Shown: positions 1 through 64,000, counted from the stretch's first letter. The stretch is 64,000 bases of DNA from an uncultured Pirellulales bacterium (GCA_964462515.1 CAYWXK010000013.1:4675-68674); one strand, 5' to 3'. The notes: generated by a model not told the origin, from the sequence alone. Program-made: numbers and translations.

Positions 1-251
1 CATAGACTCCTTGCCCCGTTAGAAATTGCCGCAGGATTCGGCGAAGACATATCTGCCATTTTTTTTTCTAACGGGGCGAACTTTACTTTCCTGAAACCAC
101 GTTTTTGTTTAGTGACAGGATAATCCTATCTTTTGATTCGTCATAAGTCAACCCCGCCCTAATTGAACTCTCAAGTGCTTTTATTGCATCAGAAAGCATT
201 ACTGCTGATTTTATACTAACATTTAGGGCGGGGTCTTTTCCACCGTGCCAT

Positions 252-1100
252 TTACCTCTCGCCAATTGCTGCCAGGGTTTTTTCGGCTGCATCGCGCACG
301 TATTTTTCACTTTTCTGCGTCCGGGTGTCACGCAGGCAGGTATATACTTTTGCCGCCTCATTTTTTTTGCCGGCCGTTAGAAGTTTTTCGGCAAGGACCA
401 AACAGGCCTGTGTGAGCTTGATTCTTTCGTAGGGGTTTTCGGTGTCCGCTGCTTTCAGCAGGGTATCTATCGAGCCGGTATCAGCGATGTTTGCTAATGC
501 CCAGGCTGCAGCCAGCTTAGTATCTCTGTCGGTATCGCTGACAATCTGTCTTAATAACTTGGCCGACCTAGCGTCACGGACTACGCCGAGGTTCTGCACA
601 ATGGTCAGGCGACACTTGCCTGCTGCCTTTTGCAGCGCATCTCGAAACTGCTCGGCGGCGCCATCGCCAATAGCGACCAGCGCCTGGGCCGCATCTTCGC
701 AAAGGTCCTGGTCGCACAATAGATTGCCGAGGGCCGAAGCAGCTTCTTTGCCGCCGGCTACCTGTAACTGCCGAATGACATAAGACTGCACTGCTTTTGG
801 TCGATTATCGCCAAGCTGTGAGGCAAGGGTCGTGGTGAATGTTTGTTGCTGGTTTTTATTCTGCAATTTGCATACATAGACCGCCAGGCAGTGAAGTGCA
901 TATCGAGGCTTGACATCATCGCCTTTACCAGGCTCAACGAGCATATCAATCAGGCCGACGATGTTGTCGCGGCCGCCTTTGTGTATCTCGGTGATGACGT
1001 TTTCAACAACTTGCTTGTCTATATTTGAGAGCATCCCTTGTTCATCTGGGTCGGGGAGCTTATTGACAAGTTCGAGCAGTGCTGATGATAGTTCGCTCAT
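252..1100 (-). CDS. HEAT-repeat (PBS-lyase-like) protein
   Basis: 282 aa of repeated alpha-helical HEAT-like units (e.g. ...AAWALANIADTGSIDTLLKAAD...). AAAGGA RBS before the ATG at 1100. It is the last gene of a five-gene minus-strand operon and is paralogous to the 40684-42665 product. Confidence 0.6.
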   Translation of the reverse strand: MSELSSALLELVNKLPDPDEQGMLSNIDKQVVENVITEIHKGGRDNIVGLIDMLVEPGKGDDVKPRYALHCLAVYVCKLQNKNQQQTFTTTLASQLGDNRPKAVQSYVIRQLQVAGGKEAASALGNLLCDQDLCEDAAQALVAIGDGAAEQFRDALQKAAGKCRLTIVQNLGVVRDARSAKLLRQIVSDTDRDTKLAAAWALANIADTGSIDTLLKAADTENPYERIKLTQACLVLAEKLLTAGKKNEAAKVYTCLRDTRTQKSEKYVRDAAEKTLAAIGER

Positions 1101-1137
1101 TACAAAATCCTTTCTACACTCGATGTGTATTTGAAGG

Positions 1138-2364
1138 TTATAAGTGCCAGGGCGCCCTCATTGGCTGATTGACCAGTCGATTGGCTTCCTGGTCGCCTAT
1201 GATTTCTTCTTTGACGGGGTCATAGCGGATTTTTCGGCCCGTTCTGATGGCGATGTTTGCCAGGTGAAGCAACGTTGCGCAGCGGTGAGCCGCCTCAGCG
1301 TGGCCGCCGGGTTGCTTACGGGTCTTGACAGCTTCTGCAAAATTTATCAGAGGTTCCGGGTCCGGCATTACTTCGATTTTCTTACGGCTTTCCTCATCGA
1401 GGTCATTTAGACGGACGCCACGAGACTCTTTGCGGTTATATGGCTGGCCCCACTCTCCGCTGTCAAAAACGAGCGTCAGGCCGTCTGCGTATTTTAGCTC
1501 CACCCAGCCCCACATTCCACAGGCATCCGAATGTGCAGGCGGGGCGTGTGCTTCAATCTCAACCGGGCTTGTGTCATCTTTCGCGTATGTCCACTGGAAG
1601 GGGTCGAAATAATGCTGGCCCATATCGGATAAGCCGCCTCCTTCGTAGTCCCAATAGCCGCGATGCGTTCCACCTGTGCGGTGTCTATGGTAAGGTTTCA
1701 TCGGCGATGGCCCGACATACATATCCCAGTCGAGACTGGGTGGTATCGGTTCAGGCTGCGAATTGACCTTGCCGCTCCACTCTTTAACCTTAAAGCCTCC
1801 TTGCTTAATAGAGACGGCCTCGCACTTTTTCAATAGCCCGCTTTTGATAATTTTGTGAATCAGGATGCTCTCTTTTTTTTGTCTTTCGCCGAACCGTCCG
1901 AAGGTGCCTACTTGAAATATGCGGTTGTATCGTTTCTCTGCCTCGACTACGGCGCGGCCTTCTGCGATGAATCGTGTCATAGGTTTTTCACAGAGGACAT
2001 CTTTGCCGGCCTCCATTGCAGCGATGGAAATCAGTGCGTGCCAGTGCGGCGGGGTGGCAATCGCTACTACGTCAATATCCTTGCGCTCCAGCACTTTGCG
2101 AAAGTCGGTGTAGATTGTTTTGTTATCGGCACGGTCGAGGAACCTCACATCGCAGGAGGCAAGGAGTTTTGCGTTAAGTCCCATTGCTTCGAATGTTCCT
2201 GACCCTCGTCCCCCACAGCCGATTAGCACACCGCCGACTGTTTCGCTGGGCGGCGTGTTACCTTCTCCACCCAAAACGTGTCTGGGAACTATCGTAAAAG
2301 CGGTTGCTACGCCGATAGAGCTTTTCAAGAACTGACGTCGTGTTACAATTTTATTGTTTGTCAC
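1138..2364 (-). CDS. Gfo/Idh/MocA family NAD(P)-dependent oxidoreductase with Tat signal
   Basis: Twin-arginine motif TRRQFLKSS at the N-terminus. Rossmann motif GVLIGCGGRG and the Gfo/Idh/MocA C-terminal fold. GTG start at 2364 preceded by an AAAGGAG RBS. The C-terminus (IRYDPVKEEIIGDQEANRL..PWHL) is paralogous to the 39236-40558 product. Confidence 0.8.
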   Translation of the reverse strand: MTNNKIVTRRQFLKSSIGVATAFTIVPRHVLGGEGNTPPSETVGGVLIGCGGRGSGTFEAMGLNAKLLASCDVRFLDRADNKTIYTDFRKVLERKDIDVVAIATPPHWHALISIAAMEAGKDVLCEKPMTRFIAEGRAVVEAEKRYNRIFQVGTFGRFGERQKKESILIHKIIKSGLLKKCEAVSIKQGGFKVKEWSGKVNSQPEPIPPSLDWDMYVGPSPMKPYHRHRTGGTHRGYWDYEGGGLSDMGQHYFDPFQWTYAKDDTSPVEIEAHAPPAHSDACGMWGWVELKYADGLTLVFDSGEWGQPYNRKESRGVRLNDLDEESRKKIEVMPDPEPLINFAEAVKTRKQPGGHAEAAHRCATLLHLANIAIRTGRKIRYDPVKEEIIGDQEANRLVNQPMRAPWHL

Positions 2365-2456
2365 AGTATGCTCCTTTCGATTTCGTAACTTATTGTATAT
2401 ACAACTTGAACCGTTTTGTCAATTCGATATTTCACAGCCGGCAAAGCTGCATTTTG

Positions 2457-3872
2457 TTACTTTGATTGGTTGGCTTTATATTTTTCCCAGTAATCAGGGA
2501 AGAATTCTTTGGCCTTTGCTTCAAGCTCCTGGTCGCTGATAGCCGTGAGGCGACCATCGCTCTCGTATTGGTCAATGACCCACCGTGCCAACCTGTGGAC
2601 CTTGATTTTGTTAATTCGGTCATCGCCTTTCAAACCGAAAAATTCGTTCACCCAGTGAGCCACACCGTCGGCGCCGCTCTTGTCGGTAATGGCAACGCGG
2701 GGCGGACGGCCGAGGAGCTTTGTGGTGTCGAATATATTGTATATCCTCTCATCCTGGCGCAACCCGCCGGCGTGAATACCCGCCCGCGTCGTATTAAATG
2801 CCCTGCCAGCGAACGGATAATTATCAGGAATAGGCTGCCCGATGGAGCGCATATAGTCAGCAAGGTCGGTAATTGCCATTGTATCGATGCCGCACAAGTC
2901 GCCTTTGAGTGCTATATACTCAAAAATTGCAGCCTCCAGAGGCGGGTTGCCTGTCCGCTCGCCGAATCCGAAGAGCGTTGTGTTGACGGCGTCGCAGCCA
3001 TATAGCCAGGCCGTCGCTGCGTTGATGTGCACTTTATGGAAGTCATTGTGGCCGTGCCATTCCAGGCGGTCGCTCGGCACGCCGCATTCCTTGTTGAGCT
3101 TGTATATAAGCTTGGGAATGCTTCTGGGCAGCCCGGCTCCCGGATAGCTGATGCCGAAACCCATTGTGTCGCATAATCGAATCTTTACGGATAGCTCTTG
3201 CGGCACCAGGCGGCTCATTTCCATCAAGCGATCCACGAATGGAAGAACAAATCCTTCGATGTCCGCACGAGTCAGGTCTTCGAGGTGACATCGCGGTCTA
3301 ACACCGGTCTCGAACGCTGCGTCCACCACCTGGCAGTAACTGTCTATGCACTCTTTTCTGCTGCGGAATTTCAATTTGTGAAAGATATGATAGTCGGAGC
3401 AGCTTGTCAGCATTCCTGTTTCTTTCAAGCCGGCATCTTTGACCAGTTGGAAGTCTCCTTTTACAGCTCGAATCCAGCCGGTGCATTCAGGATACTTGTG
3501 GCCCAGCGCCCGGCAGCGGTCCAGTGCCTCACGGTCATTTTTGGTATAAAGGAAAAATTCGGTTTGCCGTATTACACCGTTTGGGCCGCCAAGCCGTGAC
3601 ATCAAGTCGTAAATGCGCACCATTTGCTCAACTGTATATGGCGGGCCGGCCTGCTGGCCATCGCGGAATGTGGTATCCGTTATGACGATGTCTCTATCCT
3701 TAACAGTTCTGAAATCAAACTCTACCGGTTTGCCGCCAATATACTCAACCACCGGACCATCAAAAGTAATTAGCGGCGGCAAATCATAAGGAAAAATTTC
3801 CTCCAGCAAATTTGGTCTTATTGCGTCAACCAGCCTGTAAGCTCTGGCTGGATGTTTCTTCATTTTTTCCAT
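2457..3872 (-). CDS. LeuA/homocitrate-synthase family (HMGL-like DRE-TIM) synthase homolog
   Basis: Carries the TDTTFRDGQQ substrate motif and HGHNDFHKVHINAATAWLYGCDAVNTTLFGFGERTGNPPLEA, which resembles the LeuA/NifV HxH...GERxGN catalytic region. About 80-aa N-terminal extension. Start refined to the ATG at 3872 (MEKMKK) with an AAAGGA RBS; the ORF track started at the GTG at 3887. Confidence 0.75.
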   Translation of the reverse strand: MEKMKKHPARAYRLVDAIRPNLLEEIFPYDLPPLITFDGPVVEYIGGKPVEFDFRTVKDRDIVITDTTFRDGQQAGPPYTVEQMVRIYDLMSRLGGPNGVIRQTEFFLYTKNDREALDRCRALGHKYPECTGWIRAVKGDFQLVKDAGLKETGMLTSCSDYHIFHKLKFRSRKECIDSYCQVVDAAFETGVRPRCHLEDLTRADIEGFVLPFVDRLMEMSRLVPQELSVKIRLCDTMGFGISYPGAGLPRSIPKLIYKLNKECGVPSDRLEWHGHNDFHKVHINAATAWLYGCDAVNTTLFGFGERTGNPPLEAAIFEYIALKGDLCGIDTMAITDLADYMRSIGQPIPDNYPFAGRAFNTTRAGIHAGGLRQDERIYNIFDTTKLLGRPPRVAITDKSGADGVAHWVNEFFGLKGDDRINKIKVHRLARWVIDQYESDGRLTAISDQELEAKAKEFFPDYWEKYKANQSK

Positions 3873-3902
3873 TTCAAGTCCTTTCACCTTTTGTGTTAAG
3901 GA

Positions 3903-4163
3903 TTACTCTTCTACATCAACACCCTGCCGCTTACAGACATTGGTAATAAATTCAACTGCTTGGCCAACCGTTTGCACTGCGAGGGCGGCGTCCTCATCCA
4001 TTTCTATGCCGAAATCTTCCTCAAACATAGCGACAAGCTCGATGGATTGGATGCTTTCCGCTCCCAGGTCTTCCGTGAAGCTATCCTCCAATCTGATTTC
4101 ATCGGGATTTAGTTTCAAAACCCGGGCTGTAACTGCTATCACTCGGTCTTCTACTGTTGCCAT
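3903..4163 (-). CDS. acyl carrier protein (AcpP-like)
   Basis: MATVEDRVIAV...FTEDLGAESIQSIELVAMFEEDFGIEM aligns to the AcpP helix II, including the phosphopantetheine-serine DLGA(D/E)S motif. Start refined to the ATG at 4163 with an AGGAG RBS. This removes the overlap with the upstream gene. Confidence 0.8.
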   Translation of the reverse strand: MATVEDRVIAVTARVLKLNPDEIRLEDSFTEDLGAESIQSIELVAMFEEDFGIEMDEDAALAVQTVGQAVEFITNVCKRQGVDVEE

Positions 4164-4185
4164 TATTTGTTCTCCTATTATGCTA

Positions 4186-5466
4186 TTATCTTGACAGTGC
4201 TCTACGGCCTTTTTCAATCGCTATTTCTCGCTGCTGTGCTGTTATCGCATAGACAGCTTCCCACATAGATTGCTCTGCGGCAGACCATTTGCAGCCGCGT
4301 CTGCTCATCACTATTTTAGCCGTCTCGAATAATCTTGCTTTGCCGAAACCTTTTGTAACGATGCCTTCAACAAACCATCCAAAAGACGGAATAAATTTTG
4401 GCAATGGTTTGCCTGTTGCAAGGATGACGGTCATAGCTCCGATGTAGGAGCCGGTGTTTAACAATGTTCCGATAGAAGTCTTAGCGTGGTCTCCTATTAA
4501 AGACCCTACCTTTGTTGAGCCGGTATCGATAGGCCGCCGTCCGTCCAGCATTATTGAAACGGTTGAGTAATCGTTTTTAAGGTCGCTATTGGTGGTAAGT
4601 GCACCGAGATTGACCCATTCGCCGATGTAGCTGTGCCCGATAAAGCCTTCGTGGTATTTGTTGGAATAGCCGTGAATAATTGACCCCTCAACCTCTCCAC
4701 CAATCCGACATACAGGCCCAATCGAATTGCCTGCACGACAATTTGCACCGGTGAGAATTGAGTCTTTTCCAATATAGCAAGGGCCTTCAATTCGACTAAA
4801 TGGTTGTATCTGGACGCCCTGGTCGATATAGACTGGCCCATATTCAGCATCGATAACCACCATAGGATGCACGACCGCACCCTGAGCAATATACACATCT
4901 TTTTTGCCGCCTCGAATGGCGCTGGGCTGCTCAACTATTCCTTCGATGCCATTTTGCCCTGCCGCCACAAAGTCTTCGGTTATCTGGTCGGTGTTGGCCA
5001 GGATAAGCTCCCAGATATATCGCCACGTTTTAAGTGTGCACAATACATTGGGCAACTTTGCTTTGGCTGCCTCCAAAAATTCGACAACATCATTGAAAAC
5101 AATGCCTTTCAACTCACCCGAAGTTATGCGGGCATATAGAATCCTTCCATCCTGGTCAAGGCCGACTTCGCTTTTTTTACCAGTTGGAATGCTTAAGTCC
5201 TGACACTTTACCAGCGGGTCCACGATAAGCAGGTCGTTTTCGTTTAAGATAGACAGGTCATTGACCGGATGTTTCACTTTTGCCTGGTATGCTTCAGCCA
5301 TATAGTCGGGCACAAAATAAGCCACGTCGCTTGCGCCCGTCTTAGCTATAAGTTTTTCACCGAGTGAGCTTATACCGCATCGCAGTTCCCACAATGTACG
5401 GTTTAATGCAATGGGATAAAAATTTCTTCTAATTTCCTCGAATCTATCAACCAAAATTAACCGCAT
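4186..5466 (-). CDS. GlmU-like putative sugar nucleotidyltransferase / left-handed beta-helix (hexapeptide) acyltransferase
   Basis: N-terminus MRLILVDRFEEI... is nucleotidyltransferase-like but lacks the GxGxR loop. The C-terminal half is rich in hexapeptide [LIV]-G-x-x-x-x repeats (IGKDSILTGANCRAGNSIGPVCRIGGEVEGSIIHGY...). Start refined to the ATG at 5466 with an AAAAGG RBS. Confidence 0.65.
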   Translation of the reverse strand: MRLILVDRFEEIRRNFYPIALNRTLWELRCGISSLGEKLIAKTGASDVAYFVPDYMAEAYQAKVKHPVNDLSILNENDLLIVDPLVKCQDLSIPTGKKSEVGLDQDGRILYARITSGELKGIVFNDVVEFLEAAKAKLPNVLCTLKTWRYIWELILANTDQITEDFVAAGQNGIEGIVEQPSAIRGGKKDVYIAQGAVVHPMVVIDAEYGPVYIDQGVQIQPFSRIEGPCYIGKDSILTGANCRAGNSIGPVCRIGGEVEGSIIHGYSNKYHEGFIGHSYIGEWVNLGALTTNSDLKNDYSTVSIMLDGRRPIDTGSTKVGSLIGDHAKTSIGTLLNTGSYIGAMTVILATGKPLPKFIPSFGWFVEGIVTKGFGKARLFETAKIVMSRRGCKWSAAEQSMWEAVYAITAQQREIAIEKGRRALSR

Positions 5467-6650
5467 AAGATACCTTTTTCTTAGGAAGCTCACCCTGCGT
5501 GAAAAGCCGTTCGGCATCGCAATAAGATTACTTGCACTATCTTACAATTGTCACACTATAGTTACTTTTGCAAGTTGCACATCCTGCTGGAAGGTGAGGC
5601 CGGTTCGCACCACCGACCATTTCACCTCTTCCTTAAACTTCTTTTCATTCAGGTTTTGCTCAAAACAATGTGTAGAATTCTACCGAAACTCACCGTGCAA
5701 TCAATAAAAAATAACGTGCAAGTCAAACCTTCCTCTACACAATTATTAACTCATTTAGAAATTTTTTGGGCAGTTGGGTAAATTTACGATGAAAAAATGG
5801 TTAGCCCGCGTTTCTCACAGGCTCCAAGTTTTATCGTGAGAGGAAGGGAACATCGTATCCTCCTTGTGAGGAATAGATGTATTACTGACGGGTACTATAG
5901 TAAGCTAAAGGCAACTGGCAGTGACTGGGGAGAAAGCCCCTGCCGCGACCAAAAAATCCTTGAAAAAATTGAGTCCTCCAGAAACCATTAGGTCTTTTTT
6001 GGAAGACTCAAGGATGAATCCTCCCCCCCATAGGGGGTATCTCAAAGAGACTTATCACAGAAGTAAGGATATCATCCAGAACCGGTAAAAATAATTGCCG
6101 TTGGTCATGGTTGAACCCAAAGATAAACCCAGCCAAGCCGACCTATAAAAACAGGAGAATTTGGCAAACTTGATTAAAATGGTGAAAAAACTAATTATTA
6201 TATGGGAATCTGGAAAAGCCATTTGCCTGCAAAAAATGCGATTTTTACAAAGACTTTTGCGGTTTCGAAGCCGTTGCAGGTATTTAGCAGGCTTTCGATA
6301 CACCAAAAATCATAGAAATTTGATAAGAAAATTATTGCTATTAACGCCTTTGACGATTATTATAACAAGTTTGGCTATAATGATTATCGGCTGCCAAAGC
6401 TAACTTTACTGTAGAGATGCTTAAAGCAATTTTGACAGGATTAACAGACAGTGCACGGTAGATGGACAATTTGGCTGCGCAGCCGCGCTTTGTTCGGATG
6501 GCTTGAGAATCAGTGTTTCTGCTTCGGACATCCGGAAATGAACGAGGTTTCTACTACCGGAGGCAGAATGATGTAGTATAAGTGTAAACTATAACTTCGT
6601 TCGTTCTTGGCGTGTTGTGAGTCCGCTTCTATGGCGGCTCACCTTGAGAG

Positions 6651-6682
6651 GTGGAAACTTCGGAAGGTTTCCACTTTTTTTT
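6651..6682 (+). terminator. intrinsic-terminator-like hairpin (gtggaaac-ttcggaag-gtttccac + T8) about 32 nt upstream of nusA
   Basis: A perfect 8-bp stem followed by an 8-T run, immediately before the nusA RBS (AAAGAGAAAG). It may be a leader attenuator, or the terminator of an upstream non-coding transcript. Confidence 0.55.
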
Positions 6683-6714
6683 GCTCTTGTTGTAATAAAA
6701 AAAGAGAAAGAACA

Positions 6715-7935
6715 ATGAACCAGGAATTGCTGAGAATTGTGGACAATATCGCAAGAGATAAGAATATCGACAAGGAGGCGATATTTTTAGACCTCGAAGA
6801 GGCTATGGTCTCGGCGGCGAAAAAGCATTTTGGCGAGCCGCAAGAAAATATAGCGGTTCATATCGACCGCGAAACAGGACAAATTACTGCCTTCAAAGAT
6901 AATAAACAGATTGATATAACACAGCTCGGTCGAATCCCCGCCCAGGTTGCCAAACAGGTGATGATACAGAAAATACGGGCAGATGAGCGGGATAGTATCT
7001 ACACCGAATTCAGCCAGCGAAAAGGCGAAATCATAAGTGGCACGGTCGTCCGATATGAAGGCGGGACGCTCATTGTAAATCTGGACCACTGGACCGAAGG
7101 GTATATACCAAAAGGCGAGCAGATAGCAGGCCAGACGCATAAGCCCGGCGAAAGAATTCGATGCCTGATTCTTAATGTAAAGGAAACTTCAAACCAGGTC
7201 AAAGTTATTCTTTCTCGCACTCATCCTGACTTTATACGCCGACTGTTTGAGCTGGAGGTGCCGGAAATTAATGAAAAAATCATTGAAATACGGGCGCTAG
7301 CGAGAGAGGCAGGCTACCGAACCAAAGTCGCCGTTATCTCATACGATGAGAAGGTTGACCCCGTGGGGGCCTGTGTTGGAGTACGAGGCAGCAGAATAAA
7401 AAACATAGTTGACGAACTCGGCGGCGAAAAAATAGATATTGTCCGCTGGAACGAGTCATCGCAGGTCCTGGTGGCAAATGCGCTGATGCCGGCAAAGGCC
7501 AGCGAAGTTGCCCTCTGTTTTGAATTGGGACGCGCAACCGTAGTTGTCGAAGAAGACCAGCTTAGTTTGGCTATAGGAAAGCACGGCCAGAACGTTCGAT
7601 TAGCTGCACGATTGACTGGTTGGGACATCGATATACTAACGCCGGACGAATATAATCAGGGTATTGAACGATTAACAAACTGTGTCAAGGGTATTGATGG
7701 CGCCGATGATGCTCTGGTTGACAAGCTGATAGCTCTGGGTGTTATATCCATTCTGGACCTCGATGATGTAGGTGTTGAGCCTCTTATCAATGAACTGAAA
7801 TTTGACCCTGAGCTCGCTGAAAGATTGGTTGCTGCAGCGGTAAAAGAAGTGAAGCTTTTGGCTACCGAACCAAAACAAAAACAGGCAGAAAGTATTCTGC
7901 AGCAGCAAGCAAAAATAGTTGATAATCAACAATAA
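6715..7935 (+). CDS. nusA: transcription termination/antitermination factor NusA
   Basis: N-terminal NusA domain, an S1 domain (GEIISGTVVRYEGGTLIVNL) and two KH domains (GACVGVRGSRIKNIVDELGGEKIDIV), plus C-terminal acidic repeat region. Start refined to the ATG at 6715 with a good RBS. Confidence 0.9.
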   Translation: MNQELLRIVDNIARDKNIDKEAIFLDLEEAMVSAAKKHFGEPQENIAVHIDRETGQITAFKDNKQIDITQLGRIPAQVAKQVMIQKIRADERDSIYTEFSQRKGEIISGTVVRYEGGTLIVNLDHWTEGYIPKGEQIAGQTHKPGERIRCLILNVKETSNQVKVILSRTHPDFIRRLFELEVPEINEKIIEIRALAREAGYRTKVAVISYDEKVDPVGACVGVRGSRIKNIVDELGGEKIDIVRWNESSQVLVANALMPAKASEVALCFELGRATVVVEEDQLSLAIGKHGQNVRLAARLTGWDIDILTPDEYNQGIERLTNCVKGIDGADDALVDKLIALGVISILDLDDVGVEPLINELKFDPELAERLVAAAVKEVKLLATEPKQKQAESILQQQAKIVDNQQ

Positions 7936-8021
7936 GCAAGGTCCTTTTTGCCCGACTGCCGGCTACGGAAAAGCTCTTTTAGAAGCTCGGGCAATAGCCG
8001 ACAGAAAAGACCTCTGCAGAA

Positions 8022-10691
8022 TTGGAGATTATTTTGCCTACTACAAGAGTTTATATTTTGGCCAATGAAATTGGTGTAAAAAGCTCGGCCATCGTCAAGA
8101 AGTGCCAGGATGAAGGTCTGGATGTTCAAAACCATATGGCAGTGATATCAGCAGGCCTGGCAGCCACCATTCGCGAGTGGTTTAGCGAGAGCGAGAACGT
8201 CACAACGGTTGAGACCGCAGAGAAGGTGAATTTGTCAAAGGTCCGAATCAAAAAGAAGCCCAAGCGCAAACAGCCCGAAGTAAAAGTCAAGAAAGCTGAA
8301 CAGCCGGAGCCAGTGGCCGAGCCTGTTAAGCCGGTGGAAATGCCGCCCGCTGTAGCAGAGGCTAAACCGGTTGAGCAGCAAGTAGCAGCGGTGGCGACCG
8401 CCGAGGAACCTAAAGTCAGCGCCCCATCTCCAGCACCGGTAATAGAGCAGCCGCCGGCGGAACAAAAGGTAACTGTTGAGCCGAAAAAGCCGCAGCCGGA
8501 AGTGATAATGCCCGCGGGTCCAATTTTGAAAAAGCCGGCACCGGCTCGCCTGACCGGCCCGAAAGTTGTTCGGATTGAGGCGCCTGAGCCGGTATATCGA
8601 CCCAAACCCAAATCGAGAGAAAGATACAACCTGCCTATCACCGAGCCGTTAATGTATGACCAGGATGAGCAGGACGAACCTGCCACGGTTTCTACCAAAG
8701 ATAAGAAGCGGCCGCCAAAGCGAATCAAAGACAGGACCCATGGGCGACAGCGAGACGACCGGGACGTTGATACTGCAAAAAGACCCAAATCAACTCTGAA
8801 ATGGCGTCAAAGGGATATCGAAGAAAGGCAAGCCCGACTTATTGCCGCTGGCGGCGAGGGAATGAGGTTAAGACCTCTGCGAAAAATCGCTGCAAAAACC
8901 AAACGCGAAACTACTGTTGCTGTCAGACCTCAAAAAGCTCTCGTCAGCGAGCCGATTATTGTAAAGGATTTATCCGCAGCTCTGGCGGTTAAATCGTCCG
9001 ACATTATCAGCAAGCTGATGCAGCACGGCGTAATAGCCACAGTCAATCAGCCTATTGCAAAGGATGTTGCTGAGCTGATTGCACTTGAATTCGATACCGA
9101 GCTGGTAGTGCAGAAAAGAACCACTCTGGAGGAACAAATACAACACGAATTCGAGCAACGTTCTAAAACCAATCTCAAAAAACGCGGCGTCGTCGCTGCG
9201 GTGCTCGGCCACGTTGACCACGGCAAAACCAGCTTGCTTGATAAAATTCGCTCGACGCAAGTAGCTGCCCACGAAGCAGGCGGCATAACCCAGCACATCG
9301 GTGCCTCCCAGGTTACCTGGGACGGCAAGACGGTAACATTCCTCGACACCCCTGGACACGAGGCATTTACGGCTATGCGGGCCAGAGGCGCTAATATGAC
9401 TGATGTCGTTGTGCTGGTCGTTGCTGCCGACGACGGCGTAATGCCCCAAACCATTGAGGCAATTGCTCACAGCAGAGCTGCGAAAGTTCCAATTATCGTG
9501 GCATTAAACAAAATAGACCTGCCCGGCTGCGACATAAATCGTATTTATGCTCAGCTCGCTGAGCAAGGCCTCGCGCCGACCGAATGGGGAGGCCAGACGG
9601 AAGTTGTGAAAACCAGCGCCATTACAGGTCAGGGCATAAATAATTTGCTCGAAGCCCTCGATTACGTCTCTGAATTGCTTGAGCTTAAAACCGACGACAC
9701 AATCCCGGCAACAGGATGGGTCGTCGAAGCCAAAATATCGCAACAATGTGGTCCGGCAGCAACGTTTTTGATTAAGGAAGGACACCTCGATAAGGGCGAC
9801 ATAATACTGGCCGGCACAACCTGCGGCAGAGTCAAATCAATGAAAGACAGTTTCACCAAAAGCATCAAAATAGCTACAAGCCCTATGCCGGTTGAAATAA
9901 CGGGCCTGGACGGCGTACCCCAGGCAGGTGACAGGTTCTACTGCCTGGACGACATCAATAAAGCTAAGGCCGCCGCTGAGCAAAATAAGACTCGTTTGAG
10001 AGAAAACTCGCTTGTCACACGAACGCAGGTAACTCTCGATAACCTGTTTACTCAGATGGAAGCCGGAAAGACCAAAGAATTGAGTCTTATCCTCCGCGCG
10101 GATGTGCAGGGTTCTGTCGATGTCCTCAAGAAATATCTTTCTGAGCTCAGCACCAATGAAGTAAAGATTAATATCCTGCACGCAGCAACCGGCGGCGTTA
10201 CAGAAGGTGACGTTGTGCTCGCTGAGGCGTCAAACGCCATCATAATTGGTTTTAACGTGGTTGCCGAAGAACACGTAGCCAAAATGACAGAAACCAAAGG
10301 CGTTGAGATAAGATTCTACAACATTATCTATCGCATAACCGAAGACCTGCAAAAATCTATGACCGGCTTACTTGAGCCACAAGAGCAGGAGAAAATTATC
10401 GGCAGGGCGACCGTCAGGGCAACCTTCAAAGTTTCACGCATCGGCACAGTGGCCGGCTGCTACGTTAGCAGCGGACAAGTAAATAAAAATGCCAAGGCGC
10501 GGTTGATACGTGACAACATTGTGCTAAAAGACAGCCTGAGTATTGAATCCCTCAAGCATTTCAAAGACGATGCCCGTGAAGTCAAAGCAGGCCTGGAATG
10601 TGGCATTAAGATAGCAGGATTTGACGATATTAAACTCGATGACGTTTTTGAATTCTACGAAATCATTAAGGTAGCCAGAACTCTTCAATAG
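8022..10691 (+). CDS. infB: translation initiation factor IF-2
   Basis: IF2_N-like N-terminus and a Pro/Ala/Lys-rich linker. G-domain motifs [20 protein letters not shown] and NKID. C-terminal beta-barrel domains. The listed start is a TTG at 8022, so the exact start is uncertain. Confidence 0.92.
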
Positions 10692-10810
10692 CAGCCGTCA
10701 ATCGGTAGCAGGTAAATTGCTTGGGCCCGGCCCAAGCAGGTAATTTTCTGTGAGCTTAAGTCCACATTTCAATGTTGAGGGCGTTAACTACTGAATATTA
10801 ACGACTAATT

Positions 10811-11200
10811 ATGACAACCCGAAGGCAGGAAAGGGTAGCTCGCATGATAAAGGAAGCAACCAGCGATGCTATCCGCAATCATCTTAACGACCCTCGTATC
10901 GAAGGATTGGTGAGCGTTACGAGGGTTGATGTAGCTGCTGATTTACGCAGTGCCAATGTGTATATTAGCATCCTGGGCAAAAATTGTGCAGCAGAGAACA
11001 AAACTTTCATTGCAATAGAGCACGCAAAGGGCAGAATACAATCTCTGCTGGCTGATAAGCTCCGGATTAAATTCTGTCCTGTTTTGCATTTTTACAAAGA
11101 TGACAAATTCAAAAAAACACTGGAAACTTTAAAACTTATAGACCAGGCAATCAGTGAAATGGAAAAGAAAGACCGGCACAGTAACACACCCGAGCAATAA
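10811..11200 (+). CDS. rbfA: ribosome-binding factor A
   Basis: RVARMIKEATSDAIRNHLNDPRIEGLVSVTRVDVAADLRSANVYISILG matches the RbfA family. It follows infB, as in canonical operons. Confidence 0.85.
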   Translation: MTTRRQERVARMIKEATSDAIRNHLNDPRIEGLVSVTRVDVAADLRSANVYISILGKNCAAENKTFIAIEHAKGRIQSLLADKLRIKFCPVLHFYKDDKFKKTLETLKLIDQAISEMEKKDRHSNTPEQ

Positions 11201-11244
11201 AGTGTTAAAATGGTAAATAGTTCTATCTTCCTTTTAAGGCTTTT

Positions 11245-11934
11245 ATGAAAAATAGTAAGGAATATTCCAAGAAAGTGCTGCGGTTATATCGCTCACTGAA
11301 ACCTAAATATCCAAAAGTTGAAAAGGTTGTCTATGAGGAGCCTGTGGACGCACTGGTTTACGGAATCATTGCCGAGAATATAACTGAGGCGGCCGCTCAA
11401 GCTGCGATGAAAAGATTGGCTGAACATTTTGTTGATTTGAACGATTTGCGTGTTTCACGACCCAAAGAGATTATTGAAGTCCTCGGTGAAAGCTCATCCG
11501 TTACACGAGCGATAGCTTCGTCACTTATCAAAGTTTTGAAAGCTATATTCGACGGATACCACAAAATTAGTCTGGAGGCACTGAAGAAAATCGGTAAGCG
11601 CCCGGCCAGACACGTCATCGAAAAAATAAATGATATCAGCCGCTTTGTGGTCGATTATTGTATGCTTACTGCGCTGCAGGGGCACGCTATACCGCTGACG
11701 CAGACAATGATTGAGTTCTTAAGACACAACAAGCTGGTTAACCCCAACGCCGACCAGGAACAGATAGCAGGCTTTTTGGCTAAACAAACCCCGGCCCCAA
11801 ATGCTTATGAGTTTTATACCCTTTTGCGCCGCACAAGCGAATCCAGCAAGAGAAGCACGGAAAGGAAAAAAGCTGCTTGCAAAACACAACCGAGAGCATC
11901 AACTGAAGCAGTAAAGCAGGAAACTGAAACATAA
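11245..11934 (+). CDS. hypothetical protein (basic, K/R-rich C-terminus)
   Basis: 229-aa ORF with a codon usage consistent with its neighbours. No recognisable motif. It occupies the position where truB often sits after rbfA. Confidence 0.45.
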   Translation: MKNSKEYSKKVLRLYRSLKPKYPKVEKVVYEEPVDALVYGIIAENITEAAAQAAMKRLAEHFVDLNDLRVSRPKEIIEVLGESSSVTRAIASSLIKVLKAIFDGYHKISLEALKKIGKRPARHVIEKINDISRFVVDYCMLTALQGHAIPLTQTMIEFLRHNKLVNPNADQEQIAGFLAKQTPAPNAYEFYTLLRRTSESSKRSTERKKAACKTQPRASTEAVKQETET

Positions 11935-11964
11935 AAAACGAAACAACTTTTCTTAAGGTTTAAG

Positions 11965-12840
11965 ATGCCAGAACAAATATTAAAATTAGGTATTCCCACA
12001 GGCAGCCTGCAAAAGGCAACGATTAAACTTTTCCGCAAAGCCGGCTTCCACATTCTGGACTCCGAACGAAGCTATTTGCCTCGAATTGATGATGAGCAAA
12101 TCAATCTTGTTATGCTGCGGGCCCAGGAAATGGGCAAATACGTCGGGGACGGCGTCCTCGACGCAGGCATCACAGGCTATGACTGGATAATGGAAAGTAG
12201 CTGCGATGTCGTGGATGTCTGCGAACTGCCGTATAGTAAAACTACCAGCAACCCCGCCAGATGGGTCCTGGCCGTTCCTGAAGAATCAAAGGTCAAGTCG
12301 CCTGCTGATTTGCACGGCGGTATCATCGCAACCGAGCTGGTCAATGTAACAAAAAAATACTTCGCAGATAAAAACATCGATGTAAAGGTCGAGTTTAGCT
12401 GGGGCTCTACCGAGGTAAAGGCCCGCCTGGTCGATGCTATAGTTGAGCTTACCGAGACCGGCGCCTCCCTGCGCGCAAATAACCTGCGGATAATTGATAC
12501 CGTGATAACATCCACAAGCAGACTTATCGCAAATAAGCAATCTTGGAAGGATAAATTCAAAAAGGAAAAAATAGAAAATATTTCTATACTACTTAATGCT
12601 GCTATTGAGGCCCGCAACAAGGTGGGATTGAAAATGAACGTCCGAAAGAAAGACCTCGACCGCGTCCTCAAGATTCTCCCTGCTGAAAAAAGCCCGACCA
12701 TTTCGAGTCTGGCTGACCCCGATTACATTGCGCTGGAAGTGATTATTGATGACAAAATCGAACGCACCCTCGTCCCCGCCCTCAAACGCGCCGGCGCCTC
12801 AGGCATAATAACTTATCCACTCAATAAGGTTATACACTGA
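11965..12840 (+). CDS. hisG: ATP phosphoribosyltransferase (long form)
   Basis: LKLGIPTGSLQKATIKLFRKAGF..., the PRPP-binding ELTETGASLRANNL motif, and a C-terminal regulatory domain of about 80 aa. Confidence 0.85.
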   Translation: MPEQILKLGIPTGSLQKATIKLFRKAGFHILDSERSYLPRIDDEQINLVMLRAQEMGKYVGDGVLDAGITGYDWIMESSCDVVDVCELPYSKTTSNPARWVLAVPEESKVKSPADLHGGIIATELVNVTKKYFADKNIDVKVEFSWGSTEVKARLVDAIVELTETGASLRANNLRIIDTVITSTSRLIANKQSWKDKFKKEKIENISILLNAAIEARNKVGLKMNVRKKDLDRVLKILPAEKSPTISSLADPDYIALEVIIDDKIERTLVPALKRAGASGIITYPLNKVIH

Positions 12841-12882
12841 TTTGTAGAGAAAAAGCTACCGAAAGCGGAAAGAGGTGGAAAA

Positions 12883-14007
12883 ATGAAGGACATCGTTTCG
12901 TGTATTGTAAACCTTCGCTCAAAGCTCGACCGGTACCGAAAAGAAGACCTAAAGGAGTATCCAACACGAACAATATTCGTAGACCCACTATTACAGTCTC
13001 TTGGTTGGGACGTAAGAGATACTGATGAGGTGCAACTTGAATACCCAACGATTGATGGAAAAGCGGTTGACTATGCGCCGAAAATAAATCGCAAACCGGT
13101 TCTATTCATAGAAGCCAAACCATTGAATGATCCGCTTACAGAAGTTAAATCTATTACACAGGTAGTCGGGTACGCAGCGAACGCTGGCGTTGAGTGGTGC
13201 ATCTTGACTAACGGTGTCATTTACAAGGTCTACCGAAGTACGGAAAAAGCAGAGGCCCCAGACAAGCTACTTTTCGAAGTTTCAATAGATCCCAAAGAAT
13301 CTGAAGACAGGTCAGTTGAACAAATTGCGGAACAATTCAACCGTTTCTCGAGAGACGCGATGGCAAAGGGGATTCTTGATGAAATTGGAGAGCAGGTGTT
13401 TACCACTGGGAAAATTCGCAAGGCTCTGGATAAACTTTTTCAAGATCCACCGTCCAAATTGATCAGAATTATCCGGTCAGCTGTCGCTGACGAGTCAATT
13501 AAGCCCACACAAATACAGGCAGCCCTCAAAAGACTATGGGCTCCGTCGTCGGAGGTTGAGGTATCTCCAACCTATCCTTGTGACAAATATTCGGAAAAGA
13601 CCGGTCCAAAACACATAAGGGCAAAAGATTACGGGGAAGACCACCACATAAAAGGGAAACCACGAGAGGTTGTAGAACTGTTTCGGATGCTTGATAAGTT
13701 TTGCAGGGAATTGGGCCCAACAAGTGTAGAAAAAAGGTACCTCAAGAAGTATGTTAGCTACGCACATGGTAAGGATATCTTCTGCTGTGTGCATCTTCAG
13801 AAAAGTGGGCTTCGGATCTGGTTAAAGCTGAATTACTCGCGTTTAGAAAACCCACCTGACTATGTCCGTGACGTTTCGAACATAGGCCACTGGGGAACTG
13901 GTGATGTTGAGGTTAGAATAGACACCCTCCAAAAGTTGGAGACATCTACACCCTTTATTAGACAATCTTTTGAAGAAAATAAGCAGACTCATAGGCAACC
14001 GAGCTGA
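12883..14007 (+). CDS. HsdR_N-like PD-(D/E)xK nuclease-domain protein with uncharacterised C-terminal domain (DUF5655-like)
   Basis: N-terminus TRTIFVDPLLQSLGWDVRD...GKAVDYAPKINRKPVLFIEAKP...VEWCILTNGVIYKVY matches the type I restriction enzyme R-subunit N-terminal domain, with D..(E)AK catalytic residues. C-terminal 150 aa conserved-looking but unassigned. The gene has a strong RBS (AGAGGTGG). Confidence 0.6.
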   Translation: MKDIVSCIVNLRSKLDRYRKEDLKEYPTRTIFVDPLLQSLGWDVRDTDEVQLEYPTIDGKAVDYAPKINRKPVLFIEAKPLNDPLTEVKSITQVVGYAANAGVEWCILTNGVIYKVYRSTEKAEAPDKLLFEVSIDPKESEDRSVEQIAEQFNRFSRDAMAKGILDEIGEQVFTTGKIRKALDKLFQDPPSKLIRIIRSAVADESIKPTQIQAALKRLWAPSSEVEVSPTYPCDKYSEKTGPKHIRAKDYGEDHHIKGKPREVVELFRMLDKFCRELGPTSVEKRYLKKYVSYAHGKDIFCCVHLQKSGLRIWLKLNYSRLENPPDYVRDVSNIGHWGTGDVEVRIDTLQKLETSTPFIRQSFEENKQTHRQPS

Positions 14008-14112
14008 ACCCGTATAAAAGCGTCATCAGGTAAAACACGCATCCAGCGTTTGCTTGTATTTCCTCGTTTTGCATGGGAAGAAAGAGCGAGACCTAACACA
14101 GATTTTATCTGC

Positions 14113-14670
14113 TCATTTTGCTCTGGCGACGTATGAGCCGTCTTCGGTGCTGATACGGACAACTTCGCCGACTTCAATAAACGGCGGGACGCGAGTTTTC
14201 AGTCCTGTTTCAAGAACAGCTTCTTTCATTTGATTTGTCGCTGTCGCCCCCCTCGGCATCGGAGTTGTTTCTGTAACCGTCAGCTCGACCACCTTCGGCA
14301 GCTCTATCGCAACGATGTTACCCTCGTGTATCAAAGTGGTCAAAGGCGTATTGGGCTTGAGGAATTTTGCGGAGTCCCCGACCAAATCAGCAGGGATATT
14401 AACCTGGTCGTAGGATTGGTTATCCATAAGGACGTGGCCCGAACCGTCAGAGTAAAGATACTCCATATCACGTTTGTCGAGGAATGCCTCGTTAAGCTCT
14501 TCGGTGGAGCGGAGCCGTTTTTCGATTATTATGCCGTCCGCCAGACAGCGCAGTTTAACCTGCACAAACGCGCGCAAATTTCCAGGCGTCACGTGAACTG
14601 CCTGAACGCATATATATAGCTTACCATCCAGAGTAACAGCCATACCTGTCCGTAAATCATTAGCCTTCAC
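14113..14670 (-). CDS. efp: elongation factor P
   Basis: Three-domain EF-P aligns along its length with E. coli EF-P. The conserved modification loop reads VTPGNLRAF, where E. coli has VKPGKGQAF. Confidence 0.88.
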   Translation of the reverse strand: MKANDLRTGMAVTLDGKLYICVQAVHVTPGNLRAFVQVKLRCLADGIIIEKRLRSTEELNEAFLDKRDMEYLYSDGSGHVLMDNQSYDQVNIPADLVGDSAKFLKPNTPLTTLIHEGNIVAIELPKVVELTVTETTPMPRGATATNQMKEAVLETGLKTRVPPFIEVGEVVRISTEDGSYVARAK

Positions 14671-14708
14671 ACTAATTCTCCTACGATACTCATAGCGTTT
14701 AACAAAAC

Positions 14709-14748
14709 GTCATTGCGAGCCCACCGTTGTTTGGTGGGCGAAGCAATC
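14709..14748. repeat. 'gtcattgcgagcc-caccgttgtttggtgg-gcgaagcaatc' hairpin element
   Basis: Same conserved flanks as the 31080 and 58304 elements, but with a different stem sequence. It lies in the miaA/efp intergenic region. Confidence 0.6.
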
Positions 14749-15209
14749 TAAATTCCAACGGCAGCAATATTACAGGTGCACTTCTCAGACCCCGCAATGA
14801 CAACCATTCAAATAACATTTTACTACCGGTACTATAACTTTATATTCGGCTTATTTTAATAGCTACCTTTCGCATTTTTCAGGCAGCCAACTTTGATGAA
14901 CAGCAAGCAAAAACATACCAACCTTCCGATAAATCCCTTAGGGATAACAAGAAAGTAAGGCTGCCATCGACACAATAATCAGTATAGCGACACAGACGGA
15001 TATTATTCAATACTTTTTGCCAACCTTCACAAACCCCTCAGTCGAAATCAAAATTGGTTTCGGCTGTCTTAAACCCCACCCATTCAGTTTCCTTGGGCAG
15101 AGTCTTTAACCCATCGAGCGTTGCCTTCAAGTTTCCTATATCCATAATTGCGTCTCATTCATTTGCATCTAACTTACCCTTATGAGTTTACCTGATATGC
15201 TGCCGAAAA

Positions 15210-16148
15210 TCAATCTTCGGCTGGATACCTTAATAGAGATTTTGTTTGGTTAAAGATTTTTTCCGGGGGGTCTTCGGTGGCGATGTCGAGCCAGTGGACA
15301 TTTTTGAAGGTTTTGAACCAGGTTCGCTGACCTTTCGCCAGACGGCGGGTGTTCTTCTTTATAAGCTCGATTGCATCCTCCAAAGTCTGCCGGCCGGCCA
15401 GATAGTTGATTATCTCAGCGTAACCGATTGCACATCGAGCTTGTTTGCTCAGGGGTTTTTCTTCGGCCAGCAGCCGATTAACTTCATCGACAAGGCCATC
15501 CGCAATCATCTTTTTAACCCGTTTGTTTATTCGGCTGTTAGTGTCGGTTTTTTCTCTTCGCAGGCCGATTATCGTCCAATCATGCAAAGTCCTTTCAGCA
15601 GCGAATTGTTTCTGAAGGCTTGAGATAGGTCTGCCTGTGAGATGATAGACCTCGAGTGCCCTGATTATGCGTTTGGCATCGCTGAGACTGATGCGGTCGG
15701 CGGCTGCCGGGTCAATTTTTGTTAACTCGCTGTGCAGTTCTGCCAGGCCTTCGGTCTGCGCTCGCATCCGCAATTGTTCACGGAACTGTTCATCGGTTCC
15801 TGGACCCTTGAAAAGGCCATATAACAGGGCCTTTAAGTAGAGAGCAGTTCCGCCGACCGCGATGATGGGCTTGTTGCGATTTTTTATCTGCTCTATTGCC
15901 TCAAGAGCAGCATCGAGGAAGGCTGCCACGCTGAAGGATTCAGAGGGTTCAACTATGTCAATTAAGTGGTATTTAATTCGCTGGCGGGCATCCCTGGGCG
16001 GCTTGGCGGTGCCGATGTCCATCCGGCAATACACTTTCATCGAGTCGATACTGATTATTTCGCCACCGAGGCTTTGGGCCAGGTCAAAAGCTAATTGCCC
16101 CTTGCCGGATGCAGTGGTGCCGAGGATTAAAAACATACTGGAGTTCAT
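15210..16148 (-). CDS. miaA: tRNA dimethylallyltransferase
   Basis: P-loop LILGTTASGKG, then IISIDSMKVYCRMDIGTAKPP, and MiaA C-terminal helices. Confidence 0.88.
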   Translation of the reverse strand: MNSSMFLILGTTASGKGQLAFDLAQSLGGEIISIDSMKVYCRMDIGTAKPPRDARQRIKYHLIDIVEPSESFSVAAFLDAALEAIEQIKNRNKPIIAVGGTALYLKALLYGLFKGPGTDEQFREQLRMRAQTEGLAELHSELTKIDPAAADRISLSDAKRIIRALEVYHLTGRPISSLQKQFAAERTLHDWTIIGLRREKTDTNSRINKRVKKMIADGLVDEVNRLLAEEKPLSKQARCAIGYAEIINYLAGRQTLEDAIELIKKNTRRLAKGQRTWFKTFKNVHWLDIATEDPPEKIFNQTKSLLRYPAED

Positions 16149-16256
16149 AACTTGGATAAATATAACACAATAGCCAGCAAAGCCGTTGTGCCGGACTCAG
16201 AGTGACAGTTTTGAGACAGTTACGTGTTCACCAGTCCCGACTTGTCGGGATTCTTT

Positions 16257-18218
16257 TTATGCCGGTTCAGTTTGGGCAACGGTTTTTTGTCCTAACTGAG
16301 TATTGAAAAATTTCACGAGTGCAGCAGCTAATCCATCAATACTACCTCCGCCGCCGGTAACCAATACATCAGGCATAAACTTTGCTTTACCATCAGAAAG
16401 CACAGTTGCAACGTTTACTAAAGCCGTAGGCATCTGCCCTAATGCTTCAACCTGGGCCCTATAAGCCTTGGCTCTCGCCATTCCAACGGCCTCAACTTGT
16501 GCGCCCTGTGCCTTACCTGTTTTTTCAATGTAAGAGGCCTCACCTCCGCCTTCAGCCTCCCGGGCTTTAGCATTGTTTGTTTTTATCTGAATGCCTACCT
16601 GAGACTTGGCAAGGTCAGCCTGCATGTCAGCAGTTCCTCTTGCCTTTTCTGTTTCAATTCGCTGGTCTTGAGCTTCTCTTTGCATTTTAAATGTTGCTTT
16701 TTGCTGGTTGGCAATTTCCCTGTCAGTCAATACCGCAACGAGAGCTTCAGGAAGAATGACATCCTGAATGTAGACGCCTTTTGTTTCTATTTCATAATCC
16801 TCAAGCTTTCCTCTGATATGTTCATAAGCTTCTTCCTGAACTTTCTGACGAGTCTCGATAAATTTTACAGCAGGCATGCTTTGCATTTTGTCTCTGAAAT
16901 GATTTCCAACAGCCGCCTGCAACACTTCGCTGACCAGATTAGCCATACTTCCAACAATAGAGATAACTTTAGGAGCTTTTGTATCAGCCACGTGAATCTG
17001 TACCTGCAAGTCAATTGTAAATACAAATCCCTCGCAACTTTTTGCGACTATCGACTTTAGGTGCTGGTCTAACTTGTGAGCTTGAGAAACAGCTTCTGCC
17101 CAGTTAAGCGTCAGTATGCACGTTGGAACAATTTCTGCCTGATAACAATGAGGATTTATGGGGTATTTTCCAGTTCTAAGTGGCTCTTCCCAGATGCCTC
17201 TATGTCCCGGCTTTACCAAAGTTCCGAACTTAAACTCGACGCCGGAAGTGTCTTCAGGAACCAAACCAACATACGACTTAATGACAGCCACTTCTCCCTG
17301 CTCAACAACTAACATTGGAACAAGCTCTACAGAAACAAGGAAGGGATTCAGGTTGTAAGCGCCATAAAGCAGAGGGTCATGTTGAAGGCCAATTCTGCCG
17401 CCACTATCCAAAAACGCCTGAAAGTCCTGATAGTTATTATGTTTTTCATTTTGGCTTCCAAGCACCGCCTCAATGAGCTGCGAATTATTAGCTCCCTGGC
17501 TTTCCAAATTTTCAATGTCAGAAAAACCTCCCAATCTGCCGGCAATACTGCCTGGAGGCAAAGGCTGGCCTTCGTAGGTTGTGACAATCCCAACAATATC
17601 AGTTAAGTGACCATCCGCGCTTCTACCTGGCTGAGGTTCTATTCGCACAACATTTAATCGCCCGGGGTCAAGGCCAAACGACGCTGGTGTCAGAAACCCT
17701 CTTTTATCCGCTAACCTTTGAAACTCAGGAGCTACTGGAACGCCGTAGGTCTTGTCTTTCGTGAGCACCAAAAAAGCGACCGGGTGAATTGGAACCAATG
17801 TTCCAGGAGAAAAAACAGGTCTCTGCACGCCCTTTTGCCCGCCGTTCTCAATAAAATGTTTTAGGCCGGTAAAATTGCCAAATTCATTTTTGTAGGCAGC
17901 AGATTTTGCTCCTATCGGCAGAGGTTGACCAACTTGAGCAATCACAACACCAATCTGGCCAGCCGGAATTTGGACCCACGGAAATTTCTTCACAGAATAC
18001 AAGACCCAGAGTTTAATCCTCCAGCCGGGCATCAGCAACTCTGCTTGATAACCGGCTTCTCCCTTAAACGCGATAGGGTTATCCTCTCTAAGTTTCTTGA
18101 AAGAAAACCTTTTTGTCACCAGGCCTACTTCTGTTGGCCCGATTATGCGAATCGACGGCAAAAGCAAGATCAAAACAAACAAAAGGGCCAATCCTAAAAT
18201 TTCGTTTACTGTGCCCAT
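16257..18218 (-). CDS. SPFH/band-7 (flotillin-like) membrane protein
   Basis: N-terminal TM segment, then an SPFH domain (IGPTEVGLVTKRF...). Long C-terminal coiled-coil with an Ala/Glu-rich flotillin-like region. Start refined to the ATG at 18218 with a GAGGAG RBS. Confidence 0.75.
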   Translation of the reverse strand: MGTVNEILGLALLFVLILLLPSIRIIGPTEVGLVTKRFSFKKLREDNPIAFKGEAGYQAELLMPGWRIKLWVLYSVKKFPWVQIPAGQIGVVIAQVGQPLPIGAKSAAYKNEFGNFTGLKHFIENGGQKGVQRPVFSPGTLVPIHPVAFLVLTKDKTYGVPVAPEFQRLADKRGFLTPASFGLDPGRLNVVRIEPQPGRSADGHLTDIVGIVTTYEGQPLPPGSIAGRLGGFSDIENLESQGANNSQLIEAVLGSQNEKHNNYQDFQAFLDSGGRIGLQHDPLLYGAYNLNPFLVSVELVPMLVVEQGEVAVIKSYVGLVPEDTSGVEFKFGTLVKPGHRGIWEEPLRTGKYPINPHCYQAEIVPTCILTLNWAEAVSQAHKLDQHLKSIVAKSCEGFVFTIDLQVQIHVADTKAPKVISIVGSMANLVSEVLQAAVGNHFRDKMQSMPAVKFIETRQKVQEEAYEHIRGKLEDYEIETKGVYIQDVILPEALVAVLTDREIANQQKATFKMQREAQDQRIETEKARGTADMQADLAKSQVGIQIKTNNAKAREAEGGGEASYIEKTGKAQGAQVEAVGMARAKAYRAQVEALGQMPTALVNVATVLSDGKAKFMPDVLVTGGGGSIDGLAAALVKFFNTQLGQKTVAQTEPA

Positions 18219-18622
18219 AATAATTCTCCTCAACCCCGTTAGAAAAACGGCTTTCCGTTCTAACGGGGTCAACTAAAAATCTGCGTTTTTAAGGGAACTC
18301 CACAAATACCGATTTACTGCATTTCTTGAACCACATTCCTATACGCTATTCAGCAATTTCACCCTTTAACCAAAAATATAATAGCCAACTGTGACATTAC
18401 ACGCAATCTTTACCGCCGTCAACCATAAATTCCTCTGAATCGTTGGTTTTCTGTTGACGGCAGTCTTTCTTTTCCGGAGGCAATGTTGGACAGAATTAAA
18501 ACCATATTTGCGTTCATAATTTGCTGTAAAAATCTGCGACAATAAATATAATACAGGGCTGAGTTAAAAACACAACCCCGCACCGTATGGTGCAGGGCCA
18601 GGATTTCAAAAAGGAAATATTT

Positions 18623-19534
18623 ATGTCAGCCATTGAGACGGTTGGGTCAGATTTCGACACGCTATTACGCAAACAAGCGCAATTCATTAATTACGTTCTA
18701 AAGCAGCTGCTATCCTCCAGGCAAATAAATGACGACTTGAAGGAGGCAATGTCTTATACGCTTTTTGCACCTGGCAAGCATATACGCTCAGCACTTGTAT
18801 TGTGGAGCTGCGAAGTTGTCAGCAAGCCTTTGGCGGGGATAAGCCGCAATGCCCAGATAGCTGCCGCCGCTATCGAGATGGTCCATACTTATTCGCTCAT
18901 TCACGATGATTTGCCTGCAATTGATAATGACGACCTTCGGCGAGGGCTGCCGACCTGCCATAAAGCCTTTGATGAGGCGACAGCAATTCTCACGGGTGAC
19001 GCCCTTTTGACGCTCGCGTTTGAGATTCTGGCAAAAGAAATTGACGACCCGGCTATTACGGCGAGGTTGATTAGTGAGCTTGCGGAGGCGGCTGGGCCAA
19101 GCGGTATGGTCGCGGGCCAGATGGCGGACTTAAAAGCCGAGGGAAACACGGGCAACGAAGAAATTTTGCAGTATATTCATCTCAACAAAACGGCTAAGAT
19201 GTTTCGATGTGCGGCTGCAATGGGGGCTATTTGTGGCGGAGCAGGGAAGAAGGAATACGAGTGTCTGTGTGAATACGGCTTAAATCTCGGCTTGGGCTTC
19301 CAGATAGCAGATGACATTCTTGATGTAACTGGGTCGAGTGAGCAGTTGGGTAAGACCGCCGGTAAGGATGCGAGGGCAGCCAAGTGCACATATCCGGCGG
19401 TGGTGGGAATGAAAAAGGCAAAAGAATGGGAGAGAAGGCTGACAGATGATGCTCTGACGGCTTTGGAACCCTTTGACAAAAAAGCTGACATCCTTCGCCA
19501 GTTGGCAATTGCCCTGACCGAAAGAACAAAGTAA
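18623..19534 (+). CDS. ispA: polyprenyl diphosphate synthase (FPP/GGPP synthase family)
   Basis: First aspartate-rich motif LIHDDLPAIDNDDLRRG and second motif GLGFQIADDILDVTG. Start refined to the ATG at 18623 (MSAIETV) with an RBS. The symbol is tentative. Confidence 0.8.
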   Translation: MSAIETVGSDFDTLLRKQAQFINYVLKQLLSSRQINDDLKEAMSYTLFAPGKHIRSALVLWSCEVVSKPLAGISRNAQIAAAAIEMVHTYSLIHDDLPAIDNDDLRRGLPTCHKAFDEATAILTGDALLTLAFEILAKEIDDPAITARLISELAEAAGPSGMVAGQMADLKAEGNTGNEEILQYIHLNKTAKMFRCAAAMGAICGGAGKKEYECLCEYGLNLGLGFQIADDILDVTGSSEQLGKTAGKDARAAKCTYPAVVGMKKAKEWERRLTDDALTALEPFDKKADILRQLAIALTERTK

Positions 19535-19945
19535 CTACCAAAAAGCCGTTATCAGTATTGAAAACACCGATTCAGGGTGGTGCACTTTCATTTTGCATAT
19601 AACCGGTAGTCATTAGTTCTACATTCTGAGTTCCAATTTCAACATTCCAAACCGGCTTGGGGCAAGACTTCAATTAAGGGAAAAATTCACTTTAAGCCGA
19701 TACAACAAAATAGCTTTGGGGGACCAAATTATGAAAGCAAAAAGCTCTTATAGCGGAGTCTGGAGAGTTATTTTCACTTTGTCGGTCTGCTGGATTGAGT
19801 GGAAACCGACAGGTAAGCTCAATCACCAGCCGGCAGACCAGAACGAGCTTTCAAGGAAACCCCTTGGACCGTCTCACATCCGCCCGCCGCCTTAATCCTG
19901 TATGAAATCTTTTTCTAATTCTAAAATACAGGTTTTAACCGACAG

Positions 19946-19976
19946 GCCGTAAGCAGCCAGCTTACGGCTTTTTTTA
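19946..19976 (+). terminator. rho-independent terminator-like hairpin (gccgtaagc..gcttacggc + T8)
   Basis: A 9-bp GC-rich stem followed by TTTTTTTATTT. It lies in the 690-bp ispA/OmpA-like intergenic region, about 410 nt after the ispA stop. Confidence 0.5.
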
Positions 19977-20223
19977 TTTGTGATTTGCGGTTCGTGATTC
20001 TGAATTCTACGTTCTGAGTTATCAATTCTAAGTCCTATCCAAATTTTCTTAACTTTATGCTTGACGGATTGGTGGGAATCTGTTTTATTTGCCTGGTGAG
20101 GCAGAATGAAATATAGTTTATAGTGGTTAGTTCGTAGTTGGTAGATAATGAACAAGGAATGATGAATAAAAGATTCTAAGAAGGTCAAAGGATATTATTT
20201 GGAATTTTGGAAAGGAGTTAATA

Positions 20224-21009
20224 ATGCGGGCGCTAAAACTTTCTTGGCTTGGGTGGGTTTTTGTTGTATGTGCTTGTGTAATGTTTGCAAGCGGCTGCGA
20301 CTCGCAGCTAAAGGACCTAAAAATCCAGAACGACACCCAGCGAAAACGGATAGCGGAGCTTGAAAGCCAGGTTCAGGCTGCTAATCTGGAGATTGAACAG
20401 TTCAAGAGACAGCTTGCTGATGCGCAAGCGAAAGGTGGGATTGAGGTAGAGACACTGCAGGCGAAAATTGCTGCGCTCGAGGAGGACCTTGCCAAGAAGA
20501 AGGAGTTAATTGCCTCGATGCAGAAACGGCTGCTTTTAGGTGCGCCTTTGCCTATTGAGCTTAGCGCAAAGCTGGAGGATTTTGCAAAGGCCAATGAGCA
20601 GTTGGTCAGCTTCGACCCGAACACAGGGATAGTGAAGTTCAAGGCGGACCTGCTTTTTGAGAAGGGTAGTGACAAGGTGGCATCTTCGGCGGCGGAAGCC
20701 GTCAAATCACTTAGCGGGATTCTGAACTCCGAAGAGGGCAAGAATTTCGATATTATAGTTGCCGGGCATACTGACGATATTCCGATTCTCAAGCCCGAAA
20801 CGCGCACACAGCATCCGACTAACTGGCATTTGTCAGCCGACAGGGCAATAGCCGTGTTGGATGTGATGGCGACAAACAATATTGAGCAGAAGCGGATGAG
20901 TGTTCGCGGTTTTAGTGAGTATAGGCCCATTGGACCGAATGCACCCGGCAAGAAGGGCAATCAGCAGAATAGGCGAGTTGAGATTTATATTGTCCCGGAA
21001 GGAATCTGA
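20224..21009 (+). CDS. OmpA/MotB-family lipoprotein with coiled-coil
   Basis: Lipoprotein signal (...MFASGC). Coiled-coil LKIQNDTQRKRIAELESQVQAANLEIEQFKRQL. C-terminal OmpA-like peptidoglycan-binding domain (GHTDDIPI...LSADRAIAVLD...NRRVEIYIV). Confidence 0.75.
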   Translation: MRALKLSWLGWVFVVCACVMFASGCDSQLKDLKIQNDTQRKRIAELESQVQAANLEIEQFKRQLADAQAKGGIEVETLQAKIAALEEDLAKKKELIASMQKRLLLGAPLPIELSAKLEDFAKANEQLVSFDPNTGIVKFKADLLFEKGSDKVASSAAEAVKSLSGILNSEEGKNFDIIVAGHTDDIPILKPETRTQHPTNWHLSADRAIAVLDVMATNNIEQKRMSVRGFSEYRPIGPNAPGKKGNQQNRRVEIYIVPEGI

Positions 21010-21132
21010 AGATAGCATCCAGCAGATAGTATCAATATTTAGCCTGCCGTTTTACGGCAGGTTATGACTTCTTTTTCCTTTATTCTGAACTCTGACCGCA
21101 ACGAAATACCAACTACTCGCGACGCGATACGA

Positions 21133-21594
21133 ATGTTAGAACGCACTCTAATCATCATCAAGCCTGACGGCATACAGCGGCATTTAGCAGGCCAGATAAT
21201 CGCAAGATTCGAAAGTAAAGGTTTGAAGTTAGTTGCTGCGAAATTTATGCGAATCCCGCTGTGGATTGCCAGACGGCTTTATGCTGTTCATAAAGGTAAG
21301 CCTTTTTACGAGGGCCTGGTGAGATATTTTTCTTCATCGCCATCATTTGTAATGGTCTGGGAGGCGGAAGGTGTTGTCGAGATGGTCCGTAAGATGATGG
21401 GAGCTACATTTGGATTTGATGCCTGCCCTGGGACCATCCGGGGGGACTTGAGCTGCTCAAAGGGATACAACCTCGTTCATGGCTCGGACAGCCCAGCGGT
21501 TGCGGAGCGTGAAATCAGGCTGTTTTTTAAGTCTGATGAGATTGTGGATTATCGGTTCAGTGATGCGGCGTGGCTATACGGCAAAAACGATTAG
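21133..21594 (+). CDS. ndk: nucleoside diphosphate kinase
   Basis: MLERTLIIIKPDGIQRHLAGQIIARFESKGLKLVAAK..., then the catalytic His region NLVHGSDSPAVAEREIRLFF. Start refined to the ATG at 21133. Confidence 0.88.
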   Translation: MLERTLIIIKPDGIQRHLAGQIIARFESKGLKLVAAKFMRIPLWIARRLYAVHKGKPFYEGLVRYFSSSPSFVMVWEAEGVVEMVRKMMGATFGFDACPGTIRGDLSCSKGYNLVHGSDSPAVAEREIRLFFKSDEIVDYRFSDAAWLYGKND

Positions 21595-21842
21595 CCCCAC
21601 ACCAATTTGACCGCCCGATGGGGTCTATGACCGAAACTCCGGCGAAGAGTCGCTCTTGTCCGGACAATTGGCGCGGGGTTAGTCCGAGAAAGGGGGTTTT
21701 TTCGATATAAGGGAGGGTTTAGACCGAAATTTTCTGCTGTCAGAGGGTGAAAAATGGTCTTTTTGGCTTGAATTGGTAGAATTTTTGTGGTAGAATATAA
21801 TAAAATAACGTTATAGGAGATTGGAGGTTATAGGGAAAGAAT

Positions 21843-24623
21843 ATGAAAAAATTTATTTTTACCTTTGCATTTGTGCTGGCGGTAGTGGTCTATCCGGCCA
21901 GGAGTCGAGCGAAGGTTTGGACGGTTAATTGCAATGGCGGTGCGAACTTCACTAAAATCCAGGATGCGATAAACGCCTCCTCGAATGGTGACACTATCTT
22001 GGTTACGCCTTGCACTTACACTCAGAACCTTGTTTTCAATGGCAGGGCCGTTACTATTACCAGCACGGACCCGAACAATCCAACTGTTGTGGCGACAACG
22101 ATTATTACCGTCAGCTCCGGCGACAGCGTGAAGTTTGATTTCGGCGAAGGTAGTAATTCTGTGCTCACCGGTTTTACCATCACCGGAGGAGGTATCAATT
22201 GTTACGGCAGCTCGCCGACAATTTCCAAGAACGTTATCAAAAATTGTCCGGGCGAGGGTATTTATGGGCAAAGCGCTGCTGCCCCTATTATTTCGGACAA
22301 TAAGATAAGACTGAATGGCGGGGCAGGCATATATTCTTGCAACGGGCTCATCATCGGCAACAGTATATCGCACAACAATGGAGGTATATCAGAGTGTCAA
22401 AACCAGAATAGCAGGATAATCGACAATATTATTTCAGACAACTCCCGGACTACCGGCGGTTCTGGAGGCGGCTTGTATCTTTGTCACGGTGAAATCTCCG
22501 GTAACGAAATCAAAAATAATTATGCTTCTTTTTATGGGGGCGGATTATATGGTTGTAACGGCAATATCAGCGGTAATATTATCGCCGGGAACATAGCCAA
22601 TTCTGCGGGCGGCGGTCTGTTTAGTTGTCAGGGTGACATCAGTCATAATATTATTTCGGGAAATATCAGCTTCGACGGCGGAGGGCTTTATGGGTGCAAC
22701 GGCTATATATATAACAACACTATTGTGGGCAACAGGGCGGTTTACGGCGGTGCAATCCGTGACTGCACCGGATATGTGTGGAATAATATAATAGCCTTCA
22801 ACGAAATATTCGTTGGGGGTGAGGCAGCCGGCATTTACGGCTTTTGCAATAATTCATTCAATGATTTCTGGAACCAGGGCGGCAACTTTGGTAGTGGCGC
22901 ATCTCGCGGCCAGGGCGATATTGTCGAGAATCCGCTTTTTATAGTTAATGGCTGGTGGGATAATAGAGGCACTCCGGACCCAAGTGACGACGTTTGGCAT
23001 GATGGTGATTACCACGTTAAATCCGCAGTGGGAAGATGGAATCCTAACCCGCCTTCGGTAGGCTGGATTAAGGATGATGTAAACAGCCCCTGTATTGACG
23101 CTGGTTACCCCGCTTCGGATTGGACTGAGGAATTGTGGCCGCACGGCCGGCGGATAAATCAGGGTGTTTATGGCGGAACGCCCGAAGCGAGTATGTCTGC
23201 AAATAAAGTTGGCAACGCTGCCGACATAGATGACGATGGGTGGATTGATTACAACGATTTGATGCTTGTAGCCCAGATGTGGTTATCTGATGAGAAGCCG
23301 TTGGCTGAAGACATCGACAGAGATGTAGCGGTGGATTTTCAGGATTTTGCTGTTCTTTGTGCCAACTGGAAGCCGCAGACGCCGCCAACGCCGAATCCTA
23401 TGACGTGGGCGACTCCGCCTTATGCGACATCATCTTCTTCGATTGCGATGGTGGCTACGACAGCTACAACAACCGATGGCAGCGGCGTGGAGTATTATTT
23501 TGAGGATGTCAATCATCCACAGCACAATAGCGGCTGGGTTTCGTTTGGGGTTGGTGTGCAGGCGATGTGGGAAGATACGGGCCTGACTGCTAACACTAAA
23601 TACTGGTACAGGGTGAAGACCCGCAATAAGGGTAATCTTTTGGAGACCGATTGGTCTATTGTTGCCTCTGCAACGACACCCGGGCCGCCAACGCCTAACC
23701 CTATGACCTGGGCGACGCCGCCTTATGCAACGTCAGATACTTCTATTGCAATGGTGGCTACGACTGCTACATCGACCGATGGAAGCGGTGTGGAGTATTA
23801 TTTTGAGGACGTTAATCATCCGCAACACAATAGCGGATGGATTTCGTTTGGAGTGGGTGTGCAGGCGAGGTGGGAGGATACGGGCTTAACTGCTAACACT
23901 AAATACTGGTACAGGGTGAAGGCACGCAATAAGACCAATCATCTGGAGACCGGCTGGTCTAATGTTGCCTCTGCAACGACACCGAGGCCGCCGACGCCCG
24001 ACCCTATGACCTGGGCGACTCTGCCTAGAGCGACATCATCTTCTTCGATTGAGATGGTTGCTACGACGGCTACAACGACCGATGGCAGCGGCGTGGATTA
24101 TTATTTTGAGGATGTCAATCATCTGCAGCATAATAGCGGCTGGATTTCGTTTGGAGTGGGTGTGCAGGCGCTGTGGGAGGATACAGGCCTGACTTCAAGC
24201 ACTAAATACTGGTATAGAGTGAAGGCCCGCAATAAGGGTAATCGTCTGGAGACCGCATGGTCTATTGTTGCTTACGCAACGACTTCTGGCGTAGATGTTA
24301 CGGCTCCGACGCCTAATCCGATGGACTGGGCTCCTGATGGCGAGCCGAAGGAAATCTATGGAGGTGGTGGAACCTGGGACTACTATGCTACAATGACAGC
24401 GGTAGAAGCCACCGATGCGAGCGGAGTTGTAGAGTATTACTTCCAATGCACCACTGATGGCCGATACTCCAGCCCCGGCTGGCTTTCATTTGAGCCAGGC
24501 GAGCCCTGCACATACAACGTCCTGGTTGGCCAGAAAAACCGGCACTTTTATTTCCGCGTTAAGGCGCGCGACCTGTATGGTAATGAGACGGACTTTTCGG
24601 AAGCACTGCCAGCCGACCCTTAA
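21843..24623 (+). CDS. secreted right-handed parallel beta-helix repeat protein with dockerin-like segment and 3-4 fibronectin-III-like repeats
   Basis: Signal peptide. About 20 tandem beta-helix units of 22-23 aa (..NxIsgNxAxxGGGLYxCxG..). A conserved GDYHVK...SPCIDAGYP module. A dockerin-like calcium-binding DIDDDGWIDYNDLMLVAQMW. Three near-identical repeats of about 100 aa (PTPNPMTWATPPYATS...TKYWYRVKARNK...), then a diverged fourth repeat. Confidence 0.8.
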   Translation: MKKFIFTFAFVLAVVVYPARSRAKVWTVNCNGGANFTKIQDAINASSNGDTILVTPCTYTQNLVFNGRAVTITSTDPNNPTVVATTIITVSSGDSVKFDFGEGSNSVLTGFTITGGGINCYGSSPTISKNVIKNCPGEGIYGQSAAAPIISDNKIRLNGGAGIYSCNGLIIGNSISHNNGGISECQNQNSRIIDNIISDNSRTTGGSGGGLYLCHGEISGNEIKNNYASFYGGGLYGCNGNISGNIIAGNIANSAGGGLFSCQGDISHNIISGNISFDGGGLYGCNGYIYNNTIVGNRAVYGGAIRDCTGYVWNNIIAFNEIFVGGEAAGIYGFCNNSFNDFWNQGGNFGSGASRGQGDIVENPLFIVNGWWDNRGTPDPSDDVWHDGDYHVKSAVGRWNPNPPSVGWIKDDVNSPCIDAGYPASDWTEELWPHGRRINQGVYGGTPEASMSANKVGNAADIDDDGWIDYNDLMLVAQMWLSDEKPLAEDIDRDVAVDFQDFAVLCANWKPQTPPTPNPMTWATPPYATSSSSIAMVATTATTTDGSGVEYYFEDVNHPQHNSGWVSFGVGVQAMWEDTGLTANTKYWYRVKTRNKGNLLETDWSIVASATTPGPPTPNPMTWATPPYATSDTSIAMVATTATSTDGSGVEYYFEDVNHPQHNSGWISFGVGVQARWEDTGLTANTKYWYRVKARNKTNHLETGWSNVASATTPRPPTPDPMTWATLPRATSSSSIEMVATTATTTDGSGVDYYFEDVNHLQHNSGWISFGVGVQALWEDTGLTSSTKYWYRVKARNKGNRLETAWSIVAYATTSGVDVTAPTPNPMDWAPDGEPKEIYGGGGTWDYYATMTAVEATDASGVVEYYFQCTTDGRYSSPGWLSFEPGEPCTYNVLVGQKNRHFYFRVKARDLYGNETDFSEALPADP
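23386..24300 (+). repeat. three tandem near-identical ~300-303 bp coding repeats (FN3-like units) plus a diverged fourth copy
   Basis: Repeat units start at about 23386, 23689 and 23989, with more than 90% nucleotide identity by eye. The diverged fourth copy starts at about 24301. Confidence 0.8.
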
Positions 24624-24732
24624 CAACAAAAAAATTGCCTGCGGGCTTGACAAGGGGCGGACAATTTCCTATTGACTATCGCATATCGGACGCAATAATT
24701 GTGCGCAAATAGTCTAAAAAAGGAGATTTGTT

Positions 24733-24915
24733 ATGAGAGTGAGTATCGAGGATACCTGCACTGCCTGCGGGCTTTGCTGCGATACCTGTCCTGAGGTTTT
24801 TGAGATGGGCGAGGACAGGGCACAGGTCATCGTTGTTGAGGTTCCTGCCGAATATGAGGACGCCGTTCAGCAGGCCGCCGATGAATGTCCCGTCGAGTCG
24901 ATTATAGTGGAATAG
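24733..24915 (+). CDS. small [Fe-S] ferredoxin
   Basis: 60 aa with CTACGLCCDTCPEVF....ECPVESI, a single-cluster ferredoxin of the Pyrococcus type. Strong AAAGGAG RBS. Confidence 0.7.
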   Translation: MRVSIEDTCTACGLCCDTCPEVFEMGEDRAQVIVVEVPAEYEDAVQQAADECPVESIIVE

Positions 24916-24966
24916 GGTATAACAGATAAAGGACAGAAGTTAGCCTGTCTTTATCAGGCGGACTAA

Positions 24967-25086
24967 CCCCGCACCAATGGTTCGACAAGCTCACCATCCC
25001 GAGCGGAGTCGAGGGATGGTTCGCCCAAAGTCGCAAATGTCCGGTCTTTTACAAGAAATGCCCACTACGATTCAATTGGTGCGGGG
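24967..25086. repeat. inverted-repeat element with 'ccccgcaccaatgg ... ccaattggtgcgggg' terminal arms and internal hairpin
   Basis: 14-15 bp terminal inverted repeats enclose about 90 bp that contain the hairpin ccatcccgagcggagtcgagggatgg. The element lies between convergent genes (ferredoxin and proC) and is a member of a dispersed family (see findings). Confidence 0.75.
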
Positions 25087-25926
25087 TCAACTATTGCCGT
25101 AAGGCATGGACAAGCCCACTTTTGAAAGCTCGCGACTTCTATCGCAGGCACTTTTGATAGCTGCTGCTACCAGAGGGCCGAATTTGCCTTCCGCGAGGAT
25201 TTTTAGTGCGGCTTCGGTTGTTCCGCCGGGCGAGGTAACCTTTTGTCGAAGAATGGCAGGGCCTTCATTATTTTTGGCCGCCTCAACTGCAAGCATACCG
25301 GCGCCCTTTGCAGTTTGCAGAACCAGCTCTTTCGCTACCTCCTCCGATAAGCCCATCTCAACACCCACCTTTATCATTTCTTCCATCAGAAGAAAATAAT
25401 AAGCAGGCCCGCTGCCGCTTATTGCTGTTACCGCATCGAGCAAATCTTCGTCACTCACAACAACGGCCTTTCCGACCGATGAGAAAATCAACTTGGCTTT
25501 TTCGAGCATCGACTTTGCCTTCTGATTGGCGAATAGCGCACTTACTCCCTGGCCGATAAGAGCAGGAGTATTAGGCATAACGCGAACTATCGGGATGTCG
25601 CCGAGGACAGCAGCGATGGCGGCGACTCGCCTTCCTGCGACGATGGAAATGATAAGGGCATCTTTTTTGACTGCGCCTTTTATGCTATTGAGTGCGTCAG
25701 TTAGGTTCTGAGGCTTAATGCTTAAAACGAGGGTTTCAACCTTTGCAGCCAGTTCGGCGTTAGTGGTTGCAGGAGTAACATTATATTTTTGGGCGATGAA
25801 TTTGAGGCGGTCTGGTTTGATGTCGCTTATAAAGATATTTTTAGGTTCATAGAGCCTTGCCGTTATTATGCCCTTTATGAGGGCTTCCGCCATATTCCCG
25901 CTTCCTACAAAGCCGATTGTGTCCAT
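25087..25926 (-). CDS. proC: pyrroline-5-carboxylate reductase
   Basis: N-terminal NADP-binding IGFVGSGNMAEAL motif and the ProC dimerisation domain (GSGPAYYFLLMEEM...). Confidence 0.85.
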   Translation of the reverse strand: MDTIGFVGSGNMAEALIKGIITARLYEPKNIFISDIKPDRLKFIAQKYNVTPATTNAELAAKVETLVLSIKPQNLTDALNSIKGAVKKDALIISIVAGRRVAAIAAVLGDIPIVRVMPNTPALIGQGVSALFANQKAKSMLEKAKLIFSSVGKAVVVSDEDLLDAVTAISGSGPAYYFLLMEEMIKVGVEMGLSEEVAKELVLQTAKGAGMLAVEAAKNNEGPAILRQKVTSPGGTTEAALKILAEGKFGPLVAAAIKSACDRSRELSKVGLSMPYGNS

Positions 25927-26019
25927 TCTCTTTACTCCTTGTAAAACAGGAATTGAGAGCTATAATCGTAACTGAGAGTTTATCTGCACTAAATATAAGG
26001 TTGGTTATGGAGAAACACA

Positions 26020-26544
26020 ATGCAAAAGCAAGTTAAGTTCGACCAGGCTATAAAAACCAAATACCCCGAGCAAGTCGTAATTGCCATTGCGAAAGACAAG
26101 AAGGGTAAGGCCAATCCCGTTACACTCGGCTGGACAATGATAGCTTCATACCAGCCGCCGATGATGGCGATAGCGGTGGCCAAGACGCATTATTCGATTA
26201 AAACTATCAGACACTCGAAATGCTTTACCATTGCGTTTCCATCGGCACAGATGGCTGAGGCGGCTTTGTTTTTCGGCTCAAGGTCCGGCCGGGACGCCGA
26301 CAAATTCGCTGAATTCAATGCGCAGCATGGCCGAGTCCATTGTAAAACGTCGCCTGCCAAAAAAATCGACTCGGTACTTTTAGCTGACGCAGTAGCTAAT
26401 TTTGAATGCACGCTCGAATCGCAGACCTCTGTCGGCGACCACATCATTTTTGTCGGCAGGATAGTTGCATCGCACGTCAACACCAGGCCGAAAAAGCGGC
26501 TCTATACTGTTGCTTCAGGGCACAAATTAGGGTCAGTTTCATAA
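26020..26544 (+). CDS. flavin reductase-like domain protein
   Basis: Flavin_Reduct-like pattern: PVTLGWTMIASYQPPMMAIAV...DKFAEF...GDHIIFVGRIV. Confidence 0.65.
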   Translation: MQKQVKFDQAIKTKYPEQVVIAIAKDKKGKANPVTLGWTMIASYQPPMMAIAVAKTHYSIKTIRHSKCFTIAFPSAQMAEAALFFGSRSGRDADKFAEFNAQHGRVHCKTSPAKKIDSVLLADAVANFECTLESQTSVGDHIIFVGRIVASHVNTRPKKRLYTVASGHKLGSVS

Positions 26545-26567
26545 AATGATGGAACTTTTTTGATGCT

Positions 26568-27146
26568 TTGTCCGACTTCTATTGTGCAATGACGACAAAA
26601 CGACCAGAGCAGATTTACGATGAGCTGCTTGTGCTAAAAAGCCAGCAGGGCAGCAAGGACGCCTTCAGTGAGCTTGTCGAAAGATGGCAAAAGCGTCTAT
26701 GGCATTACGCCTTGCAGATGACCAGGTCTGAATCGGCTGCCTGGGATGTTGTTCAGGAGACGTGGGTTGCAATTATCAAGGGGCTGTCGAAACTGCAAGA
26801 TGCAACCCTGTTTTCTTGCTGGACATTCAGCATATTGAACAATAAATGTGCGGATTGGGTGCGTAAGCAGCAGTTGCAATCGCAGCTAAATAGTCGCCTG
26901 GCAACCCAAACCCAAAACTATTCAGGCAAAGAACAAGTTAGTAATGAAAAAACTGAATCTCTGGAGGCAGCGATTGAAAAACTTCCGACAGACCAGAGAG
27001 CACTACTTTCGCTGCGATACCAGCAGGGCTTTGATATCAGCGAGATTGCAGAAATCCTTGCTATTCCCGAAGGCACAGTGAAATCCCGCCTTCACCGCAC
27101 GCTCGCCGAGCTGCGAGAGATTATGGGAGCAAACCAAAATGGATGA
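26568..27146 (+). CDS. ECF-type RNA polymerase sigma-70 factor
   Basis: Region 2 (LVERWQKRLWHYALQMTRSESAAWDVVQETWV) and region 4 HTH (ISEIAEILAIPEGTVKSRLHRTLAELRE). The true start is probably the internal ATG at about 26589. Confidence 0.8.
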   Translation: MSDFYCAMTTKRPEQIYDELLVLKSQQGSKDAFSELVERWQKRLWHYALQMTRSESAAWDVVQETWVAIIKGLSKLQDATLFSCWTFSILNNKCADWVRKQQLQSQLNSRLATQTQNYSGKEQVSNEKTESLEAAIEKLPTDQRALLSLRYQQGFDISEIAEILAIPEGTVKSRLHRTLAELREIMGANQNG

Positions 27147-27528
27147 ACTGGAAAAGACAATACAGGTAACCTTAAGTCAGACCGGTAAGTTTGACGCCGG
27201 CAAAGCAGAAACTCTAAGAAAGGAGATAGTACAAATGTTCGAAGGCAAATTGAAAAAGGTCAAGCTCTTGACGTGGGCATTCCTGCTAATAGATGTGATA
27301 ATAATAGCTGGTGGGATAATTGGCCTGCTTGTTAATTTGCTCATAACTAAAAACACCAACGCAATGATTATTTCAGCAGTTGTAGTGCTGATTGCCCACG
27401 AAGGCACGGTATTAATAAAACTTTGGTACTGGGTCCTCAACACTAAATACGGCGTGCTTAAGGAGCTAAAGCAGCTTCAGCTTCAAATTGCAGAGCTTAA
27501 AGGCAAGACCCCTCCTGCCGAAAATTAG
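27139..27528 (+). CDS. putative membrane anti-sigma factor (2 TM)
   Basis: Overlaps the ECF sigma gene stop by 8 nt. It has two TM helices and a C-terminal coiled-coil. Called an anti-sigma factor from context only. Confidence 0.45.
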   Translation: MDELEKTIQVTLSQTGKFDAGKAETLRKEIVQMFEGKLKKVKLLTWAFLLIDVIIIAGGIIGLLVNLLITKNTNAMIISAVVVLIAHEGTVLIKLWYWVLNTKYGVLKELKQLQLQIAELKGKTPPAEN

Positions 27529-27616
27529 TTGGCTGATGGCTCAAACTACTCTATACTCAGGCCAAAATTCTTAATGGCTCTTGACAAATAAAAGCACTTG
27601 TTAAGGAGTATGCCCG

Positions 27617-28993
27617 ATGAAAGGATTGATTAACTGGTTAATTGTAGTAGCTGTAGGCTTTGTTCTGATGGCTTTTTCTTATTTTAATTATCAGCACCAG
27701 CCAGGCTCTAATCCGTGGAAATATGCCTTTATGTATATAGGAAAGGCCGACCCAAATTTGGAAGCCGAGGGGTTTGAATACGTCAAAAGACCAATCCGTC
27801 TTTTGCCGATGTCGGGCCGGGCGCAGAATTTTATGGCGCTGGCTCGCAGTTTCGGTCCTCATATTGAGCAATCTTATCGTGTTATGTATCAGGAAAGACT
27901 CATTCTGTATCCTGACATTGCTTCGGATTTCACAAATCAGATGCTTGAATGGGGGCGTTTTCCTTCGCCCGATGCCAACGAGGTGCTCGCCGGCTACTGC
28001 ATAAAGAATAAAGATAATGTTACCGTTAATGGCCACAAATTTGGCGTGGTGGGACAATTTAAGAAGGATGTTCGGCTCTTTATAGACAGCTACCTTTTTA
28101 ACGATAGTTCGGCAGCAGGTGAATTGTTTAATCCCCAAAATGAAGGCGTCCAGAATGCCTATATCCTTCAATTGCCAAAAGAGAAATTGAGTGATTTAAA
28201 AGTTCAAGAACAACTTAAAAAGGCATTTCCAGAGTCGCAGTTTGTCGCGTATGCCCCGCTGATTCGGACAGAGCGGGTCCCCTTTTTTCTCTATATTCTG
28301 GGAATGGCGATTCTTTTTATGGGTGGTTCTGTTTTTCTTTTTAAGGTCTATTGTTTTCTGTCTGAAAGGATTGTCAATAATTGGCTTCGTTTGCCTTTAC
28401 TGGAGATTAGCAAATACAAGCGTCTTTTCCTTGCTTTGCATTTTATTTACTTTGGAGTCGCTATTTTGTTTATCCTCGTGGCTTATTGTCTGCCGGAGCT
28501 TCAGGCCTGCTTATTAGCAGGGATAAAGTCCCAGGTAACGGGTGGTTCAGGCCCTCTTGCTGTAGCAGGCAGGGCCTATATGAGCAAAAATATCCTGAGA
28601 GCTGCTGTAACTACATTTGCAATTAACTTTTTCCTCGGTTCTGTGGCTTATATAACTATCCCATCAGTAATCATTCCGGGTGTGGGTGTTTTGGCCGCAA
28701 CTTTCAGGGCTATGGCGTGGGGGCTGCTATTAGCTCCAACTTTTGATACGCTGTCCGGAGCGATGCTGCCGCATAGCTTAACCATATTGCTCGAAGGCGA
28801 AGGATATGTTGTAGCTTCGTTCTTTGGCCTGCTTGTTTTGGTTTATCTTTTCCGCAAGGCCGAAGGCCCAAGCATACCAGGCCGATATGGCAAAGCACTG
28901 CTAATGAATCTTAGAGGTAATGTGCTTGTGGCAATTGTCCTTGCGATAGCGGCGATTTACGAGGCGATTGAAGTTATATTGAGCATGCTATAA
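27617..28993 (+). CDS. polytopic membrane protein (unknown function)
   Basis: 458 aa. An N-terminal TM helix, a soluble domain of about 200 aa, then 6 or more TM helices. No recognised motif. Confidence 0.5.
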   Translation: MKGLINWLIVVAVGFVLMAFSYFNYQHQPGSNPWKYAFMYIGKADPNLEAEGFEYVKRPIRLLPMSGRAQNFMALARSFGPHIEQSYRVMYQERLILYPDIASDFTNQMLEWGRFPSPDANEVLAGYCIKNKDNVTVNGHKFGVVGQFKKDVRLFIDSYLFNDSSAAGELFNPQNEGVQNAYILQLPKEKLSDLKVQEQLKKAFPESQFVAYAPLIRTERVPFFLYILGMAILFMGGSVFLFKVYCFLSERIVNNWLRLPLLEISKYKRLFLALHFIYFGVAILFILVAYCLPELQACLLAGIKSQVTGGSGPLAVAGRAYMSKNILRAAVTTFAINFFLGSVAYITIPSVIIPGVGVLAATFRAMAWGLLLAPTFDTLSGAMLPHSLTILLEGEGYVVASFFGLLVLVYLFRKAEGPSIPGRYGKALLMNLRGNVLVAIVLAIAAIYEAIEVILSML

Positions 28994-28997
28994 ATTA

Positions 28998-29078
28998 GCC
29001 CGCACCAATTGAACGGTAACGAGCGTTTTTTGCAAGAAACTGGATGGCCTCAATTTTGGGCGAACAATTGGTGCGGGG
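28998..29078. repeat. inverted-repeat element 'gcccgcaccaattgaacgg...gcgaacaattggtgcgggg'
   Basis: Same terminal arms as the 24967 and 31080 elements. Located between convergent genes, so it is a candidate bidirectional terminator. Confidence 0.75.
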
Positions 29079-29083
29079 TAAGA

Positions 29084-30793
29084 TTAGCCGGTCAGCAGCT
29101 CGAATTCTTCGGGACTGAGGGATTGTCTTAATTTCTGCAGCGCAATCAATTCGATCTGGCGGACTCTTTCTTTGCTGAGACCGAGGTCTTCGCCGATTTG
29201 CTTGAGGGTCCTTCTGGTTTTTTTTATTGTTGGGCCGAGCAGGCCGAAATGATTTGTGATTATGTATTGCTCGCGCTGGTTGAGATTGTTAGCGATGACC
29301 TGTGCAAGGTTCTGGCGTGCCTTTTCGACAGAAGCAATATCTGCGGCGGTTTGCAGGTTGCGTTCGAGCTGGCCAAGTCGTGCCAGTGAGGCTGCTATCG
29401 CCTTATGGGGTGGTGGTGCCGCGGCAGGTATTTTGCGGGCGTAGTCATAAGTTATGGCCCACGCGAGGCGATTGGCGAATCGGTAGCCTTTGGTGTAATC
29501 AAATTTCTCGACCTCCTCTACAAGGGAAAGATTTCCCCTGCTAATAAGGTCCGTCAGATTTGCGCCTGTGGTAGTGTGCTTGATTGCGATGCTGACGACA
29601 AGCCGCAGATTTGCTTCGGTTATCATTTTTTTAATTGTCTCGGCCTCGGCTAAATACCTTTCGATTTGGTTTAGCAAGGCACTTGAGACGCGCTTTAAAT
29701 TTATCTTGTCACGGGCTGTGCAAGCCAGGTATTTGAGAAAATTGTATCTGCAGAATAGTTCAATTTCGCTGTCTCTGTTGAGCACAGGGGTATTTTTTAA
29801 TATCTGCAAATACTCCGGCAGCAAAGATGTGCCTGCTAACTCGAATGGCTCGGCGTTTTGGGATGTCTGCGGCAGGGCCGGAGCTATAATGCTGAGCGGC
29901 TGCGCAAGAATCCTTTCTTTAGCGTTTTCCTGGAGAAATTCGTCGCTGGGGACAAATTCGATTTTCTTGGCGAGAATGTCTCTTGCCCTTCGTTGGTTTA
30001 TAATCCTATATATAGAGCTTCTGTTGCGGTGGAATCGCTTCATAAGGTCTTTGACATCGGTGTCTTCCTGAAAAAGTTTGTAGATTTCGGCAGCTTGAGC
30101 GGGGTCGATTACACCAGGCGGCTTGTGGAAAATGGGCTTATCAGGGTTGGTCTTTTGGTAGTTTAGGATTGTATATCTGACGGTTTCGTGAGACCTGCCA
30201 ATTTTGGCGGCTATATTGCTTATGATTTGGTGACGTGACAGGTTTGTAGTGGCGGCGAGCCTGGCAGCCAACTGTATAATCCGGCGTTTTTCTCTGTTGG
30301 TTAAGTGCGTTAACCTTTTTGCTTTGTCGGCAAGGTTTGGATTTGCTGCCAGGAATTTGTCCACCACAGAGCGCAGGAAGCCGAAGCGTTTTACACCATC
30401 GTTGAAAACGAACTTTCGGGCAAGCAGGCCCCGCTTTCGCCAGCGGTGAATTGTTTTGGTTGAGACGCCGAGGTGTGCGGCAAGCTCCTCGATGGAATAG
30501 ACCTTTTGAGGTTGCCCTGAGGCGGCATCTGCAACCTGGCCGCTTAGCTTGGAAATGAAAATCTGCAGGTCTTCGAGAAGCTCGCTGCCTTTTATGAGCT
30601 GGCCGGCATCGGCTTTCTTCGGAAGGAAGCCTGTTATGCGAAAGCACACGAACTCAAAAGGGTACTCTTTGTTTTTATCGATGATTGCGCAAAGTTTTTC
30701 GGCAGCTTCGAGCTGCTTGCGTCGTTTTTTGAGGGGCGTGAAGCGAAGCTGCATCAACAATTCCGCAAGATTTTGATTCTTTATCCGTCGCAT
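29084..30793 (-). CDS. sigma-70 family RNA polymerase sigma factor with ~350-aa N-terminal extension containing three HTH-like motifs
   Basis: C-terminal region 2 (LRLVVSIAIKH...LISRGNLSLVEEVEKFDYTKGYRFANRLAWAI) and region 4.2 (TLKQIGEDLGLSKERVRQIELIALQKLR). There is no clear region 3. The N-terminal HTH-like segments are excisionase/MerR-like VYSIEELAAHLGVSTKTIHRWRKRGLL, then LSRHQIISNIAAKIGRSHETVRYTI, then SSIYRIINQRRARD. Confidence 0.75.
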   Translation of the reverse strand: MRRIKNQNLAELLMQLRFTPLKKRRKQLEAAEKLCAIIDKNKEYPFEFVCFRITGFLPKKADAGQLIKGSELLEDLQIFISKLSGQVADAASGQPQKVYSIEELAAHLGVSTKTIHRWRKRGLLARKFVFNDGVKRFGFLRSVVDKFLAANPNLADKAKRLTHLTNREKRRIIQLAARLAATTNLSRHQIISNIAAKIGRSHETVRYTILNYQKTNPDKPIFHKPPGVIDPAQAAEIYKLFQEDTDVKDLMKRFHRNRSSIYRIINQRRARDILAKKIEFVPSDEFLQENAKERILAQPLSIIAPALPQTSQNAEPFELAGTSLLPEYLQILKNTPVLNRDSEIELFCRYNFLKYLACTARDKINLKRVSSALLNQIERYLAEAETIKKMITEANLRLVVSIAIKHTTTGANLTDLISRGNLSLVEEVEKFDYTKGYRFANRLAWAITYDYARKIPAAAPPPHKAIAASLARLGQLERNLQTAADIASVEKARQNLAQVIANNLNQREQYIITNHFGLLGPTIKKTRRTLKQIGEDLGLSKERVRQIELIALQKLRQSLSPEEFELLTG

Positions 30794-31079
30794 CGTTTTG
30801 TATTTCGCATATCGTATTTCGTAGTTCGTATATCGTTATAATCAGAATTCAGAAAACCGTTTGACCATCCAGACCTTTCGCCATACCATGACTTGAAGGC
30901 TGTGGCTGGTGGTCCATAATTCTAAATTCTACATTCTAATACTACAGCGCAAATACTTTTTTTAACAATGGTATAACAAAAATCCGAAGCACGAAATCCT
31001 AAATCCGAAATCTCCCTGCTGGCAGGCTGGAATTCGAAATTAAAAATCCAAATGACTAATAGCTTCTAACAAAAAGACC

Positions 31080-31182
31080 GTCATTGCGAGCCCCGCACCA
31101 ATTGAACTGCTGCGAGCGTTTCTTTCAGAAGACCGGACATTTCCGACTTTGGCCGAACAATTGGTGCGGGGCGTGGCAATCC
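31080..31182. repeat. 'gtcattgcgag-ccccgcaccaattgaac...caattggtgcgggg-cgtggcaatc' inverted-repeat element
   Basis: The most complete copy of the element family: outer gtcattgcgag/ggcaatc flanks plus the ccccgcaccaattg arms. Confidence 0.75.
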
Positions 31183-31639
31183 TATTTCAAAATGGCTCCC
31201 CTAAATGAACGCCCCCGATGTCCCTGCAAACAGCGGCCAAAAAAACCGCCCCCCAAAATCGCTTACACCGAAAACTTAAACCGTCTGCCCCGTCTTCTTG
31301 TTCAGCGCCACAATAAACTGAACATCCGTCCCCTCTAGGTGCAGTATCAATAAATCGCCAAACAGAACCAGCGACGACCAGCCCCGGTCGTGTATCGCAG
31401 TCTTCCACTTTACATTTTGTGTCTCGCCCCACGCCAGGCACGCAAACAAACCGCTAACCACCCCCCCTGCGCTAAACTGCACAAATCAACCTCCGATTAA
31501 AACTCTATAATGATTGAGAAATTGTCATTGCTGGGGACGAAGTAATCTCTGATGTTTGATAGGTTGAGATTGATTAGCCCCGCACCGCTTCTGGTGCGGG
31601 GCTTGCAATAACAGCCCGTCACTTGAGGGTAACAAACCG

Positions 31640-32026
31640 CTATATTTCCAGCCCCGACACATCGCCGCCTTTTTCTTTCAGCTTCAGAAAATAAATCTGG
31701 AACCGCTCTTTCAAGGCTGCAATGGAACTAACAAGCTTTTCCATCTCAGGTTGTATCTTTTTAGTCGCCTCTACCACCTCAGTAACCGAAAGGTTGTCGA
31801 GCTTGGCAGCAATCTTATCTATCTCCTCCTGCTTAGCTGTCAGGGCTTCTTTATACTTCAACGCCATCTCCTTTAGCTCCTCGGCATTCATTTTTAGAGC
31901 TTCAGCCTTGACCTCATCGATAGGCTTGTTTTCATCGGCCCTTGTTTCCTTTTTACTGCAGCCCGTAATTGCCAGTAACCACACAACCAACAGACACCCA
32001 AAAGTGACACTTCTTGCAATCCTCAT
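31640..32026 (-). CDS. coiled-coil lipoprotein (unknown function)
   Basis: Lipobox LLAITGCSKK, then a K/E-rich coiled coil. Confidence 0.5.
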   Translation of the reverse strand: MRIARSVTFGCLLVVWLLAITGCSKKETRADENKPIDEVKAEALKMNAEELKEMALKYKEALTAKQEEIDKIAAKLDNLSVTEVVEATKKIQPEMEKLVSSIAALKERFQIYFLKLKEKGGDVSGLEI

Positions 32027-32255
32027 TTTTCATTTCCTTTCAAAAATCGTTATCATCCTGACGTTCTGGCATACTCAATCCAATCAAATTATGCTCAAGC
32101 CTCTTATTTCATCAGAGCCTACAACTATATCTCGCTCTACCAACAAATCAAGAAAAAAACATACATCCAGAACTTCTGCCTTCTGTCTAAAACGACTTGC
32201 GATATACGAAATACGAACGACGAGCCACGATTCACGAGCCGCGAACCACATGCGT

Positions 32256-33482
32256 CTAACAAACCGCGTTCATTTCTTCTACGTATGACTCAAGTCTCCT
32301 CAGGCGTGCCTTGAAAGCATTATAGAGGCCATCCGAACTTTCGCGTAGAGTCCTTTGCGAGTTAGTGTGCGGATTGATTGAGGTGGCGTAATCTACCTGC
32401 TTTATCAGCTCCTCAGGTACGGATGTTGCACAGCTCAAAGCTCCGCTGATGCCGGCGGCTATAGATGCAAGGCAGTCGGTGTCTCTTCCCATATTCACAG
32501 CCGCTTTCATCGCCTCCCACGTATTGGCTTTAGTCATTTTGAATACGCACACCGCCTTGGTGACAACTTCGTTGGCGTAGCTGCTGGCGTAAGGAATACC
32601 TTTGCCGCTATAGACCGTGTCGAACTTTTTTCGCATATCCCGAAAGTCTTTGCAATCTTCCGTGAGCTTAATAGCTCTTTCCAGCTCCGAGCGGATCCCT
32701 GCCTCCTTGACAAAGCGCCTGTCGGCCTTGTCACAGTTGTCAAAGATTGCCCCCAGCACGCTCTCTACGCTGGCGTCCGGTTTAGTAGCAGCCGCAATAG
32801 CGACAGCCGTAACTTCCGCCCAAAGAATCCCTCGGCTGTTGGCTGTGTTGTAGAGCTGCCCAACTTCACGAACATCGTCGATGGTTCCCTGAATGTCCCC
32901 GGCGTTTATCAGTCCAATCGGGTGACACGACCGCGCCAGAGACACCAGCCCGGAGTAATCGCAATATTTGCCTATATCCGCTGCAGCTATCGGCGTCTTG
33001 GCCATCGCTAAAAGTGCTCCTTCAAACGGTTCCGATACCAGGCCCGCGGCGTTGGGGTTCATATGCTTCACCCAGGCTGCTCGCAGGTCCTCGGCGTTGA
33101 TACGGTCCTGCTTTTCGATGATTGCTGTAATCATCAGCTTCTGGCGTTCGACACCGTCTTCGGTTGTGCCCGGCTCGCGGACCCAGTTGCTTGTCCCCCG
33201 GTAGTGTTGATAAGGCAAGAGTTTGTTGAGCGTGCCGTATTCGTTTTCGATTTTTTCCCAGGGCCATCCTTCAACCGCTGCTCCCATTGATGAGCCGATG
33301 TGGCAGCCGGCAATGCAGCCGAAAAACTTCTCACGCAAGCTTGCCGGTCCCGACTTATCCTGCTCTGCTTTTGATTCCTCCGCCCCCAAAATCGCACGGG
33401 TATAGACTGTCATAGCGGACGCTGCCAACAGACCACCTTTCAAAAAAGAACGGCGGTCGATAAAATTGTTACTGTTTTTCAT
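32256..33482 (-). CDS. ADP-ribosylglycohydrolase family protein with Tat signal
   Basis: Twin-arginine motif RRSFLKGGLLAASAMTVYT. N-terminal family motif GCIAGCHIGSSMGAAVEG and C-terminal DTDCLASIAAGISGAL. Start taken at the internal ATG (MKNSNN). Confidence 0.7.
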   Translation of the reverse strand: MKNSNNFIDRRSFLKGGLLAASAMTVYTRAILGAEESKAEQDKSGPASLREKFFGCIAGCHIGSSMGAAVEGWPWEKIENEYGTLNKLLPYQHYRGTSNWVREPGTTEDGVERQKLMITAIIEKQDRINAEDLRAAWVKHMNPNAAGLVSEPFEGALLAMAKTPIAAADIGKYCDYSGLVSLARSCHPIGLINAGDIQGTIDDVREVGQLYNTANSRGILWAEVTAVAIAAATKPDASVESVLGAIFDNCDKADRRFVKEAGIRSELERAIKLTEDCKDFRDMRKKFDTVYSGKGIPYASSYANEVVTKAVCVFKMTKANTWEAMKAAVNMGRDTDCLASIAAGISGALSCATSVPEELIKQVDYATSINPHTNSQRTLRESSDGLYNAFKARLRRLESYVEEMNAVC

Positions 33483-33511
33483 CTTTTTACTCCAGATAAA
33501 ATTTTTCAAGC

Positions 33512-34471
33512 TTACGCATCCACGCATTCACGTGTCACGGGCGGCCAGTCACGTCTGAGGTGCTGCTGCGCCCATATAGCAAGGGCCGCACCTGCTAACA
33601 AAACCAGCCCGAAAAGCACCTGAAAAATATTCAGCGACTCGCCAAAAACCACGTGCGAAATCGCAAAGACAATAAACGGCTGCGCCAGTATCACCAGCGC
33701 CGGAATCGTAGCCCCAATTCGCCTCATCGCAGCATAATACAAAACGTGCGATAGTGCTATACTCAGCACCGCCGAAATCGCAACAGCCGCCCACTCCCTC
33801 GGCCCAATACCTGCGCAGCCGCTAAGTTTGCCAAACATAAGCGCAAGTAAAAAAAGCCCCACAACCGTATAAATGCTTATCACCGAAAACCCGCTGCGAG
33901 AGTCAATATCTCGAAATGCAACTCTTACAGAAAGCGTATATACCGCCCACATAAACGCCTGAGCAAGTGTAATGACCACACCCGTTACCATTCCGCTCGC
34001 TGCAATCCCGACAGGTCGGGACCTAAAATACATAACCCCAACCACTCCGACCACCGAAAGCACCAGCCCCAGCCAGAAACGCTTGCTTCTCACTAACGGT
34101 CTTTCCTCAGCAAAAAAAATAATAGAAAAGCTCGCCACCCAGATAATAGAGCTTTTCGCCAGCAGGGTCATAAAAGCCGGGCCGATGTAATAAAAAGCCG
34201 CCGCATATAAACCCTGCATAATGATATTCGCCATAGCCGGCACAATCGCCCTCCGCCAGGTCCTTGTGTTAAACCGCTTTGTTTTGATGGAGAACACCAG
34301 AAATGGCAGCCAGAATAGACACGCCACCGTATATCGCAGGACGTTTTGTGTCCATGAGTCTAAATACCCTGTCAGGTATGTTATAAAAATCGGCCCAAGC
34401 GACCAGAACGCCAGTGCCCCCCCACACTCCACCGTCGCCGTAACATCAATCTTTCTGATACGTTCACTCAC
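33512..34471 (-). CDS. EamA/DMT-family transporter
   Basis: Ten predicted TM helices and a duplicated EamA-like layout. Confidence 0.65.
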   Translation of the reverse strand: MSERIRKIDVTATVECGGALAFWSLGPIFITYLTGYLDSWTQNVLRYTVACLFWLPFLVFSIKTKRFNTRTWRRAIVPAMANIIMQGLYAAAFYYIGPAFMTLLAKSSIIWVASFSIIFFAEERPLVRSKRFWLGLVLSVVGVVGVMYFRSRPVGIAASGMVTGVVITLAQAFMWAVYTLSVRVAFRDIDSRSGFSVISIYTVVGLFLLALMFGKLSGCAGIGPREWAAVAISAVLSIALSHVLYYAAMRRIGATIPALVILAQPFIVFAISHVVFGESLNIFQVLFGLVLLAGAALAIWAQQHLRRDWPPVTRECVDA

Positions 34472-34706
34472 TAAAAGACTCTAACAAAAAGAATTTTAGC
34501 CACAGAGAACACAGAGAAATGAATTATAAGCAGTGTAAATCTGTGTTAATCCGTGTCTAATATCAACAGGTTAATCTGTGTCTTTTTCATTATGTTAGAC
34601 GCTCTAAATATCTCCATTCTCCAGATTTCTCCTCACTATATCACATACCCGCTATCGTTTGGCAGAAAAAATTGAAAATAATAAATTGTAAATAGAAAAT
34701 ATCGAA

Positions 34707-34797
34707 CGTCCTCCGTCCTCTGTCTTCTGTCTTCTGTCTTCTGTCCTCTGTGTTCTGTCCTCCGTCTTCTGCCTTCCATCCCTGCCCCCTGCCCCCC
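34707..34797. repeat. pyrimidine-rich microsatellite (tc[ct]gtc[ct]tc units)
   Basis: cgtcctccgtcctctgtcttctgtcttctgtcttctgtcctctgtgttctgtcctccgtcttctgccttccatccctgccccctgccccccc. About 9-10 imperfect units lie upstream of the 34948 gene. Confidence 0.7.
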
Positions 34798-34947
34798 CGA
34801 TAATCTGATGTTCTACACCCATATTTCCTGATAAACTGATTCCCTGAACCCCGAACCCTGGCCCCTAATAAAGAATTTTTTCTTGCTTCTCATCACCTAC
34901 TTTGGTATAATTCGATAAGCTAACGATACTTATGAGGAGACAAAGCT

Positions 34948-37521
34948 ATGAACAAAGCAAATCTAAAAAGTTTGTTTGCGATTTCGATAATTCAGCCAGC
35001 GATTGTATTAGTACTTATCCTGTCCTTATTTAATCCGGCTTGTTCTGTTTTTGCTGAGTCGCACGACATGGTTTCTATCCCGGGCGGCGAGTTTCAAATG
35101 GGCGATAGTAAAAATGAAAGTTGGATATCTGAACGGCCTGTCCATGCAGTTACCCTGGATTCGTTCTATATTGGTAAGTATGAGGTAACAAACCAGCAGT
35201 ATTGTGCTTTCCTCAACTGGGCGGATGACAACGGCTGGATTACAGTCACAAACGGTGTTGTTTACAAAGCCGGTTCCGGGACCAGTTATCCATATTGTGA
35301 CACATTTTCGGCAGATTATTACAGCCAGATTTCCTACAGCGGCGATGTTTTCAGCGTTAGAACCAAGGGCGTTCGCAATATGGCCAACGACCCGATGGTT
35401 ATGGTCAGTTGGTATGGAGCGGCTGCTTATTGCAACTGGCGAAGCCAGCAGGAAGGAAAAGAGCAGTGTTATAATCTTTCGACCTGGGCGTGTGATTTTA
35501 GTAAGAAGGGTTATCGTCTTGCAACTGAGGCGGAATGGGAATATGCGGCGAGGGGTGGCCTTGTGGGGAGGCGATTCCCGTGGGGCGATACTATCTCCCA
35601 TAGCCAGGCGAATTATTTAAGCGATAGTTCATATTCCTATGATATAAGCCCAACAAGGGGTCATCATCCGACCTGGATTGATGGGATTTATCCATATACT
35701 GCGCCAGTGGGTAGTTTCCAAGCTAACGGCTACGGTCTTTATGAAATGGCGGGTAATGTCTGGGAGTGGTGTAATGACTGGTACTCGAGCACTTATTACA
35801 GTACAACACCCTATCCTCATGTTAATCCAACTGGACCGATTTCTGACACTTACCGTGTTATGCGTGGCGGCGGATGGGTCTACTTCGCCGAATACTGTCG
35901 TGTGGCATTCCGCTTCGGCCACGAACCGCGATACCGGGCCTTCAGCCTCGGATTTCGTCTTGTCCTTGGATACGGCAAAGAATTTATGATTACTTTTGAC
36001 GATGGTCCCGTGCCGGGAAATACAAAGAACATCGTCGATGCGCTTAAGAATATCAAGGTCGCTAATGGTGAGCCGGTAAAAGCTGGATTCTTTATGGTTG
36101 GCGTTGGATGTTGTGAAAATTCAACTTGTTTTTGCCCATGGTATGACCGCTGGCCACCTAAAGGAAGCGTAAGAGAGAATCCCGCTCTTGTCCAGATGGC
36201 TGCGAAGGCTGGCCATTACATTGGAGACCATACCCAGCATCATCCTGATTTCAACGCTTGGTTTAAGGACTGGTCTGTTGAGTCTATAAAACTCGAGATA
36301 TCCAACTGTTACAATGAGATAAAAACCGCACTTGGGCTTGGACCTAACGAAGATCTACCAAAAAAGATATTTAGACCTCCTTATTTCTCACTGAACGCGA
36401 ATGTTTGCACGGCCGCGAATAAACTCGACTTCCAGATAATCTTGGGAGCGGGGGAAAACCGTAATCAAGCTCTTGATATCGGTTGGCCTTCTTTGCCTTC
36501 GGCAGACGAAATCAAGGAAAAAGCAAGAACGTTGATTGAAAGTTGGGAAAGAGATGAACCGTGCGTCCTAGTGTTTCATGACATTTCACCCATAACCGCC
36601 AACAACATCGCAGAGATAATTAGGTATCTGCGGGAGGATGAAGGTTTTACTTTGGTTCACTTTGACCCGGACAGACTTCCAGGTGGGCGATCATGGCTTC
36701 TTGGTATAATGAAGAGTTTTATTCGACAAGGTGAGAATAAAAGGGACAGTATATCTTTGGATTCAACGGTCACCAATGCAACCTTTAGTCTTTCATGGCA
36801 AGGAAGCGACATTGACCTTGTGCTCTATAAGCCAGATGGCACAAAGATAGACCCTAATAGCACTCTGGTTGACCCAAATATTAAGTATGCCGAGAGAGAT
36901 ACGTATGAGTATTATTTTATCTCGGATCCAAATCCGGGAAGCTGGATAATGGAGGTTTCAGGCGTAAATGTTCCGCCGGAGGGAGAGAAGTACACCATAA
37001 GAGTCGAGTCCGATACCAATCTGGCACTCTTTGCATTTACTGACAAACCAGCCTATGGATTAAATGAACAGATCTATATAACGGCTGAATTGGTAAATGA
37101 TGAAAACTCAGTTACGGGTGCATTAGTTACGGCAAAAGTCCAACGCCCGGTTGGGTCTATTGATAATCTTACCTTATATGATGATGGCACCCATGGAGAT
37201 GAAGAACCTAATGATGGATTCTACGCAAACGCCTACAAAAACACTTCTCTAAGAGGGTCGTATGAAATTACTGTATCGTCTATTGGTGAGCTAACAGGAG
37301 ACCAATATGAAAGGGCTTTCTCTTTAACAGTTATGGTCGGCTCGATTTTTTATGGGAATATAGACTTTAGTGCCTATGCCGTCTTTGCTGACCACTGGAT
37401 GACTCACAATTGCACGGGTCCCGCTTGGTGTGACACCGCTGACATTGATCAGAGTGGAAAGGTGGACATTTTCGATCTCGGAATCTTAGTCGAATATTGG
37501 CTCGAAGACACTTCCCCTTAG
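34948..37521 (+). CDS. secreted multidomain protein: FGE-sulfatase (SUMF1-like) domain + NodB polysaccharide deacetylase domain + beta-sandwich region + C-terminal dockerin-like repeat
   Basis: Signal peptide. FGE-sulfatase motifs (GGEFQMGD..., WEWCNDWY, RVMRGGGW, GFRLV). NodB motif MITFDDGP with downstream His-rich motifs. C-terminal DIDQSGKVDIFDLGILVEYW. Confidence 0.7.
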   Translation: MNKANLKSLFAISIIQPAIVLVLILSLFNPACSVFAESHDMVSIPGGEFQMGDSKNESWISERPVHAVTLDSFYIGKYEVTNQQYCAFLNWADDNGWITVTNGVVYKAGSGTSYPYCDTFSADYYSQISYSGDVFSVRTKGVRNMANDPMVMVSWYGAAAYCNWRSQQEGKEQCYNLSTWACDFSKKGYRLATEAEWEYAARGGLVGRRFPWGDTISHSQANYLSDSSYSYDISPTRGHHPTWIDGIYPYTAPVGSFQANGYGLYEMAGNVWEWCNDWYSSTYYSTTPYPHVNPTGPISDTYRVMRGGGWVYFAEYCRVAFRFGHEPRYRAFSLGFRLVLGYGKEFMITFDDGPVPGNTKNIVDALKNIKVANGEPVKAGFFMVGVGCCENSTCFCPWYDRWPPKGSVRENPALVQMAAKAGHYIGDHTQHHPDFNAWFKDWSVESIKLEISNCYNEIKTALGLGPNEDLPKKIFRPPYFSLNANVCTAANKLDFQIILGAGENRNQALDIGWPSLPSADEIKEKARTLIESWERDEPCVLVFHDISPITANNIAEIIRYLREDEGFTLVHFDPDRLPGGRSWLLGIMKSFIRQGENKRDSISLDSTVTNATFSLSWQGSDIDLVLYKPDGTKIDPNSTLVDPNIKYAERDTYEYYFISDPNPGSWIMEVSGVNVPPEGEKYTIRVESDTNLALFAFTDKPAYGLNEQIYITAELVNDENSVTGALVTAKVQRPVGSIDNLTLYDDGTHGDEEPNDGFYANAYKNTSLRGSYEITVSSIGELTGDQYERAFSLTVMVGSIFYGNIDFSAYAVFADHWMTHNCTGPAWCDTADIDQSGKVDIFDLGILVEYWLEDTSP

Positions 37522-37576
37522 GGTCAACATAATTTGATGTCGGGCAAAGGGCTGGAAGGTTATTCCATAAACTGTA

Positions 37577-38788
37577 TCAGAAGTGTAGTGACTTCGCCGA
37601 AGCCGGCTTCCGTGTAAATGGATGTATTGCTTCCTTAAGCGATACACCCCTGACCTCGATTTGCTTGATGTCGTGTGTCCCTATACCGGCTTGGGCCAGC
37701 AATTGCAGATAGTTCTCGCCCGGAAACGGTGGCTGTGTATGAGCGGCCATTGGGTTGTGTCCTATTACCGTCGTGCAAACAGCATCGGTGCATACTGCGT
37801 TGCGACCGACAAGTAAAAGCTTGGGCTGAATCGGCTCAACGCCCTCATTCCAAAAACCTTCTCCTCCTCTGACTGTGTCGATGCCGTCAATCACAGCAAG
37901 GTCCACCGGTCTCGCGCACACCACGTCAGCGATAATGCGTGGTAAGCGGTAACGCGAGTCGCGCGGAACCCCTCGGTCAACCTCTTGAGGGACACCGGCA
38001 GATAAAGTGCGCTTGCCGTTATGAAGCTGCTGGACACGGGCCTGAACGCTATCTTCATTGGGGGCATCGTCACCATACAGGGCAGTAGGCAGGACGCCAA
38101 ATAAGTTCTTTGAGGCCATCGTCACACCGGCAGCGGCGTGCTCTTTCAGCTTTGATAAAGAGATAAAAACATCCGTCTTTTCATACCACTGGTTGACGTC
38201 AAATGCAGGGAAAAGGTATCCGCCCCAGGGAACTTTAAGCCGGCTGTATCCTGCCCAGCTTCCGCGATTCTTTGTGTTCTCAAAAATAACCTTGTTGCCC
38301 CCTGCGGACTTGATTGCTGCCAGGTCCCAGCCGGCGTCCGTTAAAACCTGCTCAATCGGCTCGCGGTAATAGAGGGCCTCTACAAGAGCTATCCGTTTTG
38401 CCCCGGCATCGTTAAGTGCGGCGCACAACGCCGCTGCGATGTTCTGATGTATCTGATATGTTCGGCCGGCAGGCAATCCGGCCAACTGCTGAATATTACC
38501 GGTGAGATTCATCTTGACCGTGACTGTCTTGCCGCGGACGAGTTTGTCAATACCGCCTATCAGCTCTATCGCGGCATCGAGCTTGCGACGAACCAAACCC
38601 GGCTCGTATGACTCGCATCGCTGAATGGCCACTGGCACACTGGGGGCGACCTTCGAAAGTTCAGGTAGTGGCGGGATTGTCGGCTTCTGCTCGCTGCCCC
38701 AAACCAGAGAAACTCTGCCGCCTACTAATGCCGCCGCTGTTCCCAGGCCGCGCACCAATATCTGCCGTCGATTCATTTTCACAGACAT
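37577..38788 (-). CDS. DUF362-like protein with Tat signal
   Basis: Twin-arginine motif NRRQILVRGLGTAAALVGG, and a DUF362-like core (PVAIQRCESYEPGLV...KTVTVKMNLTG). The family assignment is from memory. Confidence 0.5.
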   Translation of the reverse strand: MSVKMNRRQILVRGLGTAAALVGGRVSLVWGSEQKPTIPPLPELSKVAPSVPVAIQRCESYEPGLVRRKLDAAIELIGGIDKLVRGKTVTVKMNLTGNIQQLAGLPAGRTYQIHQNIAAALCAALNDAGAKRIALVEALYYREPIEQVLTDAGWDLAAIKSAGGNKVIFENTKNRGSWAGYSRLKVPWGGYLFPAFDVNQWYEKTDVFISLSKLKEHAAAGVTMASKNLFGVLPTALYGDDAPNEDSVQARVQQLHNGKRTLSAGVPQEVDRGVPRDSRYRLPRIIADVVCARPVDLAVIDGIDTVRGGEGFWNEGVEPIQPKLLLVGRNAVCTDAVCTTVIGHNPMAAHTQPPFPGENYLQLLAQAGIGTHDIKQIEVRGVSLKEAIHPFTRKPASAKSLHF

Positions 38789-39235
38789 AACTGTAACCTC
38801 ATTTTTAATCGTTCGTATCTTCTATATCGAAATTCTGTATTCTTTACTCTGCATTTTGTTGTTTGCACGATATATCGAATGCCGGGGTTCTGCAAGCAGT
38901 TTTTTTCTCTTTTTACGCCGAGAACACAAAACTTATTTTCTAAACGACCCTTATGCGAGAAATTCCGGCGGCAAGAATCATCTAAGAATTTCGAAGATTT
39001 GTTTCTAATCCACACCAAATATGAAGCGCCGGCGTAACCGAGGCCACTTTTACACTGGTGTTTCCGGCTAATTTTTTGTTAAAATTATGCTCAAATTTCT
39101 TGTTGTTAGTCTGACGAAATGATAGAATTCTGGCATACGAATCTGACGGTGCAGTAATCCGTCACAAGGAATTTCAGTTGTAGTTATCTATTTGTGCGTC
39201 TTAAAATTGTGGCTTTGTCGATAAGGAGACGATTA

Positions 39236-40558
39236 ATGAGTCAAGCAAAAATGAACCGTTTGAGCAGACGCCAGTTTCTACAAAGCGCCACTGCGGTAGC
39301 AGGTAGTCTGGTGGCTGGACCGGTAATTGTGAAATCAACGGCGTTGGGTCGTGACGGAAGGGTTGCCGCCAGTGAGCGAATTGTGCTGGGTGGTATCGGC
39401 ATCCGCAACCGCGGCATGCACGACCTGCAATGGATGATGCCGGAGCCGGACGTGCAGTTCGTTGCCGTCTGCGATGCCCAGAAAGCCAGCCGAGAGGCCG
39501 TCAAGAAAGCGGTGGACACGCGATATGGTAACAAAGATTGCGCTATGTTCAGTGACATCCGCGTGTTCCTTGCCGAACGCACCGACATTGATGCGGTGCT
39601 GATTGCAACCGGCGACCGCTGGCACGCGCTGGCCTCTATTTTTGCGATGCGGGCAGGCAAAGACGTTTATTCTGAAAAGCCGTCGGCTATGACCATTGCG
39701 GAAGGTCGGGGGGTCGTGGAAACCGCAAGACGCTATCGCCGAATTTACCAAACCGGCACGCAGCGGCTCAGCGAGGGCAACTTTGTCTTCGCCATCGAGC
39801 TTGCCCTCACAGGCCGGCTCGGCAAGGTGCACACTGCCTATGCGCATATTGCTCCCTGGGACGCAGCGGAGATGAGGCACGACTGGCTTCCTGCACAGCC
39901 CGAACCGCCCAAAGAAGTAGTGGACTGGGACCACTGGTTAGGCCCGTGTCCCTGGCGGCCTTACAACGCAGAATACGTCGGCGGAGGCTGGCGCGGCCAC
40001 TACGACTTCCACACCAGTTGCATAGGCGAATGGGGCGCACACACCTTCGCCCAGGCGCAGGCGGGAATCGGCGCTCTGAATACTTCAGCGGTCGAATACC
40101 AATACGTCAACAATCCCACCGGCGATGAAATGGTTACGAGGTTCGCTAACGGCGTCAAAATGATATTGAGTCGAGGCGATAAGTGGTGGCGCGGCTCCTG
40201 CGGTATGCGATTCGATGGCCCCGATGGATGGGTATCAGCGGCAGATGGCTATTCGCAGCCGGATGTTTCGCCGCCTTCACTGATGGCCGAATTCAAGAAG
40301 ATAGTCTCCGACTACATAGCCCGCACAGGCCGACCGATGAGCCACATGCGAGATTTCCTGGATTGTGTCAAGTCGCGCCGACAAACGGTGGCAAATCCGG
40401 AAGTGATGCACCATTCTATGTCAACCGTGCATGCCGCCAATATCTGTATGTGGCTCAAACGTGATATGCGTTACGACCCCGTCAAAGAGGAATTCATTAA
40501 CGACCCGGAGGCCAATCGGATGCGCAGCCGTGCTATGCGTGAGCCTTGGACCATCTAA
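39236..40558 (+). CDS. Gfo/Idh/MocA family oxidoreductase with Tat signal
   Basis: Twin-arginine motif LSRRQFLQSATAVAGS and the GGIGIRNRG Rossmann motif. Start refined to the ATG at 39236 with a TAAGGAG RBS. Paralog of the 1138-2364 product. Confidence 0.8.
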   Translation: MSQAKMNRLSRRQFLQSATAVAGSLVAGPVIVKSTALGRDGRVAASERIVLGGIGIRNRGMHDLQWMMPEPDVQFVAVCDAQKASREAVKKAVDTRYGNKDCAMFSDIRVFLAERTDIDAVLIATGDRWHALASIFAMRAGKDVYSEKPSAMTIAEGRGVVETARRYRRIYQTGTQRLSEGNFVFAIELALTGRLGKVHTAYAHIAPWDAAEMRHDWLPAQPEPPKEVVDWDHWLGPCPWRPYNAEYVGGGWRGHYDFHTSCIGEWGAHTFAQAQAGIGALNTSAVEYQYVNNPTGDEMVTRFANGVKMILSRGDKWWRGSCGMRFDGPDGWVSAADGYSQPDVSPPSLMAEFKKIVSDYIARTGRPMSHMRDFLDCVKSRRQTVANPEVMHHSMSTVHAANICMWLKRDMRYDPVKEEFINDPEANRMRSRAMREPWTI

Positions 40559-40683
40559 TGGGAAATTCAAAAATCAAAAGTCAAAGATTAAAATTGCGGA
40601 ATTGCCGCAGGGCGGCAATAAATTCATCAATTTTGCATTTTACACTTTGATTTTTGCATTGCTCTTGAAAGGAAACAAAGCTA

Positions 40684-42665
40684 TGTCAAAGTCAAAAATA
40701 ATCTTTGCTCTGCTTGTTGCGTTGTTGTTTGCAAGCGCAGTGCAATTGTTCGGACAAACCGTTCCACTCCCCACAAAGGAAAATGTGGACAAGCTGATTG
40801 CCGTGCTCAAGTCTGATGCACCGCAAAAAGAAAAGGTCGATGCCTGCCGACAACTGTCTGTCATCGGCACAAAAGATGCCATCGCACCGCTGGCGGCGCT
40901 GCTCGGTGACGAAAAACTCTCGGATATGGCCCGCTACGCCCTCGAACCCATCCCGGACCCGGCTGTTGACGATGCCTTGCGCGATGCGCTCGGCAGACTC
41001 AAAGGCCGACCGCTGGCCGGTGTAATCACAAGTATTGGCGTGCGGCGAGATGCAAAGGCAGTCGCGGCGTTATCGAAATTACTGCAGGACCAGGATTCAA
41101 TTGTGGTGCAGGCCTCAGGCCGTGCGCTTGGCACAATCGGTAATCAGCCAGCGGCCAAGTCGCTGCGGGGTGCTCTGAAAAATGTTTCCGCCGCTAATCA
41201 GCTCGCAGTGTGTGAAGGCTTATTACGCTGTGCAGAGTCTCTCGCAGCAAAAGGGCAGCGTGATGAGGCCATCGAGATTTATGACCAGCTTCGTGGCCTT
41301 AAGGGAGCAGCCCACCAGGTTCGTGCAGGCGCTCTGCGAGGCGCAATCCTTGTGCGTGGCAATGAAGGCCTGTCTTTGCTTCGGCAGTATTTGAAAAGCG
41401 ATGACTACATTTTGTTCTCCGCAGCCGTCCAGGCCTCTTACGAATTGCCAAGAGATAAGGCAGTAACCGATGTGTTGACCGATGGACTGAGCAAACTGCC
41501 TGCCGACAATCAGATTCTGGTCATCCTGGCACTTGGCAAACGCGGTGATGCGGCGGCGCTGCCGACACTGTTTGCTCTGGCTAAAAGCGGTGAAAAAACC
41601 GTTCGCATCGCTGCTATTCAGGCCCTGCCGGCGATTGGACATAGTTCCGCAGTTCCAGTCCTTGTGGAATTGCTGGCCGATGCCGACCGACAGATTAGCG
41701 ATGCCGCGCAAGAGAACCTCGCTGCATTTTCAGGCAAGGAGGCTGATACTGCCGTGATGGCGATGTTTAATAGCGGTAAAACAGATGAGCGCCTTACTGC
41801 GCTCGAAATAATCGGGCGTAGGCGGATGACGACAAGTGTTCCTTTGCTGTTGAAAGCCGCCGGCGACGCCGACCCAAAAGTTCGTTCTGCCGCAATAAAG
41901 AAAGTTGGTGAGCTGGGCGGCCCAGCCGAGCTGCCGGCGCTGCTCAAACTGCTTATGGATTTGAAAGAGTCGCAAGATATAAACGCCGCTGAACAGGCCT
42001 TGCTCGATGTTTGCAACAAAGCTGATAATCCGCAATCTTACAACGAGAAGTTTATCGGCCTGCTATCGCAAGCCCAGCCCGCACAAAAGAGCTCCCTGTT
42101 GCGTGTTCTCGGTGCTATCGGTGGAGCGAACGCCCTGAAGGCCGTGCGCGAGGCAGTCAATGACTCTGATGCGCAGGTCCATACCGCCGCAATCCGTGCA
42201 CTGAGCGGCTGGAAAACCATAGATGCGGCGCCCGAGTTGCTTGCGCTTGCCAGGAGCGCCGGCAATCCAAATGACAAAACGATTTGCCTGCGTGGCTACA
42301 TAGGATTGGCCGCTCGTTCTGAGATACCTGCCGACCAGCGATTGTCGATGTGCCGGGAGGCCGCCGGCCTTATTGAGCGAAGTGAGGAAAAGAAGCTGCT
42401 GTTAGGCGCTCTGGGCAGTATCAATTTACCGGGTTCACTTGAATTGATTGTGCCGTATATAAACGACCCGGCTACGCAGGAAGAGGCCGGCCTGGCATAC
42501 ATAGCGGTTGCCGATAGGCTTCTCGAAACGCCTGATGCCTCGAAGCTCGCACCAAAAATGCTTGAAACGCTTGAAAAATTGGCACAGGTTACAACTAACT
42601 CCACCCTTGTCCGGCGTGCTAAAGCGTCGTTGAGGCAGGCGAAAGATAAGGCCGGCAACAAATAA
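40684..42665 (+). CDS. secreted HEAT-repeat protein
   Basis: Signal peptide MSKSKIIFALLVALLFASAVQLFGQ. About 15 HEAT/PBS-lyase-like repeats (..D.A..VR.AA..ALG.IG...A...L..LL.D....VR..A..AL..). Start refined to the ATG at 40684. Confidence 0.7.
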
Positions 42666-42737
42666 GATACCGCATTTACAGTAAGAGATTTACAATAATA
42701 ATAAAGGTTCTTAAATTTGTCAGATGACCTGATGATT

Positions 42738-42977
42738 TCAAGATTTCTTTTGGGTGTTCTGTTGCTCTTTTTGTAAATGCTCGGCGATTCGTTTTAGCTG
42801 CTGGTTTATGTCTTCGTTCTGCCGCAGCAATTTTTCAAGCAGCGTAGATATTGCTCTTGACCCGAGGATGCTCTGGGCGAAGACCAAAAAGAACATCATT
42901 GCCAATGCTCCCCCAATAGCAATAAAGCTTACAGCCCATAAAATCTTTTGCACAAGCTCGTTCAAATTCTGGTCCAT
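42738..42977 (-). CDS. small membrane protein (hypothetical)
   Basis: 79 aa with one TM helix and a charged coiled C-terminus. Weak support. Confidence 0.3.
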   Translation of the reverse strand: MDQNLNELVQKILWAVSFIAIGGALAMMFFLVFAQSILGSRAISTLLEKLLRQNEDINQQLKRIAEHLQKEQQNTQKKS

Positions 42978-43309
42978 CGCCTCGGCCTTTTATTATGAAA
43001 ATGCAAACGACTGTTCCCTTATAATTACCTTGGCTTATAATAACCACGACGCCAGCCATAGTCAAACCAAAATCTGCTCCCGACTGTCCAGGATTTCAGG
43101 CCACTTTCTACCGACTTTAGAGGAATTTGTAACGAAATCGCCTATCAAAAAACCAAAGTTTTGCCCGGCGGCGGTTGACAAAGATGAAAGAAACGGATAT
43201 ACTTACATTATAAGCGGAATTCTAAGAAGTGTTCTTCGCCGGCAAGAAGCCGGTTGGTATTTTTTTGTAATTTAATAATTTGGAATTAGATGGAGTAGGA
43301 GAAATAAAA

Positions 43310-45271
43310 ATGAGAGGGCATTTCAGCATTACTTACTGTTTGGTGGCATTCGCCTTTCTATTGGTGATGGATAATATCGGCTTTGCGGAGCGGATTATAT
43401 ACGTCGATGTTAACGCCACAGGAGCAAACAACGGCACAAGCTGGACCGATGCCTACAACTACCTCCAGGATGCCTTATCTGATGCAAATTCTGCCGCCAA
43501 GCCGGTTGAAATCTGTGTTGCCCAAGGCATTTATAGACCAGATAGGAGCTTGGCTGAGCCAAATGGCACCGGCGACCGGGATGCTACATTTCAGCTTATA
43601 AACGGTGTTACTCTCAAAGGCGGCCATGCCGGCACAGGTCAACCAGACCCTAATGCCAGAGACATTGAGGCATACAAAACTATTCTCAGTGGTGATTTGG
43701 CTGCCAATGACATTCCGAATAAGCCATATTACAGAGATAAAAACACAGAGGAAAACAGCTACCATGTGGTAACAGGTAGTGGGACAGATGCGACCGCTAT
43801 TCTCGATGGTCTGACGATTACTGCCGGTAACGCTGACGCCTCCTATTCAAGTTCAAATCCAAAGAGTCTCGGCGGCGGTATGTACAATGACTCTGGTAGC
43901 CCGACAGTGACGAACTGCATATTCAGTAAAAATGTGGCTGCTTATGGCGGCGGCTGTGTATATAACTACTACGGCAATCCGAGCTTCGCAAACTGCGTGT
44001 TCAACGGGGGCATCGCTTTTTACGGCGGGGGTGGGATGCACAACGAACATAGCAACCCAACGCTGACCAACTGCACGTTTAGCGAGAACGTAATAATTCC
44101 CACCCTGATGGCCATAGGTGGCGGTGGGGTGTACAACTATTACAGCAACCCTATACTGACCGGCTGCACGTTCATTAAGAACTGGAGCGCCAGTAACGGC
44201 GCCGGCATGCTCAACTGGTACAGCAGTGTGACACTAATGCGCTGTACTTTTACCGAGAATTTGGGGAGGGGAATTTATAACCGCAATAGCAGCAGTGCAA
44301 AGCTAACCGACTGCACGTTCAACAAAAACTCAGGCGGCGGAATATGCAATGAGAATGGTACCCTGACGCTCAGCAATTGTATCTTCAGCGAGAACTCAGC
44401 AACGGCAGGAGGCGGTATTTATAATATGTATATGTATAACATGAGCAACAACATAACATTGATTAACTGTAGTTTTAGCGGCAACTTGGCTGGCGATGGT
44501 GGCGGAATATACGGAGGTAGCTCGAAGATTGTCAACTGCACATTCAGCGGAAACTTGGCAGAACGTTCAGGTGGTGGGATGTACACCATAGGTGAGCCAA
44601 CGGTTACCAATTGCATATTCAGTGGAAACTCGGCAGTGGACTACGGTGGTGGAATCTATTGTCAACCATTGCGCCTAACACTGACTAACTGCATGTTTGC
44701 TGGAAATTTGGCAAAAAATGGTAAGGCCATGACATGTGAAGGGGGGATTCCGGTCGGTGTCGTGATGCAGGGAATCAACTGTATTCTCTGGGATGGCGGT
44801 GATGAAATATTCAAGAAATTTAATTCAAAGGTTGATATTACATACAGTGACATACAGGGCGGCTGGCCAGACGAAGGGAACATTGACAAAGACCCATGCT
44901 TTGCCGAGCCAGGTTATTGGGACCCAAATGGAACGCCTCAAGACCTAAATGATGACTTCTGGGTCGATGGTGATTATCACTTGAAATCCCAGGCAGGCAG
45001 ATGGGACGCAAACGAAGGACGATGGACGAAGGATGAAGTGACAAGTCCCTGCATTGATGCGGGTGACCCAAAAAATCCTATTGGCTATGAGCCATTCCCT
45101 AACGGCGGAATCATCAATATGGGCGCCTATGGCGGAACTTCTGAAGCGAGTAAATCATACTTCGGCGAGCCGGTCTGCGAAACCATTGTCGCCGGCGACA
45201 TAAACGGCGACTGCATCGTCAATCTTATAGACTTCGCTCTTATGGCGTTGCATTGGATGGAGGAAAAATAG
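43310..45271 (+). CDS. secreted right-handed beta-helix repeat protein (paralog family) with C-terminal dockerin-like repeat
   Basis: Signal peptide. About 18 tandem units (TNC.F..N.A..GGG.YN..S.P.LTNC). C-terminal module GDYHLKSQAGRWDANEGRWTKDEVTSPCIDAGDP...GDINGDCIVNLIDFALMALHW is about 85% identical to the C-terminus of the 55515-56870 product. Confidence 0.8.
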   Translation: MRGHFSITYCLVAFAFLLVMDNIGFAERIIYVDVNATGANNGTSWTDAYNYLQDALSDANSAAKPVEICVAQGIYRPDRSLAEPNGTGDRDATFQLINGVTLKGGHAGTGQPDPNARDIEAYKTILSGDLAANDIPNKPYYRDKNTEENSYHVVTGSGTDATAILDGLTITAGNADASYSSSNPKSLGGGMYNDSGSPTVTNCIFSKNVAAYGGGCVYNYYGNPSFANCVFNGGIAFYGGGGMHNEHSNPTLTNCTFSENVIIPTLMAIGGGGVYNYYSNPILTGCTFIKNWSASNGAGMLNWYSSVTLMRCTFTENLGRGIYNRNSSSAKLTDCTFNKNSGGGICNENGTLTLSNCIFSENSATAGGGIYNMYMYNMSNNITLINCSFSGNLAGDGGGIYGGSSKIVNCTFSGNLAERSGGGMYTIGEPTVTNCIFSGNSAVDYGGGIYCQPLRLTLTNCMFAGNLAKNGKAMTCEGGIPVGVVMQGINCILWDGGDEIFKKFNSKVDITYSDIQGGWPDEGNIDKDPCFAEPGYWDPNGTPQDLNDDFWVDGDYHLKSQAGRWDANEGRWTKDEVTSPCIDAGDPKNPIGYEPFPNGGIINMGAYGGTSEASKSYFGEPVCETIVAGDINGDCIVNLIDFALMALHWMEEK

Positions 45272-45411
45272 AGAGGGAACTTAAAGCCGAGTTGGCTGCG
45301 ATTAAAAACAAACTTGGGATACAATAAAAAGGAGTGATGAAACAGAATCGGCACAGCAACCAAACCCGCTGTAAAAAGGTGGGCTAAATACAGGCCTCTT
45401 ATTCTGTTTTT

Positions 45412-45464
45412 GGTGGCACGGCCATCTTGGCCGTGTTTATTCTTCACGGGCTGGAAGCCCGTGC
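45412..45464. terminator. two adjacent GC-rich hairpins between convergent genes
   Basis: Hairpins cacggccatcttggccgtg and cacgggctggaagcccgtg. The second hairpin recurs inverted at 48356-48377. Confidence 0.45.
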
Positions 45465-46618
45465 CACGCATCGTATGAGGAGGCTGATTGTTTGGCGATG
45501 TTAAGCAGGACGCCGACCGCAGCAGATGATAGCAGCATACTTGTGCCGCCTGCGCTTACGAAAGGAAGTGGGATGCCTTTTGTGGGCAGGACTACCGTAA
45601 CTACGCCGATATTTATTGCCGCCTGGAGTGCTATCGTCAGGACGATTCCACCGGCTAAAAGCCGGCCAAACCGGTCTTTACAGCGCACAATTATTAAAAT
45701 ACCCAGCCAGACAAAAGCAATAAATAGTCCTATGACGACTGCATTTCCGACAAAGCCGAGCTCTTCGCCGATGATGGCGAAGATAAAGTCCGTAGTGTCC
45801 TCAGGCAGATGGCCATATTTGCAGATACCTCTGCCGAGTCCTTTGCCGAACAGTCCGCCGGAGCCGAGAGCAACAAGCGATTGGGTTGCCTGATAAGCGG
45901 CTGAATCGGACAATTTGTCGGGCTGCAAAAAGGCGGTGATGCGCTGCATTCGGCTCGGTGAGCGGATAAGTGCCATCAAAAAGGCAGCCGCTCCAAACGG
46001 CATCGGGGTCAGGATGTGCCACAACTTGGCGCCGCCGATAATTAACATCACAAAAGCAAGAAGAGCTATAAATGCCGCTGTGCCGAAGTCTTCAATTATT
46101 ACCAACCCTACGACTAACGCAACCACAGAGCATATCGGGACAAACCTTTTCCAGAATGATTTGAGCTCATCGGCGAATTTATCACAAACGCCTGCCAAAA
46201 AGAATACAAGAATCCATTTTGCCAGCTCAGAGGGCTGAAAGCTTACGGTTATGGGACCGGCAGGAATTCTAAGCCAGCGGCGGGCGCGGTTTATCTCCGT
46301 GCCGAACTGCGGGAGCAAAACGAGTATAAGCAGGGCGATGCTAAGGACTAAAAGGTAAGTAGTAGGCGACCTGAGGAACCCGTATGTCAGTCTGAACCTC
46401 TGGTAGTTGAAACAGGAGGCGGCGAACATAATTAAACAGGCCAGCGGGAAAAACAATATCTGTCGCAAACTGGCGTAGTTGTAGAATTTCTGTAAGTTGA
46501 TTTCCTGCGTGATGTTGGCGCTGGCTGAGAAGACAAAAACTGTGCCGATAGCCATTAGAGAAACAGCAACAAACGCAAGAGAATTGCCGAGGTTATTGTC
46601 TTTTGTCGTAATGGTCAT
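45437..46618 (-). CDS. ftsW: FtsW/RodA/SpoVE (SEDS) family peptidoglycan glycosyltransferase
   Basis: Ten TM helices and SEDS conserved segments (..LGSGGLFGKGLG.., ..DFIFAIIGEELGFVG..). Whether it is RodA or FtsW is uncertain. Confidence 0.8.
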   Translation of the reverse strand: MTITTKDNNLGNSLAFVAVSLMAIGTVFVFSASANITQEINLQKFYNYASLRQILFFPLACLIMFAASCFNYQRFRLTYGFLRSPTTYLLVLSIALLILVLLPQFGTEINRARRWLRIPAGPITVSFQPSELAKWILVFFLAGVCDKFADELKSFWKRFVPICSVVALVVGLVIIEDFGTAAFIALLAFVMLIIGGAKLWHILTPMPFGAAAFLMALIRSPSRMQRITAFLQPDKLSDSAAYQATQSLVALGSGGLFGKGLGRGICKYGHLPEDTTDFIFAIIGEELGFVGNAVVIGLFIAFVWLGILIIVRCKDRFGRLLAGGIVLTIALQAAINIGVVTVVLPTKGIPLPFVSAGGTSMLLSSAAVGVLLNIAKQSASSYDAWHGLPAREE

Positions 46619-46760
46619 TACACCGTGCTATACAAAAACATTTTCATTCAAGAATAAACACTCTGTCTTTATATTTCGGTTTTCAGGGGCAAAATTCCGC
46701 AAGAAATTATTTCATAATAAACTGGGAAAAAGAAGGACTTATAAGCACACAGATTAGTAT

Positions 46761-48050
46761 CTATTTGAGCGGATTAAGCACTCGGCCGATAAACAGGATG
46801 CTGCCGGAATGGTTATCGCGAATCACAAACACAAAGGGATGGTCTGCTCTAAAGACCGGCGTCTGTGTTGGGCCAGCCGATGTTGTTTTCATTATTACCC
46901 CTGTTGCCGCTGCTGCCTCAGTGCCTTCCTCGCTTACATCGACATAAGCCTTGTGGATAACTGCTGAGATAAAAAGGTCTTTTTTGCCATTGATACCGGA
47001 AAAATCTGCCACGTCCGGTATGAAGGCATCTGTCATACCCATCGACTTGAGAACGTCGGCTAAACTAAACTGGCTGGTCATTTTGAACTTTGGAATCGAA
47101 ACGATAACCTCACATCTGCGAGGTTTAGCCAACCACCTGGAGAGGTTCTCCAGCGTAAGTGTTTTCTCAAAGGCGGCAAGACCATCGAATTTCTTAGGCA
47201 GCAATATAATCATTGAAAGCTCGTTATCAACATAAGGCAACTCAAGTTCTTGAAAGTCCTCGGTCTGCGTATAGTTGAAATCTGCTGTCTGGTTCATCAT
47301 TGGAACATCAATCTTGCTGCCAGTCTGCAGTGTAAATGGGGCCTGCTTCGTATTTTTTTCTTTGAATTGTCTTGCCCACTTGCCCTTAAAGTAAATAGCG
47401 TTGGTTAAAACCAGTCTGGTCATCGAATCCAGAACGCCCCTGGCAATCAGGTCCTTGATTTTATTGTTGGTCTTTTCCTCCACCCAGGCATTGATAGTCT
47501 GGCGTGCCATTTCGGTAGTGGTTACAAAATCAACTTCGTTGAGGCGCCCATCATAATCGGTTTTGATAAGATTCAAAAACTCTTCGAGAAATCCGTAACC
47601 TTTTTGGCCCCACAAAGCATTAGCAACGGCAAGCTCATACTTACCCTTTTTGCCTCTGGCGTTGAGGTCTTTTATGACTTTCCCGAATGCCGAGGAAAAT
47701 TGCTCATATTTCCAGGGTGCTCTTGTTTTTTCCTGTTTCTTAGCTGCCTGCATATCTATTGGAACCGTATAGGTGGGAAAACGCAGGACCTCAGCCATTT
47801 GGGAACCAGTTTGGCCTTGCGCACCGGCGTAAGCCATTGCCAGGGCCGTCGAGATGCTGTAGGGCGAAAAAAACAGGTTTTCTCCCTTGTCTCTCAGCCT
47901 TGCATACAGCTCAAGAGCGAATTTGCTGTTTCCCTGCACGATGGTTTTTCTTTCTTCATTTTCATTTAGGGTTTGGCCATCGCTGCCCAGGCAACAAGCT
48001 GCGATTACAATCACTGCTGTTGCGACTAATACAGATTTAATCGTTTTCAT
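46761..48050 (-). CDS. serpin (serine protease inhibitor) family protein, secreted
   Basis: Signal/lipoprotein-like N-terminus. Serpin core (FFSPYSISTALAMAYAGAQGQT). Hinge and reactive-centre loop GTEAAAATGVIMKTTSAG, then the serpin C-terminal signature FRADHPFVFVIRD...ILFIGRV. Confidence 0.85.
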   Translation of the reverse strand: MKTIKSVLVATAVIVIAACCLGSDGQTLNENEERKTIVQGNSKFALELYARLRDKGENLFFSPYSISTALAMAYAGAQGQTGSQMAEVLRFPTYTVPIDMQAAKKQEKTRAPWKYEQFSSAFGKVIKDLNARGKKGKYELAVANALWGQKGYGFLEEFLNLIKTDYDGRLNEVDFVTTTEMARQTINAWVEEKTNNKIKDLIARGVLDSMTRLVLTNAIYFKGKWARQFKEKNTKQAPFTLQTGSKIDVPMMNQTADFNYTQTEDFQELELPYVDNELSMIILLPKKFDGLAAFEKTLTLENLSRWLAKPRRCEVIVSIPKFKMTSQFSLADVLKSMGMTDAFIPDVADFSGINGKKDLFISAVIHKAYVDVSEEGTEAAAATGVIMKTTSAGPTQTPVFRADHPFVFVIRDNHSGSILFIGRVLNPLK

Positions 48051-48189
48051 ATTAGTGCCCTCTTATAGTTTCCTATCTGCCATTTATGCCTTTAACTGTC
48101 GGTCTATTAAGCTAATTATATGCTGCACCGTAGGAAAATAAACGGTTGGGCTGAAAATATTTGCCCAAATAGTGCCCCACCAACTCTCC

Positions 48190-48430
48190 TCAATGTCATT
48201 CCCGCACAGCCTGCCCTGAGCGAAGTCGAAGGGTCGTTAGCGGGAATCCATTTTTGTAGGGTGTGCTCAGCACACCATTTTCCTTATCGTTTAGCCCCGT
48301 TGCTTGCGACGGGGTGCGATTCATCTTTGTAGGTAGATTATTTTCACACGATGTAGCACGGGCTTCCAGCCCGTGCAAACACGGCCAAGCCTGTCCTGAG
48401 CGTAGTCGAAGGGATGGCCGTGTTACTTTC
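48190..48430. repeat. cluster of nested hairpin repeats including two copies of 'cctgagcgNagtcgaaggg'
   Basis: Outer inverted repeat cattcccgc...gcgggaatc (48197-48248) encloses ccctgagcgaagtcgaaggg. Hairpin ccccgttgcttgcgacgggg (48296-48314). Hairpin gcacgggcttccagcccgtgc (48356-48377). Inverted repeat acacggcca...tggccgtgt (48379-48424) encloses cctgagcgtagtcgaaggg. A third cctgagcgcagtcgaaggg copy lies at 52193-52211. Confidence 0.7.
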
Positions 48431-48571
48431 TTTACCTATAAACGTGAAGCACACCCTCTTGCGACGGGGGCTTTTATTTCCCTTGTAATCGTCCTAACCT
48501 TCGGTATAATGCTTTCTTACAATAACATTATTGGCGATTCCTCTTTGCTTTGAATAAAACAAAGGTGCGAT

Positions 48572-48781
48572 ATGGCAGAGAACATTTTGTATTACGGCGA
48601 TAACCTGGAAATACTCCGCCGCTATATCGAAAACGAATCCGTTGACCTTGTCTATCTTGACCCGCCTTTAAACTCGGGCAACGACCAGTTAAAGACAAAC
48701 ACCGCCCTGCAAATGGAAGCAGCAAAAATAGAGTTTAAGGTTATATGTTTAGCATTTATTTTGCAAATTCGGTTCTTTTAG
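48572..48781 (+). pseudogene. truncated N-terminal fragment of a beta-class (DPPY-type) N6/N4 DNA methyltransferase
   Basis: ENILYYGDNLEILRRYIENESVDLVYLDPPLNSGND matches the N-terminal 'cut-down' motif (LYxGD...IDLIxxDPPYN) of ParB-/M.RsrI-type MTases. The ORF ends after 69 aa, and no remainder of the gene is found downstream. Confidence 0.65.
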
Positions 48782-48836
48782 CTGATAATTTCTCTGGGAA
48801 AATGAAAACCGATGATTCAAAGGGCCTAAATTCAAA

Positions 48837-51362
48837 ATGTTACAAGTAAAACAACAAATACTGGCTGGCTTCAAGAGCTGTGGATATAAAAACAATCTTC
48901 TTAAAGAAAGATATCAGTATTTTGACGGCAAAGAAAGCAAAACTGCGGAAATAGTCGGCTTTAGTCAGCCAACATATAATTCCTCCACTGCGTGCATCGC
49001 TGCAATTGATAAAACTAAATTGAATGGAAACAGGATATCATCCTATCAATTGCTTGGATGTCCGGTGTTGTTGGTTTGTGATGACAGCGGCTTACAGTTC
49101 TGGAAAAACTCCGGTACTGATGTAATACTTCACGAAGAAGTCGACACGCAAAAATTGGCAGGATTTTTTAAAAAATATGAGAAGGATTTTTCACCACAAA
49201 GCATCTACAGAGCCAAAACAATCGGGCGTGTGAAGAAAGAGTATCAACTTAGTTTTGTCGATCGCGGCTTAATGTCAATTGTCGAAGAACAGGAAGGAAA
49301 ATATTTATCTGGTCTAACTGAAAGAATTATCAGATCGCTGCGATCAGATTGTGGGACAGTTAAAGAAGATAGCAAGTTTGAGAAGTGGCTTTTTCAGGCG
49401 GGCTTCTGGCTTATTGGTGCAAAGATATTAAAAGATAAAGGCGTTGAAGGATTCAAAACACTGGAAATTTCGTCGGTGAGGGATTTGGTTAATAAAATAC
49501 AGAGACATTATAATGCGGCACAAAAACTTGATATATCAAATACCGTGCAAAGAAAAGCACTTGAAAAAGTTGCAAGAGAAATTGTAGAGCCAGTATCAAG
49601 TTTTGCTCATCTTACGACCGAGTCATTGGCTTATGTTTATGAAAATACCCTTACAAGCAAAGACACCAGAAAGGTTTTGGGGACCCATGCAACGCCTTCA
49701 TGGCTTGTTAATTATATAGTCTGGGGGGAGCTAATTGACTGGATTGAAAATATCCCCCAAGAACAAAGAGTTATTCTTGAACCAGCTTGCGGTCATGCGC
49801 CATTTTTGACTGCTGGAGCAAGATTATTAGCCGACCCTCTTCTTTACAAAGGCGATGAAAAAGGCAGGCACGATTATCTCAAACGTCATCTGACTGGGAT
49901 AGACATGGACAGCTTTGCCGAAGAAATTGCCAGATTGGCACTTACTCTGGCGGATATCCCAAACCCCAATGGATGGAAAATCCAACATTCAGACATTTAT
50001 GAAGATGATATTTTAAAAAAGGCAGCTCAAAAAGCCACAATACTCTTTTGCAACCCACCCTTTGAAAACTTTTCCACAAAAGAGAAGCAGAGATACGGCA
50101 ATGCTATTACAACCGGCAATAAAGCCGCAGAAGTTCTTGTAAAAACATTGCCCTATATGCCAGCTAATTCTGTCTTCGGGATTATTTTACCACAGGGTTT
50201 TCTTCACAAAAGAAACCTTGCTGATTTGCGAAAGTATATTTTGGACAATTTTGAATTAAGAACTATCTGCAATCTGCCAGATAAAGTTTTTGCTAAATCA
50301 GGACATTTGTCCACTGTATTATTAGGCCGTAAAACTAAATCTAAAAAGAAAATTAATTATTTGAATATAACCAAAGCCAATCTTGAAAATTTCAAAAACA
50401 CCTATCAGGCAGCCGATGCAGAATTAGTCGGCCGAGATACATTTTATGAAGCGAAAGATTACAGTTTTAGGATTCCGGAATTAAAAGAAGTCTGGGATTA
50501 TTGCAGACACCTTCCTAAGCTCAAAAAATATGTAGAAATTGGTAGAGGGATTGAATACAAAAGTGGACTGGATATTGATGATATAATGAGACATACACAA
50601 TTTCCGGGTTCTAAAAAGGGGTTTTATTCTTATGAAAAAGATACATTAATAGAACGACTCCCAAAATTAGTCTGGCTAAATGTATCTGAAAAGGTAGTCA
50701 ATACTTACGCCAAAGGGATGATATGCCAACCCTTTATATTATTAAACCGAATTAGAAGCAGTAGAACTCCTTGGAGACTAAGAGCTTGGATAGACTTTGA
50801 GGGCCATCCATGCGGGAAGGCCTTTCTCGCGGTTTTCTCAAATAAAGACATTTCTTTATATTCTATTTGGGCCCTCTTAAATTCACCTTTTGCAAATGCT
50901 TACATGTATGACCATTGTATGGCTCAAGATAATAATGAGGGCATATTAAAAAACATGCCAGTAAATTTTGAAGGCAAGGACTTGTCAAAGATAGATTCTT
51001 TGGCACAAGAATATTTCACACTTAACAGTAGCGAATATGTATTACGCGATATAAAGCACCTTAATGAAAAGAAAAGGCAATGCCTGGTAGCTATTGATGC
51101 TGAAATACTGCGATTGTACAATTTACCCCCTCGCCTCGAAAAAACGCTGCTCGACTTTTTTGAAGACATTCAGCGCAAAGGTGTAGACTTCGAGTTTGAC
51201 AGATATTACCCGGAAGGTTTCGACTCTTATATCCCTTTGTATATGTATATATCTAAAGAGTTTCGAAATTCTTCCATCGAAAACGTTAAAAAGTGGATTG
51301 AAAATAACCGTTCACCTGAAGTGATTGAGGCATTTAAGACTGCTGCTAAAATTAAGAAGTAA
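48837..51362 (+). CDS. gamma-class N6-adenine DNA methyltransferase fused to a C-terminal TRD-like region and an unassigned ~130-aa N-terminal domain (type IIG/IIL-RM-like architecture)
   Basis: Motif X GTHATPSWLVNYIVW, motif I (SAM-binding) VILEPACGHAPFLTAG and motif IV ILFCNPPF. N6-Mtase C-terminal signature GIILPQGFLHKRNLADLRKYILDNFELRTICNLPDKVF. A further 350 aa of putative target-recognition region. Visibly AT-rich compared with neighbouring genes. Confidence 0.75.
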   Translation: MLQVKQQILAGFKSCGYKNNLLKERYQYFDGKESKTAEIVGFSQPTYNSSTACIAAIDKTKLNGNRISSYQLLGCPVLLVCDDSGLQFWKNSGTDVILHEEVDTQKLAGFFKKYEKDFSPQSIYRAKTIGRVKKEYQLSFVDRGLMSIVEEQEGKYLSGLTERIIRSLRSDCGTVKEDSKFEKWLFQAGFWLIGAKILKDKGVEGFKTLEISSVRDLVNKIQRHYNAAQKLDISNTVQRKALEKVAREIVEPVSSFAHLTTESLAYVYENTLTSKDTRKVLGTHATPSWLVNYIVWGELIDWIENIPQEQRVILEPACGHAPFLTAGARLLADPLLYKGDEKGRHDYLKRHLTGIDMDSFAEEIARLALTLADIPNPNGWKIQHSDIYEDDILKKAAQKATILFCNPPFENFSTKEKQRYGNAITTGNKAAEVLVKTLPYMPANSVFGIILPQGFLHKRNLADLRKYILDNFELRTICNLPDKVFAKSGHLSTVLLGRKTKSKKKINYLNITKANLENFKNTYQAADAELVGRDTFYEAKDYSFRIPELKEVWDYCRHLPKLKKYVEIGRGIEYKSGLDIDDIMRHTQFPGSKKGFYSYEKDTLIERLPKLVWLNVSEKVVNTYAKGMICQPFILLNRIRSSRTPWRLRAWIDFEGHPCGKAFLAVFSNKDISLYSIWALLNSPFANAYMYDHCMAQDNNEGILKNMPVNFEGKDLSKIDSLAQEYFTLNSSEYVLRDIKHLNEKKRQCLVAIDAEILRLYNLPPRLEKTLLDFFEDIQRKGVDFEFDRYYPEGFDSYIPLYMYISKEFRNSSIENVKKWIENNRSPEVIEAFKTAAKIKK

Positions 51363-51365
51363 AAT

Positions 51366-51842
51366 ATGTCAGGTTATTTATTCGATACTAATATTTGGTC
51401 GTATGCCTTTGGGCAAGCAACGTTTGTTACTGATAAAATCCAAAATCTTGAAAAATCGCAGATATATCTTTCAGCAATTGTGTGGGGTGAGGTGGTTTTT
51501 GGCGCTAAATCTAATCCCAAATTCAATTTCGATGAATACAGAGAATTTATTTACAAAGATAAACCTTTAATTTTGCCTATAGATGAACATGTCGCAGAAG
51601 TGTTCGGGTCGTTGAAAGCAGAAATATTTGAGAATAAATCTGTTAGAGCTATGAGATCAAACTCAGGGAGGGCTAGCTTATTTAAAAATCCGATACCAGC
51701 GAAAGATATGGGAGTCCATGAGAATGATTTGTGGTTAGTAGCCCAAGCTCTTGCATATAATCTTGTATTAATTACAAGTGATCGTATGCATACTATTTTG
51801 GAGTTAGCTCCTAAAGAACTTAAACACGAAATATGGCAATAA
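51366..51842 (+). CDS. PIN-domain nuclease (VapC-like)
   Basis: YLFDTNIWSYAF (first Asp), AIVWGEV (Glu) and ENDLWLVAQALAYNLVLITSD (distal Asp residues) match the PIN fold. The start is 4 nt after the MTase stop. No small antitoxin-like ORF is adjacent. Confidence 0.7.
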   Translation: MSGYLFDTNIWSYAFGQATFVTDKIQNLEKSQIYLSAIVWGEVVFGAKSNPKFNFDEYREFIYKDKPLILPIDEHVAEVFGSLKAEIFENKSVRAMRSNSGRASLFKNPIPAKDMGVHENDLWLVAQALAYNLVLITSDRMHTILELAPKELKHEIWQ

Positions 51843-52564
51843 ATTCAGCATGAAGGTTAAATTTGACCCGAAAGAATTTATGGCGGAAAAAAAGAATCGA
51901 AATAATGGGGACAAATAATGGGAACAGCCCGTTTTTCGACCAACTCCTCGTTTTTCCCCTTCGCCCAAACCAAAATTTACCCGCCGACTTGTCCGGCGTA
52001 GCGCAAGCGGAGTCGGAAGATTTATCGAAGGCGGGCTTGCCCGCCGTTCTTTCGCTTTAAGGCATCTCTCCGTAGGAGTAAAAAATTCAAAGCATAAACC
52101 CGATTGAAACTTGTTTCAGAAAGGGTTTAATTTGAATTTAAGGTGCATTTATGCACTGCCTTAAAGCAACTCTCTGTGGCCTCGGTGCCTGTCCTGAGCG
52201 CAGTCGAAGGGACCTCTGTGGCTAAATTTTTTTATGATATCGTTAGATTTTTATTGAATAAATAGGCATAATCTGGTATAATGCACACGCAATTGGAGGG
52301 AATAACTCCCGCCAGGAGCGGCAAGCTCGCGGAGAACCGCACGCTAAGGAACAGCAGTTCCATGAATTAGTCCATTTTAGCCGCAAAAAAGGTTCAGAAT
52401 GATAAAATCTTATGAAAAACGCAGTGCTTAATATACTTACTGAAAATTCGTGTTTATTCGTGGTTACTTTTGTGCCTTTTGTGATGAAAATAATCTGTGT
52501 TAATCTGCGTAATCTGTGGTTCCCTTTCTGTCTTTGTGTCTTGGTGGCTTTGTGGCTATGAGTC

Positions 52565-52795
52565 AATTATGCAAAACAAAGCCAATTTGCTGGACACTCA
52601 AATGAACGTAACCTCCGCCTATATAACCAGTTACCAATTACCAATAACCAATTACCAATATGCAAAACAAACCCAAACAAAGCCAATTTCCGGAGCAACA
52701 AAATGAACACAACCTTCTTATTAACAAATGATTATGAACAAATAACTATGAACAATGAACCAATAAAAACAAACCCAAACAAACCCAACTTGTAG
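52565..52795. repeat. A/C-rich low-complexity tandem repeats (caaacaaagccaatt units; taccaat heptamer x4)
   Basis: ttaccaattaccaataaccaattaccaata (52631-52660). Two imperfect copies of gcaaaacaaa(cccaaacaa)agccaattt...aaatgaac at about 52568 and 52662. caaacccaaacaaacccaac at 52770. Confidence 0.6.
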
Positions 52796-52935
52796 TGAGC
52801 TTGTCGAATCTATTTCAAACATAACCCTGCAAAAGTGGGGCATCGCCAGTTCTTGTTTATTGACAAAATCAAGGCTTTAGGATATTATATAATTAAGATT
52901 TGCTGCGAGGAATCTTTATTTGAAAGAGAAAGGCT

Positions 52936-53919
52936 ATGGACATAGGAAAAGACAGCCTGCTGCAGCGATATAAGTGGCACATTGTCATTATATGCGCGGC
53001 GCTGGTGATTGTAGTTTTGCTGGCACTTTTTACTGATATATTCCAGAGGTCAGAGAGATTGCAGAACCTGGTATGGCTGCTTGGCGCTTTAGTGTTTTTA
53101 AGCGCTCTGTTGACGATGCTGTCGAGGTCAATTAAGATGCTCGATGCGCTTCGAGATAACAGCTCAAAACTTGAACAAGTTACGGGTGCCCTTGAAAAAA
53201 TTCATGCGGGTTTAGCACAGATAAATCACAGCACCCGGCTCAGCGAGACTGCGAAAGCGATTGCGTTCCGCGACGTGGATAAACAATCTTTGCGAGAGGC
53301 CGTTTTTGACAAGCTTCAGCAGCACAATTTTGACGCGGCATACGATGTAATTGGAGAAATTGCAAAGCGTCCTGAATATAAAGACCTGGCCGATGAATTG
53401 CGCCAGCAGGCAGAAAACTATCAAACTGCAACTGAGCAGGAACGGATAAATCAGGTCATTACACACATTGAGACTCTGATGAACGAGTTCCAGTGGGTCA
53501 GGGCAAGCAGCCATATTGAAGGGTTAATCAATGCTAATCCGGACTGCGAAAGGGCAAAGGCGATGCGGCAAGAGCTGCTCGATAAGAAAGAGGGACGCAA
53601 AAGGACGTTGCTGGCTGACTGGGATGATGCCGTTAAACGGCAGGAAACAGACCGCGGTCTGGAGATTCTAAAAGAGCTTGATATGTACCTTACTCCTAAT
53701 GAGGCGTTAGCCCTTCAGGAGGCGGCGAGGGACGTTTTCCGCACAAAGCTGCACAATCTCGGCGTCCAGTTCTCTATTGCCGTTGCCGAGAAGCGGTGGA
53801 CCGAAGCTCTCGATATCGGCGGGCAGATTATCACCGACTTTCCCAACAGCAAAATGGCTGAGGAAATCCGCACTAAAATTGACATCCTCCAGCAAAAGGT
53901 CCAGTTGCAGCAGAGCTAA
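52936..53919 (+). CDS. membrane-anchored coiled-coil/TPR-like protein (hypothetical)
   Basis: Two N-terminal TM helices, then an alpha-helical region of about 250 aa. No catalytic motif. Confidence 0.45.
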   Translation: MDIGKDSLLQRYKWHIVIICAALVIVVLLALFTDIFQRSERLQNLVWLLGALVFLSALLTMLSRSIKMLDALRDNSSKLEQVTGALEKIHAGLAQINHSTRLSETAKAIAFRDVDKQSLREAVFDKLQQHNFDAAYDVIGEIAKRPEYKDLADELRQQAENYQTATEQERINQVITHIETLMNEFQWVRASSHIEGLINANPDCERAKAMRQELLDKKEGRKRTLLADWDDAVKRQETDRGLEILKELDMYLTPNEALALQEAARDVFRTKLHNLGVQFSIAVAEKRWTEALDIGGQIITDFPNSKMAEEIRTKIDILQQKVQLQQS

Positions 53920-53987
53920 ACGCTTGACATTTTACCTCTTTGAATCTGAACTTGGTTGTAAATTGTCAAATTCTATTCCTGGTCGGC

Positions 53988-55010
53988 TTAAGGCGAAACA
54001 GCCGGAACAGAGGCCGGCGTATCTACCTTTTCCTTTTTGAGCGGTGCGGTCCATAGATAGACTTTGTGTTCGACATTGTCATCACTGGAAGTGATGTCGA
54101 TTACCTGGTCAGGCGTTACTCCTTCCATTGCGAAATCGTGAGAGACAATCCGCGAACCCGGCTTGAGCTTGTCTAACTGCGGTATCAGCTTAACATTCAG
54201 GCTCGGAAGCAGGTAAAGGGTGATTACGTTTGCTTTGCTGAGGTCGAGAGTGAATATGTCTTTCTGCTCGATTGTGACCAAGTGGCCGACGTTGTGTTTT
54301 TCTACATTTTCAAGGGATTCTTTAATGCGCTGAGGGTCGATGTCGTAACCTACGGCTATGCAGCCAAACTTCTGGGCTGCTGTTACCACGATTCGGCCGT
54401 CACCACAGCCCAGGTCATAGAGTAAATCGTCCTTTTTGACCTGGGCTAACTCCAGCATTTTGTCCACGACCTCTTGCGGCGTAGGGACAAAAACGACGTC
54501 CGGAGTCCGGAGTTTCTGGACTTCCTTCTTTGGCTTCGGGATTGTCGGCAAAAGCAGTTCGGCTTCGTTTTCTAAAGGCAGCTCAATTAAGCCAAAGGGA
54601 GGCGTATCAGCCGTGAGAGTTAACTGTGCTTTGTAAGGGATTGTTGAGCCCGGTGTAACGTCCTTGAGGGAATTCAACATCTCTATGTAGTTGACTTTGA
54701 CCGGCAGCGAAACTATCTCTTTGCTGCTGGGCGATATTGCGGTTTGGAGGTTAGTGCTGCCTGAAAGGAATGTATTGTCGCCGTTGGTAAGGCGATAGTT
54801 TAGATTTGTCAGCGGTAAGCTTACCGCGTAAGGATTCTCAATTTCAAGGTCGAATAACAGCATTGCCGATTTCGGCCTGACGTTCTGAAATTTAATGTCT
54901 ATTATTTGACCAGTAGGTTTGGGGGGCGGTGCTTTGTGTGTTGTTTCACACCCTGCAAAAAAAGTTGCCATCAGGGACAATAATGCAATTAGATATTTTG
55001 TAGTTCTCAT
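53988..55010 (-). CDS. lipoprotein: LEA_2/WHy-like beta-sandwich domain fused to class I SAM-dependent methyltransferase
   Basis: Lipobox LMATFFAGC. WHy/LEA-14-like region (IDIKFQNVRPKSAMLLFDLEIENPYAVSLPLTNLNYRL...). SAM motif I LYDLGCGDGRIVVTAAQ and the downstream acidic post-I motif. Confidence 0.6.
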   Translation of the reverse strand: MRTTKYLIALLSLMATFFAGCETTHKAPPPKPTGQIIDIKFQNVRPKSAMLLFDLEIENPYAVSLPLTNLNYRLTNGDNTFLSGSTNLQTAISPSSKEIVSLPVKVNYIEMLNSLKDVTPGSTIPYKAQLTLTADTPPFGLIELPLENEAELLLPTIPKPKKEVQKLRTPDVVFVPTPQEVVDKMLELAQVKKDDLLYDLGCGDGRIVVTAAQKFGCIAVGYDIDPQRIKESLENVEKHNVGHLVTIEQKDIFTLDLSKANVITLYLLPSLNVKLIPQLDKLKPGSRIVSHDFAMEGVTPDQVIDITSSDDNVEHKVYLWTAPLKKEKVDTPASVPAVSP

Positions 55011-55514
55011 AGTTTCTACCTCTTTCAAAAAAGTTTAGCGATATACCCTAACACTGACCCAGTTTTTCACAAAACCCGGATTTTATCCGAAACTATCCTA
55101 AAGTCTATAAAAAAATTTTCAAAAATGGAGCATATCACTGGCTGTCAAACCATTTCTCGAATGTCGTAAGCTGTTTGTCCGCATAGTGTTATCCTACTTA
55201 CAAAAACACGCAGATTTCTAATGGTATGCCCAAGCGTTTGGAATAATTTGCCCAAACTTTCCTAAGCAGCCTTAAAAGACGTGAGCAAAAAGAACACCAT
55301 CAGGTCTATATTGTGGGCTTATTGTCCTACTTGAAAAGAAAGGACATCGAGTCGATTGCCTACCTCCACGATAGCGTAACTGTTACTCGCTTATTTCTTC
55401 AAGCCAGTGACAAGCCAATAATTTTTACCGCAGAGTGCGCGGAGCGCGCTGAGATTATATTTCAATTTTTTCTCCGCGACCTCGGCGGTCTCTGCGGTTA
55501 ATGAGAAATTCGGG

Positions 55515-56870
55515 CTAATTCTCTTCAAGCCAGTGAAATGCAATAAAGGAAAAATCTTCGAAATTGACCTCGCAGTCACCATTGATGTCGCCGGCGACGA
55601 TTGTTTCGCAAACAGGTTCGCCGAAGTATGATTTGCTTGCCTCTTCTGTGCCACCGTAGGCACCCATATTTATAATCCCACCATTGGGGAACGGCTCTAA
55701 GCCGATAGGACTTGCAGGGTCGCCGGCATCAATGCACGGACTTGTAACATCATCCTTCGTCCATCGTCCTTCGTTTGCATCCCATCGTCCTGCTTGTGAT
55801 TTTAAGTGGTAATCACCATTCGTAGCATCTGTAAATAAAGGGTCTGTCGTAATGTTTCCTATTCCTTCACCCTGCCAATCTTGAATACAGGAATAAGAAG
55901 GCACAGAACAATCGATTATTTGTGAATCTGTATATCTGGCCTTGTTCTGCCAGATAATACAATTTGCAATAACGCCACTACAATTGCTCAATCCCGCTCC
56001 CCAGTAGTATACCTCGTTGCCAGAGATAGTATTATTCTCAATTTCGCCATTGCACTTGTACAACCCACCACCCACACCGTATGTTGAGTTACCATAAATC
56101 ACATTATTACGGATACTTGCACTGCAGTAGGCCAGTCCGCCGCCATGACTATTGGCTCTGTTATGTGAGACCGTATTGCCTTGGATGACACCATCACAGC
56201 TACACAGACCACCGCCCAAATAACCTGCTTTGTTATTGGTGATAATATTTTTTTGGATACTTCCATCGCAGTCGGCGAGACCACCACCATACATGGCTCC
56301 ATTCCCACTTATAAGACAGTTAATAATCTCGCCATCACATCCAGCAACTCCACCTCCACTACCAGCTCCTAGTAGTGGCCAACTGAAAGCCATACTATTT
56401 ATGATGCGGCAGTTGATAATTTTCGGCCCGCTCCCACTCTCACAATATATGGCGCCACCAAGACTTCCTAAAGCTTGAGTAACGTAACCATTGCAAATTG
56501 TGACTCCATTCAATTCGGAACTTAGATTTTCACCACTATGGAAATAAAATCCTCGGTGTGGATTCTCCTGTGTGCCGTTGCAGTCGATTATTGTCGTAGC
56601 GACGATGTTCGGGTCGTTTGGGTCTGCGCTGCGGACAGTAATGGCCTTTCCCTTAAAATCAATGTCGCGGTTTCCATCGACCGTGTATGTCCCAGCAGAC
56701 ACGATTACGACATCGCCATCGTTGGCATCATCAATCGCAGCCTGAATGGTATTAAAATCATAGCCACCTCCCTGGCCGACTGTAATCGTCCGCCCCTGCG
56801 CTATTCCTGCCGCCACTAATAGGAACATCCCCACCGCCAGCCCCCATAAGATTGTCAATTTCCGCTTCAT
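55515..56870 (-). CDS. secreted right-handed beta-helix repeat protein (paralog) with C-terminal dockerin-like repeat
   Basis: Signal peptide MKRKLTILWGLAVGMFLLVAAGIAQG and beta-helix units. Its C-terminal module is nearly identical to that of the 43310-45271 product. Start refined to the ATG at 56870. Confidence 0.8.
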   Translation of the reverse strand: MKRKLTILWGLAVGMFLLVAAGIAQGRTITVGQGGGYDFNTIQAAIDDANDGDVVIVSAGTYTVDGNRDIDFKGKAITVRSADPNDPNIVATTIIDCNGTQENPHRGFYFHSGENLSSELNGVTICNGYVTQALGSLGGAIYCESGSGPKIINCRIINSMAFSWPLLGAGSGGGVAGCDGEIINCLISGNGAMYGGGLADCDGSIQKNIITNNKAGYLGGGLCSCDGVIQGNTVSHNRANSHGGGLAYCSASIRNNVIYGNSTYGVGGGLYKCNGEIENNTISGNEVYYWGAGLSNCSGVIANCIIWQNKARYTDSQIIDCSVPSYSCIQDWQGEGIGNITTDPLFTDATNGDYHLKSQAGRWDANEGRWTKDDVTSPCIDAGDPASPIGLEPFPNGGIINMGAYGGTEEASKSYFGEPVCETIVAGDINGDCEVNFEDFSFIAFHWLEEN

Positions 56871-57110
56871 TTTCCCATCTCCAACTATTGCCTCTCTTAA
56901 GTCAAAGAGCAAATATCGGTCGGTGTGTTCTTCCAATGCTTATTTTCTCACAACTACCATTTAATCAAAAACAGTTATCTATGTCAACTACAAAATCCCC
57001 AAAATGCAAAGAAATGTCAAAACCAGGTGGGAAAAAACAGTGAAAAATCACTTGCATTTATCGCTGTATTTGCGCAGACTTTCTGTGAGTAGGTTATAAG
57101 AGGTTGAATA

Positions 57111-58217
57111 ATGGCTGATAAAAACTTTTTCTTTGCTGGCGGCGGAACGGGGGGACATATCTACCCTGCTATCGCCGTCGCAGAGCAGATACTAAAACTT
57201 CAGCCCGAATCAAAAATACGATTCTTCTGCAGCACTCGCAATATTGACACGCAAATCCTCGCCAAAACCGGCTTTAAATATACTACATTGCCGGCCAAAG
57301 GCTTTTCTCTCTCGCCAGGTCATCTGCTTACCTTTTGCACATCATTTCTTAAAAGTTACAAGATTGCAGGCCAGGCAATTTCAGAAAATAAGGATTCTGT
57401 GGTAATCGGCGTCGGCGGATTTGTCGCAGCACCGGTTTGTCTGGCAGCCCACAAAAAGAAAATCCCCATTGTTCTTTTGAATGTCGATATTGTGCCGGGC
57501 AGAGCAAATAAGCTGATAGCCCGCTGGGCAGACCAAATCTTTGTGCAGTTTGAGGACACCAGACGATACTTTACCGGTTATAGCGAAAAGGTTAGCGTCG
57601 TAGGCTGCCCACTACGAAGCGGGTTCGATAATCCCCGGCCACAAAGAGCAATCGAGCAACTGGGGCTTGATAAGAACAAAAAAATTCTGTTTATAACCGG
57701 CGCTTCAAGCGGCTCAGAAAATATCAACACAGCCTTCTGCTCGCTGCTAAAAAACTTGGAGGTCTTTGCCGGCGATTGGCAAATAGTTCACCTAGCCGGA
57801 ACCGCCAATTACGAAAAAGTCAAAACCGGATACGCCGGCGCCAAAATCAGTTACAAAGTCTTAGGATACTTTGATGATATGGCGGATTTACTTTCTGCCG
57901 CAGATTTGGTTGTCGGAAGAAGCGGAGCTGTAAGCACCGCCGAATACGCCGCTGCTGCTGTGCCGAGTATCTGCATCCCTTATCCCTACCACAAAGACAG
58001 ACACCAGTATATACACGCCCGAAAGCTCGCCGACGCAGGTGCAGCGGTGATAGCAGATGACCTGCCTGATGGAAACCAGACCGCCGACCGGCTGTGGGAA
58101 AAGTTGCAGGACTTGATGAGTAACCAGGAAAAACGCCGGCAAATGGCACAAAACTGCAAGGCAATTGCAAAATTAGACGCCGGTTACAAAATCGCACAAC
58201 AACTGCTGCAGAAATAA
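57111..58217 (+). CDS. murG: undecaprenyldiphospho-muramoylpentapeptide beta-N-acetylglucosaminyltransferase
   Basis: FAGGGTGGHIYPAIAVAEQ N-terminal motif and the GT28 C-terminal UDP-GlcNAc binding region (LAGTANYEK...VGRSGAVSTAEYAAAAVPSICIPYP). Confidence 0.88.
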   Translation: MADKNFFFAGGGTGGHIYPAIAVAEQILKLQPESKIRFFCSTRNIDTQILAKTGFKYTTLPAKGFSLSPGHLLTFCTSFLKSYKIAGQAISENKDSVVIGVGGFVAAPVCLAAHKKKIPIVLLNVDIVPGRANKLIARWADQIFVQFEDTRRYFTGYSEKVSVVGCPLRSGFDNPRPQRAIEQLGLDKNKKILFITGASSGSENINTAFCSLLKNLEVFAGDWQIVHLAGTANYEKVKTGYAGAKISYKVLGYFDDMADLLSAADLVVGRSGAVSTAEYAAAAVPSICIPYPYHKDRHQYIHARKLADAGAAVIADDLPDGNQTADRLWEKLQDLMSNQEKRRQMAQNCKAIAKLDAGYKIAQQLLQK

Positions 58218-58303
58218 CTTGACAAAAAGAGGCGGCCTATAAATAATAAAACCCTATAAGGGCTAATGTGGCTTTTGATTTGTCATAAATGATTTGAGGT
58301 CTT

Positions 58304-58348
58304 GTCATTGCGAGCCCCGCACCGTTTCCGGTGCGGGGCGTGGCAATC
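58304..58348. repeat. 'gtcattgcgag-ccccgcaccgtttccggtgcgggg-cgtggcaatc' hairpin element (short family member)
   Basis: Same flanks and stem as the 31080 element, without the internal 60 bp. Confidence 0.7.
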
Positions 58349-58436
58349 TCTATCGATGATGAAGCTGGTTTTGTTAGACTTCCATAAATGGTTTTTTGTC
58401 TTTTTTGCTTTTTGAGAGTAAGTAGAAGGAAAACAG

Positions 58437-60245
58437 ATGAAAATAATCCACAATAGTCGCCGCGATTTTCTCAAAACATCAATGTATCTTGGCGCAGCAG
58501 CAGTCGCCGCAAATCCTTTAGGCAGAGCTTTTGCGCAGAGTTCAAGCAAAGGCGGCTCCAAAATGAAACTCGGTTTTGTCACCTACCAGTGGGGCAGGGA
58601 CTGGGACCTTCCGACGTTGATTGCCAACTGCGAAAAGGCAGGAGTACTGGGCGTAGAATTACGAACCGAGCACGCCCACAAAGTTGAATCCAATTTAACC
58701 AGCCAGCAGCGCAAGGACGTCAAAAAGCGCTTTGACGATAGCCCTGTGGTTCTCGTTGGCTTAGGCACCAACTTCTGTTTCCATCACACAGACCCTGAAA
58801 AACTAAAAAAAGATATTCAAGGCACTAAAGACTATGTAATACTCAGCCGTGACGTGGGCGGCTCAGGAGTGAAGGTTAAACCAAACGACCTGCCTGCGGG
58901 TGTGCCGCATGAAAAAACGATAGAGCAAATCGGCAAATCGCTCAACGAGCTTGGCAAATTCGGCGCAGACCTCGGCCAGCAAATCCGCCTTGAAGTTCAC
59001 GGCTCCTGCGCGCCTCTGCCTGTGATAAAACAGATTATGGATGTTGCCAATCACCCCAATGTTACCGTCTGCTGGAACTGCAACTCTCAGGACCTCGAAG
59101 GCCAGGGCCTTAAATACAACTTTAACCTCGTCAAGGACCGCTTCGGTGATATTTGCCACGTCCGCGAGCTGAACATCGGCGACTATCCATATCAGGAGCT
59201 TATAAATCTGCTGGCCCAAATGAATTATGCCGGCTGGGTTCTGCTCGAAGCCCGCACCGAACCCAAGGACCGCATCCAGGCGCTCATCGAGCAAAGGCAA
59301 TTCTGGGAACAAATGCTCGCAAAAGCCCTCTCAGGCAAAATAGCTGCAAAGCAAAGCGAAGGACAATCCGGCGTCAAAATCACAGAACTGCCGGACAAAA
59401 TAAAAGTCGAGGTCAATGGAAAACTATTTACAGAATACAACTTCAAAGATGTCCCGCGTCCCTATTTTTATCCTGTAATCGGCCCGACCGGCGTCAACAT
59501 CACCCGCCACTGGCCAATGAAAGAGGTCGAAAATGAGGACCGCGACCACATCCATCATCGCTCTTTGTGGTTCACACACGGGGACGTGAACGGCAACGAC
59601 TTCTGGGGAGAAAGCAGCAAATCAGGCAAGATTGTCCACGACAAATTCCTTCAGGTCAGCTCAGGCCCGGATGTCGGCGTGATTCAGTCACAAAACAAAT
59701 GGGTGGCGGTTGACGGCAAGATAATTTGCACCGACACCCGCACACACAAATTCTATAGCACACCCGGCGGCCAAATAATGGACTTTGAAGTTACCATTCA
59801 CGCCTCGAACGGTGAGGTGACTTTTGGTGACACCAAAGAAGGCTCGATGGCTATCCGTGTAGCTGCAACGATGCAGGTAGAAGGCAAAATCGCAAAGGGA
59901 CATATCATCAATAGTCAGGGCGACAGCGACGGCTCGGCCTGGGGCAAGCGCGCAACCTGGTGCGATTACTACGGCCCCGTAGATGACCAGGTCGTAGGAG
60001 TGGCCATCTTTGACCACCCGCAGAATCCGAAGCACCCAACCTGGTGGCACGTTCGCACTTATGGTTTGTTTGCTGCCAATCCGTTTGGCGTTCACGATTT
60101 TGAGAAAAAACCCGCAGGAACAGGTAATATCGTTATTCCAAACGGCCAGAGCTTGACATTTAAGTATCGTTTCTACTTCCACAAAGGCGACCAAATTCAA
60201 GGTCAGGTGGCTGAACGCTACCGTGAATATGCAACAGGAAAATAA
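58437..60245 (+). CDS. Tat-secreted fusion: sugar-phosphate isomerase/epimerase (xylose-isomerase-like TIM barrel) + PmoA-like (DUF6807) domain
   Basis: Twin-arginine motif SRRDFLKTSMYLGAAAVAA. N-terminal TIM-barrel region KLGFVTYQWGRDWDLPTLIANCEKAGVLGVELR. C-terminal YFYPVIGPTGVNITRHW...HHRSLWFTHGDVNG...WWHVRTYGLFAANPFG, which is typical of the PmoA/DUF6807 family. Confidence 0.65.
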   Translation: MKIIHNSRRDFLKTSMYLGAAAVAANPLGRAFAQSSSKGGSKMKLGFVTYQWGRDWDLPTLIANCEKAGVLGVELRTEHAHKVESNLTSQQRKDVKKRFDDSPVVLVGLGTNFCFHHTDPEKLKKDIQGTKDYVILSRDVGGSGVKVKPNDLPAGVPHEKTIEQIGKSLNELGKFGADLGQQIRLEVHGSCAPLPVIKQIMDVANHPNVTVCWNCNSQDLEGQGLKYNFNLVKDRFGDICHVRELNIGDYPYQELINLLAQMNYAGWVLLEARTEPKDRIQALIEQRQFWEQMLAKALSGKIAAKQSEGQSGVKITELPDKIKVEVNGKLFTEYNFKDVPRPYFYPVIGPTGVNITRHWPMKEVENEDRDHIHHRSLWFTHGDVNGNDFWGESSKSGKIVHDKFLQVSSGPDVGVIQSQNKWVAVDGKIICTDTRTHKFYSTPGGQIMDFEVTIHASNGEVTFGDTKEGSMAIRVAATMQVEGKIAKGHIINSQGDSDGSAWGKRATWCDYYGPVDDQVVGVAIFDHPQNPKHPTWWHVRTYGLFAANPFGVHDFEKKPAGTGNIVIPNGQSLTFKYRFYFHKGDQIQGQVAERYREYATGK

Positions 60246-60313
60246 TGACCAAACCGATTTCCAGAAAACTATATTGGATTTAACCTTTTACTAAAAATAC
60301 AAGGAGAGCTGTT

Positions 60314-61765
60314 ATGAGTAAGATAACCCGTCGTGATTTTATTAAAAGTTCGCTGGCTGCCGGCGTTACTATGACACTTTTGAGTCCCTACTCTCGTGTC
60401 CGCGGCGCCAATGATGACATTCGCTTGGCTATAGTCGGTGTCGGCGGCCAGGGAAGCGGCCACATTGACAACTTCCGTAAGCTACAAGGGGTGCGTGTAG
60501 TCGCACTTTGTGACGCAGATAAAGACCATCTCGACAAGCGTGTTGAAGACTTCACAAAGCGCAACGAAAAAGTCGATGGATACATTGATGTCCGCAAACT
60601 GCTCGATGATAAGAATATCGATGCTATCACGACCGCTACGCCCAACTTCTGGCACTCTTTGGTAGTGGTCTGGGCCTGCCAGGCCGGCAAAGACGTCTAT
60701 GTCGAAAAGCCGGTTTCGCACAATGTCTGGGAAGGCCGGAAAGCGGTCGAAGCGGCCCGCAAATATAAACGCATTGTGCAGACCGGAACTCAAAAACGCT
60801 CCGATGAAGGGCTGATTGCAGCATTCAAGCACATCCGCGAGGGCAAACTCGGCGCAATCAAATGGGCACGCGGTTTTTGCTATAAACCCAGAGGCAGCAT
60901 CGGCAAGGTCAACGGCCCGCAGCCGATTCCGGCATCGGTCGATTACGACCTTTGGTGTGGGCCGGCTGATATGCTGCCGTTGATGCGTAAGAACCTGCAC
61001 TATGATTGGCACTGGGTGTGGAACACCGGCAATGGTGACATCGGCAACCAGGGTATTCACGAGATGGACCTCGCCCGATGGGCGCTCGGTCAGCCGAAGC
61101 TGGCGCCGGCCGTGATAGGTATCGGCGGCAGGTTCGGTTACGATGACGATGCCGAGACAGCAAACACGCAAATTGCCTTTTATGACTATAAACCAGCTCC
61201 GTTGATTTTTGAGGTCAGGGGCTTACCCCGCAAAGCCGGCGAGACAGGAATGGACGTTTATCGAAAGGTAACTCAAATCGGCGTGGTGGTTCAATGCGAG
61301 AACGGTTATTTCGCCGGCGGTGACGGCGGCGGCTGGACTTACGATAATGACGGCAACAAAATCCAGCAATTCAAGGGCGAAGGCGGCGGCGGACACCACG
61401 AAAACTTCATAAAGGCCGTCCGAAGCCGAAAGGTAAGCGACCTTAACGCCGACATCGAAGAAGGACATTTCTCCAGCGCACTTTGCCATATGGGCAACAT
61501 TTCCTATCGGCTCGGCCGGAAAAAATCCGTCGATGAAATAAAGGAAATGATAAAAGATAACGCCGAGCTGACGGACTCCTTCGAGCGATTTGTAAGCCAT
61601 CTGGCCGCCAACAATGTTGACCTGGCCGCAACGCCCCCCACCATTGGCCCGATGCTCACAATGGATGTTGAGAAGGAAAAATTTACCGGCGAATTCGGCG
61701 ATATGGCGAATACGCTCATTAAACGCAATTACCGTGAGCCCTATGTAATTGGCGATAAGGTCTAA
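60314..61765 (+). CDS. Gfo/Idh/MocA family oxidoreductase with Tat signal
   Basis: Twin-arginine motif ITRRDFIKSSLAAGVTM and Rossmann motif LAIVGVGGQGSGH. EKPV motif (DVYVEKPVSHN). Confidence 0.8.
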   Translation: MSKITRRDFIKSSLAAGVTMTLLSPYSRVRGANDDIRLAIVGVGGQGSGHIDNFRKLQGVRVVALCDADKDHLDKRVEDFTKRNEKVDGYIDVRKLLDDKNIDAITTATPNFWHSLVVVWACQAGKDVYVEKPVSHNVWEGRKAVEAARKYKRIVQTGTQKRSDEGLIAAFKHIREGKLGAIKWARGFCYKPRGSIGKVNGPQPIPASVDYDLWCGPADMLPLMRKNLHYDWHWVWNTGNGDIGNQGIHEMDLARWALGQPKLAPAVIGIGGRFGYDDDAETANTQIAFYDYKPAPLIFEVRGLPRKAGETGMDVYRKVTQIGVVVQCENGYFAGGDGGGWTYDNDGNKIQQFKGEGGGGHHENFIKAVRSRKVSDLNADIEEGHFSSALCHMGNISYRLGRKKSVDEIKEMIKDNAELTDSFERFVSHLAANNVDLAATPPTIGPMLTMDVEKEKFTGEFGDMANTLIKRNYREPYVIGDKV

Positions 61766-62584
61766 ATGAAATTTGCCCTTTGCAATGAGATGTTTGAATC
61801 CCTGCCAATGGCCGAAATCTGCACGACGGCCAAACGGCTCGGCTACGACGGCATCGAGATAGCGCCCTTCACTTTAGCGCGCTCGGCAGAGGATATTTCA
61901 CGAAAGCAGAGAAAACAGGTCCGCAAAATCATCAAAGATTCCGGCCTCGAAACGGTCGGTCTGCACTGGCTGCTCGTCGGGCCGACAGGTCTGCACATAA
62001 CCACACCAGACGATACCGTCTGGCAGAAGACCAGAGATTATTTTTTAATCCTTCTGGACTTGTGCAGCAACCTCGGCGGTAAAGTGGTAGTCCTCGGCTC
62101 ACCGAAACAACGCAGCCTTGTAGATGGACAAACCCAACAAGGCGCCTGGAAAAGAGCTGTTGATTTACTTAGCAGCATTCTCGATAAAGCAAGCTCGCTT
62201 GGCGTTACGGTGTGCATCGAGCCGTTATCGCCAATGGAAACGAACTTTATCAATACGGTGGCCGAAGGATTGCGTTTGGTGCGAGAGATTAACCATCCCA
62301 ATTTTAAGATTCATCTCGATGTCAAAGCGATGTCCTCGGAACTGACTCCGGTCCCAGACATCATCCGTTCTGTCCGGGCCGAAGATATTGGCCATTTTCA
62401 CGTCAACGACACCAACCTTTATGGTCCGGGTATGGGCGATGTGGATTATGGCCCAATCGCAAAGGCGATAAAAGATATTGGTTATGATAAGTGGCTCTCG
62501 GTGGAAGTTTTCAAATACGACCCCGACCCGCAAACCATTGCCCAAAAAAGTATCGACTACCTTCGGTCCTTCTGGCCTTCTTAA
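61766..62584 (+). CDS. sugar phosphate isomerase/epimerase (xylose isomerase-like TIM barrel)
   Basis: KFALCNEMF...AKRLGYDGIEIAP and the conserved His/Glu/Asp metal-site pattern. The start is 1 nt after the previous stop. Confidence 0.7.
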   Translation: MKFALCNEMFESLPMAEICTTAKRLGYDGIEIAPFTLARSAEDISRKQRKQVRKIIKDSGLETVGLHWLLVGPTGLHITTPDDTVWQKTRDYFLILLDLCSNLGGKVVVLGSPKQRSLVDGQTQQGAWKRAVDLLSSILDKASSLGVTVCIEPLSPMETNFINTVAEGLRLVREINHPNFKIHLDVKAMSSELTPVPDIIRSVRAEDIGHFHVNDTNLYGPGMGDVDYGPIAKAIKDIGYDKWLSVEVFKYDPDPQTIAQKSIDYLRSFWPS

Positions 62585-62600
62585 AGGGGTTCTTATTGTT

Positions 62601-63971
62601 TTATCTGTCGATAACTCGCCAGGTTGGCGGTATAAGCTCCGGCACGTGCCATTTGCTGCCGCAGTGATGACACTTATCCATATCCGGGCGACGTAGCTTT
62701 CCGCAGTTGGCACAGGTCACCAATGTTTCCCTTGGCCGGGTGAGTCTATAGGTAATATAGCCAGACAGGCCAAAAGCAACAGTCCCAATTATCCAGCATA
62801 ATCTCGCATTTTCCGAAAGGCCAACCACAGTTGCATCTTTATTAACTCGCCAGGCAAGAAATATTCCCAGCATTATTGATGGCAGTATTATTAGCAGGGC
62901 TGCGGAAAATCTCATTACAATATTTTCACTAATATCCCTTCCTTTCATAGCTATAAAGGAATTGGGAAGGATAAATAGCGCTCTATATCCGGCTGCGGCT
63001 TCAAAGGTGTATGCGCTGAAAAAAGAGACAACAGATAAAACCGGTGGGTGAAGATTCTCTAAAAGGTATTTGGCTATGGTCAATGTAGGTGACCAGGGGG
63101 ACTCAAAAAAGACAGCACTGCTGGAAGGAACATATTCGGGCCTGGACCCAGTCTTATCTTGGACATAGTCCATAGCCCGAGTATATTTCCTTTCTATCGG
63201 AATTCCCTTTTCGTCGAAAACCGCCAGGACCATCGCCGTGCCCTCGCGTGATACGCTCGCCACGAACATTCCTCTGTATTGGTTATCGCTATGAAAAGTC
63301 AGCGGCAAAGCCATATATGCCAGCACATCCTTAGGCGTTACGTCTTCCTTCGATGGGAAAAATGTCTGCGGAGCAGGTAAATAACCGGTAGCTCCGGCAA
63401 ATTCAAGGGTTTCTTTGTCGAGCAGGTCGATTCGTCCGGTTTCGTCAAGCACAAGCAAATACCTGCCTGCATCATAAGAGTTTCCTACGATTGATTTGAA
63501 TTTGCCTGGCGAACGGTATCCTTCCTCTTCCTCTTCCTCTTTTTCCGCTGCTTTAACTTGAGGACCCACCCAATCTAAGTATAAAAATGGATTCTTCCAC
63601 AATAGGCCTATCTGAATGGGCTTGTGTGGGTCATCTTTGCCAAGTTCAGGGCCTTTGGTTACTACTCTTTTCTTGAAGTTAATCGTGAAAAAGCGGTGCA
63701 GCTTTTTGTCGTATAATGTCAGCGGCTGCCAGGGTGTTGCTCTGCCATCCACAATTGGAACTATAAATCGCCCCAGTGCTTTGTCGGGCAACTGTGCAAT
63801 TCCTTCAGGACCGGTATATAGCTTCACTGTCTCAGAGAACACCGTATCGTCAGGCTTTCTTTCCGTATATGTACAGCGACATACGATTTGGCCGGTCTTT
63901 TCGTCAAGATAAATCCATGAGTCGTCTGTCCGGTTATGATAGTAAACGGTTGCGTGACGTGCGCCCGGCAT
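62601..63971 (-). CDS. hypothetical protein with C-terminal TM helices and terminal Cys4 zinc-ribbon (possibly N-terminally truncated by window end)
   Basis: Long ORF whose C-terminus is ...CANCGKLRRPDMDKCHHCGSKW. Two TM helices precede the zinc ribbon. The upstream part may continue beyond position 64000. Confidence 0.4.
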   Translation of the reverse strand: MPGARHATVYYHNRTDDSWIYLDEKTGQIVCRCTYTERKPDDTVFSETVKLYTGPEGIAQLPDKALGRFIVPIVDGRATPWQPLTLYDKKLHRFFTINFKKRVVTKGPELGKDDPHKPIQIGLLWKNPFLYLDWVGPQVKAAEKEEEEEEGYRSPGKFKSIVGNSYDAGRYLLVLDETGRIDLLDKETLEFAGATGYLPAPQTFFPSKEDVTPKDVLAYMALPLTFHSDNQYRGMFVASVSREGTAMVLAVFDEKGIPIERKYTRAMDYVQDKTGSRPEYVPSSSAVFFESPWSPTLTIAKYLLENLHPPVLSVVSFFSAYTFEAAAGYRALFILPNSFIAMKGRDISENIVMRFSAALLIILPSIMLGIFLAWRVNKDATVVGLSENARLCWIIGTVAFGLSGYITYRLTRPRETLVTCANCGKLRRPDMDKCHHCGSKWHVPELIPPTWRVIDR

Positions 63972-64000
63972 ATGTGGTACTCTGTCAACAAAATAATCCA

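What the first reader, a model, noticed from the sequence alone, without database searches (positions are those of the whole stretch)
2457..5466. Operon pairing a LeuA/homocitrate-synthase-like enzyme, a dedicated AcpP-like carrier protein and a GlmU-like LbetaH acyltransferase
Seen in sequence: three tightly packed minus-strand genes, each with its own good RBS. (i) 4186-5466 has a nucleotidyltransferase-like N-terminus lacking the usual G-rich loop (MRLILVD...) and a long hexapeptide-repeat left-handed beta-helix C-terminus. (ii) 3903-4163 is an 86-aa ACP with the DLGAES phosphopantetheinylation motif and high similarity to housekeeping AcpP. (iii) 2457-3872 is a DRE-TIM metallolyase of the LeuA/NifV/citramalate-synthase type (TDTTFRDGQQ; HGHND...GERTGN) with an 80-aa N-terminal extension. 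The operon continues into a Tat-exported Gfo/Idh/MocA oxidoreductase and a HEAT-repeat protein. Established knowledge: LbetaH acyltransferases such as LpxA/LpxD use acyl-ACP donors, and LeuA-family enzymes perform Claisen condensations of acetyl-CoA with 2-oxo acids. An ACP embedded between such enzymes, rather than in a fab cluster, suggests a dedicated acyl-transfer pathway. Inference: this may be a pathway for an unusual N-/O-acylated (amino)sugar or hydroxy-acid moiety, for example an envelope or lipid-A-like modification.
Basis: partly seen in the sequence, partly recalled or inferred. Interest (0 to 1): 0.6.

Follow-up and report, generated by a model that had tools for sequence, protein, structure and literature searches.

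The report
Carrier protein paired with citrate-synthase-like enzyme
Three adjacent genes in an anaerobic planctomycete belong to a gene module conserved across several bacterial phyla, in which a dedicated small acyl carrier protein sits beside a Re-citrate-synthase-type enzyme and usually an amino-sugar acetyltransferase-like protein; I found no description of this pairing, and it suggests acetyl groups are passed on a carrier protein instead of coenzyme A.

Summary
The three minus-strand genes are real and tightly packed: GlmU-like 4186-5466, ACP 3903-4163, LeuA-like 2457-3872.

The LeuA-like protein is not LeuA, NifV or CimA. It belongs to the Re-citrate synthase / phosphinomethylmalate synthase family, at 52-57% identity to Syntrophus and clostridial members.

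Within that family it falls in one monophyletic clade. In 22 of 26 loci of that clade an ACP gene lies beside it, across Planctomycetota, Bacteroidota, Gemmatimonadota, Latescibacterota and Thermodesulfobacteriota. In the rest of the family the count is 0 of 55.

The ACPs form their own orthologous group with the signature DLGAES(V/I)QS..EL.A.FEEEF.IEMDED. They score below the AcpP equivalog cut-off and are 36-45% identical to E. coli AcpP.

Recurrent neighbours are:
- an LbH protein (TIGR03991 GlmU-like in Planctomycetota, DUF4954 elsewhere);
- nagB;
- an ADP-forming acyl-CoA-synthetase-like ligase, or Pta/AckA;
- sometimes an AcpS-type phosphopantetheinyl transferase.

The Gfo/Idh/MocA and HEAT genes downstream are not part of the module.

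The best reading, which is inferred and not shown, is that a dedicated ACP carries acetyl groups between these acetyl-handling enzymes. The lipid-A-like or unusual-acyl product remains speculative.

The parts
5677..5704 (-). Sigma-70-like promoter candidate (TTGATT-16-TAGAAT) about 210 nt upstream of the first gene. A terminator-like hairpin at 5803-5823 lies just upstream of it.
   Evidence: Consensus scan only. It is not evidence of function, and planctomycete promoters may differ.
4186..5466 (-). GlmU-like protein, 426 aa. The N-terminal half is a nucleotidyltransferase-like domain without the GxGTR loop. The C-terminal half is a left-handed beta-helix acyltransferase domain.
   Evidence: TIGR03991 alt_bact_glmU scores 328 bits against a cut-off of 225.3 (this model is a 'hypothetical equivalog'). 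PF13562 and Hexapep also hit. An LbH profile matches S. tokodaii ST0452 (2ggo) at E=6e-19, with the catalytic His aligned to H272; other ST0452 substrate residues differ. Nearest folds are ST0452, GMPP, GlmU and eIF2B. It lies directly upstream of the ACP in 56 of 60 metagenome loci.
3903..4163 (-). Dedicated acyl carrier protein, 86 aa, with the phosphopantetheine serine in DLGAES.
   Evidence: PF00550 at E=4e-14. It scores below the AcpP equivalog cut-offs (TIGR00517 66.5 vs 70.45). It is 36% identical to E. coli AcpP. It shares a clade-specific signature with the partner ACPs of other phyla. It is the only ACP in the 64-kb window.
2457..3872 (-). Re-citrate-synthase-family DRE-TIM Claisen condensing enzyme, 471 aa, belonging to the ACP-linked clade.
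   Evidence: PF00682 is the only Pfam hit, and no LeuA, NifV or CimA cut-off is met. It is 83-90% identical across more than 120 protein clusters; those with a source name are from Planctomycetota/Phycisphaerae, several Sedimentisphaerales. One of these is named 'citrate (Re)-synthase' by JGI. It is 52-57% identical to Syntrophus and clostridial homologs. The ACP-linked clade is monophyletic. About 100 residues are invariant with the ACP-free clade, alongside clade-specific changes R60, R142, R372, D402, K424 and R430. The AF2 model has pLDDT 94; the nearest solved structures are HCS, MAM and IPMS at about 20% identity.

Best explanation
The trio is the planctomycete form of a conserved, multi-phylum gene module built around a dedicated AcpP-like carrier protein.

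Shown:
- The ACP is co-inherited with one clade of Re-citrate-synthase-family condensing enzymes.
- The pair is usually joined by an LbH acyltransferase-like protein (TIGR03991 here, DUF4954 elsewhere) and by glucosamine-6-phosphate deaminase NagB.
- It is often joined by enzymes that interconvert acetate and acetyl thioester with ATP: an ADP-forming acyl-CoA-synthetase-like ligase that has its own adjacent ACP, or Pta/AckA.
- It is sometimes joined by an AcpS-type phosphopantetheinyl transferase.

Inferred mechanism: the holo-ACP carries an acetyl group as acetyl-S-ACP. It is loaded by the ADP-forming ligase, by Pta from acetyl phosphate, or by exchange with acetyl-CoA. Two enzymes then consume it:
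1. The Re-citrate-synthase-like enzyme condenses it with oxaloacetate to give citrate and frees the ACP.
2. The LbH protein N-acetylates a glucosamine phosphate whose pool is set by NagB.

In the window organism only the two consumers and the carrier are clustered. Direction, the true acyl group and the acceptor sugar are not established.
For: Association of the ACP with the LeuA-like gene:
- ACP adjacency is 22 of 26 in clade A against 0 of 55 in the rest of the family (Fisher p=4e-16).
- In metagenome contigs the ACP is followed by the LeuA-like gene in 64 of 65.
- ACP identity tracks LeuA-like identity (Spearman 0.87).
- Flanking genes differ between genomes while the pair or trio is kept.

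The ACP as a dedicated carrier:
- Module ACPs form one clade with a private signature and an invariant Ser. They lie apart from E. coli and B. subtilis AcpP, and the three scanned all fall below the TIGR00517 cut-off.
- AcpS is adjacent in L172 and L029.

Evidence that the acyl group is acetyl:
- About 100 residues, including all recognisable catalytic motifs, are invariant between the ACP-linked and ACP-free (Re-citrate synthase) clades.
- Pta and/or AckA are adjacent in L059, L025, L032 and L166. The ADP-forming ligase (near the acetate-CoA ligase alpha cut-off, 545 vs 567 bits) is adjacent in L019, L028, L153, L172 and L175.
- An Ldh_2 malate/lactate-type dehydrogenase lies next to the enzyme in L023 and L024. 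Malate dehydrogenase, which would supply oxaloacetate, is only one of several activities in that family.

Hub rather than linear pathway. The units also occur separately:
- ACP plus LeuA-like without an LbH protein (L008, L013, L022);
- DUF4954 with ACP, ligase and nagB but no LeuA-like gene (L175);
- DUF4954 plus nagB alone (L176).

Other points:
- Two LbH families that show no sequence similarity occupy the same slot.
- The LbH domain keeps the catalytic His of the ST0452/GlmU acetyltransferases.
- Clade A gains several basic residues (R60, R142, R372, R430), which would suit docking of an acidic ACP. This is suggestive only.
Against: - No biochemical data exist, and no carrier-protein-dependent DRE-TIM Claisen enzyme is known to me.
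- Characterised Re-citrate synthases use acetyl-CoA without an ACP.
- The active-site identity with ACP-free relatives equally fits an ordinary acetyl-CoA-dependent citrate synthase.
- LbH acetyltransferases of the GlmU/ST0452 type use acetyl-CoA. Several ST0452 substrate-binding residues are not conserved (Y311->F275, N331->D295, K337->S301), so the acceptor may not be GlcN-1-P.
- No loader gene (ligase, Pta) is in this window.
- It is unclear why a cell with abundant acetyl-CoA would need acetyl-ACP.
- Bacteroidota carry two paralogous module ACPs, one beside the ligase and one beside the LeuA-like gene. A single shared carrier does not require that.
- Whether the genome has a separate housekeeping acpP was not testable.
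Confidence: 0.42

Rival explanations
1. Linear biosynthetic pathway. Acetyl-ACP is condensed with a 2-oxo acid by the LeuA-like enzyme without hydrolysis, giving a citryl- or other hydroxy-dicarboxyl-ACP. The LbH protein then transfers this acyl group to a glucosamine phosphate made by NagB, producing an unusual N-acylated amino sugar for the envelope.
For: All the parts would have a role: ACP, LeuA-like, LbH with its catalytic His, nagB, ligase and AcpS. LpxA and LpxD show that LbH enzymes can take acyl-ACP donors (established knowledge).
Against: - The units occur apart. L175 has LbH, ACP, ligase and nagB without a LeuA-like gene. L008, L013 and L022 have ACP plus LeuA-like without an LbH protein.
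- The catalytic core is the same as in hydrolysing Re-citrate synthases.
- No glycosyltransferase, flippase or lipid A genes recur nearby.
- I know of no N-citryl amino sugar.
Confidence: 0.15
2. An ordinary acetyl-CoA-dependent Re-citrate synthase whose clade has acquired the ACP as a regulatory or structural partner. The analogy is mitochondrial ACP bound to LYR proteins. Here the acylation state of a small carrier would report acetyl or acyl supply and tune citrate synthesis and amino-sugar acetylation.
For: Active-site residues are invariant with the ACP-free clade. Relatives of the enzyme are fused to regulatory domains (Cache, receiver, ACT), so the family is prone to regulation. Clade-specific surface-type substitutions are present.
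Against: The ACP also pairs on its own with an ADP-forming ligase (L172, L175, L028), and an AcpS is adjacent. That looks like a substrate-carrying system. The Ser is invariant.
Confidence: 0.15
3. The cleavage direction: an ACP-dependent citrate-lyase-like system. The ADP-forming ligase makes citryl-ACP from citrate and ATP. The LeuA-like enzyme splits it into oxaloacetate and acetyl-ACP. The acetyl group is then used by the LbH acetyltransferase or converted to acetyl phosphate or acetate.
For: Classical citrate lyase (CitDEF) and ATP-citrate lyase / citryl-CoA synthetase plus lyase are precedents for carrier-bound or ligase-coupled citrate cleavage (established knowledge). An ADP-forming ligase of the succinyl-CoA-synthetase superfamily lies next to the ACP or the LeuA-like gene in five loci.
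Against: The ligase is present in only a minority of loci and scores best as an acetate- or 4-hydroxybutyrate-type ligase. Pta/AckA replace it elsewhere, and these do not act on citrate. Re-citrate synthases are effectively irreversible hydrolysing enzymes.
Confidence: 0.07
4. No functional link. The three genes are housekeeping genes (an alternative GlmU, the cell's only acpP, and Re-citrate synthase) that stay together by descent.
For: The genes are individually of housekeeping type. The LeuA-like protein is unusually conserved (83-90%). No second ACP lies in the 64-kb window. The genome-wide check for another acpP could not be run.
Against: - The same ACP orthologous group follows the LeuA-like clade into Bacteroidota, Gemmatimonadota, Latescibacterota and Thermodesulfobacteriota, with different flanks.
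- The ACP fails the AcpP equivalog cut-offs.
- No fab gene turned up among the recurrent neighbour families or the Pfam-annotated neighbours of the related loci.
- Some loci have two such ACPs.
- ACP-free relatives never have an ACP within 10 kb.
Confidence: 0.07

Closest known systems
Re-citrate synthase (EC 2.3.3.3) of Clostridium kluyveri / Syntrophus aciditrophicus type, and the related 2-phosphinomethylmalate synthase
   Same: Same protein family: a DRE-TIM barrel with a conserved ~60-aa N-terminal extension and no LeuA C-terminal regulatory domain. The window protein is 52-57% identical to Syntrophus, Syntrophales and clostridial homologs. About 100 residues are invariant. JGI names close relatives 'citrate (Re)-synthase' or '2-phosphinomethylmalic acid synthase'. 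Planctomycete (anammox) homologs about 55% identical to the C. kluyveri enzyme are treated as Re-citrate synthase in the literature (PMC8027424, PMC8862662).
   Different: The window protein lies in a separate monophyletic clade that is tied to a dedicated ACP gene. ACP-free members lie next to isocitrate dehydrogenase in 6 loci, or next to hisS-aspS; the ACP-linked clade never does. There are clade-specific insertions (FD 52-53, P224) and substitutions (D402 where 51 of 52 others have Ala; several new Arg/Lys). The characterised proteins themselves were not available for direct comparison.
ST0452 of Sulfolobus tokodaii and GlmU (sugar-1-phosphate nucleotidylyltransferase / amino-sugar-1-phosphate N-acetyltransferase)
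   Same: The two-domain architecture is the same: a nucleotidyltransferase fold plus an LbH domain. The LbH profile matches ST0452 at E=6e-19 with the catalytic His aligned. These are the nearest folds. NCBIfam TIGR03991 names the family an alternative bacterial GlmU.
   Different: The protein lacks the GxGTR nucleotide-binding loop. It scores far below the true GlmU model (20.7 vs 366.85 bits). Several ST0452 acceptor-binding residues are replaced. It is encoded next to an ACP. TIGR03991 is only a hypothetical equivalog, with no experimental member that I could find.
Housekeeping AcpP of type II fatty-acid synthesis
   Same: Same fold family (PF00550), similar length and acidic helix II, and a conserved serine in a DLGAxS motif.
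   Different: It has AES(V/I)QS instead of ADSLDT, is 36-45% identical to E. coli AcpP, falls below the equivalog cut-offs, never lies in a fab context in the loci examined, and in Planctomycetota has a C-terminal tail.
Carrier-dependent acetyl-condensing or cleaving systems: donor-ACP/HMG synthase cassettes of polyketide beta-branching, and citrate lyase CitDEF with its own ACP
   Same: Both are precedents, from established knowledge, for an enzyme whose relatives use acetyl-CoA taking the acetyl group from a dedicated discrete carrier protein encoded next to it. Citrate lyase is also a precedent for carrier-bound citryl and acetyl intermediates.
   Different: The enzyme folds are different: HMG synthase is thiolase-like and CitE is HpcH-like. 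CitD is not a PP-binding ACP and uses a different prosthetic group. None of their accessory genes are present. The resemblance is by analogy only.

Membership tests
Re-citrate synthase family (C. kluyveri type) | DRE-TIM barrel with the metal/2-oxo-acid motifs (R-D in TDTTFRDGQQ, HxH, GERTGN, catalytic His in AGIH), and no LeuA_dimer regulatory domain | tested here: met
   PF00682 is the only Pfam hit. The motifs are invariant across 84 family members. The AF2 model has pLDDT 94 and shows a TIM barrel plus a C-terminal helical subdomain.
Re-citrate synthase family (C. kluyveri type) | Close sequence relationship to experimentally characterised members (C. kluyveri CKL_0973, S. aciditrophicus) | tested here: inconclusive
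   The protein is 52-57% identical to homologs from Syntrophus sp., Syntrophales, Clostridia and Lachnospiraceae, and JGI gives the KO-derived name 'citrate (Re)-synthase' to an 86%-identical protein. The characterised sequences themselves could not be retrieved: Li et al. 2007 is not held.
Re-citrate synthase family (C. kluyveri type) | Catalyses acetyl-CoA + oxaloacetate -> citrate with Re-face stereochemistry | not testable with these tools
   Needs an enzyme assay with stereochemical analysis.
Re-citrate synthase family (C. kluyveri type) | Genomic association with oxidative TCA-branch genes | tested here: not met
   Isocitrate dehydrogenase lies next to ACP-free members in 6 loci. It is next to none of the 27 ACP-clade genome loci, and none of the 80 metagenome loci showed it in the same tblastn search.
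2-isopropylmalate synthase / homocitrate synthase (NifV) / citramalate synthase | Score above the curated NCBIfam cut-offs | tested here: not met
   The best score is nifV, 122.6 bits against a 462.9 cut-off. leuA_bact scores 70.1 vs 598.7 and citramal_synth 61.1 vs 450.
Housekeeping AcpP | Score above the TIGR00517/NF002148 cut-offs and a DSLDTVEL-type helix II | tested here: not met
   TIGR00517 gives 66.5 vs 70.45 and NF002148 gives 63.6 vs 71. On TIGR00517 the partner ACPs of L029 and L024 also fall below (62.0, 69.2). The motif is AESIQSIEL.
Housekeeping AcpP | Located in a fabD-fabG-acpP-fabF cluster, or the only acpP of the genome | tested here: inconclusive
   No fab gene was found among the window ORFs that were annotated, the recurrent neighbour families, or the Pfam-annotated neighbours of the related loci. 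Whether another acpP exists elsewhere in the genome could not be tested.
Phosphopantetheine-dependent carrier protein (PF00550) | PP-binding domain with a conserved attachment serine | tested here: met
   PF00550 at E=4e-14. The Ser is invariant in 13 partner ACPs. An AcpS-type transferase is adjacent in L172 and L029.
TIGR03991 alt_bact_glmU (putative sugar nucleotidyl transferase) | Score above the curated cut-off over the full length | tested here: met
   328 bits vs 225.3, covering residues 1-406 of 426.
Bifunctional GlmU (TIGR01173) | Cut-off score, a GxGTR(M/L) nucleotide-binding loop, and an acetyltransferase catalytic His | tested here: not met
   The score is 20.7 bits against 366.85. 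The N-terminus reads MRLILVDRFEEIRRNFYP with no Gly-rich loop. Only the catalytic His (H272) is kept.
Citrate lyase acyl carrier system (CitD/CitE/CitF) | CitD-type carrier and an HpcH-fold CitE lyase | tested here: not met
   The carrier is PF00550 and the enzyme is PF00682. No CitD, CitE or CitF families were hit.

The most novel reading that the evidence does not exclude
A carrier-protein branch of acetyl metabolism. A dedicated ACP, not coenzyme A, would deliver acetyl groups to a citrate-synthase-type DRE-TIM enzyme, which would be the first carrier-dependent member of that superfamily's Claisen enzymes. The same ACP would supply an LbH N-acetyltransferase. That enzyme would be the long-missing glucosamine-phosphate acetyltransferase of the many Bacteroidota and Planctomycetota that lack a bifunctional GlmU (gap noted in PMC4358021). 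An ADP-forming ligase would act as an acetate-ACP ligase.
Probability: 0.3. Interest if true: 0.8.

Novelty: new variant of a known kind. Interest (0 to 1): 0.64.

Why it matters
Re-citrate synthase homologs are routinely used to close the TCA gap in genome-based metabolic models of anaerobes. This analysis shows that a large, very conserved clade of them always travels with a private carrier protein and with amino-sugar and acetate genes. That clade is found in Planctomycetota (including Sedimentisphaerales and Pirellulales), Bacteroidota including a gut Odoribacter, Gemmatimonadota and Latescibacterota.

Annotating these genes as plain citrate or isopropylmalate synthase may therefore miss part of their biology. 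If the ACP carries the acetyl group, this would be a new mode of substrate delivery for the DRE-TIM Claisen enzymes. It would also mean there is a separate acetyl pool besides acetyl-CoA.

The module also gives a concrete, testable candidate for the unidentified glucosamine-phosphate N-acetyltransferase in bacteria that lack a bifunctional GlmU: DUF4954 or TIGR03991 together with nagB. Two domains of unknown function (DUF4954, DUF6819) gain a genomic context.

Tried and rejected
- **LeuA, NifV or CimA identity.** Rejected; all curated cut-offs are missed by a wide margin.
- **ACP fused to the enzyme in some relative (Rosetta-stone test).** Not found. The fusions are to Cache, receiver, ACT and ATP-grasp domains.
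- **Second ACP, fab, TCA, nagB, pta or ack genes in the window.** The tblastn searches found no second ACP, nagB, pta or ack, and Pfam scans of 25 of the larger window ORFs found no fab or TCA genes.
- **Gfo/Idh/MocA plus HEAT as module members.** Rejected. They are present only in the window's own species, and the same gene pair recurs elsewhere in the window.
- **Homology between the GlmU-like protein and DUF4954.** BLASTP shows nothing beyond repeat noise. DUF4954 has no PDB relative by sequence.
- **AF2 model of the GlmU-like protein.** Poor over residues 256-375, so it was not used for residue-level arguments.
- **Mapping clade-specific residues of the LeuA-like protein onto its good model.** Not possible, because coordinates are not exposed.
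- **afdb50 fold library.** Unavailable.
- **Li et al. 2007.** Not held.
- **Riboswitch or leader upstream of the trio.** No Rfam hit in the window at gathering scores, nor in 5400-6750 at E<=1.
- **Literature.** No paper links an ACP with Re-citrate synthase, and none describes TIGR03991; two papers only mention DUF4954 in passing.
- **ATP gain from the N-acetyl group of GlcNAc via acetyl-ACP.** Considered and rejected on thermodynamic grounds: going from amide to thioester is uphill by roughly 20 kJ/mol (my estimate from general knowledge).

Full report
**1. The observation**

Three minus-strand ORFs lie at 4186-5466 (426 aa), 3903-4163 (86 aa) and 2457-3872 (471 aa). The gaps between them are 22 and 30 bp, and purine-rich ribosome-binding sites sit before the second and third start codons. 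Gene calls on six public contigs of the same species give identical products.

- The first protein hits PF13562 (NTP_transf_4) and Hexapep. It scores 328 bits on NCBIfam TIGR03991 'alt_bact_glmU' against a cut-off of 225.3.
- The second hits PP-binding, but stays just under every AcpP equivalog cut-off. TIGR00517 gives 66.5 against 70.45.
- The third hits only HMGL-like. It misses all LeuA, NifV, CimA and homocitrate-synthase cut-offs by hundreds of bits.

A promoter-like site at 5704-5677 and the absence of terminator-like sites between the three genes fit one transcript, though these are consensus matches only. The 92-bp gap before the Gfo/Idh/MocA gene contains TTGACA and TATACA hexamers.

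**2. What the LeuA-like protein is**

It is extraordinarily conserved, at 83-90% identity in more than 120 protein clusters. Those with a source name come from Planctomycetota/Phycisphaerae, several of them Sedimentisphaerales. One of these is named 'citrate (Re)-synthase' by JGI.

A search of 1.84 billion cluster representatives finds only 219 relatives below E=1e-30. Names attached to these include 'citrate (Re)-synthase' and '2-phosphinomethylmalic acid synthase'. NCBI also attaches the evidently wrong 'histone-lysine N-methyltransferase' to a Desulfovibrio-type member.

A scan of one genome per GTDB species returned 80 loci. The protein is 52-57% identical to homologs in Syntrophus, Syntrophales, Clostridia, Lachnospiraceae, Nitrospirota and others. 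The literature identifies this family as Re-citrate synthase: C. kluyveri and S. aciditrophicus, with planctomycete anammox homologs at about 55% identity (PMC8027424, PMC8862662, PMC12016533).

The roughly 60-aa N-terminal extension is shared by the whole family, since alignments start at query residue 5-20. A high-confidence AF2 model (pLDDT 94) finds only homocitrate, methylthioalkylmalate and isopropylmalate synthases at about 20% identity in the PDB. No close relative has a solved structure.

**3. The key result: a clade tied to an ACP**

I ran tblastn of the window's ACP against the 80 genome loci. An ACP gene lies directly next to the LeuA-like gene in nearly all homologs of at least 63% identity, and in none of those at 60% or below.

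A neighbour-joining tree places all ACP-linked sequences in one clade nested within the family. Counting one locus per species gives 22 of 26 in that clade against 0 of 55 outside it (Fisher p=4e-16).

The clade spans:
- Planctomycetota (labelled Sedimentisphaerales, Phycisphaerales/Phycisphaeraceae, Pirellulales, Thermoguttaceae, Planctomycetales);
- Bacteroidota (L021, L028, L029);
- Gemmatimonadota (L023, L024);
- Latescibacterota (L025);
- Thermodesulfobacteriota (L032).

Flanking genes differ from genome to genome. A scan of JGI metagenomes with an alignment of the partner ACPs gave 80 contigs. The LeuA-like gene follows the ACP in 64 of 65 with enough sequence, and the GlmU-like gene precedes it in 56 of 60.

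**4. The ACP is a distinct orthologous group**

- Partner ACPs from all phyla share DLGAES(V/I)QS(V/I)EL(V/M)A.FEEEF.IEMDED.AL, with an invariant serine.
- They are 43-82% identical to the window ACP but only 36-45% identical to E. coli AcpP.
- They cluster apart from E. coli and B. subtilis AcpP.
- Their divergence tracks that of the LeuA-like partner (Spearman 0.87).
- ACPs from L029 and L024 also fall below the TIGR00517 cut-off.
- Some loci carry two such ACPs (L153, L172).
- An AcpS-type phosphopantetheinyl transferase lies beside the module in L172 and L029.

This argues strongly against the 'it is simply the housekeeping acpP' reading. The direct test, a second acpP in a fab cluster of the same genome, could not be run.

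**5. The rest of the module**

Pfam and NCBIfam scans of neighbours and tblastn mapping show recurrent partners in the ACP-linked clade only.

(a) An LbH protein. It is the TIGR03991 GlmU-like protein in Planctomycetota. It is a DUF4954+DUF6819 protein in Bacteroidota, Gemmatimonadota, Latescibacterota and one Phycisphaeraceae genome. The two show no detectable sequence similarity, yet they occupy the same slot.

(b) nagB, which scores above the TIGR00502 cut-off in L029 and L024.

(c) An ADP-forming acyl-CoA-synthetase-like ligase (L019, L028, L153, L172, L175), in three cases directly beside an ACP (L028, L172, L175). Alternatively Pta and/or AckA (L059, L025, L032, L166).

(d) An Ldh_2 malate/lactate-type dehydrogenase (L023, L024).

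Looking outward from DUF4954 homologs gave these arrangements:
- DUF4954-ACP-LeuA-like-nagB three times, including an Odoribacter genome;
- DUF4954 with an ACP-ligase-nagB operon and no LeuA-like gene (L175);
- DUF4954-nagB alone, in Ignavibacteriales (L176).

By contrast, ACP-free family members sit beside hisS-aspS, or beside isocitrate dehydrogenase in six loci. That fits an ordinary citrate synthase role for them.

The Gfo/Idh/MocA and HEAT genes after the trio occur only in the window's own species (6 of 119 loci). The same pair type recurs at 39194-42665.

**6. Enzyme-level clues**

About 100 positions, including every recognisable catalytic motif, are invariant between the ACP-linked and ACP-free clades. 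The chemistry is therefore probably the same: an acetyl thioester plus oxaloacetate. Clade-specific changes are few. They are a two-residue insertion (F52-D53), P224, D402 (Ala in 51 of 52 others), and gains of R60, R142, R372 and R430. This pattern would suit docking of an acidic carrier protein, but that is only suggestive.

The LbH half of the GlmU-like protein aligns to the acetyltransferase domain of S. tokodaii ST0452 at E=6e-19. The catalytic His is conserved (H272), while other substrate-binding residues are changed. The N-terminal half has the nucleotidyltransferase fold but lacks the GxGTR loop. The AF2 model of this protein is unreliable over residues 256-375.

**7. Interpretation**

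Shown: a conserved, multi-phylum module centred on a dedicated ACP and a Re-citrate-synthase-family enzyme, linked to an LbH acyltransferase-like protein, nagB and acetate/acetyl-thioester enzymes.

Inferred: the ACP carries acetyl groups and acts as a hub. It would be loaded by the ADP-forming ligase, by Pta, or by exchange with acetyl-CoA. It would be unloaded by the condensing enzyme, giving citrate, and by the LbH protein, giving N-acetylation of a glucosamine phosphate.

The hub model is preferred over a linear pathway to an exotic N-acyl sugar for three reasons. The units also occur separately. The catalytic core is unchanged. The extra neighbours are acetyl-specific.

The remaining alternatives are a regulatory ACP partner, a citrate-cleaving direction, and mere synteny of housekeeping genes. 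They are ranked in the rival list. None is excluded without biochemistry.

**8. Novelty**

Full-text searches found no paper linking an ACP with Re-citrate synthase and none on TIGR03991. Two papers mention DUF4954 only in passing. A known gap is relevant here: most Bacteroidetes genera have only a monofunctional GlcNAc-1-P uridyltransferase and no recognised glucosamine-phosphate acetyltransferase (PMC4358021). The LbH-nagB pairing seen here offers candidates for that role.

I rate the finding as a new variant of a known kind. The parts are of known families, but the carrier-linked clade and its module appear undescribed.

Noticed in passing
window 39194-42665 (+) and 252-2364 (-): Two separate pairs of a Gfo/Idh/MocA oxidoreductase followed by a HEAT-repeat protein lie in the same 64-kb window, which suggests a recurring two-gene unit in this organism. 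An Odoribacter locus (L173 3503-4837) also has a Gfo/Idh/MocA gene divergent from the module.
   Followed up: partly
window 5467-6606: A 1.1-kb stretch lies between the trio and the divergent nusA-infB-rbfA genes. It has no convincing ORF and no Rfam match. A terminator-like hairpin sits at 5803-5823 (-), upstream of the promoter-like site.
   Followed up: partly
L153 9712-15063: This is an extended planctomycete locus reading nagB, GlmU-like, ACP, LeuA-like, ADP-forming ligase, a 439-aa protein with no Pfam match, a second module-type ACP, and a PLP-dependent (PALP) enzyme.
   Followed up: partly
L176 6001-8972 and one ENA contig: In Ignavibacteriales the DUF4954+DUF6819 protein is paired with nagB alone. 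The pair lies next to a GH38 mannosidase and, on the ENA contig, an amidohydrolase. The LbH-nagB pair therefore exists without the ACP and the condensing enzyme.
   Followed up: partly
proteins P0243, P0245, P0246, P0274, P0283, P0305; P0392, P0400: Re-citrate-synthase-like proteins occur fused to Cache, response-regulator receiver, ACT or ATP-grasp domains. NCBI names several family members 'histone-lysine N-methyltransferase', an apparent systematic misannotation.
   Followed up: no
window 48000-52000: G+C drops to 0.36-0.41 here, against about 0.47 elsewhere. The dip overlaps an 841-aa N6 DNA methylase gene (48837-51362). It may be an acquired restriction-modification island. A serpin gene lies just before it (46761-48050).
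   Followed up: no
window 34948-37521 (+): An 857-aa protein combines an FGE-sulfatase (formylglycine-generating enzyme-like) domain with a polysaccharide deacetylase domain.
   Followed up: no
L034, L037 (Spirochaetota), L016, L018: These members of the ACP-linked clade have no detectable ACP within the fetched flanks. L016 has DUF4954 directly upstream of the LeuA-like gene with no ACP between them. This could reflect loss, relocation, or mis-binning of MAG contigs.
   Followed up: no

Follow-up and report, generated by a model that had tools for sequence, protein, structure and literature searches.

Members of a very large secreted beta-helix family with a conserved two-part C-terminal tail, two of them at an apparently old inversion that split ftsW from murG

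The window (the whole stretch of 64,000 nt analysed here), assigned to a sediment planctomycete of the order Sedimentisphaerales, holds three open reading frames, BH22, BH43 and BH56, whose boundaries an initial annotation had placed correctly (Table 1). All three exceed the Pfam cut-off of 25.9 bits for Beta_helix (PF13229), BH56 with 36.2 bits, and in keeping with the annotated signal peptides, inspection shows that basic residues at the N-terminus of each precede a hydrophobic segment (12-aa mean Kyte-Doolittle hydropathy 2.5-3.0). BH22, BH43 and BH56 are accordingly predicted to be Sec-type secreted right-handed beta-helix proteins. The Cys ladder described for their repeats was found, but the period of 22-23 aa was not, being 23-24 aa in BH22 and BH56 and 25-26 aa in BH43. 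In BH22, the beta-helix body is followed by the C-terminal module and then by four FN3/Ig-like domains. An alternative TTG start for BH43 lies at 43280, and the database copy of BH56 (P0121), with 473 aa, begins at a TTG codon at position 56936.

Table 1. Genes, modules and breakpoint features in the window, with positions counted from its first nucleotide.
Feature	Position	Strand	Match or remark
BH22, secreted beta-helix protein, 926 aa	21843..24623	+	Beta_helix 48.4 bits; Ig_Rha78A_N and fn3-type matches
BH22 module (GDYHVKS...SPCIDAGYP...), then two dockerin-type Ca-loop/helix repeats (DIDDDGWIDYND..., DIDRDVAVDFQD...)	23004..23369	+	tblastn E 2e-19, 43% aa identity
Three tandem repeats of 303 nt, 87% identical, coding BH22 FN3/Ig-like domains	23381..24286	+	
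BH43 cassette and last ftsW codons	43131..45483	+	in window, L093 and L176; absent from L174
BH43, secreted beta-helix protein, 653 aa, Chlamydia-PMP-type repeats	43310..45271	+	Beta_helix 82.8 bits; Chlam_PMP 46.1 bits
Left arm (BH43 module)	44967..45271	+	
ftsW (SEDS family), inverted with respect to murG	45437..46618	-	FTSW_RODA_SPOVE, E 1e-90
Low-GC strain-variable islet: N6-adenine methyltransferase and PIN-domain protein	48673..52327	+	
BH56, secreted beta-helix protein, 451 aa	55515..56870	-	
Right arm (BH56 module)	55515..55819	-	
murG upstream 75 nt and first ~55 codons; right breakpoint region	57036..57272	+	present twice, inverted, in L174
murG	57111..58217	+	in most relatives directly follows ftsW, same strand

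Searching the window with the C-terminal module by tblastn returned exactly three copies (E 3e-67 for the query itself, 1e-58 and 2e-19, and nothing else at E<2), which together with the Beta_helix matches bears out the annotated family of paralogous secreted proteins with a common C-terminus. The most distant copy, that of BH22, had been called recognisable and is so at E 2e-19, with a protein identity of only 43-47% to the other two. The module spans ~100 aa and can be divided into parts A and B. The first of these, part A (~65 aa; GDYHLKS...SPCIDAGDP...FPNGGIINMGAYGGT), is predicted to form a C-terminal beta-helix cap, homologous to the end of Disaggr_assoc (PF08480), a disaggregatase-related region known from Methanosarcina. 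The match is restricted to profile positions ~148-194 of 194 (BH56 38 bits and BH22 24.8 bits, against a cut-off of 22.6), and these last ~47 positions have the ...DPLF..GDYHL...SPCIDAG... beta-helix end in common with the module. Unlike PF08480, of which the C-terminal quarter alone is matched, the module carries an insert (QAGRWDANEGRWTKD), and its conserved FPNGGIINMGAYGGT stretch falls outside the model. Part A also recurs without part B, 12-14 times at intervals of ~445 aa, in proteins of ~6000 aa.

Part B (~35 aa; ...PVCETIVAGDINGDCxVNxxDFxxxAxHW) contains an EF-hand-like loop, DINGDCxVNxxD, bracketed by two conserved Cys, and a predicted helix. With the last ~28 positions only, the module profile matched the repeats of type I dockerins, with 5nrk at E 2e-6, and then calmodulin EF-hands (~1e-3), while Dockerin_1 stayed below the Pfam threshold of 22.9 bits in both BH43 (15.8) and BH22 (21.5). 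Part B is best described as a single dockerin/EF-hand-type, putatively calcium-binding loop plus helix; BH43 and BH56 have one such repeat each and BH22 has two. It resembles type I dockerins (PF00404; A. cellulolyticus DocCel5, 5nrk/5nrm) in that a helix comes after a C-terminal D-x-N-x-D-x-x-x-x-x-x-D calcium loop, and in lying at the very end of secreted proteins, as it does in 99 of 117 BH56 homologues. It differs in the Cys bracket, in the sub-threshold score, in the single loop-helix repeat of BH43 and BH56 as against the canonical two, and in the constant fusion of the loop in these two proteins to the 65-aa part A. AF2 confidence for the module was low (pLDDT <50 in the full-length model and a mean of 61 when modelled alone, with the terminal helix alone confident).

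The pectate-lyase-like beta-helix expected from the initial annotation was recovered by structure prediction: AlphaFold2 (AF2) modelled the BH56 body at pLDDT >90 with regular three-strand rungs, and the best Foldseek matches of this model were the pectate lyase Pel9A of family PL9 (1ru4; probability 1.0, E 9e-4), RbmB lyase, pectin methylesterases and rhamnogalacturonan lyase, with probabilities of 0.98-1.0 for the first three. These matches, and a weak precomputed database match to PF22842 (Pel9A-like_beta_helix), raise the possibility that these secreted proteins are polysaccharide lyases or esterases of PL9/CE8 type and not adhesins, with the tail serving as a cellulosome-style dockerin that recruits them to a cohesin scaffold; Limihaloglobus, a cultured member of Sedimentisphaerales, has been reported to encode cohesin-containing scaffoldins (PMC11557425). 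This reading is doubtful, if still a serious contender. The Foldseek TM-scores were 0.24-0.40 at 10-15% identity (0.34-0.38 at 12-15% for Pel9A and its kin, a likeness in the fold of a predicted model), and the resemblance is therefore generic to the fold; for none of the three proteins did Pfam or NCBIfam return a CAZy-type family above threshold. Non-enzymatic passenger domains typically show very regular GGG/Cys/Asn rungs and PMP repeats, and this is the pattern seen here. BH43 in particular has GGG(I/M)Y...N(C)xF-type rungs like those of chlamydial Pmp proteins (PF02415/TIGR01376; Chlam_PMP 46 bits), but it ends in the dockerin-like module, and Pfam and NCBIfam detected no autotransporter beta-barrel in it.

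Outside the window, the module family was found to comprise 7394 cluster representatives at E<=1e-3 and 895 at E<=1e-30, with clusters formed at 50% identity. The three genes are members of a very large unnamed beta-helix family centred on Sedimentisphaerales (Phycisphaerae, Planctomycetota), and many of the representatives are 80-92% identical across the module despite the clustering at 50%. Modules of unrelated proteins from other genomes, with 85-92% aa identity, show the same or higher similarity than those of BH43 and BH56 show to each other. The tail would act as a calcium-dependent tether, fastening the beta-helix after export to a conserved partner on the cell surface, and such a role could explain why it is nearly constant while the bodies diverge fast.

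The modules of BH43 and BH56 form two inverted arms of 305 nt, on opposite strands and 10,243 nt apart, which agrees with the annotated distance of about 10 kb. They had been called near-identical regions of 300 bp, which the alignment does not bear out: identity is 86-87% in the protein and 78.4% (239/305) in the DNA, with no exact run above 29 nt (45008-45036 in BH43). Third codon positions hold 51 of the 66 differences, and the arms have a saturated dS of 2.39 and a dN of 0.093 (dN/dS ~0.04); most of the likeness between BH43 and BH56 is therefore at the protein level only. The recent duplication that had been proposed is not supported by the saturated dS, the DNA identity and the divergent bodies (only 26% identical), and it fares no better against the equally similar modules elsewhere or against L174, a close-relative contig with the BH56 gene and without BH43 at that site.

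It was also considered whether gene conversion between the 43 kb and 56 kb loci, and not selection on the protein, mainly maintains the likeness of the arms. Conversion does appear to happen in the module family: the BH43 module is a mosaic that has exact tracts of 62 nt in common with L092 (45050-45111) and of 98 nt with L093 (45116-45213), inside alignments of 80-83% identity, and such tracts were reached by <=1 in 20,000 codon-column shuffles. Likewise, over one 50-nt sub-window the L176 module matches BH56 at 92% identity and BH43 at only 78%. Such mosaicism suggests that paralogues have exchanged short stretches by gene conversion. Between the two arms themselves some conversion is possible: their 5' third is 88% identical, as against 71-73% to the corresponding L093 and L092 genes, has the same indel state (no insertion), and holds the 29-nt run, a length reached in 2% of shuffles. 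As the main cause of the likeness, however, conversion between these two loci is quite unlikely, given the saturated dS with a dN/dS of ~0.04, the equally alike modules in hundreds of unrelated proteins of other genomes, and the fact that the long exact BH43 tracts match copies other than BH56. Purifying selection across the family, accompanied by some gene conversion over short tracts, would account for the resemblance instead.

The genes around the arms were then compared with those of relatives. ftsW(+) is directly followed by murG(+) in 67 of 133 informative relatives, and L174 carries, directly after ftsW and with no BH43 there, a 237-nt copy of the murG promoter and codons 1-55, which is 85.7% identical to its own intact murG 5' end and in inverted orientation. 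Of the two beta-helix genes, L174 keeps the one at 56 kb and lacks the one at 43 kb at its site; in place of the islet, it has an SDH_protease and an Ada_Zn gene. From this gene order, the segment of ~45.4-57.0 kb, including the 56 kb gene, appears to be an old, fixed inversion that split ftsW from murG. Its breakpoints lie between ~75 nt upstream of murG and codon ~55, and at the 3' end of ftsW, and thus outside the module arms, because L174 keeps the 237-nt murG 5' relic after ftsW. In the staggered-break model of Drosophila inversions, inverted duplications of the breakpoint sequence flank the inversion, and the murG promoter/5' piece at both ends of the segment in L174 fits this pattern; unlike those cases, the chromosome here is bacterial, one relative is the basis for the proposed mechanism, and in the window the relic is replaced by the BH43 gene.

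The initial annotation had suggested that the recently duplicated, inverted modules could recombine and flip the interval of 45.3-55.5 kb; on this reading, the segment would be an invertible switch or would give rise to polymorphism. In its favour, two inverted arms of 305 nt do exist, their 29-nt exact run is near the minimum for RecA-type recombination (~23-27 bp in E. coli), only 2% of shuffles had a run that long, and the interval is indeed inverted relative to the ancestral ftsW-murG order. Yet at 78% DNA identity (dS 2.4) the arms fall below the roughly 85% that the annotation itself had named as the lower limit for the idea, and are a poor substrate for homologous recombination. Junctions were parental in all six close-relative contigs, with an inverted isomer in none (left junction in L093 and L176, right junction in L091, L173, L174 and L175; flanking genes 89-99% identical in protein), a comparison made entirely on metagenome assemblies, which collapse minority isomers. 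Moreover, the murG relic of L174 puts the breakpoints outside the arms, L174 is without the left arm altogether, and, were the segment turned back at the arms, ftsW and murG would still have the 56 kb gene between them. No recombinase or invertase was found among the six large genes scanned between 45.4 and 55.0 kb (ftsW, serpin, methyltransferase, PIN protein, unknown ORF and LEA_2-methyltransferase). The inversion switch is refuted, its residual probability being minimal, and the genes are ordinary members of their family.

As for the order of events, the inversion of ~45.4-57.0 kb would have come first, separating ftsW from murG with one breakpoint in the murG 5' region, and the BH43 gene most likely reached the old breakpoint later, creating the present inverted module pair. 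BH43 probably arrived after the inversion, an order that is based on one relative, L174. Alternatively, BH43 was already beside ftsW when the segment inverted and was later deleted in L174, in which case the module arms could have been present or even involved. This alternative is favoured by the BH43 orthologues that L093 and L176 carry at the corresponding position, and by beta-helix genes adjoining ftsW in the more distant L009, L044, L096, L097, L118 and L127, but it is unlikely: the L174 relic directly abuts o173-like sequence exactly at the window's BH43 site and shows a crossover in murG and not in the module, and two losses (BH43 in L174 and the relic in the window) would be needed as against one replacement event. 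I favour the joint reading of a large beta-helix family with a two-part tail, kept alike by purifying selection and short conversion, together with an old inversion and a later arrival of BH43, and put its probability at roughly 0.7.

A bolder reading, speculative and on balance improbable, is that the tail, built from a beta-helix cap and one dockerin-like calcium hand bracketed by a disulfide, is an undescribed, lineage-wide surface anchor of Sedimentisphaerales that docks on one conserved receptor and whose DNA also serves as a portable recombination handle. If so, each community would have hundreds of distinct exported beta-helix proteins docked on a single receptor, short conversion tracts and crossovers in the tail DNA would let strains exchange beta-helix bodies, and the whole would amount to a cassette-style system diversifying the cell surface.

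Three observations are possible examples of body swaps: the very divergent alleles of BH43, the BH43 insertion into the old breakpoint, and a BH56 tract that is 100% identical to that of a strain otherwise 93-97% identical.

The three beta-helix genes BH22, BH43 and BH56 were found where the initial annotation had placed them and as it had described them, and their assignment to one family is supported. All three passed the Pfam Beta_helix threshold, with BH43 additionally matching Chlamydia-PMP repeats, and by inspection their N-termini, basic and then strongly hydrophobic, look like Sec signal peptides. Cysteine keeps the same position in successive rungs, whose period is 25-26 aa in BH43 and 23-24 aa in the other two proteins. 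AlphaFold2 (AF2, 66 homologues) modelled the BH56 body as a beta-helix with pLDDT >90, and among PDB structures Foldseek ranked the pectate lyase Pel9A, the RbmB lyase, pectin methylesterases and a rhamnogalacturonan lyase highest. These matches had low TM-scores and 10-15% identity, and therefore the predicted fold is confirmed while the enzyme family is not.

The paralogy and the common C-terminal module also proved real: tblastn with the 101-aa BH43 tail against the 64 kb of the window returned exactly three copies, namely its own, one in BH56 (86% aa) and one in BH22 (43% aa). The view that BH43 and BH56 carry near-identical DNA from a recent duplication had to be abandoned. Their modules were 86-87% identical in protein and 78.4% in DNA, with 51 of the 66 differences at third codon positions, a longest exact run of 29 nt, and a dN of 0.093 against a saturated dS of 2.39, while the beta-helix bodies were 26% identical and, in other organisms, unrelated proteins carried modules at least as close to that of BH43 as the BH56 module is. 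The saturated dS, the diverged bodies and the equally close unrelated modules argue that the similarity is a family-wide property maintained by purifying selection, which is strong on the tail while the bodies change rapidly. The locus is a worked example of how near-identity of repeats in protein need not mean recent duplication or a recombination substrate.

The initial annotation had further proposed that the two inverted module copies (the arms) could mediate inversion of the 10 kb between them. This was refuted because the DNA identity of the arms lies below the ~85% which that proposal itself had set as its limit. Recombinant junctions were absent from six assembled contigs of close relatives, all of them parental (see table), and a scan of the six large genes that separate the arms found no recombinase; the proposed switch thus appears not to exist. 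Breaks in Logan contigs, which were 100% identical to the window and ended at 45187/45190, 48237, 52759, 55499 and 56846, were considered as signs of an alternative isomer and rejected, as no contig spans an arm. The end at 45187 falls within a tract matching the relative L093 exactly. Logan contigs of six samples terminate within the palindromic element downstream of BH56, which has a 36-nt match in contig L092 (19202-19237).

Coordinates of the features discussed (window positions unless a contig is named)
Feature	Position	Strand	Remarks
BH22	21843-24623	+	secreted beta-helix protein
~80-nt element, palindromic ends (CCCCGCACCAATTG ... CAATTGGTGCGGGG)	25016-25086, 28999-29078, 31091-31171		intergenic
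857-aa gene	34472-37601		FGE-sulfatase, polysaccharide deacetylase and galactose-binding-like domains
BH43	43310-45271	+	secreted beta-helix protein
Left arm	44967-45271		module DNA of BH43
Low-GC (0.36-0.41) islet	48673-52327		841-aa N6-adenine methyltransferase and PIN-domain protein
Non-coding stretch	52245-52611		similar to L092 9519-9830; repeats 52574-52614 and 52675-52715
o327	52936-53919		unannotated 327-aa ORF
LEA_2 and SAM-dependent methyltransferase fusion	53988-55028		PADLOC mad2 match, E 4e-18
Palindromic element CCGCAGAG...CTCTGCGG	55429-55506		just 3' of BH56 stop codon; Logan end 55499 inside
BH56	55515-56870	-	secreted beta-helix protein
Right arm	55515-55819		module DNA of BH56
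Truncated murG	L174 20259-20495		promoter and 55 codons, including GGTGGH loop; homologous to window 57036-57272
Left junction: BH43 body, module, ftsW(-)	L093, L176		parental; flanks 88-96% DNA
Right junction: murG, BH56, LEA_2-methyltransferase, o327	L091, L173, L174, L175		parental; flanks 89-98% aa

The interval was nevertheless inverted once, by a route other than the module arms. Synteny was drawn from ftsW, murG and o327 and from homologues, and in 67 of 133 informative relative loci murG followed ftsW within 400 nt on the same strand; in the window, ftsW(-) and murG(+) are 10.5 kb apart. The close relative L174 (flanks 92-99% aa) shares the gene order of the window. Directly 3' of ftsW and in the same direction, it carries a 237-nt stretch that repeats the region upstream of murG and codons 1-55 (MANKSFFFAGGGTGGHIYP...). 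This stretch is 85.7% identical to the 5' end of L174's own intact murG (9598-9833), which lies inverted at the far end of the segment. The truncated murG, seen in the L174 locus only and lacking in the window, L093 and L176, is the relic of the ancestral ftsW-murG junction. It places one breakpoint at 57036-57272, with the other at the 3' end of ftsW, giving an inverted segment of about 45.4-57.0 kb that includes the whole BH56 gene, so that the BH56 module is internal to it.

BH43 is absent from L174, loss of the gene there being an improbable reading of this absence, and window positions 43131-45483 occupy the exact site of the L174 relic. Most economically, the inversion came first and split ftsW from murG, possibly through staggered breaks, a mechanism that would account for the murG 5' end being present twice in opposite orientations, and a beta-helix gene later replaced the relic in the lineage of the window. 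The locus is a record, relic included, of an old and now fixed inversion that split a conserved cell-division gene pair.

Recombination does act on these beta-helix genes, in the form of conversion and replacement. The module DNA of BH43 is a mosaic: 98 nt (45116-45213) match its positional orthologue in L093 exactly, and 62 nt (45050-45111) match exactly a BH56-like gene in unrelated context (L092), in alignments with an overall identity of just 80-83%. When codon columns were shuffled, runs as long as these arose no more often than once in 20,000 shuffles. In one 50-nt sub-window, the L176 module was nearer to BH56 than to BH43. Between strains, BH43 alleles diverged far beyond their flanks (51% aa in L093, 81% in L176). 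A body replaced at the module boundary in L093, where the blastn alignment ends (44971), was too simple an explanation: the N-terminus is also orthologous, but only 77% identical, and the module is mosaic. Across ~2 kb (~55500-57468), from BH56 through its promoter into the first ~350 nt of murG, DNA was 100% identical to L091 (JGI 3300048646), between flanks of 93-97% identity; either the strains exchanged this allele recently or the assembly is chimeric. The conserved module DNA would favour conversion between paralogues in short tracts. Outside the syntenic locus, the homologue nearest to BH56 (87% aa) is that of L092 (JGI 3300032799), from the same sample as L174; its neighbours include a phage-type integrase, a small terminase subunit and an AlpA-like regulator, and it is followed by DUF333, Peptidase_C1 and YadA_head genes. 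Beta-helix genes of this kind may travel with mobile elements.

The module consists of two separable parts. Part A (~65 aa, GDYHLKS...SPCIDAGDP...FPNGGIINMGAYGGT) aligns at its start with the final ~47 positions of Pfam PF08480 (Disaggr_assoc). When 1.84 billion cluster representatives were searched exhaustively, part A alone was found in 12-14 copies at ~445-aa spacing in ~6000-aa proteins, and it therefore acts as a cap that closes each beta-helix unit. Among these giant proteins, P0241-P0277 have ~5900-6400 aa and 12-14 beta-helix units ~445 aa apart, each ending in part A (45-50% identical). Part B (~35 aa, ...PVCETIVAGDINGDCxVNxxDFxxxAxHW) formed the extreme C-terminus in 99 of 117 BH56 homologues. 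A profile built from 123 modules matched type I dockerin repeats (5nrk, E 2e-6) and next calmodulin EF-hands, in both cases over the last ~28 positions only, and part B scored just below the Pfam Dockerin_1 threshold. BH43 and BH56 each have a single part-B loop-helix; in BH22 there are two, with four FN3-like domains after them. Structure prediction, from which an assignment of the module had also been hoped, was decisive for the body fold but not for the module, which AF2 modelled with low confidence both full-length and alone. A 15-nt match to the BH56 stop region at 55396-55410 ('HWLEE...', E 0.024), considered as a vestigial module end, had no further similarity and is probably due to chance.

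At E<=1e-3 the module family comprised 7394 representatives, and at E<=1e-30 there were 895; many are 80-92% identical over the module despite clustering at 50% identity. No sorting or anchor domain name in NCBIfam matched it, Pfam and NCBIfam offered no name beyond the partial PF08480 match, and a literature search found no description. The finding is mostly an ordinary one, as planctomycete genomes hold many secreted beta-helix paralogues with dockerin-like tails. The exported proteins end in a conserved cap and calcium-hand tail, which would tether them in a calcium-dependent manner to a conserved envelope partner, while their bodies would bind or cut glycans. Present in thousands of clusters at 70-92% identity across otherwise unrelated proteins, the tail is among the most conserved and abundant, yet unnamed, modules of Sedimentisphaerales exoproteins, which recommends it as a lead towards the receptor by which these degraders of sediment polysaccharides organise their cell surface.

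The window comes from the chromosome of an uncultured Sedimentisphaerales member (Phycisphaerae, Planctomycetota), and the region lies amid the housekeeping genes nusA, infB, miaA, ndk, proC, ftsW and murG. Samples containing this genome are ERR4334727, ERR4334732, ERR4334735, ERR3804376-78, SRR12594517 and JGI 3300048646. The closest ftsW genes in the genome collection came from Sedimentisphaerales/Phycisphaerae MAGs (at most 76-77% aa), and those among metagenome contigs reached 98%. Exact-protein look-up gave no record for the 451-aa BH56, BH43 (also as P0294) or the LEA_2-methyltransferase, a fusion that adjoins BH56 in all close relatives. Rfam detected no RNA families in the window, including at the three ~80-nt elements, which are 76-82% identical and could be MITE-/REP-like repeats or structured terminators.

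The islet is strain-variable, with an SDH_protease and an Ada_Zn-binding gene in its place in L174, and contigs L093 and L091 as well as the Logan contigs all terminate at its borders. Its methyltransferase matches PADLOC type I/II MTase models, and in the distant relative L168 an MTase-PIN pair directly follows ftsW-murG. The 857-aa gene is another strain-variable gene, missing in the close relatives L093 and L176, where ~250-400 nt link the EamA and DUF362 genes. Two candidate ORFs, o173 and a 107-aa ORF (52243-52566), had no family match, were mutually unrelated and are probably not genes. The non-coding stretch at 52245-52611 is 79-86% identical to its L092 counterpart, which lies directly upstream of the BH56-like gene, and contains a TATAAT resembling a promoter element, after which comes a GC-rich segment that may be structured.

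Follow-up and report, generated by a model that had tools for sequence, protein, structure and literature searches.

Between the serpin and p327 genes of the DNA analysed here (a stretch of 64,000 nucleotides from a sediment planctomycete, called the window) lies an islet of foreign-looking genes, and the question is what this islet is and by which route its genes arrived. The preliminary description had seen in it a turnover of RM and defence genes at one hotspot, and also a MITE-like cassette, bracketed by hairpins, that had destroyed a resident beta-class DNA methyltransferase (MTase) gene. The explanation that best accounts for the whole, and which is probably correct, is that the segment 48467-51939 represents one unit of a family of cassette platforms situated in a defence hotspot, with hairpins that have no relation to its boundaries. 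About 10 independent arrays were examined, all on metagenome contigs, where repeats can yield chimeric joins; several of the arrangements recur in assemblies made independently (JGI, ENA, NCBI and Logan). L-numbers designate the loci or contigs of relatives used for comparison.

The segment 48066-52856 is an insert in the short divergent spacer of serpin and p327, and its neighbours in the window are serpin, FtsW and p327. The spacing of serpin and p327 is 4885 bp in the window and 198-564 bp in about 28 relatives, where the two genes are adjacent. The segment is missing from most relatives, and the alignments with those without insert stop at 48065/48076 and resume at 52857. The islet is AT-rich, as had been described: the GC content is 0.378 for the MTase gene of the cargo (GC3 0.343) and 0.352 for its PIN gene (GC3 0.289), against 0.4945 ± 0.030 (GC3 0.526 ± 0.056) for the 32 other genes of the window. 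The cargo is thus about 4 SD under the mean of the host genes and is foreign by composition. At the same site, relatives contain an LmuB-like ATPase (L134), Dcm and Vsr (L136), a type IIG RM enzyme (L160, PADLOC 1e-201), a beta-class MTase with a NucS-like nuclease (L193), three unknown genes (L138), an SDH_protease (L217) or a HATPase_c_3 protein (L212). This differing defence cargo supports the turnover proposed earlier, and the serpin/p327 spacer is a strain-variable defence-gene hotspot in the host lineage, which is probably that of the Sedimentisphaerales. As in defence islands and other chromosomal hotspots, the conserved flanks enclose either nothing or varied, defence-enriched content, and the cargo is AT-rich and foreign-looking. 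In contrast to generic hotspots, the cargo is here included in a portable platform (5'CS, J and 3'CS) also present at other loci; we know of no generic defence hotspot with such a recurring platform.

The unit shared with another locus extends from 48467 to 51939, and the region 7900-11363 of L215, at a different locus, matches it with 87.6% identity. It begins with the 5'CS (48467-48747, + strand), composed of a promoter-like site detected by a promoter scan (TTGTAA-16-TATAAT, 48483-48510), a 5'UTR and a truncated-MTase leader ORF ending in the junction half JR. This 5'CS displays 88-93% identity with its counterparts in arrays placed elsewhere (L207, L210, L215, L220, L224). The leader ORF (48572-48781, + strand) encodes 69 aa, of which codons 1 to ~39 come from the N-terminus of a beta-class MTase (LYYGDNLEIL...DLVYLDPPLNS) and are followed by the conserved tail GNDQLKTNTALQMEAAKIEFKVI; the stop that commonly follows codon 58 is missing here. 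The profile matches are restricted to the N-terminus, ~40-55 residues, of models for beta-class MTases (PADLOC MTase_III/II, about 1e-7; NCBIfam PRK11524, 8.6e-7), in agreement with the earlier reading of this ORF as an MTase N-terminus only. In a beta-class MTase gene, an N-terminal region with the motif IV DPP[YF] precedes the SAM-binding motif I and the remaining catalytic domain; in the ORF, residues 1 to ~39 alone are MTase-like, and no 3' remainder of an MTase was found downstream of it in the window. The best 120 database relatives of the ORF all have 40-115 aa, many being the same 58-aa ORF, and two homologue searches for a full-length parent gave only fragments of at most 140 aa among the best 120 matches. 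The leader ORF is an MTase-derived fragment and not an MTase gene. Its pN/pS is about 0.3, so that it may have a coding function; a frameshift in L224/L225 and a TTG start in L220 count against such a function. A fusion of an MTase N-terminus with an integrase C-terminus (P0153) belongs to an unrelated transposon-rich region (L219) and provides no link with a recombinase.

Copies of the 58-aa leader ORF with 84-93% identity are localized upstream of other cargo at other loci, namely SIR2-STAND (L207, L225), three unknown genes (L210) and AbiTii-AbiTii-Fic (L220-222), and upstream of the same MTase-PIN pair in L215, which is another chromosomal locus. In total, the conserved leader precedes unrelated cargo (SIR2-STAND, AbiTii/Fic, HATPase, unknown genes) at about six loci. 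On the cargo side of the leader, JR, the right junction half (48725-48746, + strand, AAAATAGAGTTTAAGGTTATAT), includes the SD-like AAGGT(G/T)AT, and the similarity to L212, a strain with different cargo, stops there (alignment end 48747). The left junction half JL (51850-51891, + strand, ATGAAGGTTAAATTTGACCCGAAAGAATTTATGGCGGAAAA) matches the full J of L138, L210 and L220. The 3'CS (51901-51965, + strand) reads ATAATGGGGAC..ATAATGGGAACAGCCCGTTTTTCGA then ..TTTTTCCCCTTCGCC and is conserved in 7 arrays; the identity with L215 stops inside it, at 51939. J (or its halves) together with the 3'CS were seen in these arrays only, and no J was found in viral contigs.

The 5'CS is a mosaic, its informative sites switching from an L212-like to an L215-like parent at 48653-48662, and homologous recombination has exchanged 5'CS sequence at this position. 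Logan unitigs break at 48610. We infer that homologous exchange is the main route of cassette movement. The platform would contain a 5'CS providing a strong promoter, the 5'UTR and the leader ORF (~39 MTase codons and the conserved tail); one or more cargo cassettes, all in the same orientation; between cassettes a ~55-nt J, which would give an SD-like site together with a mini-ORF that stops shortly ahead of the following gene; and a ~60-nt 3'CS closing the array. Cassettes would pass from one platform to another by recombination in the conserved segments. No recombinase linked to the platforms, no empty platform and no circular cassette were seen in about 10 arrays. In CdiA-CT/Rhs orphan-module arrays and in hsdS/mod shufflons, a conserved 5' fragment is also a portable homology, behind which new modules recombine, leaving truncated conserved pieces. 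The platform may be likened to these systems by its conserved 5' gene fragment, with the difference that the fragment ends here in a stop instead of being fused in frame, and that the cargo is unrelated to the MTase.

The cassette of the window contains two genes. The first one, MT841 (48837-51362, + strand), encodes an 841-aa gamma-class N6-adenine DNA MTase (Pfam N6_Mtase, E = 3e-18) with its own target-recognition domain, the motif I EPACGHAPF (residues 315-323) and the motif IV NPPF (residues 406-409); NPPF and the motif I residues are invariant. The fold matches are CamA, M.BseCI, MmeI, DrdV, PglX and HsdM, and a gamma-class MTase with a fused target-recognition domain is likewise found in the monomeric CamA/M.BseCI, in the type IIL/IIG enzymes (MmeI, DrdV, BpuSI) and in BREX PglX. 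Contrary to these enzymes, MT841 displays an additional N-terminal alpha/beta domain of ~115 aa, and a distinct PIN protein is the candidate nuclease. In searches with this domain as part of the larger protein, a nuclease domain at the N-terminus of MT841 received no support: no PD-(D/E)xK was recognised, these 115 aa contain no invariant D...ExK, and the matches to MmeI and DrdV are those of the MTase/TRD fold. The second gene (51366-51842, + strand) encodes a predicted PIN-domain nuclease of 158 aa (Pfam PIN, E = 7.6e-12) with an intact acidic tetrad (D7, E42, D121 and D139). It starts 4 nt past the MTase stop, and the spacing of the pair ranges over 0-5 nt. Homologues with 55% MTase identity (L226-233) keep the two genes adjacent, and so do plasmids of Agrobacterium and Sinorhizobium, where the MTase identity is 26-28%; in Agrobacterium, Shedu lies beside the pair. 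To judge from these homologues, the MTase-PIN pair is a two-gene module conserved from Planctomycetota to Rhizobiaceae plasmids.

The genomic context suggests that this pair acts as an RM-like defence or addiction module, in which self would be marked by methylation and the PIN protein would be the nuclease effector. A role outside anti-phage defence, either in toxin-antitoxin-like addiction or in epigenetic regulation, is unlikely in our opinion; in that case, the MTase protein would hold in check a PIN protein acting as an RNase toxin, or the MTase would be an orphan. The best named match of the PIN protein is indeed VapC (NCBIfam 5.6e-11), the genes are tightly coupled and PADLOC has no system model for the pair (the PIN protein itself matched no PADLOC family). 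However, the small VapB gene that directly precedes the PIN gene in VapBC is absent; the upstream partner is a DNA MTase of 840-870 aa (841 aa here) with a target-recognition domain, kept with the PIN protein across phyla, and the pair is always found among defence genes, either in the platforms described here or next to Shedu. This alternative concerns only the function of the cargo and is compatible with the platform model.

Concerning the hairpins, three exact copies of CCTGAGCGNAGTCGAAGGG (pattern CCTGAGCG[A/T/C]AGTCGAAGGG) are present on the + strand at 48215-48233, 48395-48413 and 52193-52211, for 0.02 matches expected by chance in the window; the three copies reported earlier are exact, with two start coordinates shifted by one. 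A degenerate fourth copy (CCCGAGCGGAGTCGAGGGA, 24998-25016, + strand) lies in a long inverted repeat (24966-25088) and shows the compensatory change T3->C / A16->G. Three of the four copies of the window cluster at the islet, which could reflect some link with the hotspot. Copy 1 of the module (25 nt, AGCCTGCCCTGAGCGAAGTCGAAGG, 48208-48232, + strand) occupies the loop of a host hairpin whose stem is formed by cattcccgc (48197-48205) and gcgggaatc (48240-48248), with a fold z of -1.5. In the close relative L217, cccgcac is directly followed by gtcgtta, the 25 nt being absent as a precise indel with no target-site duplication. Copy 2 (AGCCTGTCCTGAGCGTAGTCGAAGG, 48388-48412, + strand) is localized in the loop of a 10-bp host stem (48378-48387/48414-48423) that includes the repeats acacggcca (48379-48387) and tggccgtgt (48415-48423); its DNA fold is of -12.7 kcal/mol (z = -4.7). 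It is present in L212, and its whole 155-nt module is missing in L217. These two copies are nested in larger inverted repeats, as had been noticed. Copy 3 (24 nt, GCCTGTCCTGAGCGCAGTCGAAGG, 52187-52210, + strand) is outside any inverted repeat (z = -0.3) and is inserted in a direct repeat of 9-nt periodicity of the type ctctgtggc; L138 is contiguous at this point, where tggcctcggtg is followed by acctctgtggc. Since the shared unit spans 48467-51939, all three hairpins are outside the cassette unit, and they neither bracket nor delimit it: each one is a separate indel of 24-25 nt, polymorphic among close strains. The hairpin modules are unrelated to the cassette boundaries.

The hairpin module is a discrete element of 24-25 nt, (A)GCCTGY followed by CCT-GAGCGNAGTCGA-AGG, in which a 4-bp stem closes a conserved loop with a GCGNAG(T)C mini-hairpin. 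Its 5' flank is GCCTGY, TGTCAY or GTTCGY, and only one base, at the predicted apex, varies freely (A 58, G 32, C 23, T 19). Compensatory changes are observed at the pairs 1-18, 2-17 and 3-16. Four Watson-Crick pairs are found in 43 of 123 non-selected stems, of 17 types, against 2.7 on average and at most 9 in shuffles, and 1/100 for a control core; the conserved loop is closed by covarying pairs, as in a structured hairpin. The 19-mer is found in non-coding DNA, spans at least 15 phyla of bacteria as well as viral or proviral contigs, and is rare in the relatives (8 matches in 734 kb, about 1 per 90 kb); in L215, one module is nested within another. Host stems of at least 8 bp surround 14 of 258 instances, for 0.5 expected, so they are enriched but in a minority, and a location always in a loop is rejected. 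No protein cluster is enriched within 1.5 kb of 120 motif loci, and the orientation relative to the neighbouring genes shows no bias (38 vs 31). The motif CUGA...GAA was considered as a hammerhead or other ribozyme and rejected, the core being a misfit; no Rfam family, self-cleaving ribozymes included, matches the hairpin region. The hairpin may resemble a tRNA D-arm (tRNA-Tyr/Ser). In the literature, we found nothing relevant to the hairpin sequence or to its spurious peptides (LSEVEG, PERSRR and others), and no paper describing it. On STRR, mini-hairpins and the defence cassettes of Sedimentisphaerales, the literature gave only a general review of mini-hairpins and papers on integrons and defence.

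REPs and REPINs, associated with RAYT, have a 5' GTAG/GTGG head, are species-specific and reach hundreds of copies per genome, and MITEs are defined by terminal inverted repeats and a target-site duplication. The hairpin modules are similarly short, intergenic, structure-forming and strain-variable, but they have only 24-25 nt with neither GTAG head nor terminal inverted repeats, and their precise indels leave no duplication. Contrary to the species-specific REPs, they are spread over many phyla and have a low copy number in the host lineage. In the junk DNA surrounding the hotspot, the modules would have entered, or dropped out of, simple repeats and the loops of host hairpins. The mini-hairpin DNA GCGNAGC is known from a review (PMC13037366). 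The core of the loop is similar, GCG-N-AG(T)C having the GNA triloop layout with the variable base at the predicted apex, whereas the module has an extra T and its core is part of a wider conserved loop (GA...GA), which a covarying stem of 4 bp closes; the stability of the mini-hairpin is not reproduced for the module by nearest-neighbour folding (-0.5 kcal/mol).

The flanks of the unit are non-coding and repeat-dense over ~0.5 kb on the left and ~1.1 kb on the right, much as described before. The left spacer (48066-48466) is outside the shared unit and strain-variable, its small hairpin modules being REP-like GTAG+hairpin units together with the hairpin copies 1 and 2; in comparison with close strains, a 96-nt module is missing in L212 and the 155-nt module in L217. 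The right patchwork (51966-52856) is made of dispersed lineage-specific repeat modules, which recur in L130, L138, L207, L210, L215 and L217. It includes a terminator-like hairpin (52030-52045), a promoter and sRNA-like module (52247-52408), short tandem repeats, and ~101-nt spaced repeats at 52563-52791. Rfam gave no match at the gathering score in the whole window and, at E <= 10, only chance matches to eukaryotic families in 47900-53000; no tRNA or tmRNA was found.

In the model drawn from the preliminary description, a hairpin-bounded, MITE-like cassette would have entered and destroyed a resident beta-class MTase gene and left a unique decaying pseudogene. Hairpin copies do exist on both sides of the cargo, the ORF retains only the MTase N-terminus, and other truncation points of the same N-terminus (aa 54 in L217, about aa 67 in L216) make an ancestral full-length gene behind this promoter plausible. 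But the identical truncation and junction are found at at least five other loci with other cargo, where they form a conserved part of the platform, and the window lacks the rest of the gene downstream. The hairpins, individually polymorphic, lie beyond the unit, none of them occurs in the nearest relative whose cargo differs, and the L138, L212 and L215 arrays are without corresponding hairpins (copy 2 itself being present in L212); terminal inverted repeats and target-site duplications are both absent. We hold this scenario to be hardly credible. It is also very improbable that the 5'CS, J and 3'CS serve solely as the cis-regulatory equipment (promoter, leader, translational coupling, terminator) of an operon family passed on vertically, and recur by common descent instead of mobility. 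J does contain the SD-like AAGGTGAT and a mini-ORF stopping 0-30 nt before the next start codon, and the promoter-like site and the terminator-like hairpin given above are present. As a sole explanation, this reading is contradicted by the empty sites (most relatives carry no insert between serpin and p327), by the same cassette at different loci (window and L215) and by the mosaic 5'CS, to which are added the differing cassettes of one locus (window, L212/L138 and L217) and a cargo GC about 4 SD below that of the host genes. A regulatory role and the mobility of these segments can coexist.

A further rival is an integron-like, site-specific capture. J would be the att site of a recombinase encoded elsewhere, homologous exchange would be secondary, and a JL-core-JR circle would recombine with an empty 5'CS-core-3'CS platform at a shared core (~GGCGGAAAAGATA). 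Integrons have an IntI tyrosine recombinase beside the array (not required for CALIN), and attC is an imperfect inverted repeat hairpin with R''/L''-L'/R' boxes and a GTTRRRY core. As in integrons and CALIN arrays, the platforms have co-oriented, mostly promoterless cassettes behind a promoter-bearing 5' segment, a repeated conserved element between cassettes, and a content that differs between close strains and includes defence genes. In single-cassette arrays (window, L215, L207), the left side is exactly 5'CS+JR and the right side exactly JL+3'CS, whereas multi-cassette arrays (L138, L210, L220) have a full JL+JR between cassettes. The cargo is rich in defence genes, as integron cassettes are reported to be in a preprint (bioRxiv 10.1101/2024.07.02.601719). 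On the other side, the Pfam tables contain no integrase (PF00589) gene adjoining any array, and the 5' segment is a truncated MTase gene instead of intI/attI. J was tried as an attC-like hairpin and rejected: this conserved ~55-nt sequence is without R/L boxes and GTTRRRY core, and the consensus of six J or half-J copies folds at -1.9 kcal/mol with 4 pairs and no covariation. The sole traceable exchange is homologous and crossed inside the MTase fragment, away from the J core, and neither the empty platform nor the circular form expected here was seen. Overall, we consider site-specific capture rather improbable and retain the platform exchanged by homologous recombination.

Two readings would go beyond this platform model, and we advance only tentatively, with more doubt than belief, that at least one of them is both true and undescribed. 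In one, an integron-like cassette-capture system without attC hairpins or adjacent integrase would use the 5'CS, J and 3'CS for attachment, and it would stockpile and shuffle defence genes in Sedimentisphaerales, the truncated MTase being an attI-like platform. In the other, the hairpin would be an ultra-small mobile module, mobilised in trans, which would enter simple repeats and the loops of hairpins without duplicating its target. The presence of its 19-mer from CPR bacteria to cyanobacteria, with precise differences between strains, calls for a mechanism, either a trans-acting enzyme or a universal structural constraint.

The MTase-PIN pair is conserved across phyla, yet it is missing from the current defence catalogues. 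The platform, if real, is a sequence handle on defence genes, its 58-aa leader, J and 3'CS marking cassettes in a poorly studied phylum, several of which are without known family (L210, L138). It would represent a concrete route of defence-island turnover, in which portable homology segments permit the exchange of cassettes between loci, and it would explain many "partial DNA methyltransferase" annotations and contig breaks in sediment metagenomes.

The islet at 48060-52930 lies in the spacer between a serpin gene and the gene p327. Metagenome contigs were scanned with p327, the downstream gene, which gave 80 relatives. In 28 of these the two genes are divergent neighbours with 198-564 bp between them, whereas 4885 bp separate them in the window. 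The DNA alignment with relatives of about 75% identity ends at 48065/48076 and picks up again at 52857. In other relatives (contig loci designated by L and a number), the cargo found directly upstream of p327 comprises a fusion of an LmuB-like SMC ATPase with an S24 peptidase (L134), Dcm and Vsr (L136), a type IIG RM enzyme and DUF6338 (L160), a beta-class MTase and a NucS-like nuclease (L193), an SDH_protease (L217), a HATPase_c_3 protein (L212) and, in the closest relative (L138, 92-96% nucleotide identity), three unknown genes. The islet DNA has been inserted at a hotspot, and these empty sites and varied cargo therefore support the defence-gene turnover put forward in the preliminary description.

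The features read there from the sequence (three hairpin copies, an AT-rich islet and an ORF with an MTase N-terminus) were confirmed. The cargo is composed of an 841-aa N6-adenine methyltransferase (N6_Mtase, hereafter MT841; 48837-51362, + strand) and of a 158-aa PIN-domain protein (51366-51842, + strand) whose ORF starts 4 nt after. Its AT-richness is borne out by a GC content of 0.378 for MT841 and 0.352 for PIN, against 0.4945 ± 0.030 in the 32 other genes of the window, and by GC3 values of 0.34 and 0.29, against 0.53 ± 0.06. The MT841 family is large (840-875 aa), is present in many phyla and is conserved over its full length down to 42% identity, the motifs I (EPACGHAPF) and IV (NPPF) being invariant. 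No nuclease domain was recognised in MT841. In the PIN protein, the acidic tetrad D7/E42/D121/D139 reads as intact; the role of these residues in PIN/VapC domains is established. The MTase-PIN synteny is maintained at 55% MTase identity (L226-233, with a 0-nt gap) and, on plasmids of Agrobacterium and Sinorhizobium, at 26-28%; the plasmid genes bear the annotations "N-6 DNA methylase" and "PIN domain-containing protein", and the Agrobacterium pair adjoins Shedu. From this genomic context, we infer that the pair is an RM-like or addiction module with the PIN protein as effector. PADLOC contains no model for it. The PIN protein clusters at ≥90% identity with a total of 17 members, one of which, from a 4340-nt contig, bears the label Candidatus Woesebacteria. 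The database protein P0225, an MTase probably encoded on the same contig, is only 70% identical to MT841. By this comparison, the MTase seems far less conserved than its PIN partner, as would be expected if the target-recognition domain of the MTase diversifies.

The region 7900-11363 of L215 aligns with the window at 87.6% identity, and this alignment defines a shared unit at 48467-51939. From the comparison of about ten independent arrays, in which all relatives are metagenome contigs, the islet core is best described as a defence-cassette platform whose conserved ends are portable. The conserved 5' segment (5'CS) comprises the promoter-like TTGTAA-16-TATAAT (48483-48510), a 5'UTR and a leader ORF ending in ...ATGGAAGCAGCAAAAATAGAGTTTAAGGT(G/T)ATAT(GA). 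Successive cassettes are separated by a junction J (ATGAAnCTTCAATTTGACCCGAAAGATTTTATGGCGGAAAAGATAGAGTTTAAGGTGATAT), of which full copies are present in L138, L210 (two copies) and L220. Where an array has one cassette only, as in the window, it closes with the left half of J (JL, 51850-51891) followed by the conserved 3' segment (3'CS, ATAATGGGAACAGCCCGTTTTTCGA...CCTTGCCTACTCCGCC). The 3'CS is kept in seven arrays, including the "type B" array L217 in which the MTase fragment ends at a different codon. J contains the SD-like AAGGTGAT and can be read as a mini-ORF of about 20 codons (MKLQFDPKDFMAEKIEFKVI and stop) whose stop just precedes the next start codon. Folding found no secondary structure in J, and J was not found in viral contigs. 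In L138, the three cargo genes (150-2539) have no Pfam or PADLOC match; they code for a protein of 458 aa in which the stretch 'IVIIELKQP' is PD-(D/E)xK-like and, from a separate cassette that follows a full J, for a membrane protein of 182 aa and a protein of 144 aa.

The leader ORF of the window codes for 69 aa, of which residues 1 to about 39 match solely the N-terminus of beta-class MTases. A homologue search gave 288 matches; the best 120 of these are all 40-115 aa long, and many of them represent one 58-aa ORF (MAENVLYYGDNLEILRRYIEDESVDLVHLDPPFNSGNDQLKTNTALQMEAAKIEFKVI and stop, 84-93% identity). Where the source of these is named, they come from Sedimentisphaerales. An 80-aa query derived from longer fragments gave 2411 matches (E <= 1e-5), the best 120 of which are all at most 140 aa. 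At other chromosomal loci the 58-aa ORF is located directly upstream of a 1027-aa SIR2-nSTAND-TPR protein (L207-209, L225), of three unknown genes (L210/211), of AbiTii-AbiTii-Fic (L220-222) and of the MTase-PIN pair beside AsnS/PIG-L genes (L215). L212, at the serpin/p327 locus, has this leader too, followed by cargo unlike that of the window. A resident MTase gene destroyed and decaying in situ, as initially suggested, is not supported, since the 58-aa ORF precedes unrelated cargo elsewhere; what was taken for a "decayed MTase" is a conserved part of the platform. The leader ORF has a pN/pS of about 0.3 and may thus be coding; as it carries a frameshift in L224/L225 and a TTG start in L220, we treat it as a relic and infer that it supplies promoter and translation signals. 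Database-wide, thousands of ORFs of ≤140 aa consist of the MTase-family N-terminus alone, many of them on short contigs, which suggests that assemblies often break at the conserved 5' segment and that it gives rise to spurious 'DNA methyltransferase, partial' annotations. The database protein P0153 (L219, 10001-10417) joins an 80-aa MTase N-terminus to the last ~55 aa of a tyrosine recombinase. It comes from another organism, in transposase-rich surroundings that resemble part of a conjugative element, and is probably a rearrangement scar; its examination revealed no recombinase link to the platforms.

The 5'CS of the window was compared at informative sites with L212 (same locus, other cassette) and L215 (other locus, same cassette). 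It agrees with L212 up to 48653 and with L215 from 48662 on. This switch of parent shows that the cassette came in along with the 3'-terminal third of the 5'CS, by a crossover within the MTase fragment and hence by homologous recombination in which the conserved segment acts as homology arm. The Logan unitigs with an identical MTase all break at 48610, which fits population variation at this position. A site-specific capture system acting at J would be expected to yield what is seen at the array ends, namely J split cleanly into its halves JL and JR, but neither a recombinase nor a circular cassette was found for the arrays examined. An empty platform, in which the 5'CS ...ATGGAAGCGGCAAAG (leader ORF ...LQMEAAKIMGTNNG) would be joined straight to ATAATGGGGAC, was also found in none of these arrays, which counts against such capture, and we consider it rather unlikely.

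The hairpin CCTGAGCGNAGTCGAAGGG is present in three exact copies (48215-48233, 48395-48413 and 52193-52211, each on the + strand), where chance would give 0.02 in the window; a degenerate fourth copy is found at 24998. Copies 1 and 2 are within loops of 8-10-bp stems, in agreement with the nesting described initially. This does not extend to copy 3, which is without enclosing stem and lies inside a direct repeat of 9-nt period. All three copies are outside the shared unit 48467-51939, and in other arrays the motif was not found where they end; the hairpins are therefore not the limits of the cassette, and the proposal of a hairpin-bracketed, MITE-like cassette is not upheld. The hairpins themselves show mobility-like behaviour. 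L217 is without exactly the 25 nt of copy 1, a simple host hairpin remaining, L138 is without exactly the 24 nt of copy 3, and in L215 one module is nested at the loop apex of another. Host stems of at least 8 bp surround 14 of 258 unique hairpin instances (0.5 expected). The nested insertion in L215 (11735-11790) reads CCTGTCCTGAGCG[GCCTGTGGTGAGCAAGGTCGAACCA]AGTCTCGAAGGG: the exact loop apex of a CCT/AGG module is occupied by a sister module whose stem is GGT/ACC, and the CCT/AGG module itself lies within the GGAAC/GTTCC hairpin loop of the dispersed sRNA-like module described below.

The motif is rare in lineage relatives (8 matches in 734 kb). In species-representative genomes the exact 19-mer was found in at least 120 stretches, which belong to at least 15 phyla and include cultured isolates; viral contigs likewise have it in at least 120 stretches. 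The 5' flanks GCCTGY, TGTCAY or GTTCGY are common to the matches and lie outside the search pattern, so the matches are homologous and not due to chance. No associated neighbouring gene and no orientation bias were found for the motif. Hairpin variants display compensatory changes at pairs 1-18, 2-17 and 3-16. With the pattern N4-GAGC-N2-4-GTCGA-N4, leaving out stems selected by the search itself, four Watson-Crick pairs close 43 of 123 occurrences with 17 stem types (shuffles: mean 2.7, maximum 9; scrambled core: 1/100). The sole freely variable base is the apex of the GCG-N-AG(T)C core, which resembles the GCGNAGC mini-hairpin mentioned in PMC13037366. At 24964-25090 of the window, a 13-bp inverted repeat (ccccgcaccaatg...attggtgcgggg) surrounds TTCGACAAGCTCACC, an inverse-type relative of the hairpin module, and after it the degenerate hairpin CCCGAGCGGAGTCGAGGGA (DNA fold -24.7 kcal/mol, z = -3.4).

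The hairpins are one of several small module families in the junk DNA around the hotspot. A REP-like unit at 48255-48300 (GTAG+GGTGTGCTCAGCACACC...CCTTATCGTTTAGCCCC, translated 'GRVCSAHHFPYRLAP') also splits an MTase fragment elsewhere, in the database protein P0036, so other small module families also insert into platforms. A dispersed module (window 52247-52408; L138 3845-4005; L215 11640-11830; L217 10790-10900; L130 4408-4532, reverse strand) has a strong promoter-like site, TTGAAT-17-TATAAT with TG upstream (52254-52282), followed by a ~90-nt sequence. Among copies its hairpins vary in sequence and hold their position (GGAGGGAATAACTCCC vs GCCCCGGAATCGGGGC; conserved GGAACAGCAGTTCC). This module could be an unannotated small RNA; it has no match in Rfam. 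The right flank of the islet (52446-52790) is dense in tandem repeats with units of 7-14 nt, among them (ACCAATT)x4.9 and (ATGAACA)x3.9. In other phyla (L018, L042, L073, L082, L098, L107) the 19-mer often abuts or interrupts heptamer repeats, e.g. (CAACATT)n, (GATGAAG)n or (CCCAATT)n, that resemble cyanobacterial STRR repeats. Repeats spaced by ~101 nt form another lineage-specific family (window 52563-52791; L207 12320-12455; L210 11121-11272; L215 12171-12280; L217 11060-11290); they hold AAAACAAAGCCAATTT / AAACAAACCCAAAC, end in GTAGTGAGCTTGTCGAA and are located downstream of several arrays as well as just upstream of p327.

The MTase-PIN module is widespread yet uncatalogued, and the platform that carries it would be a new variation on the theme of cassette arrays and defence hotspots.
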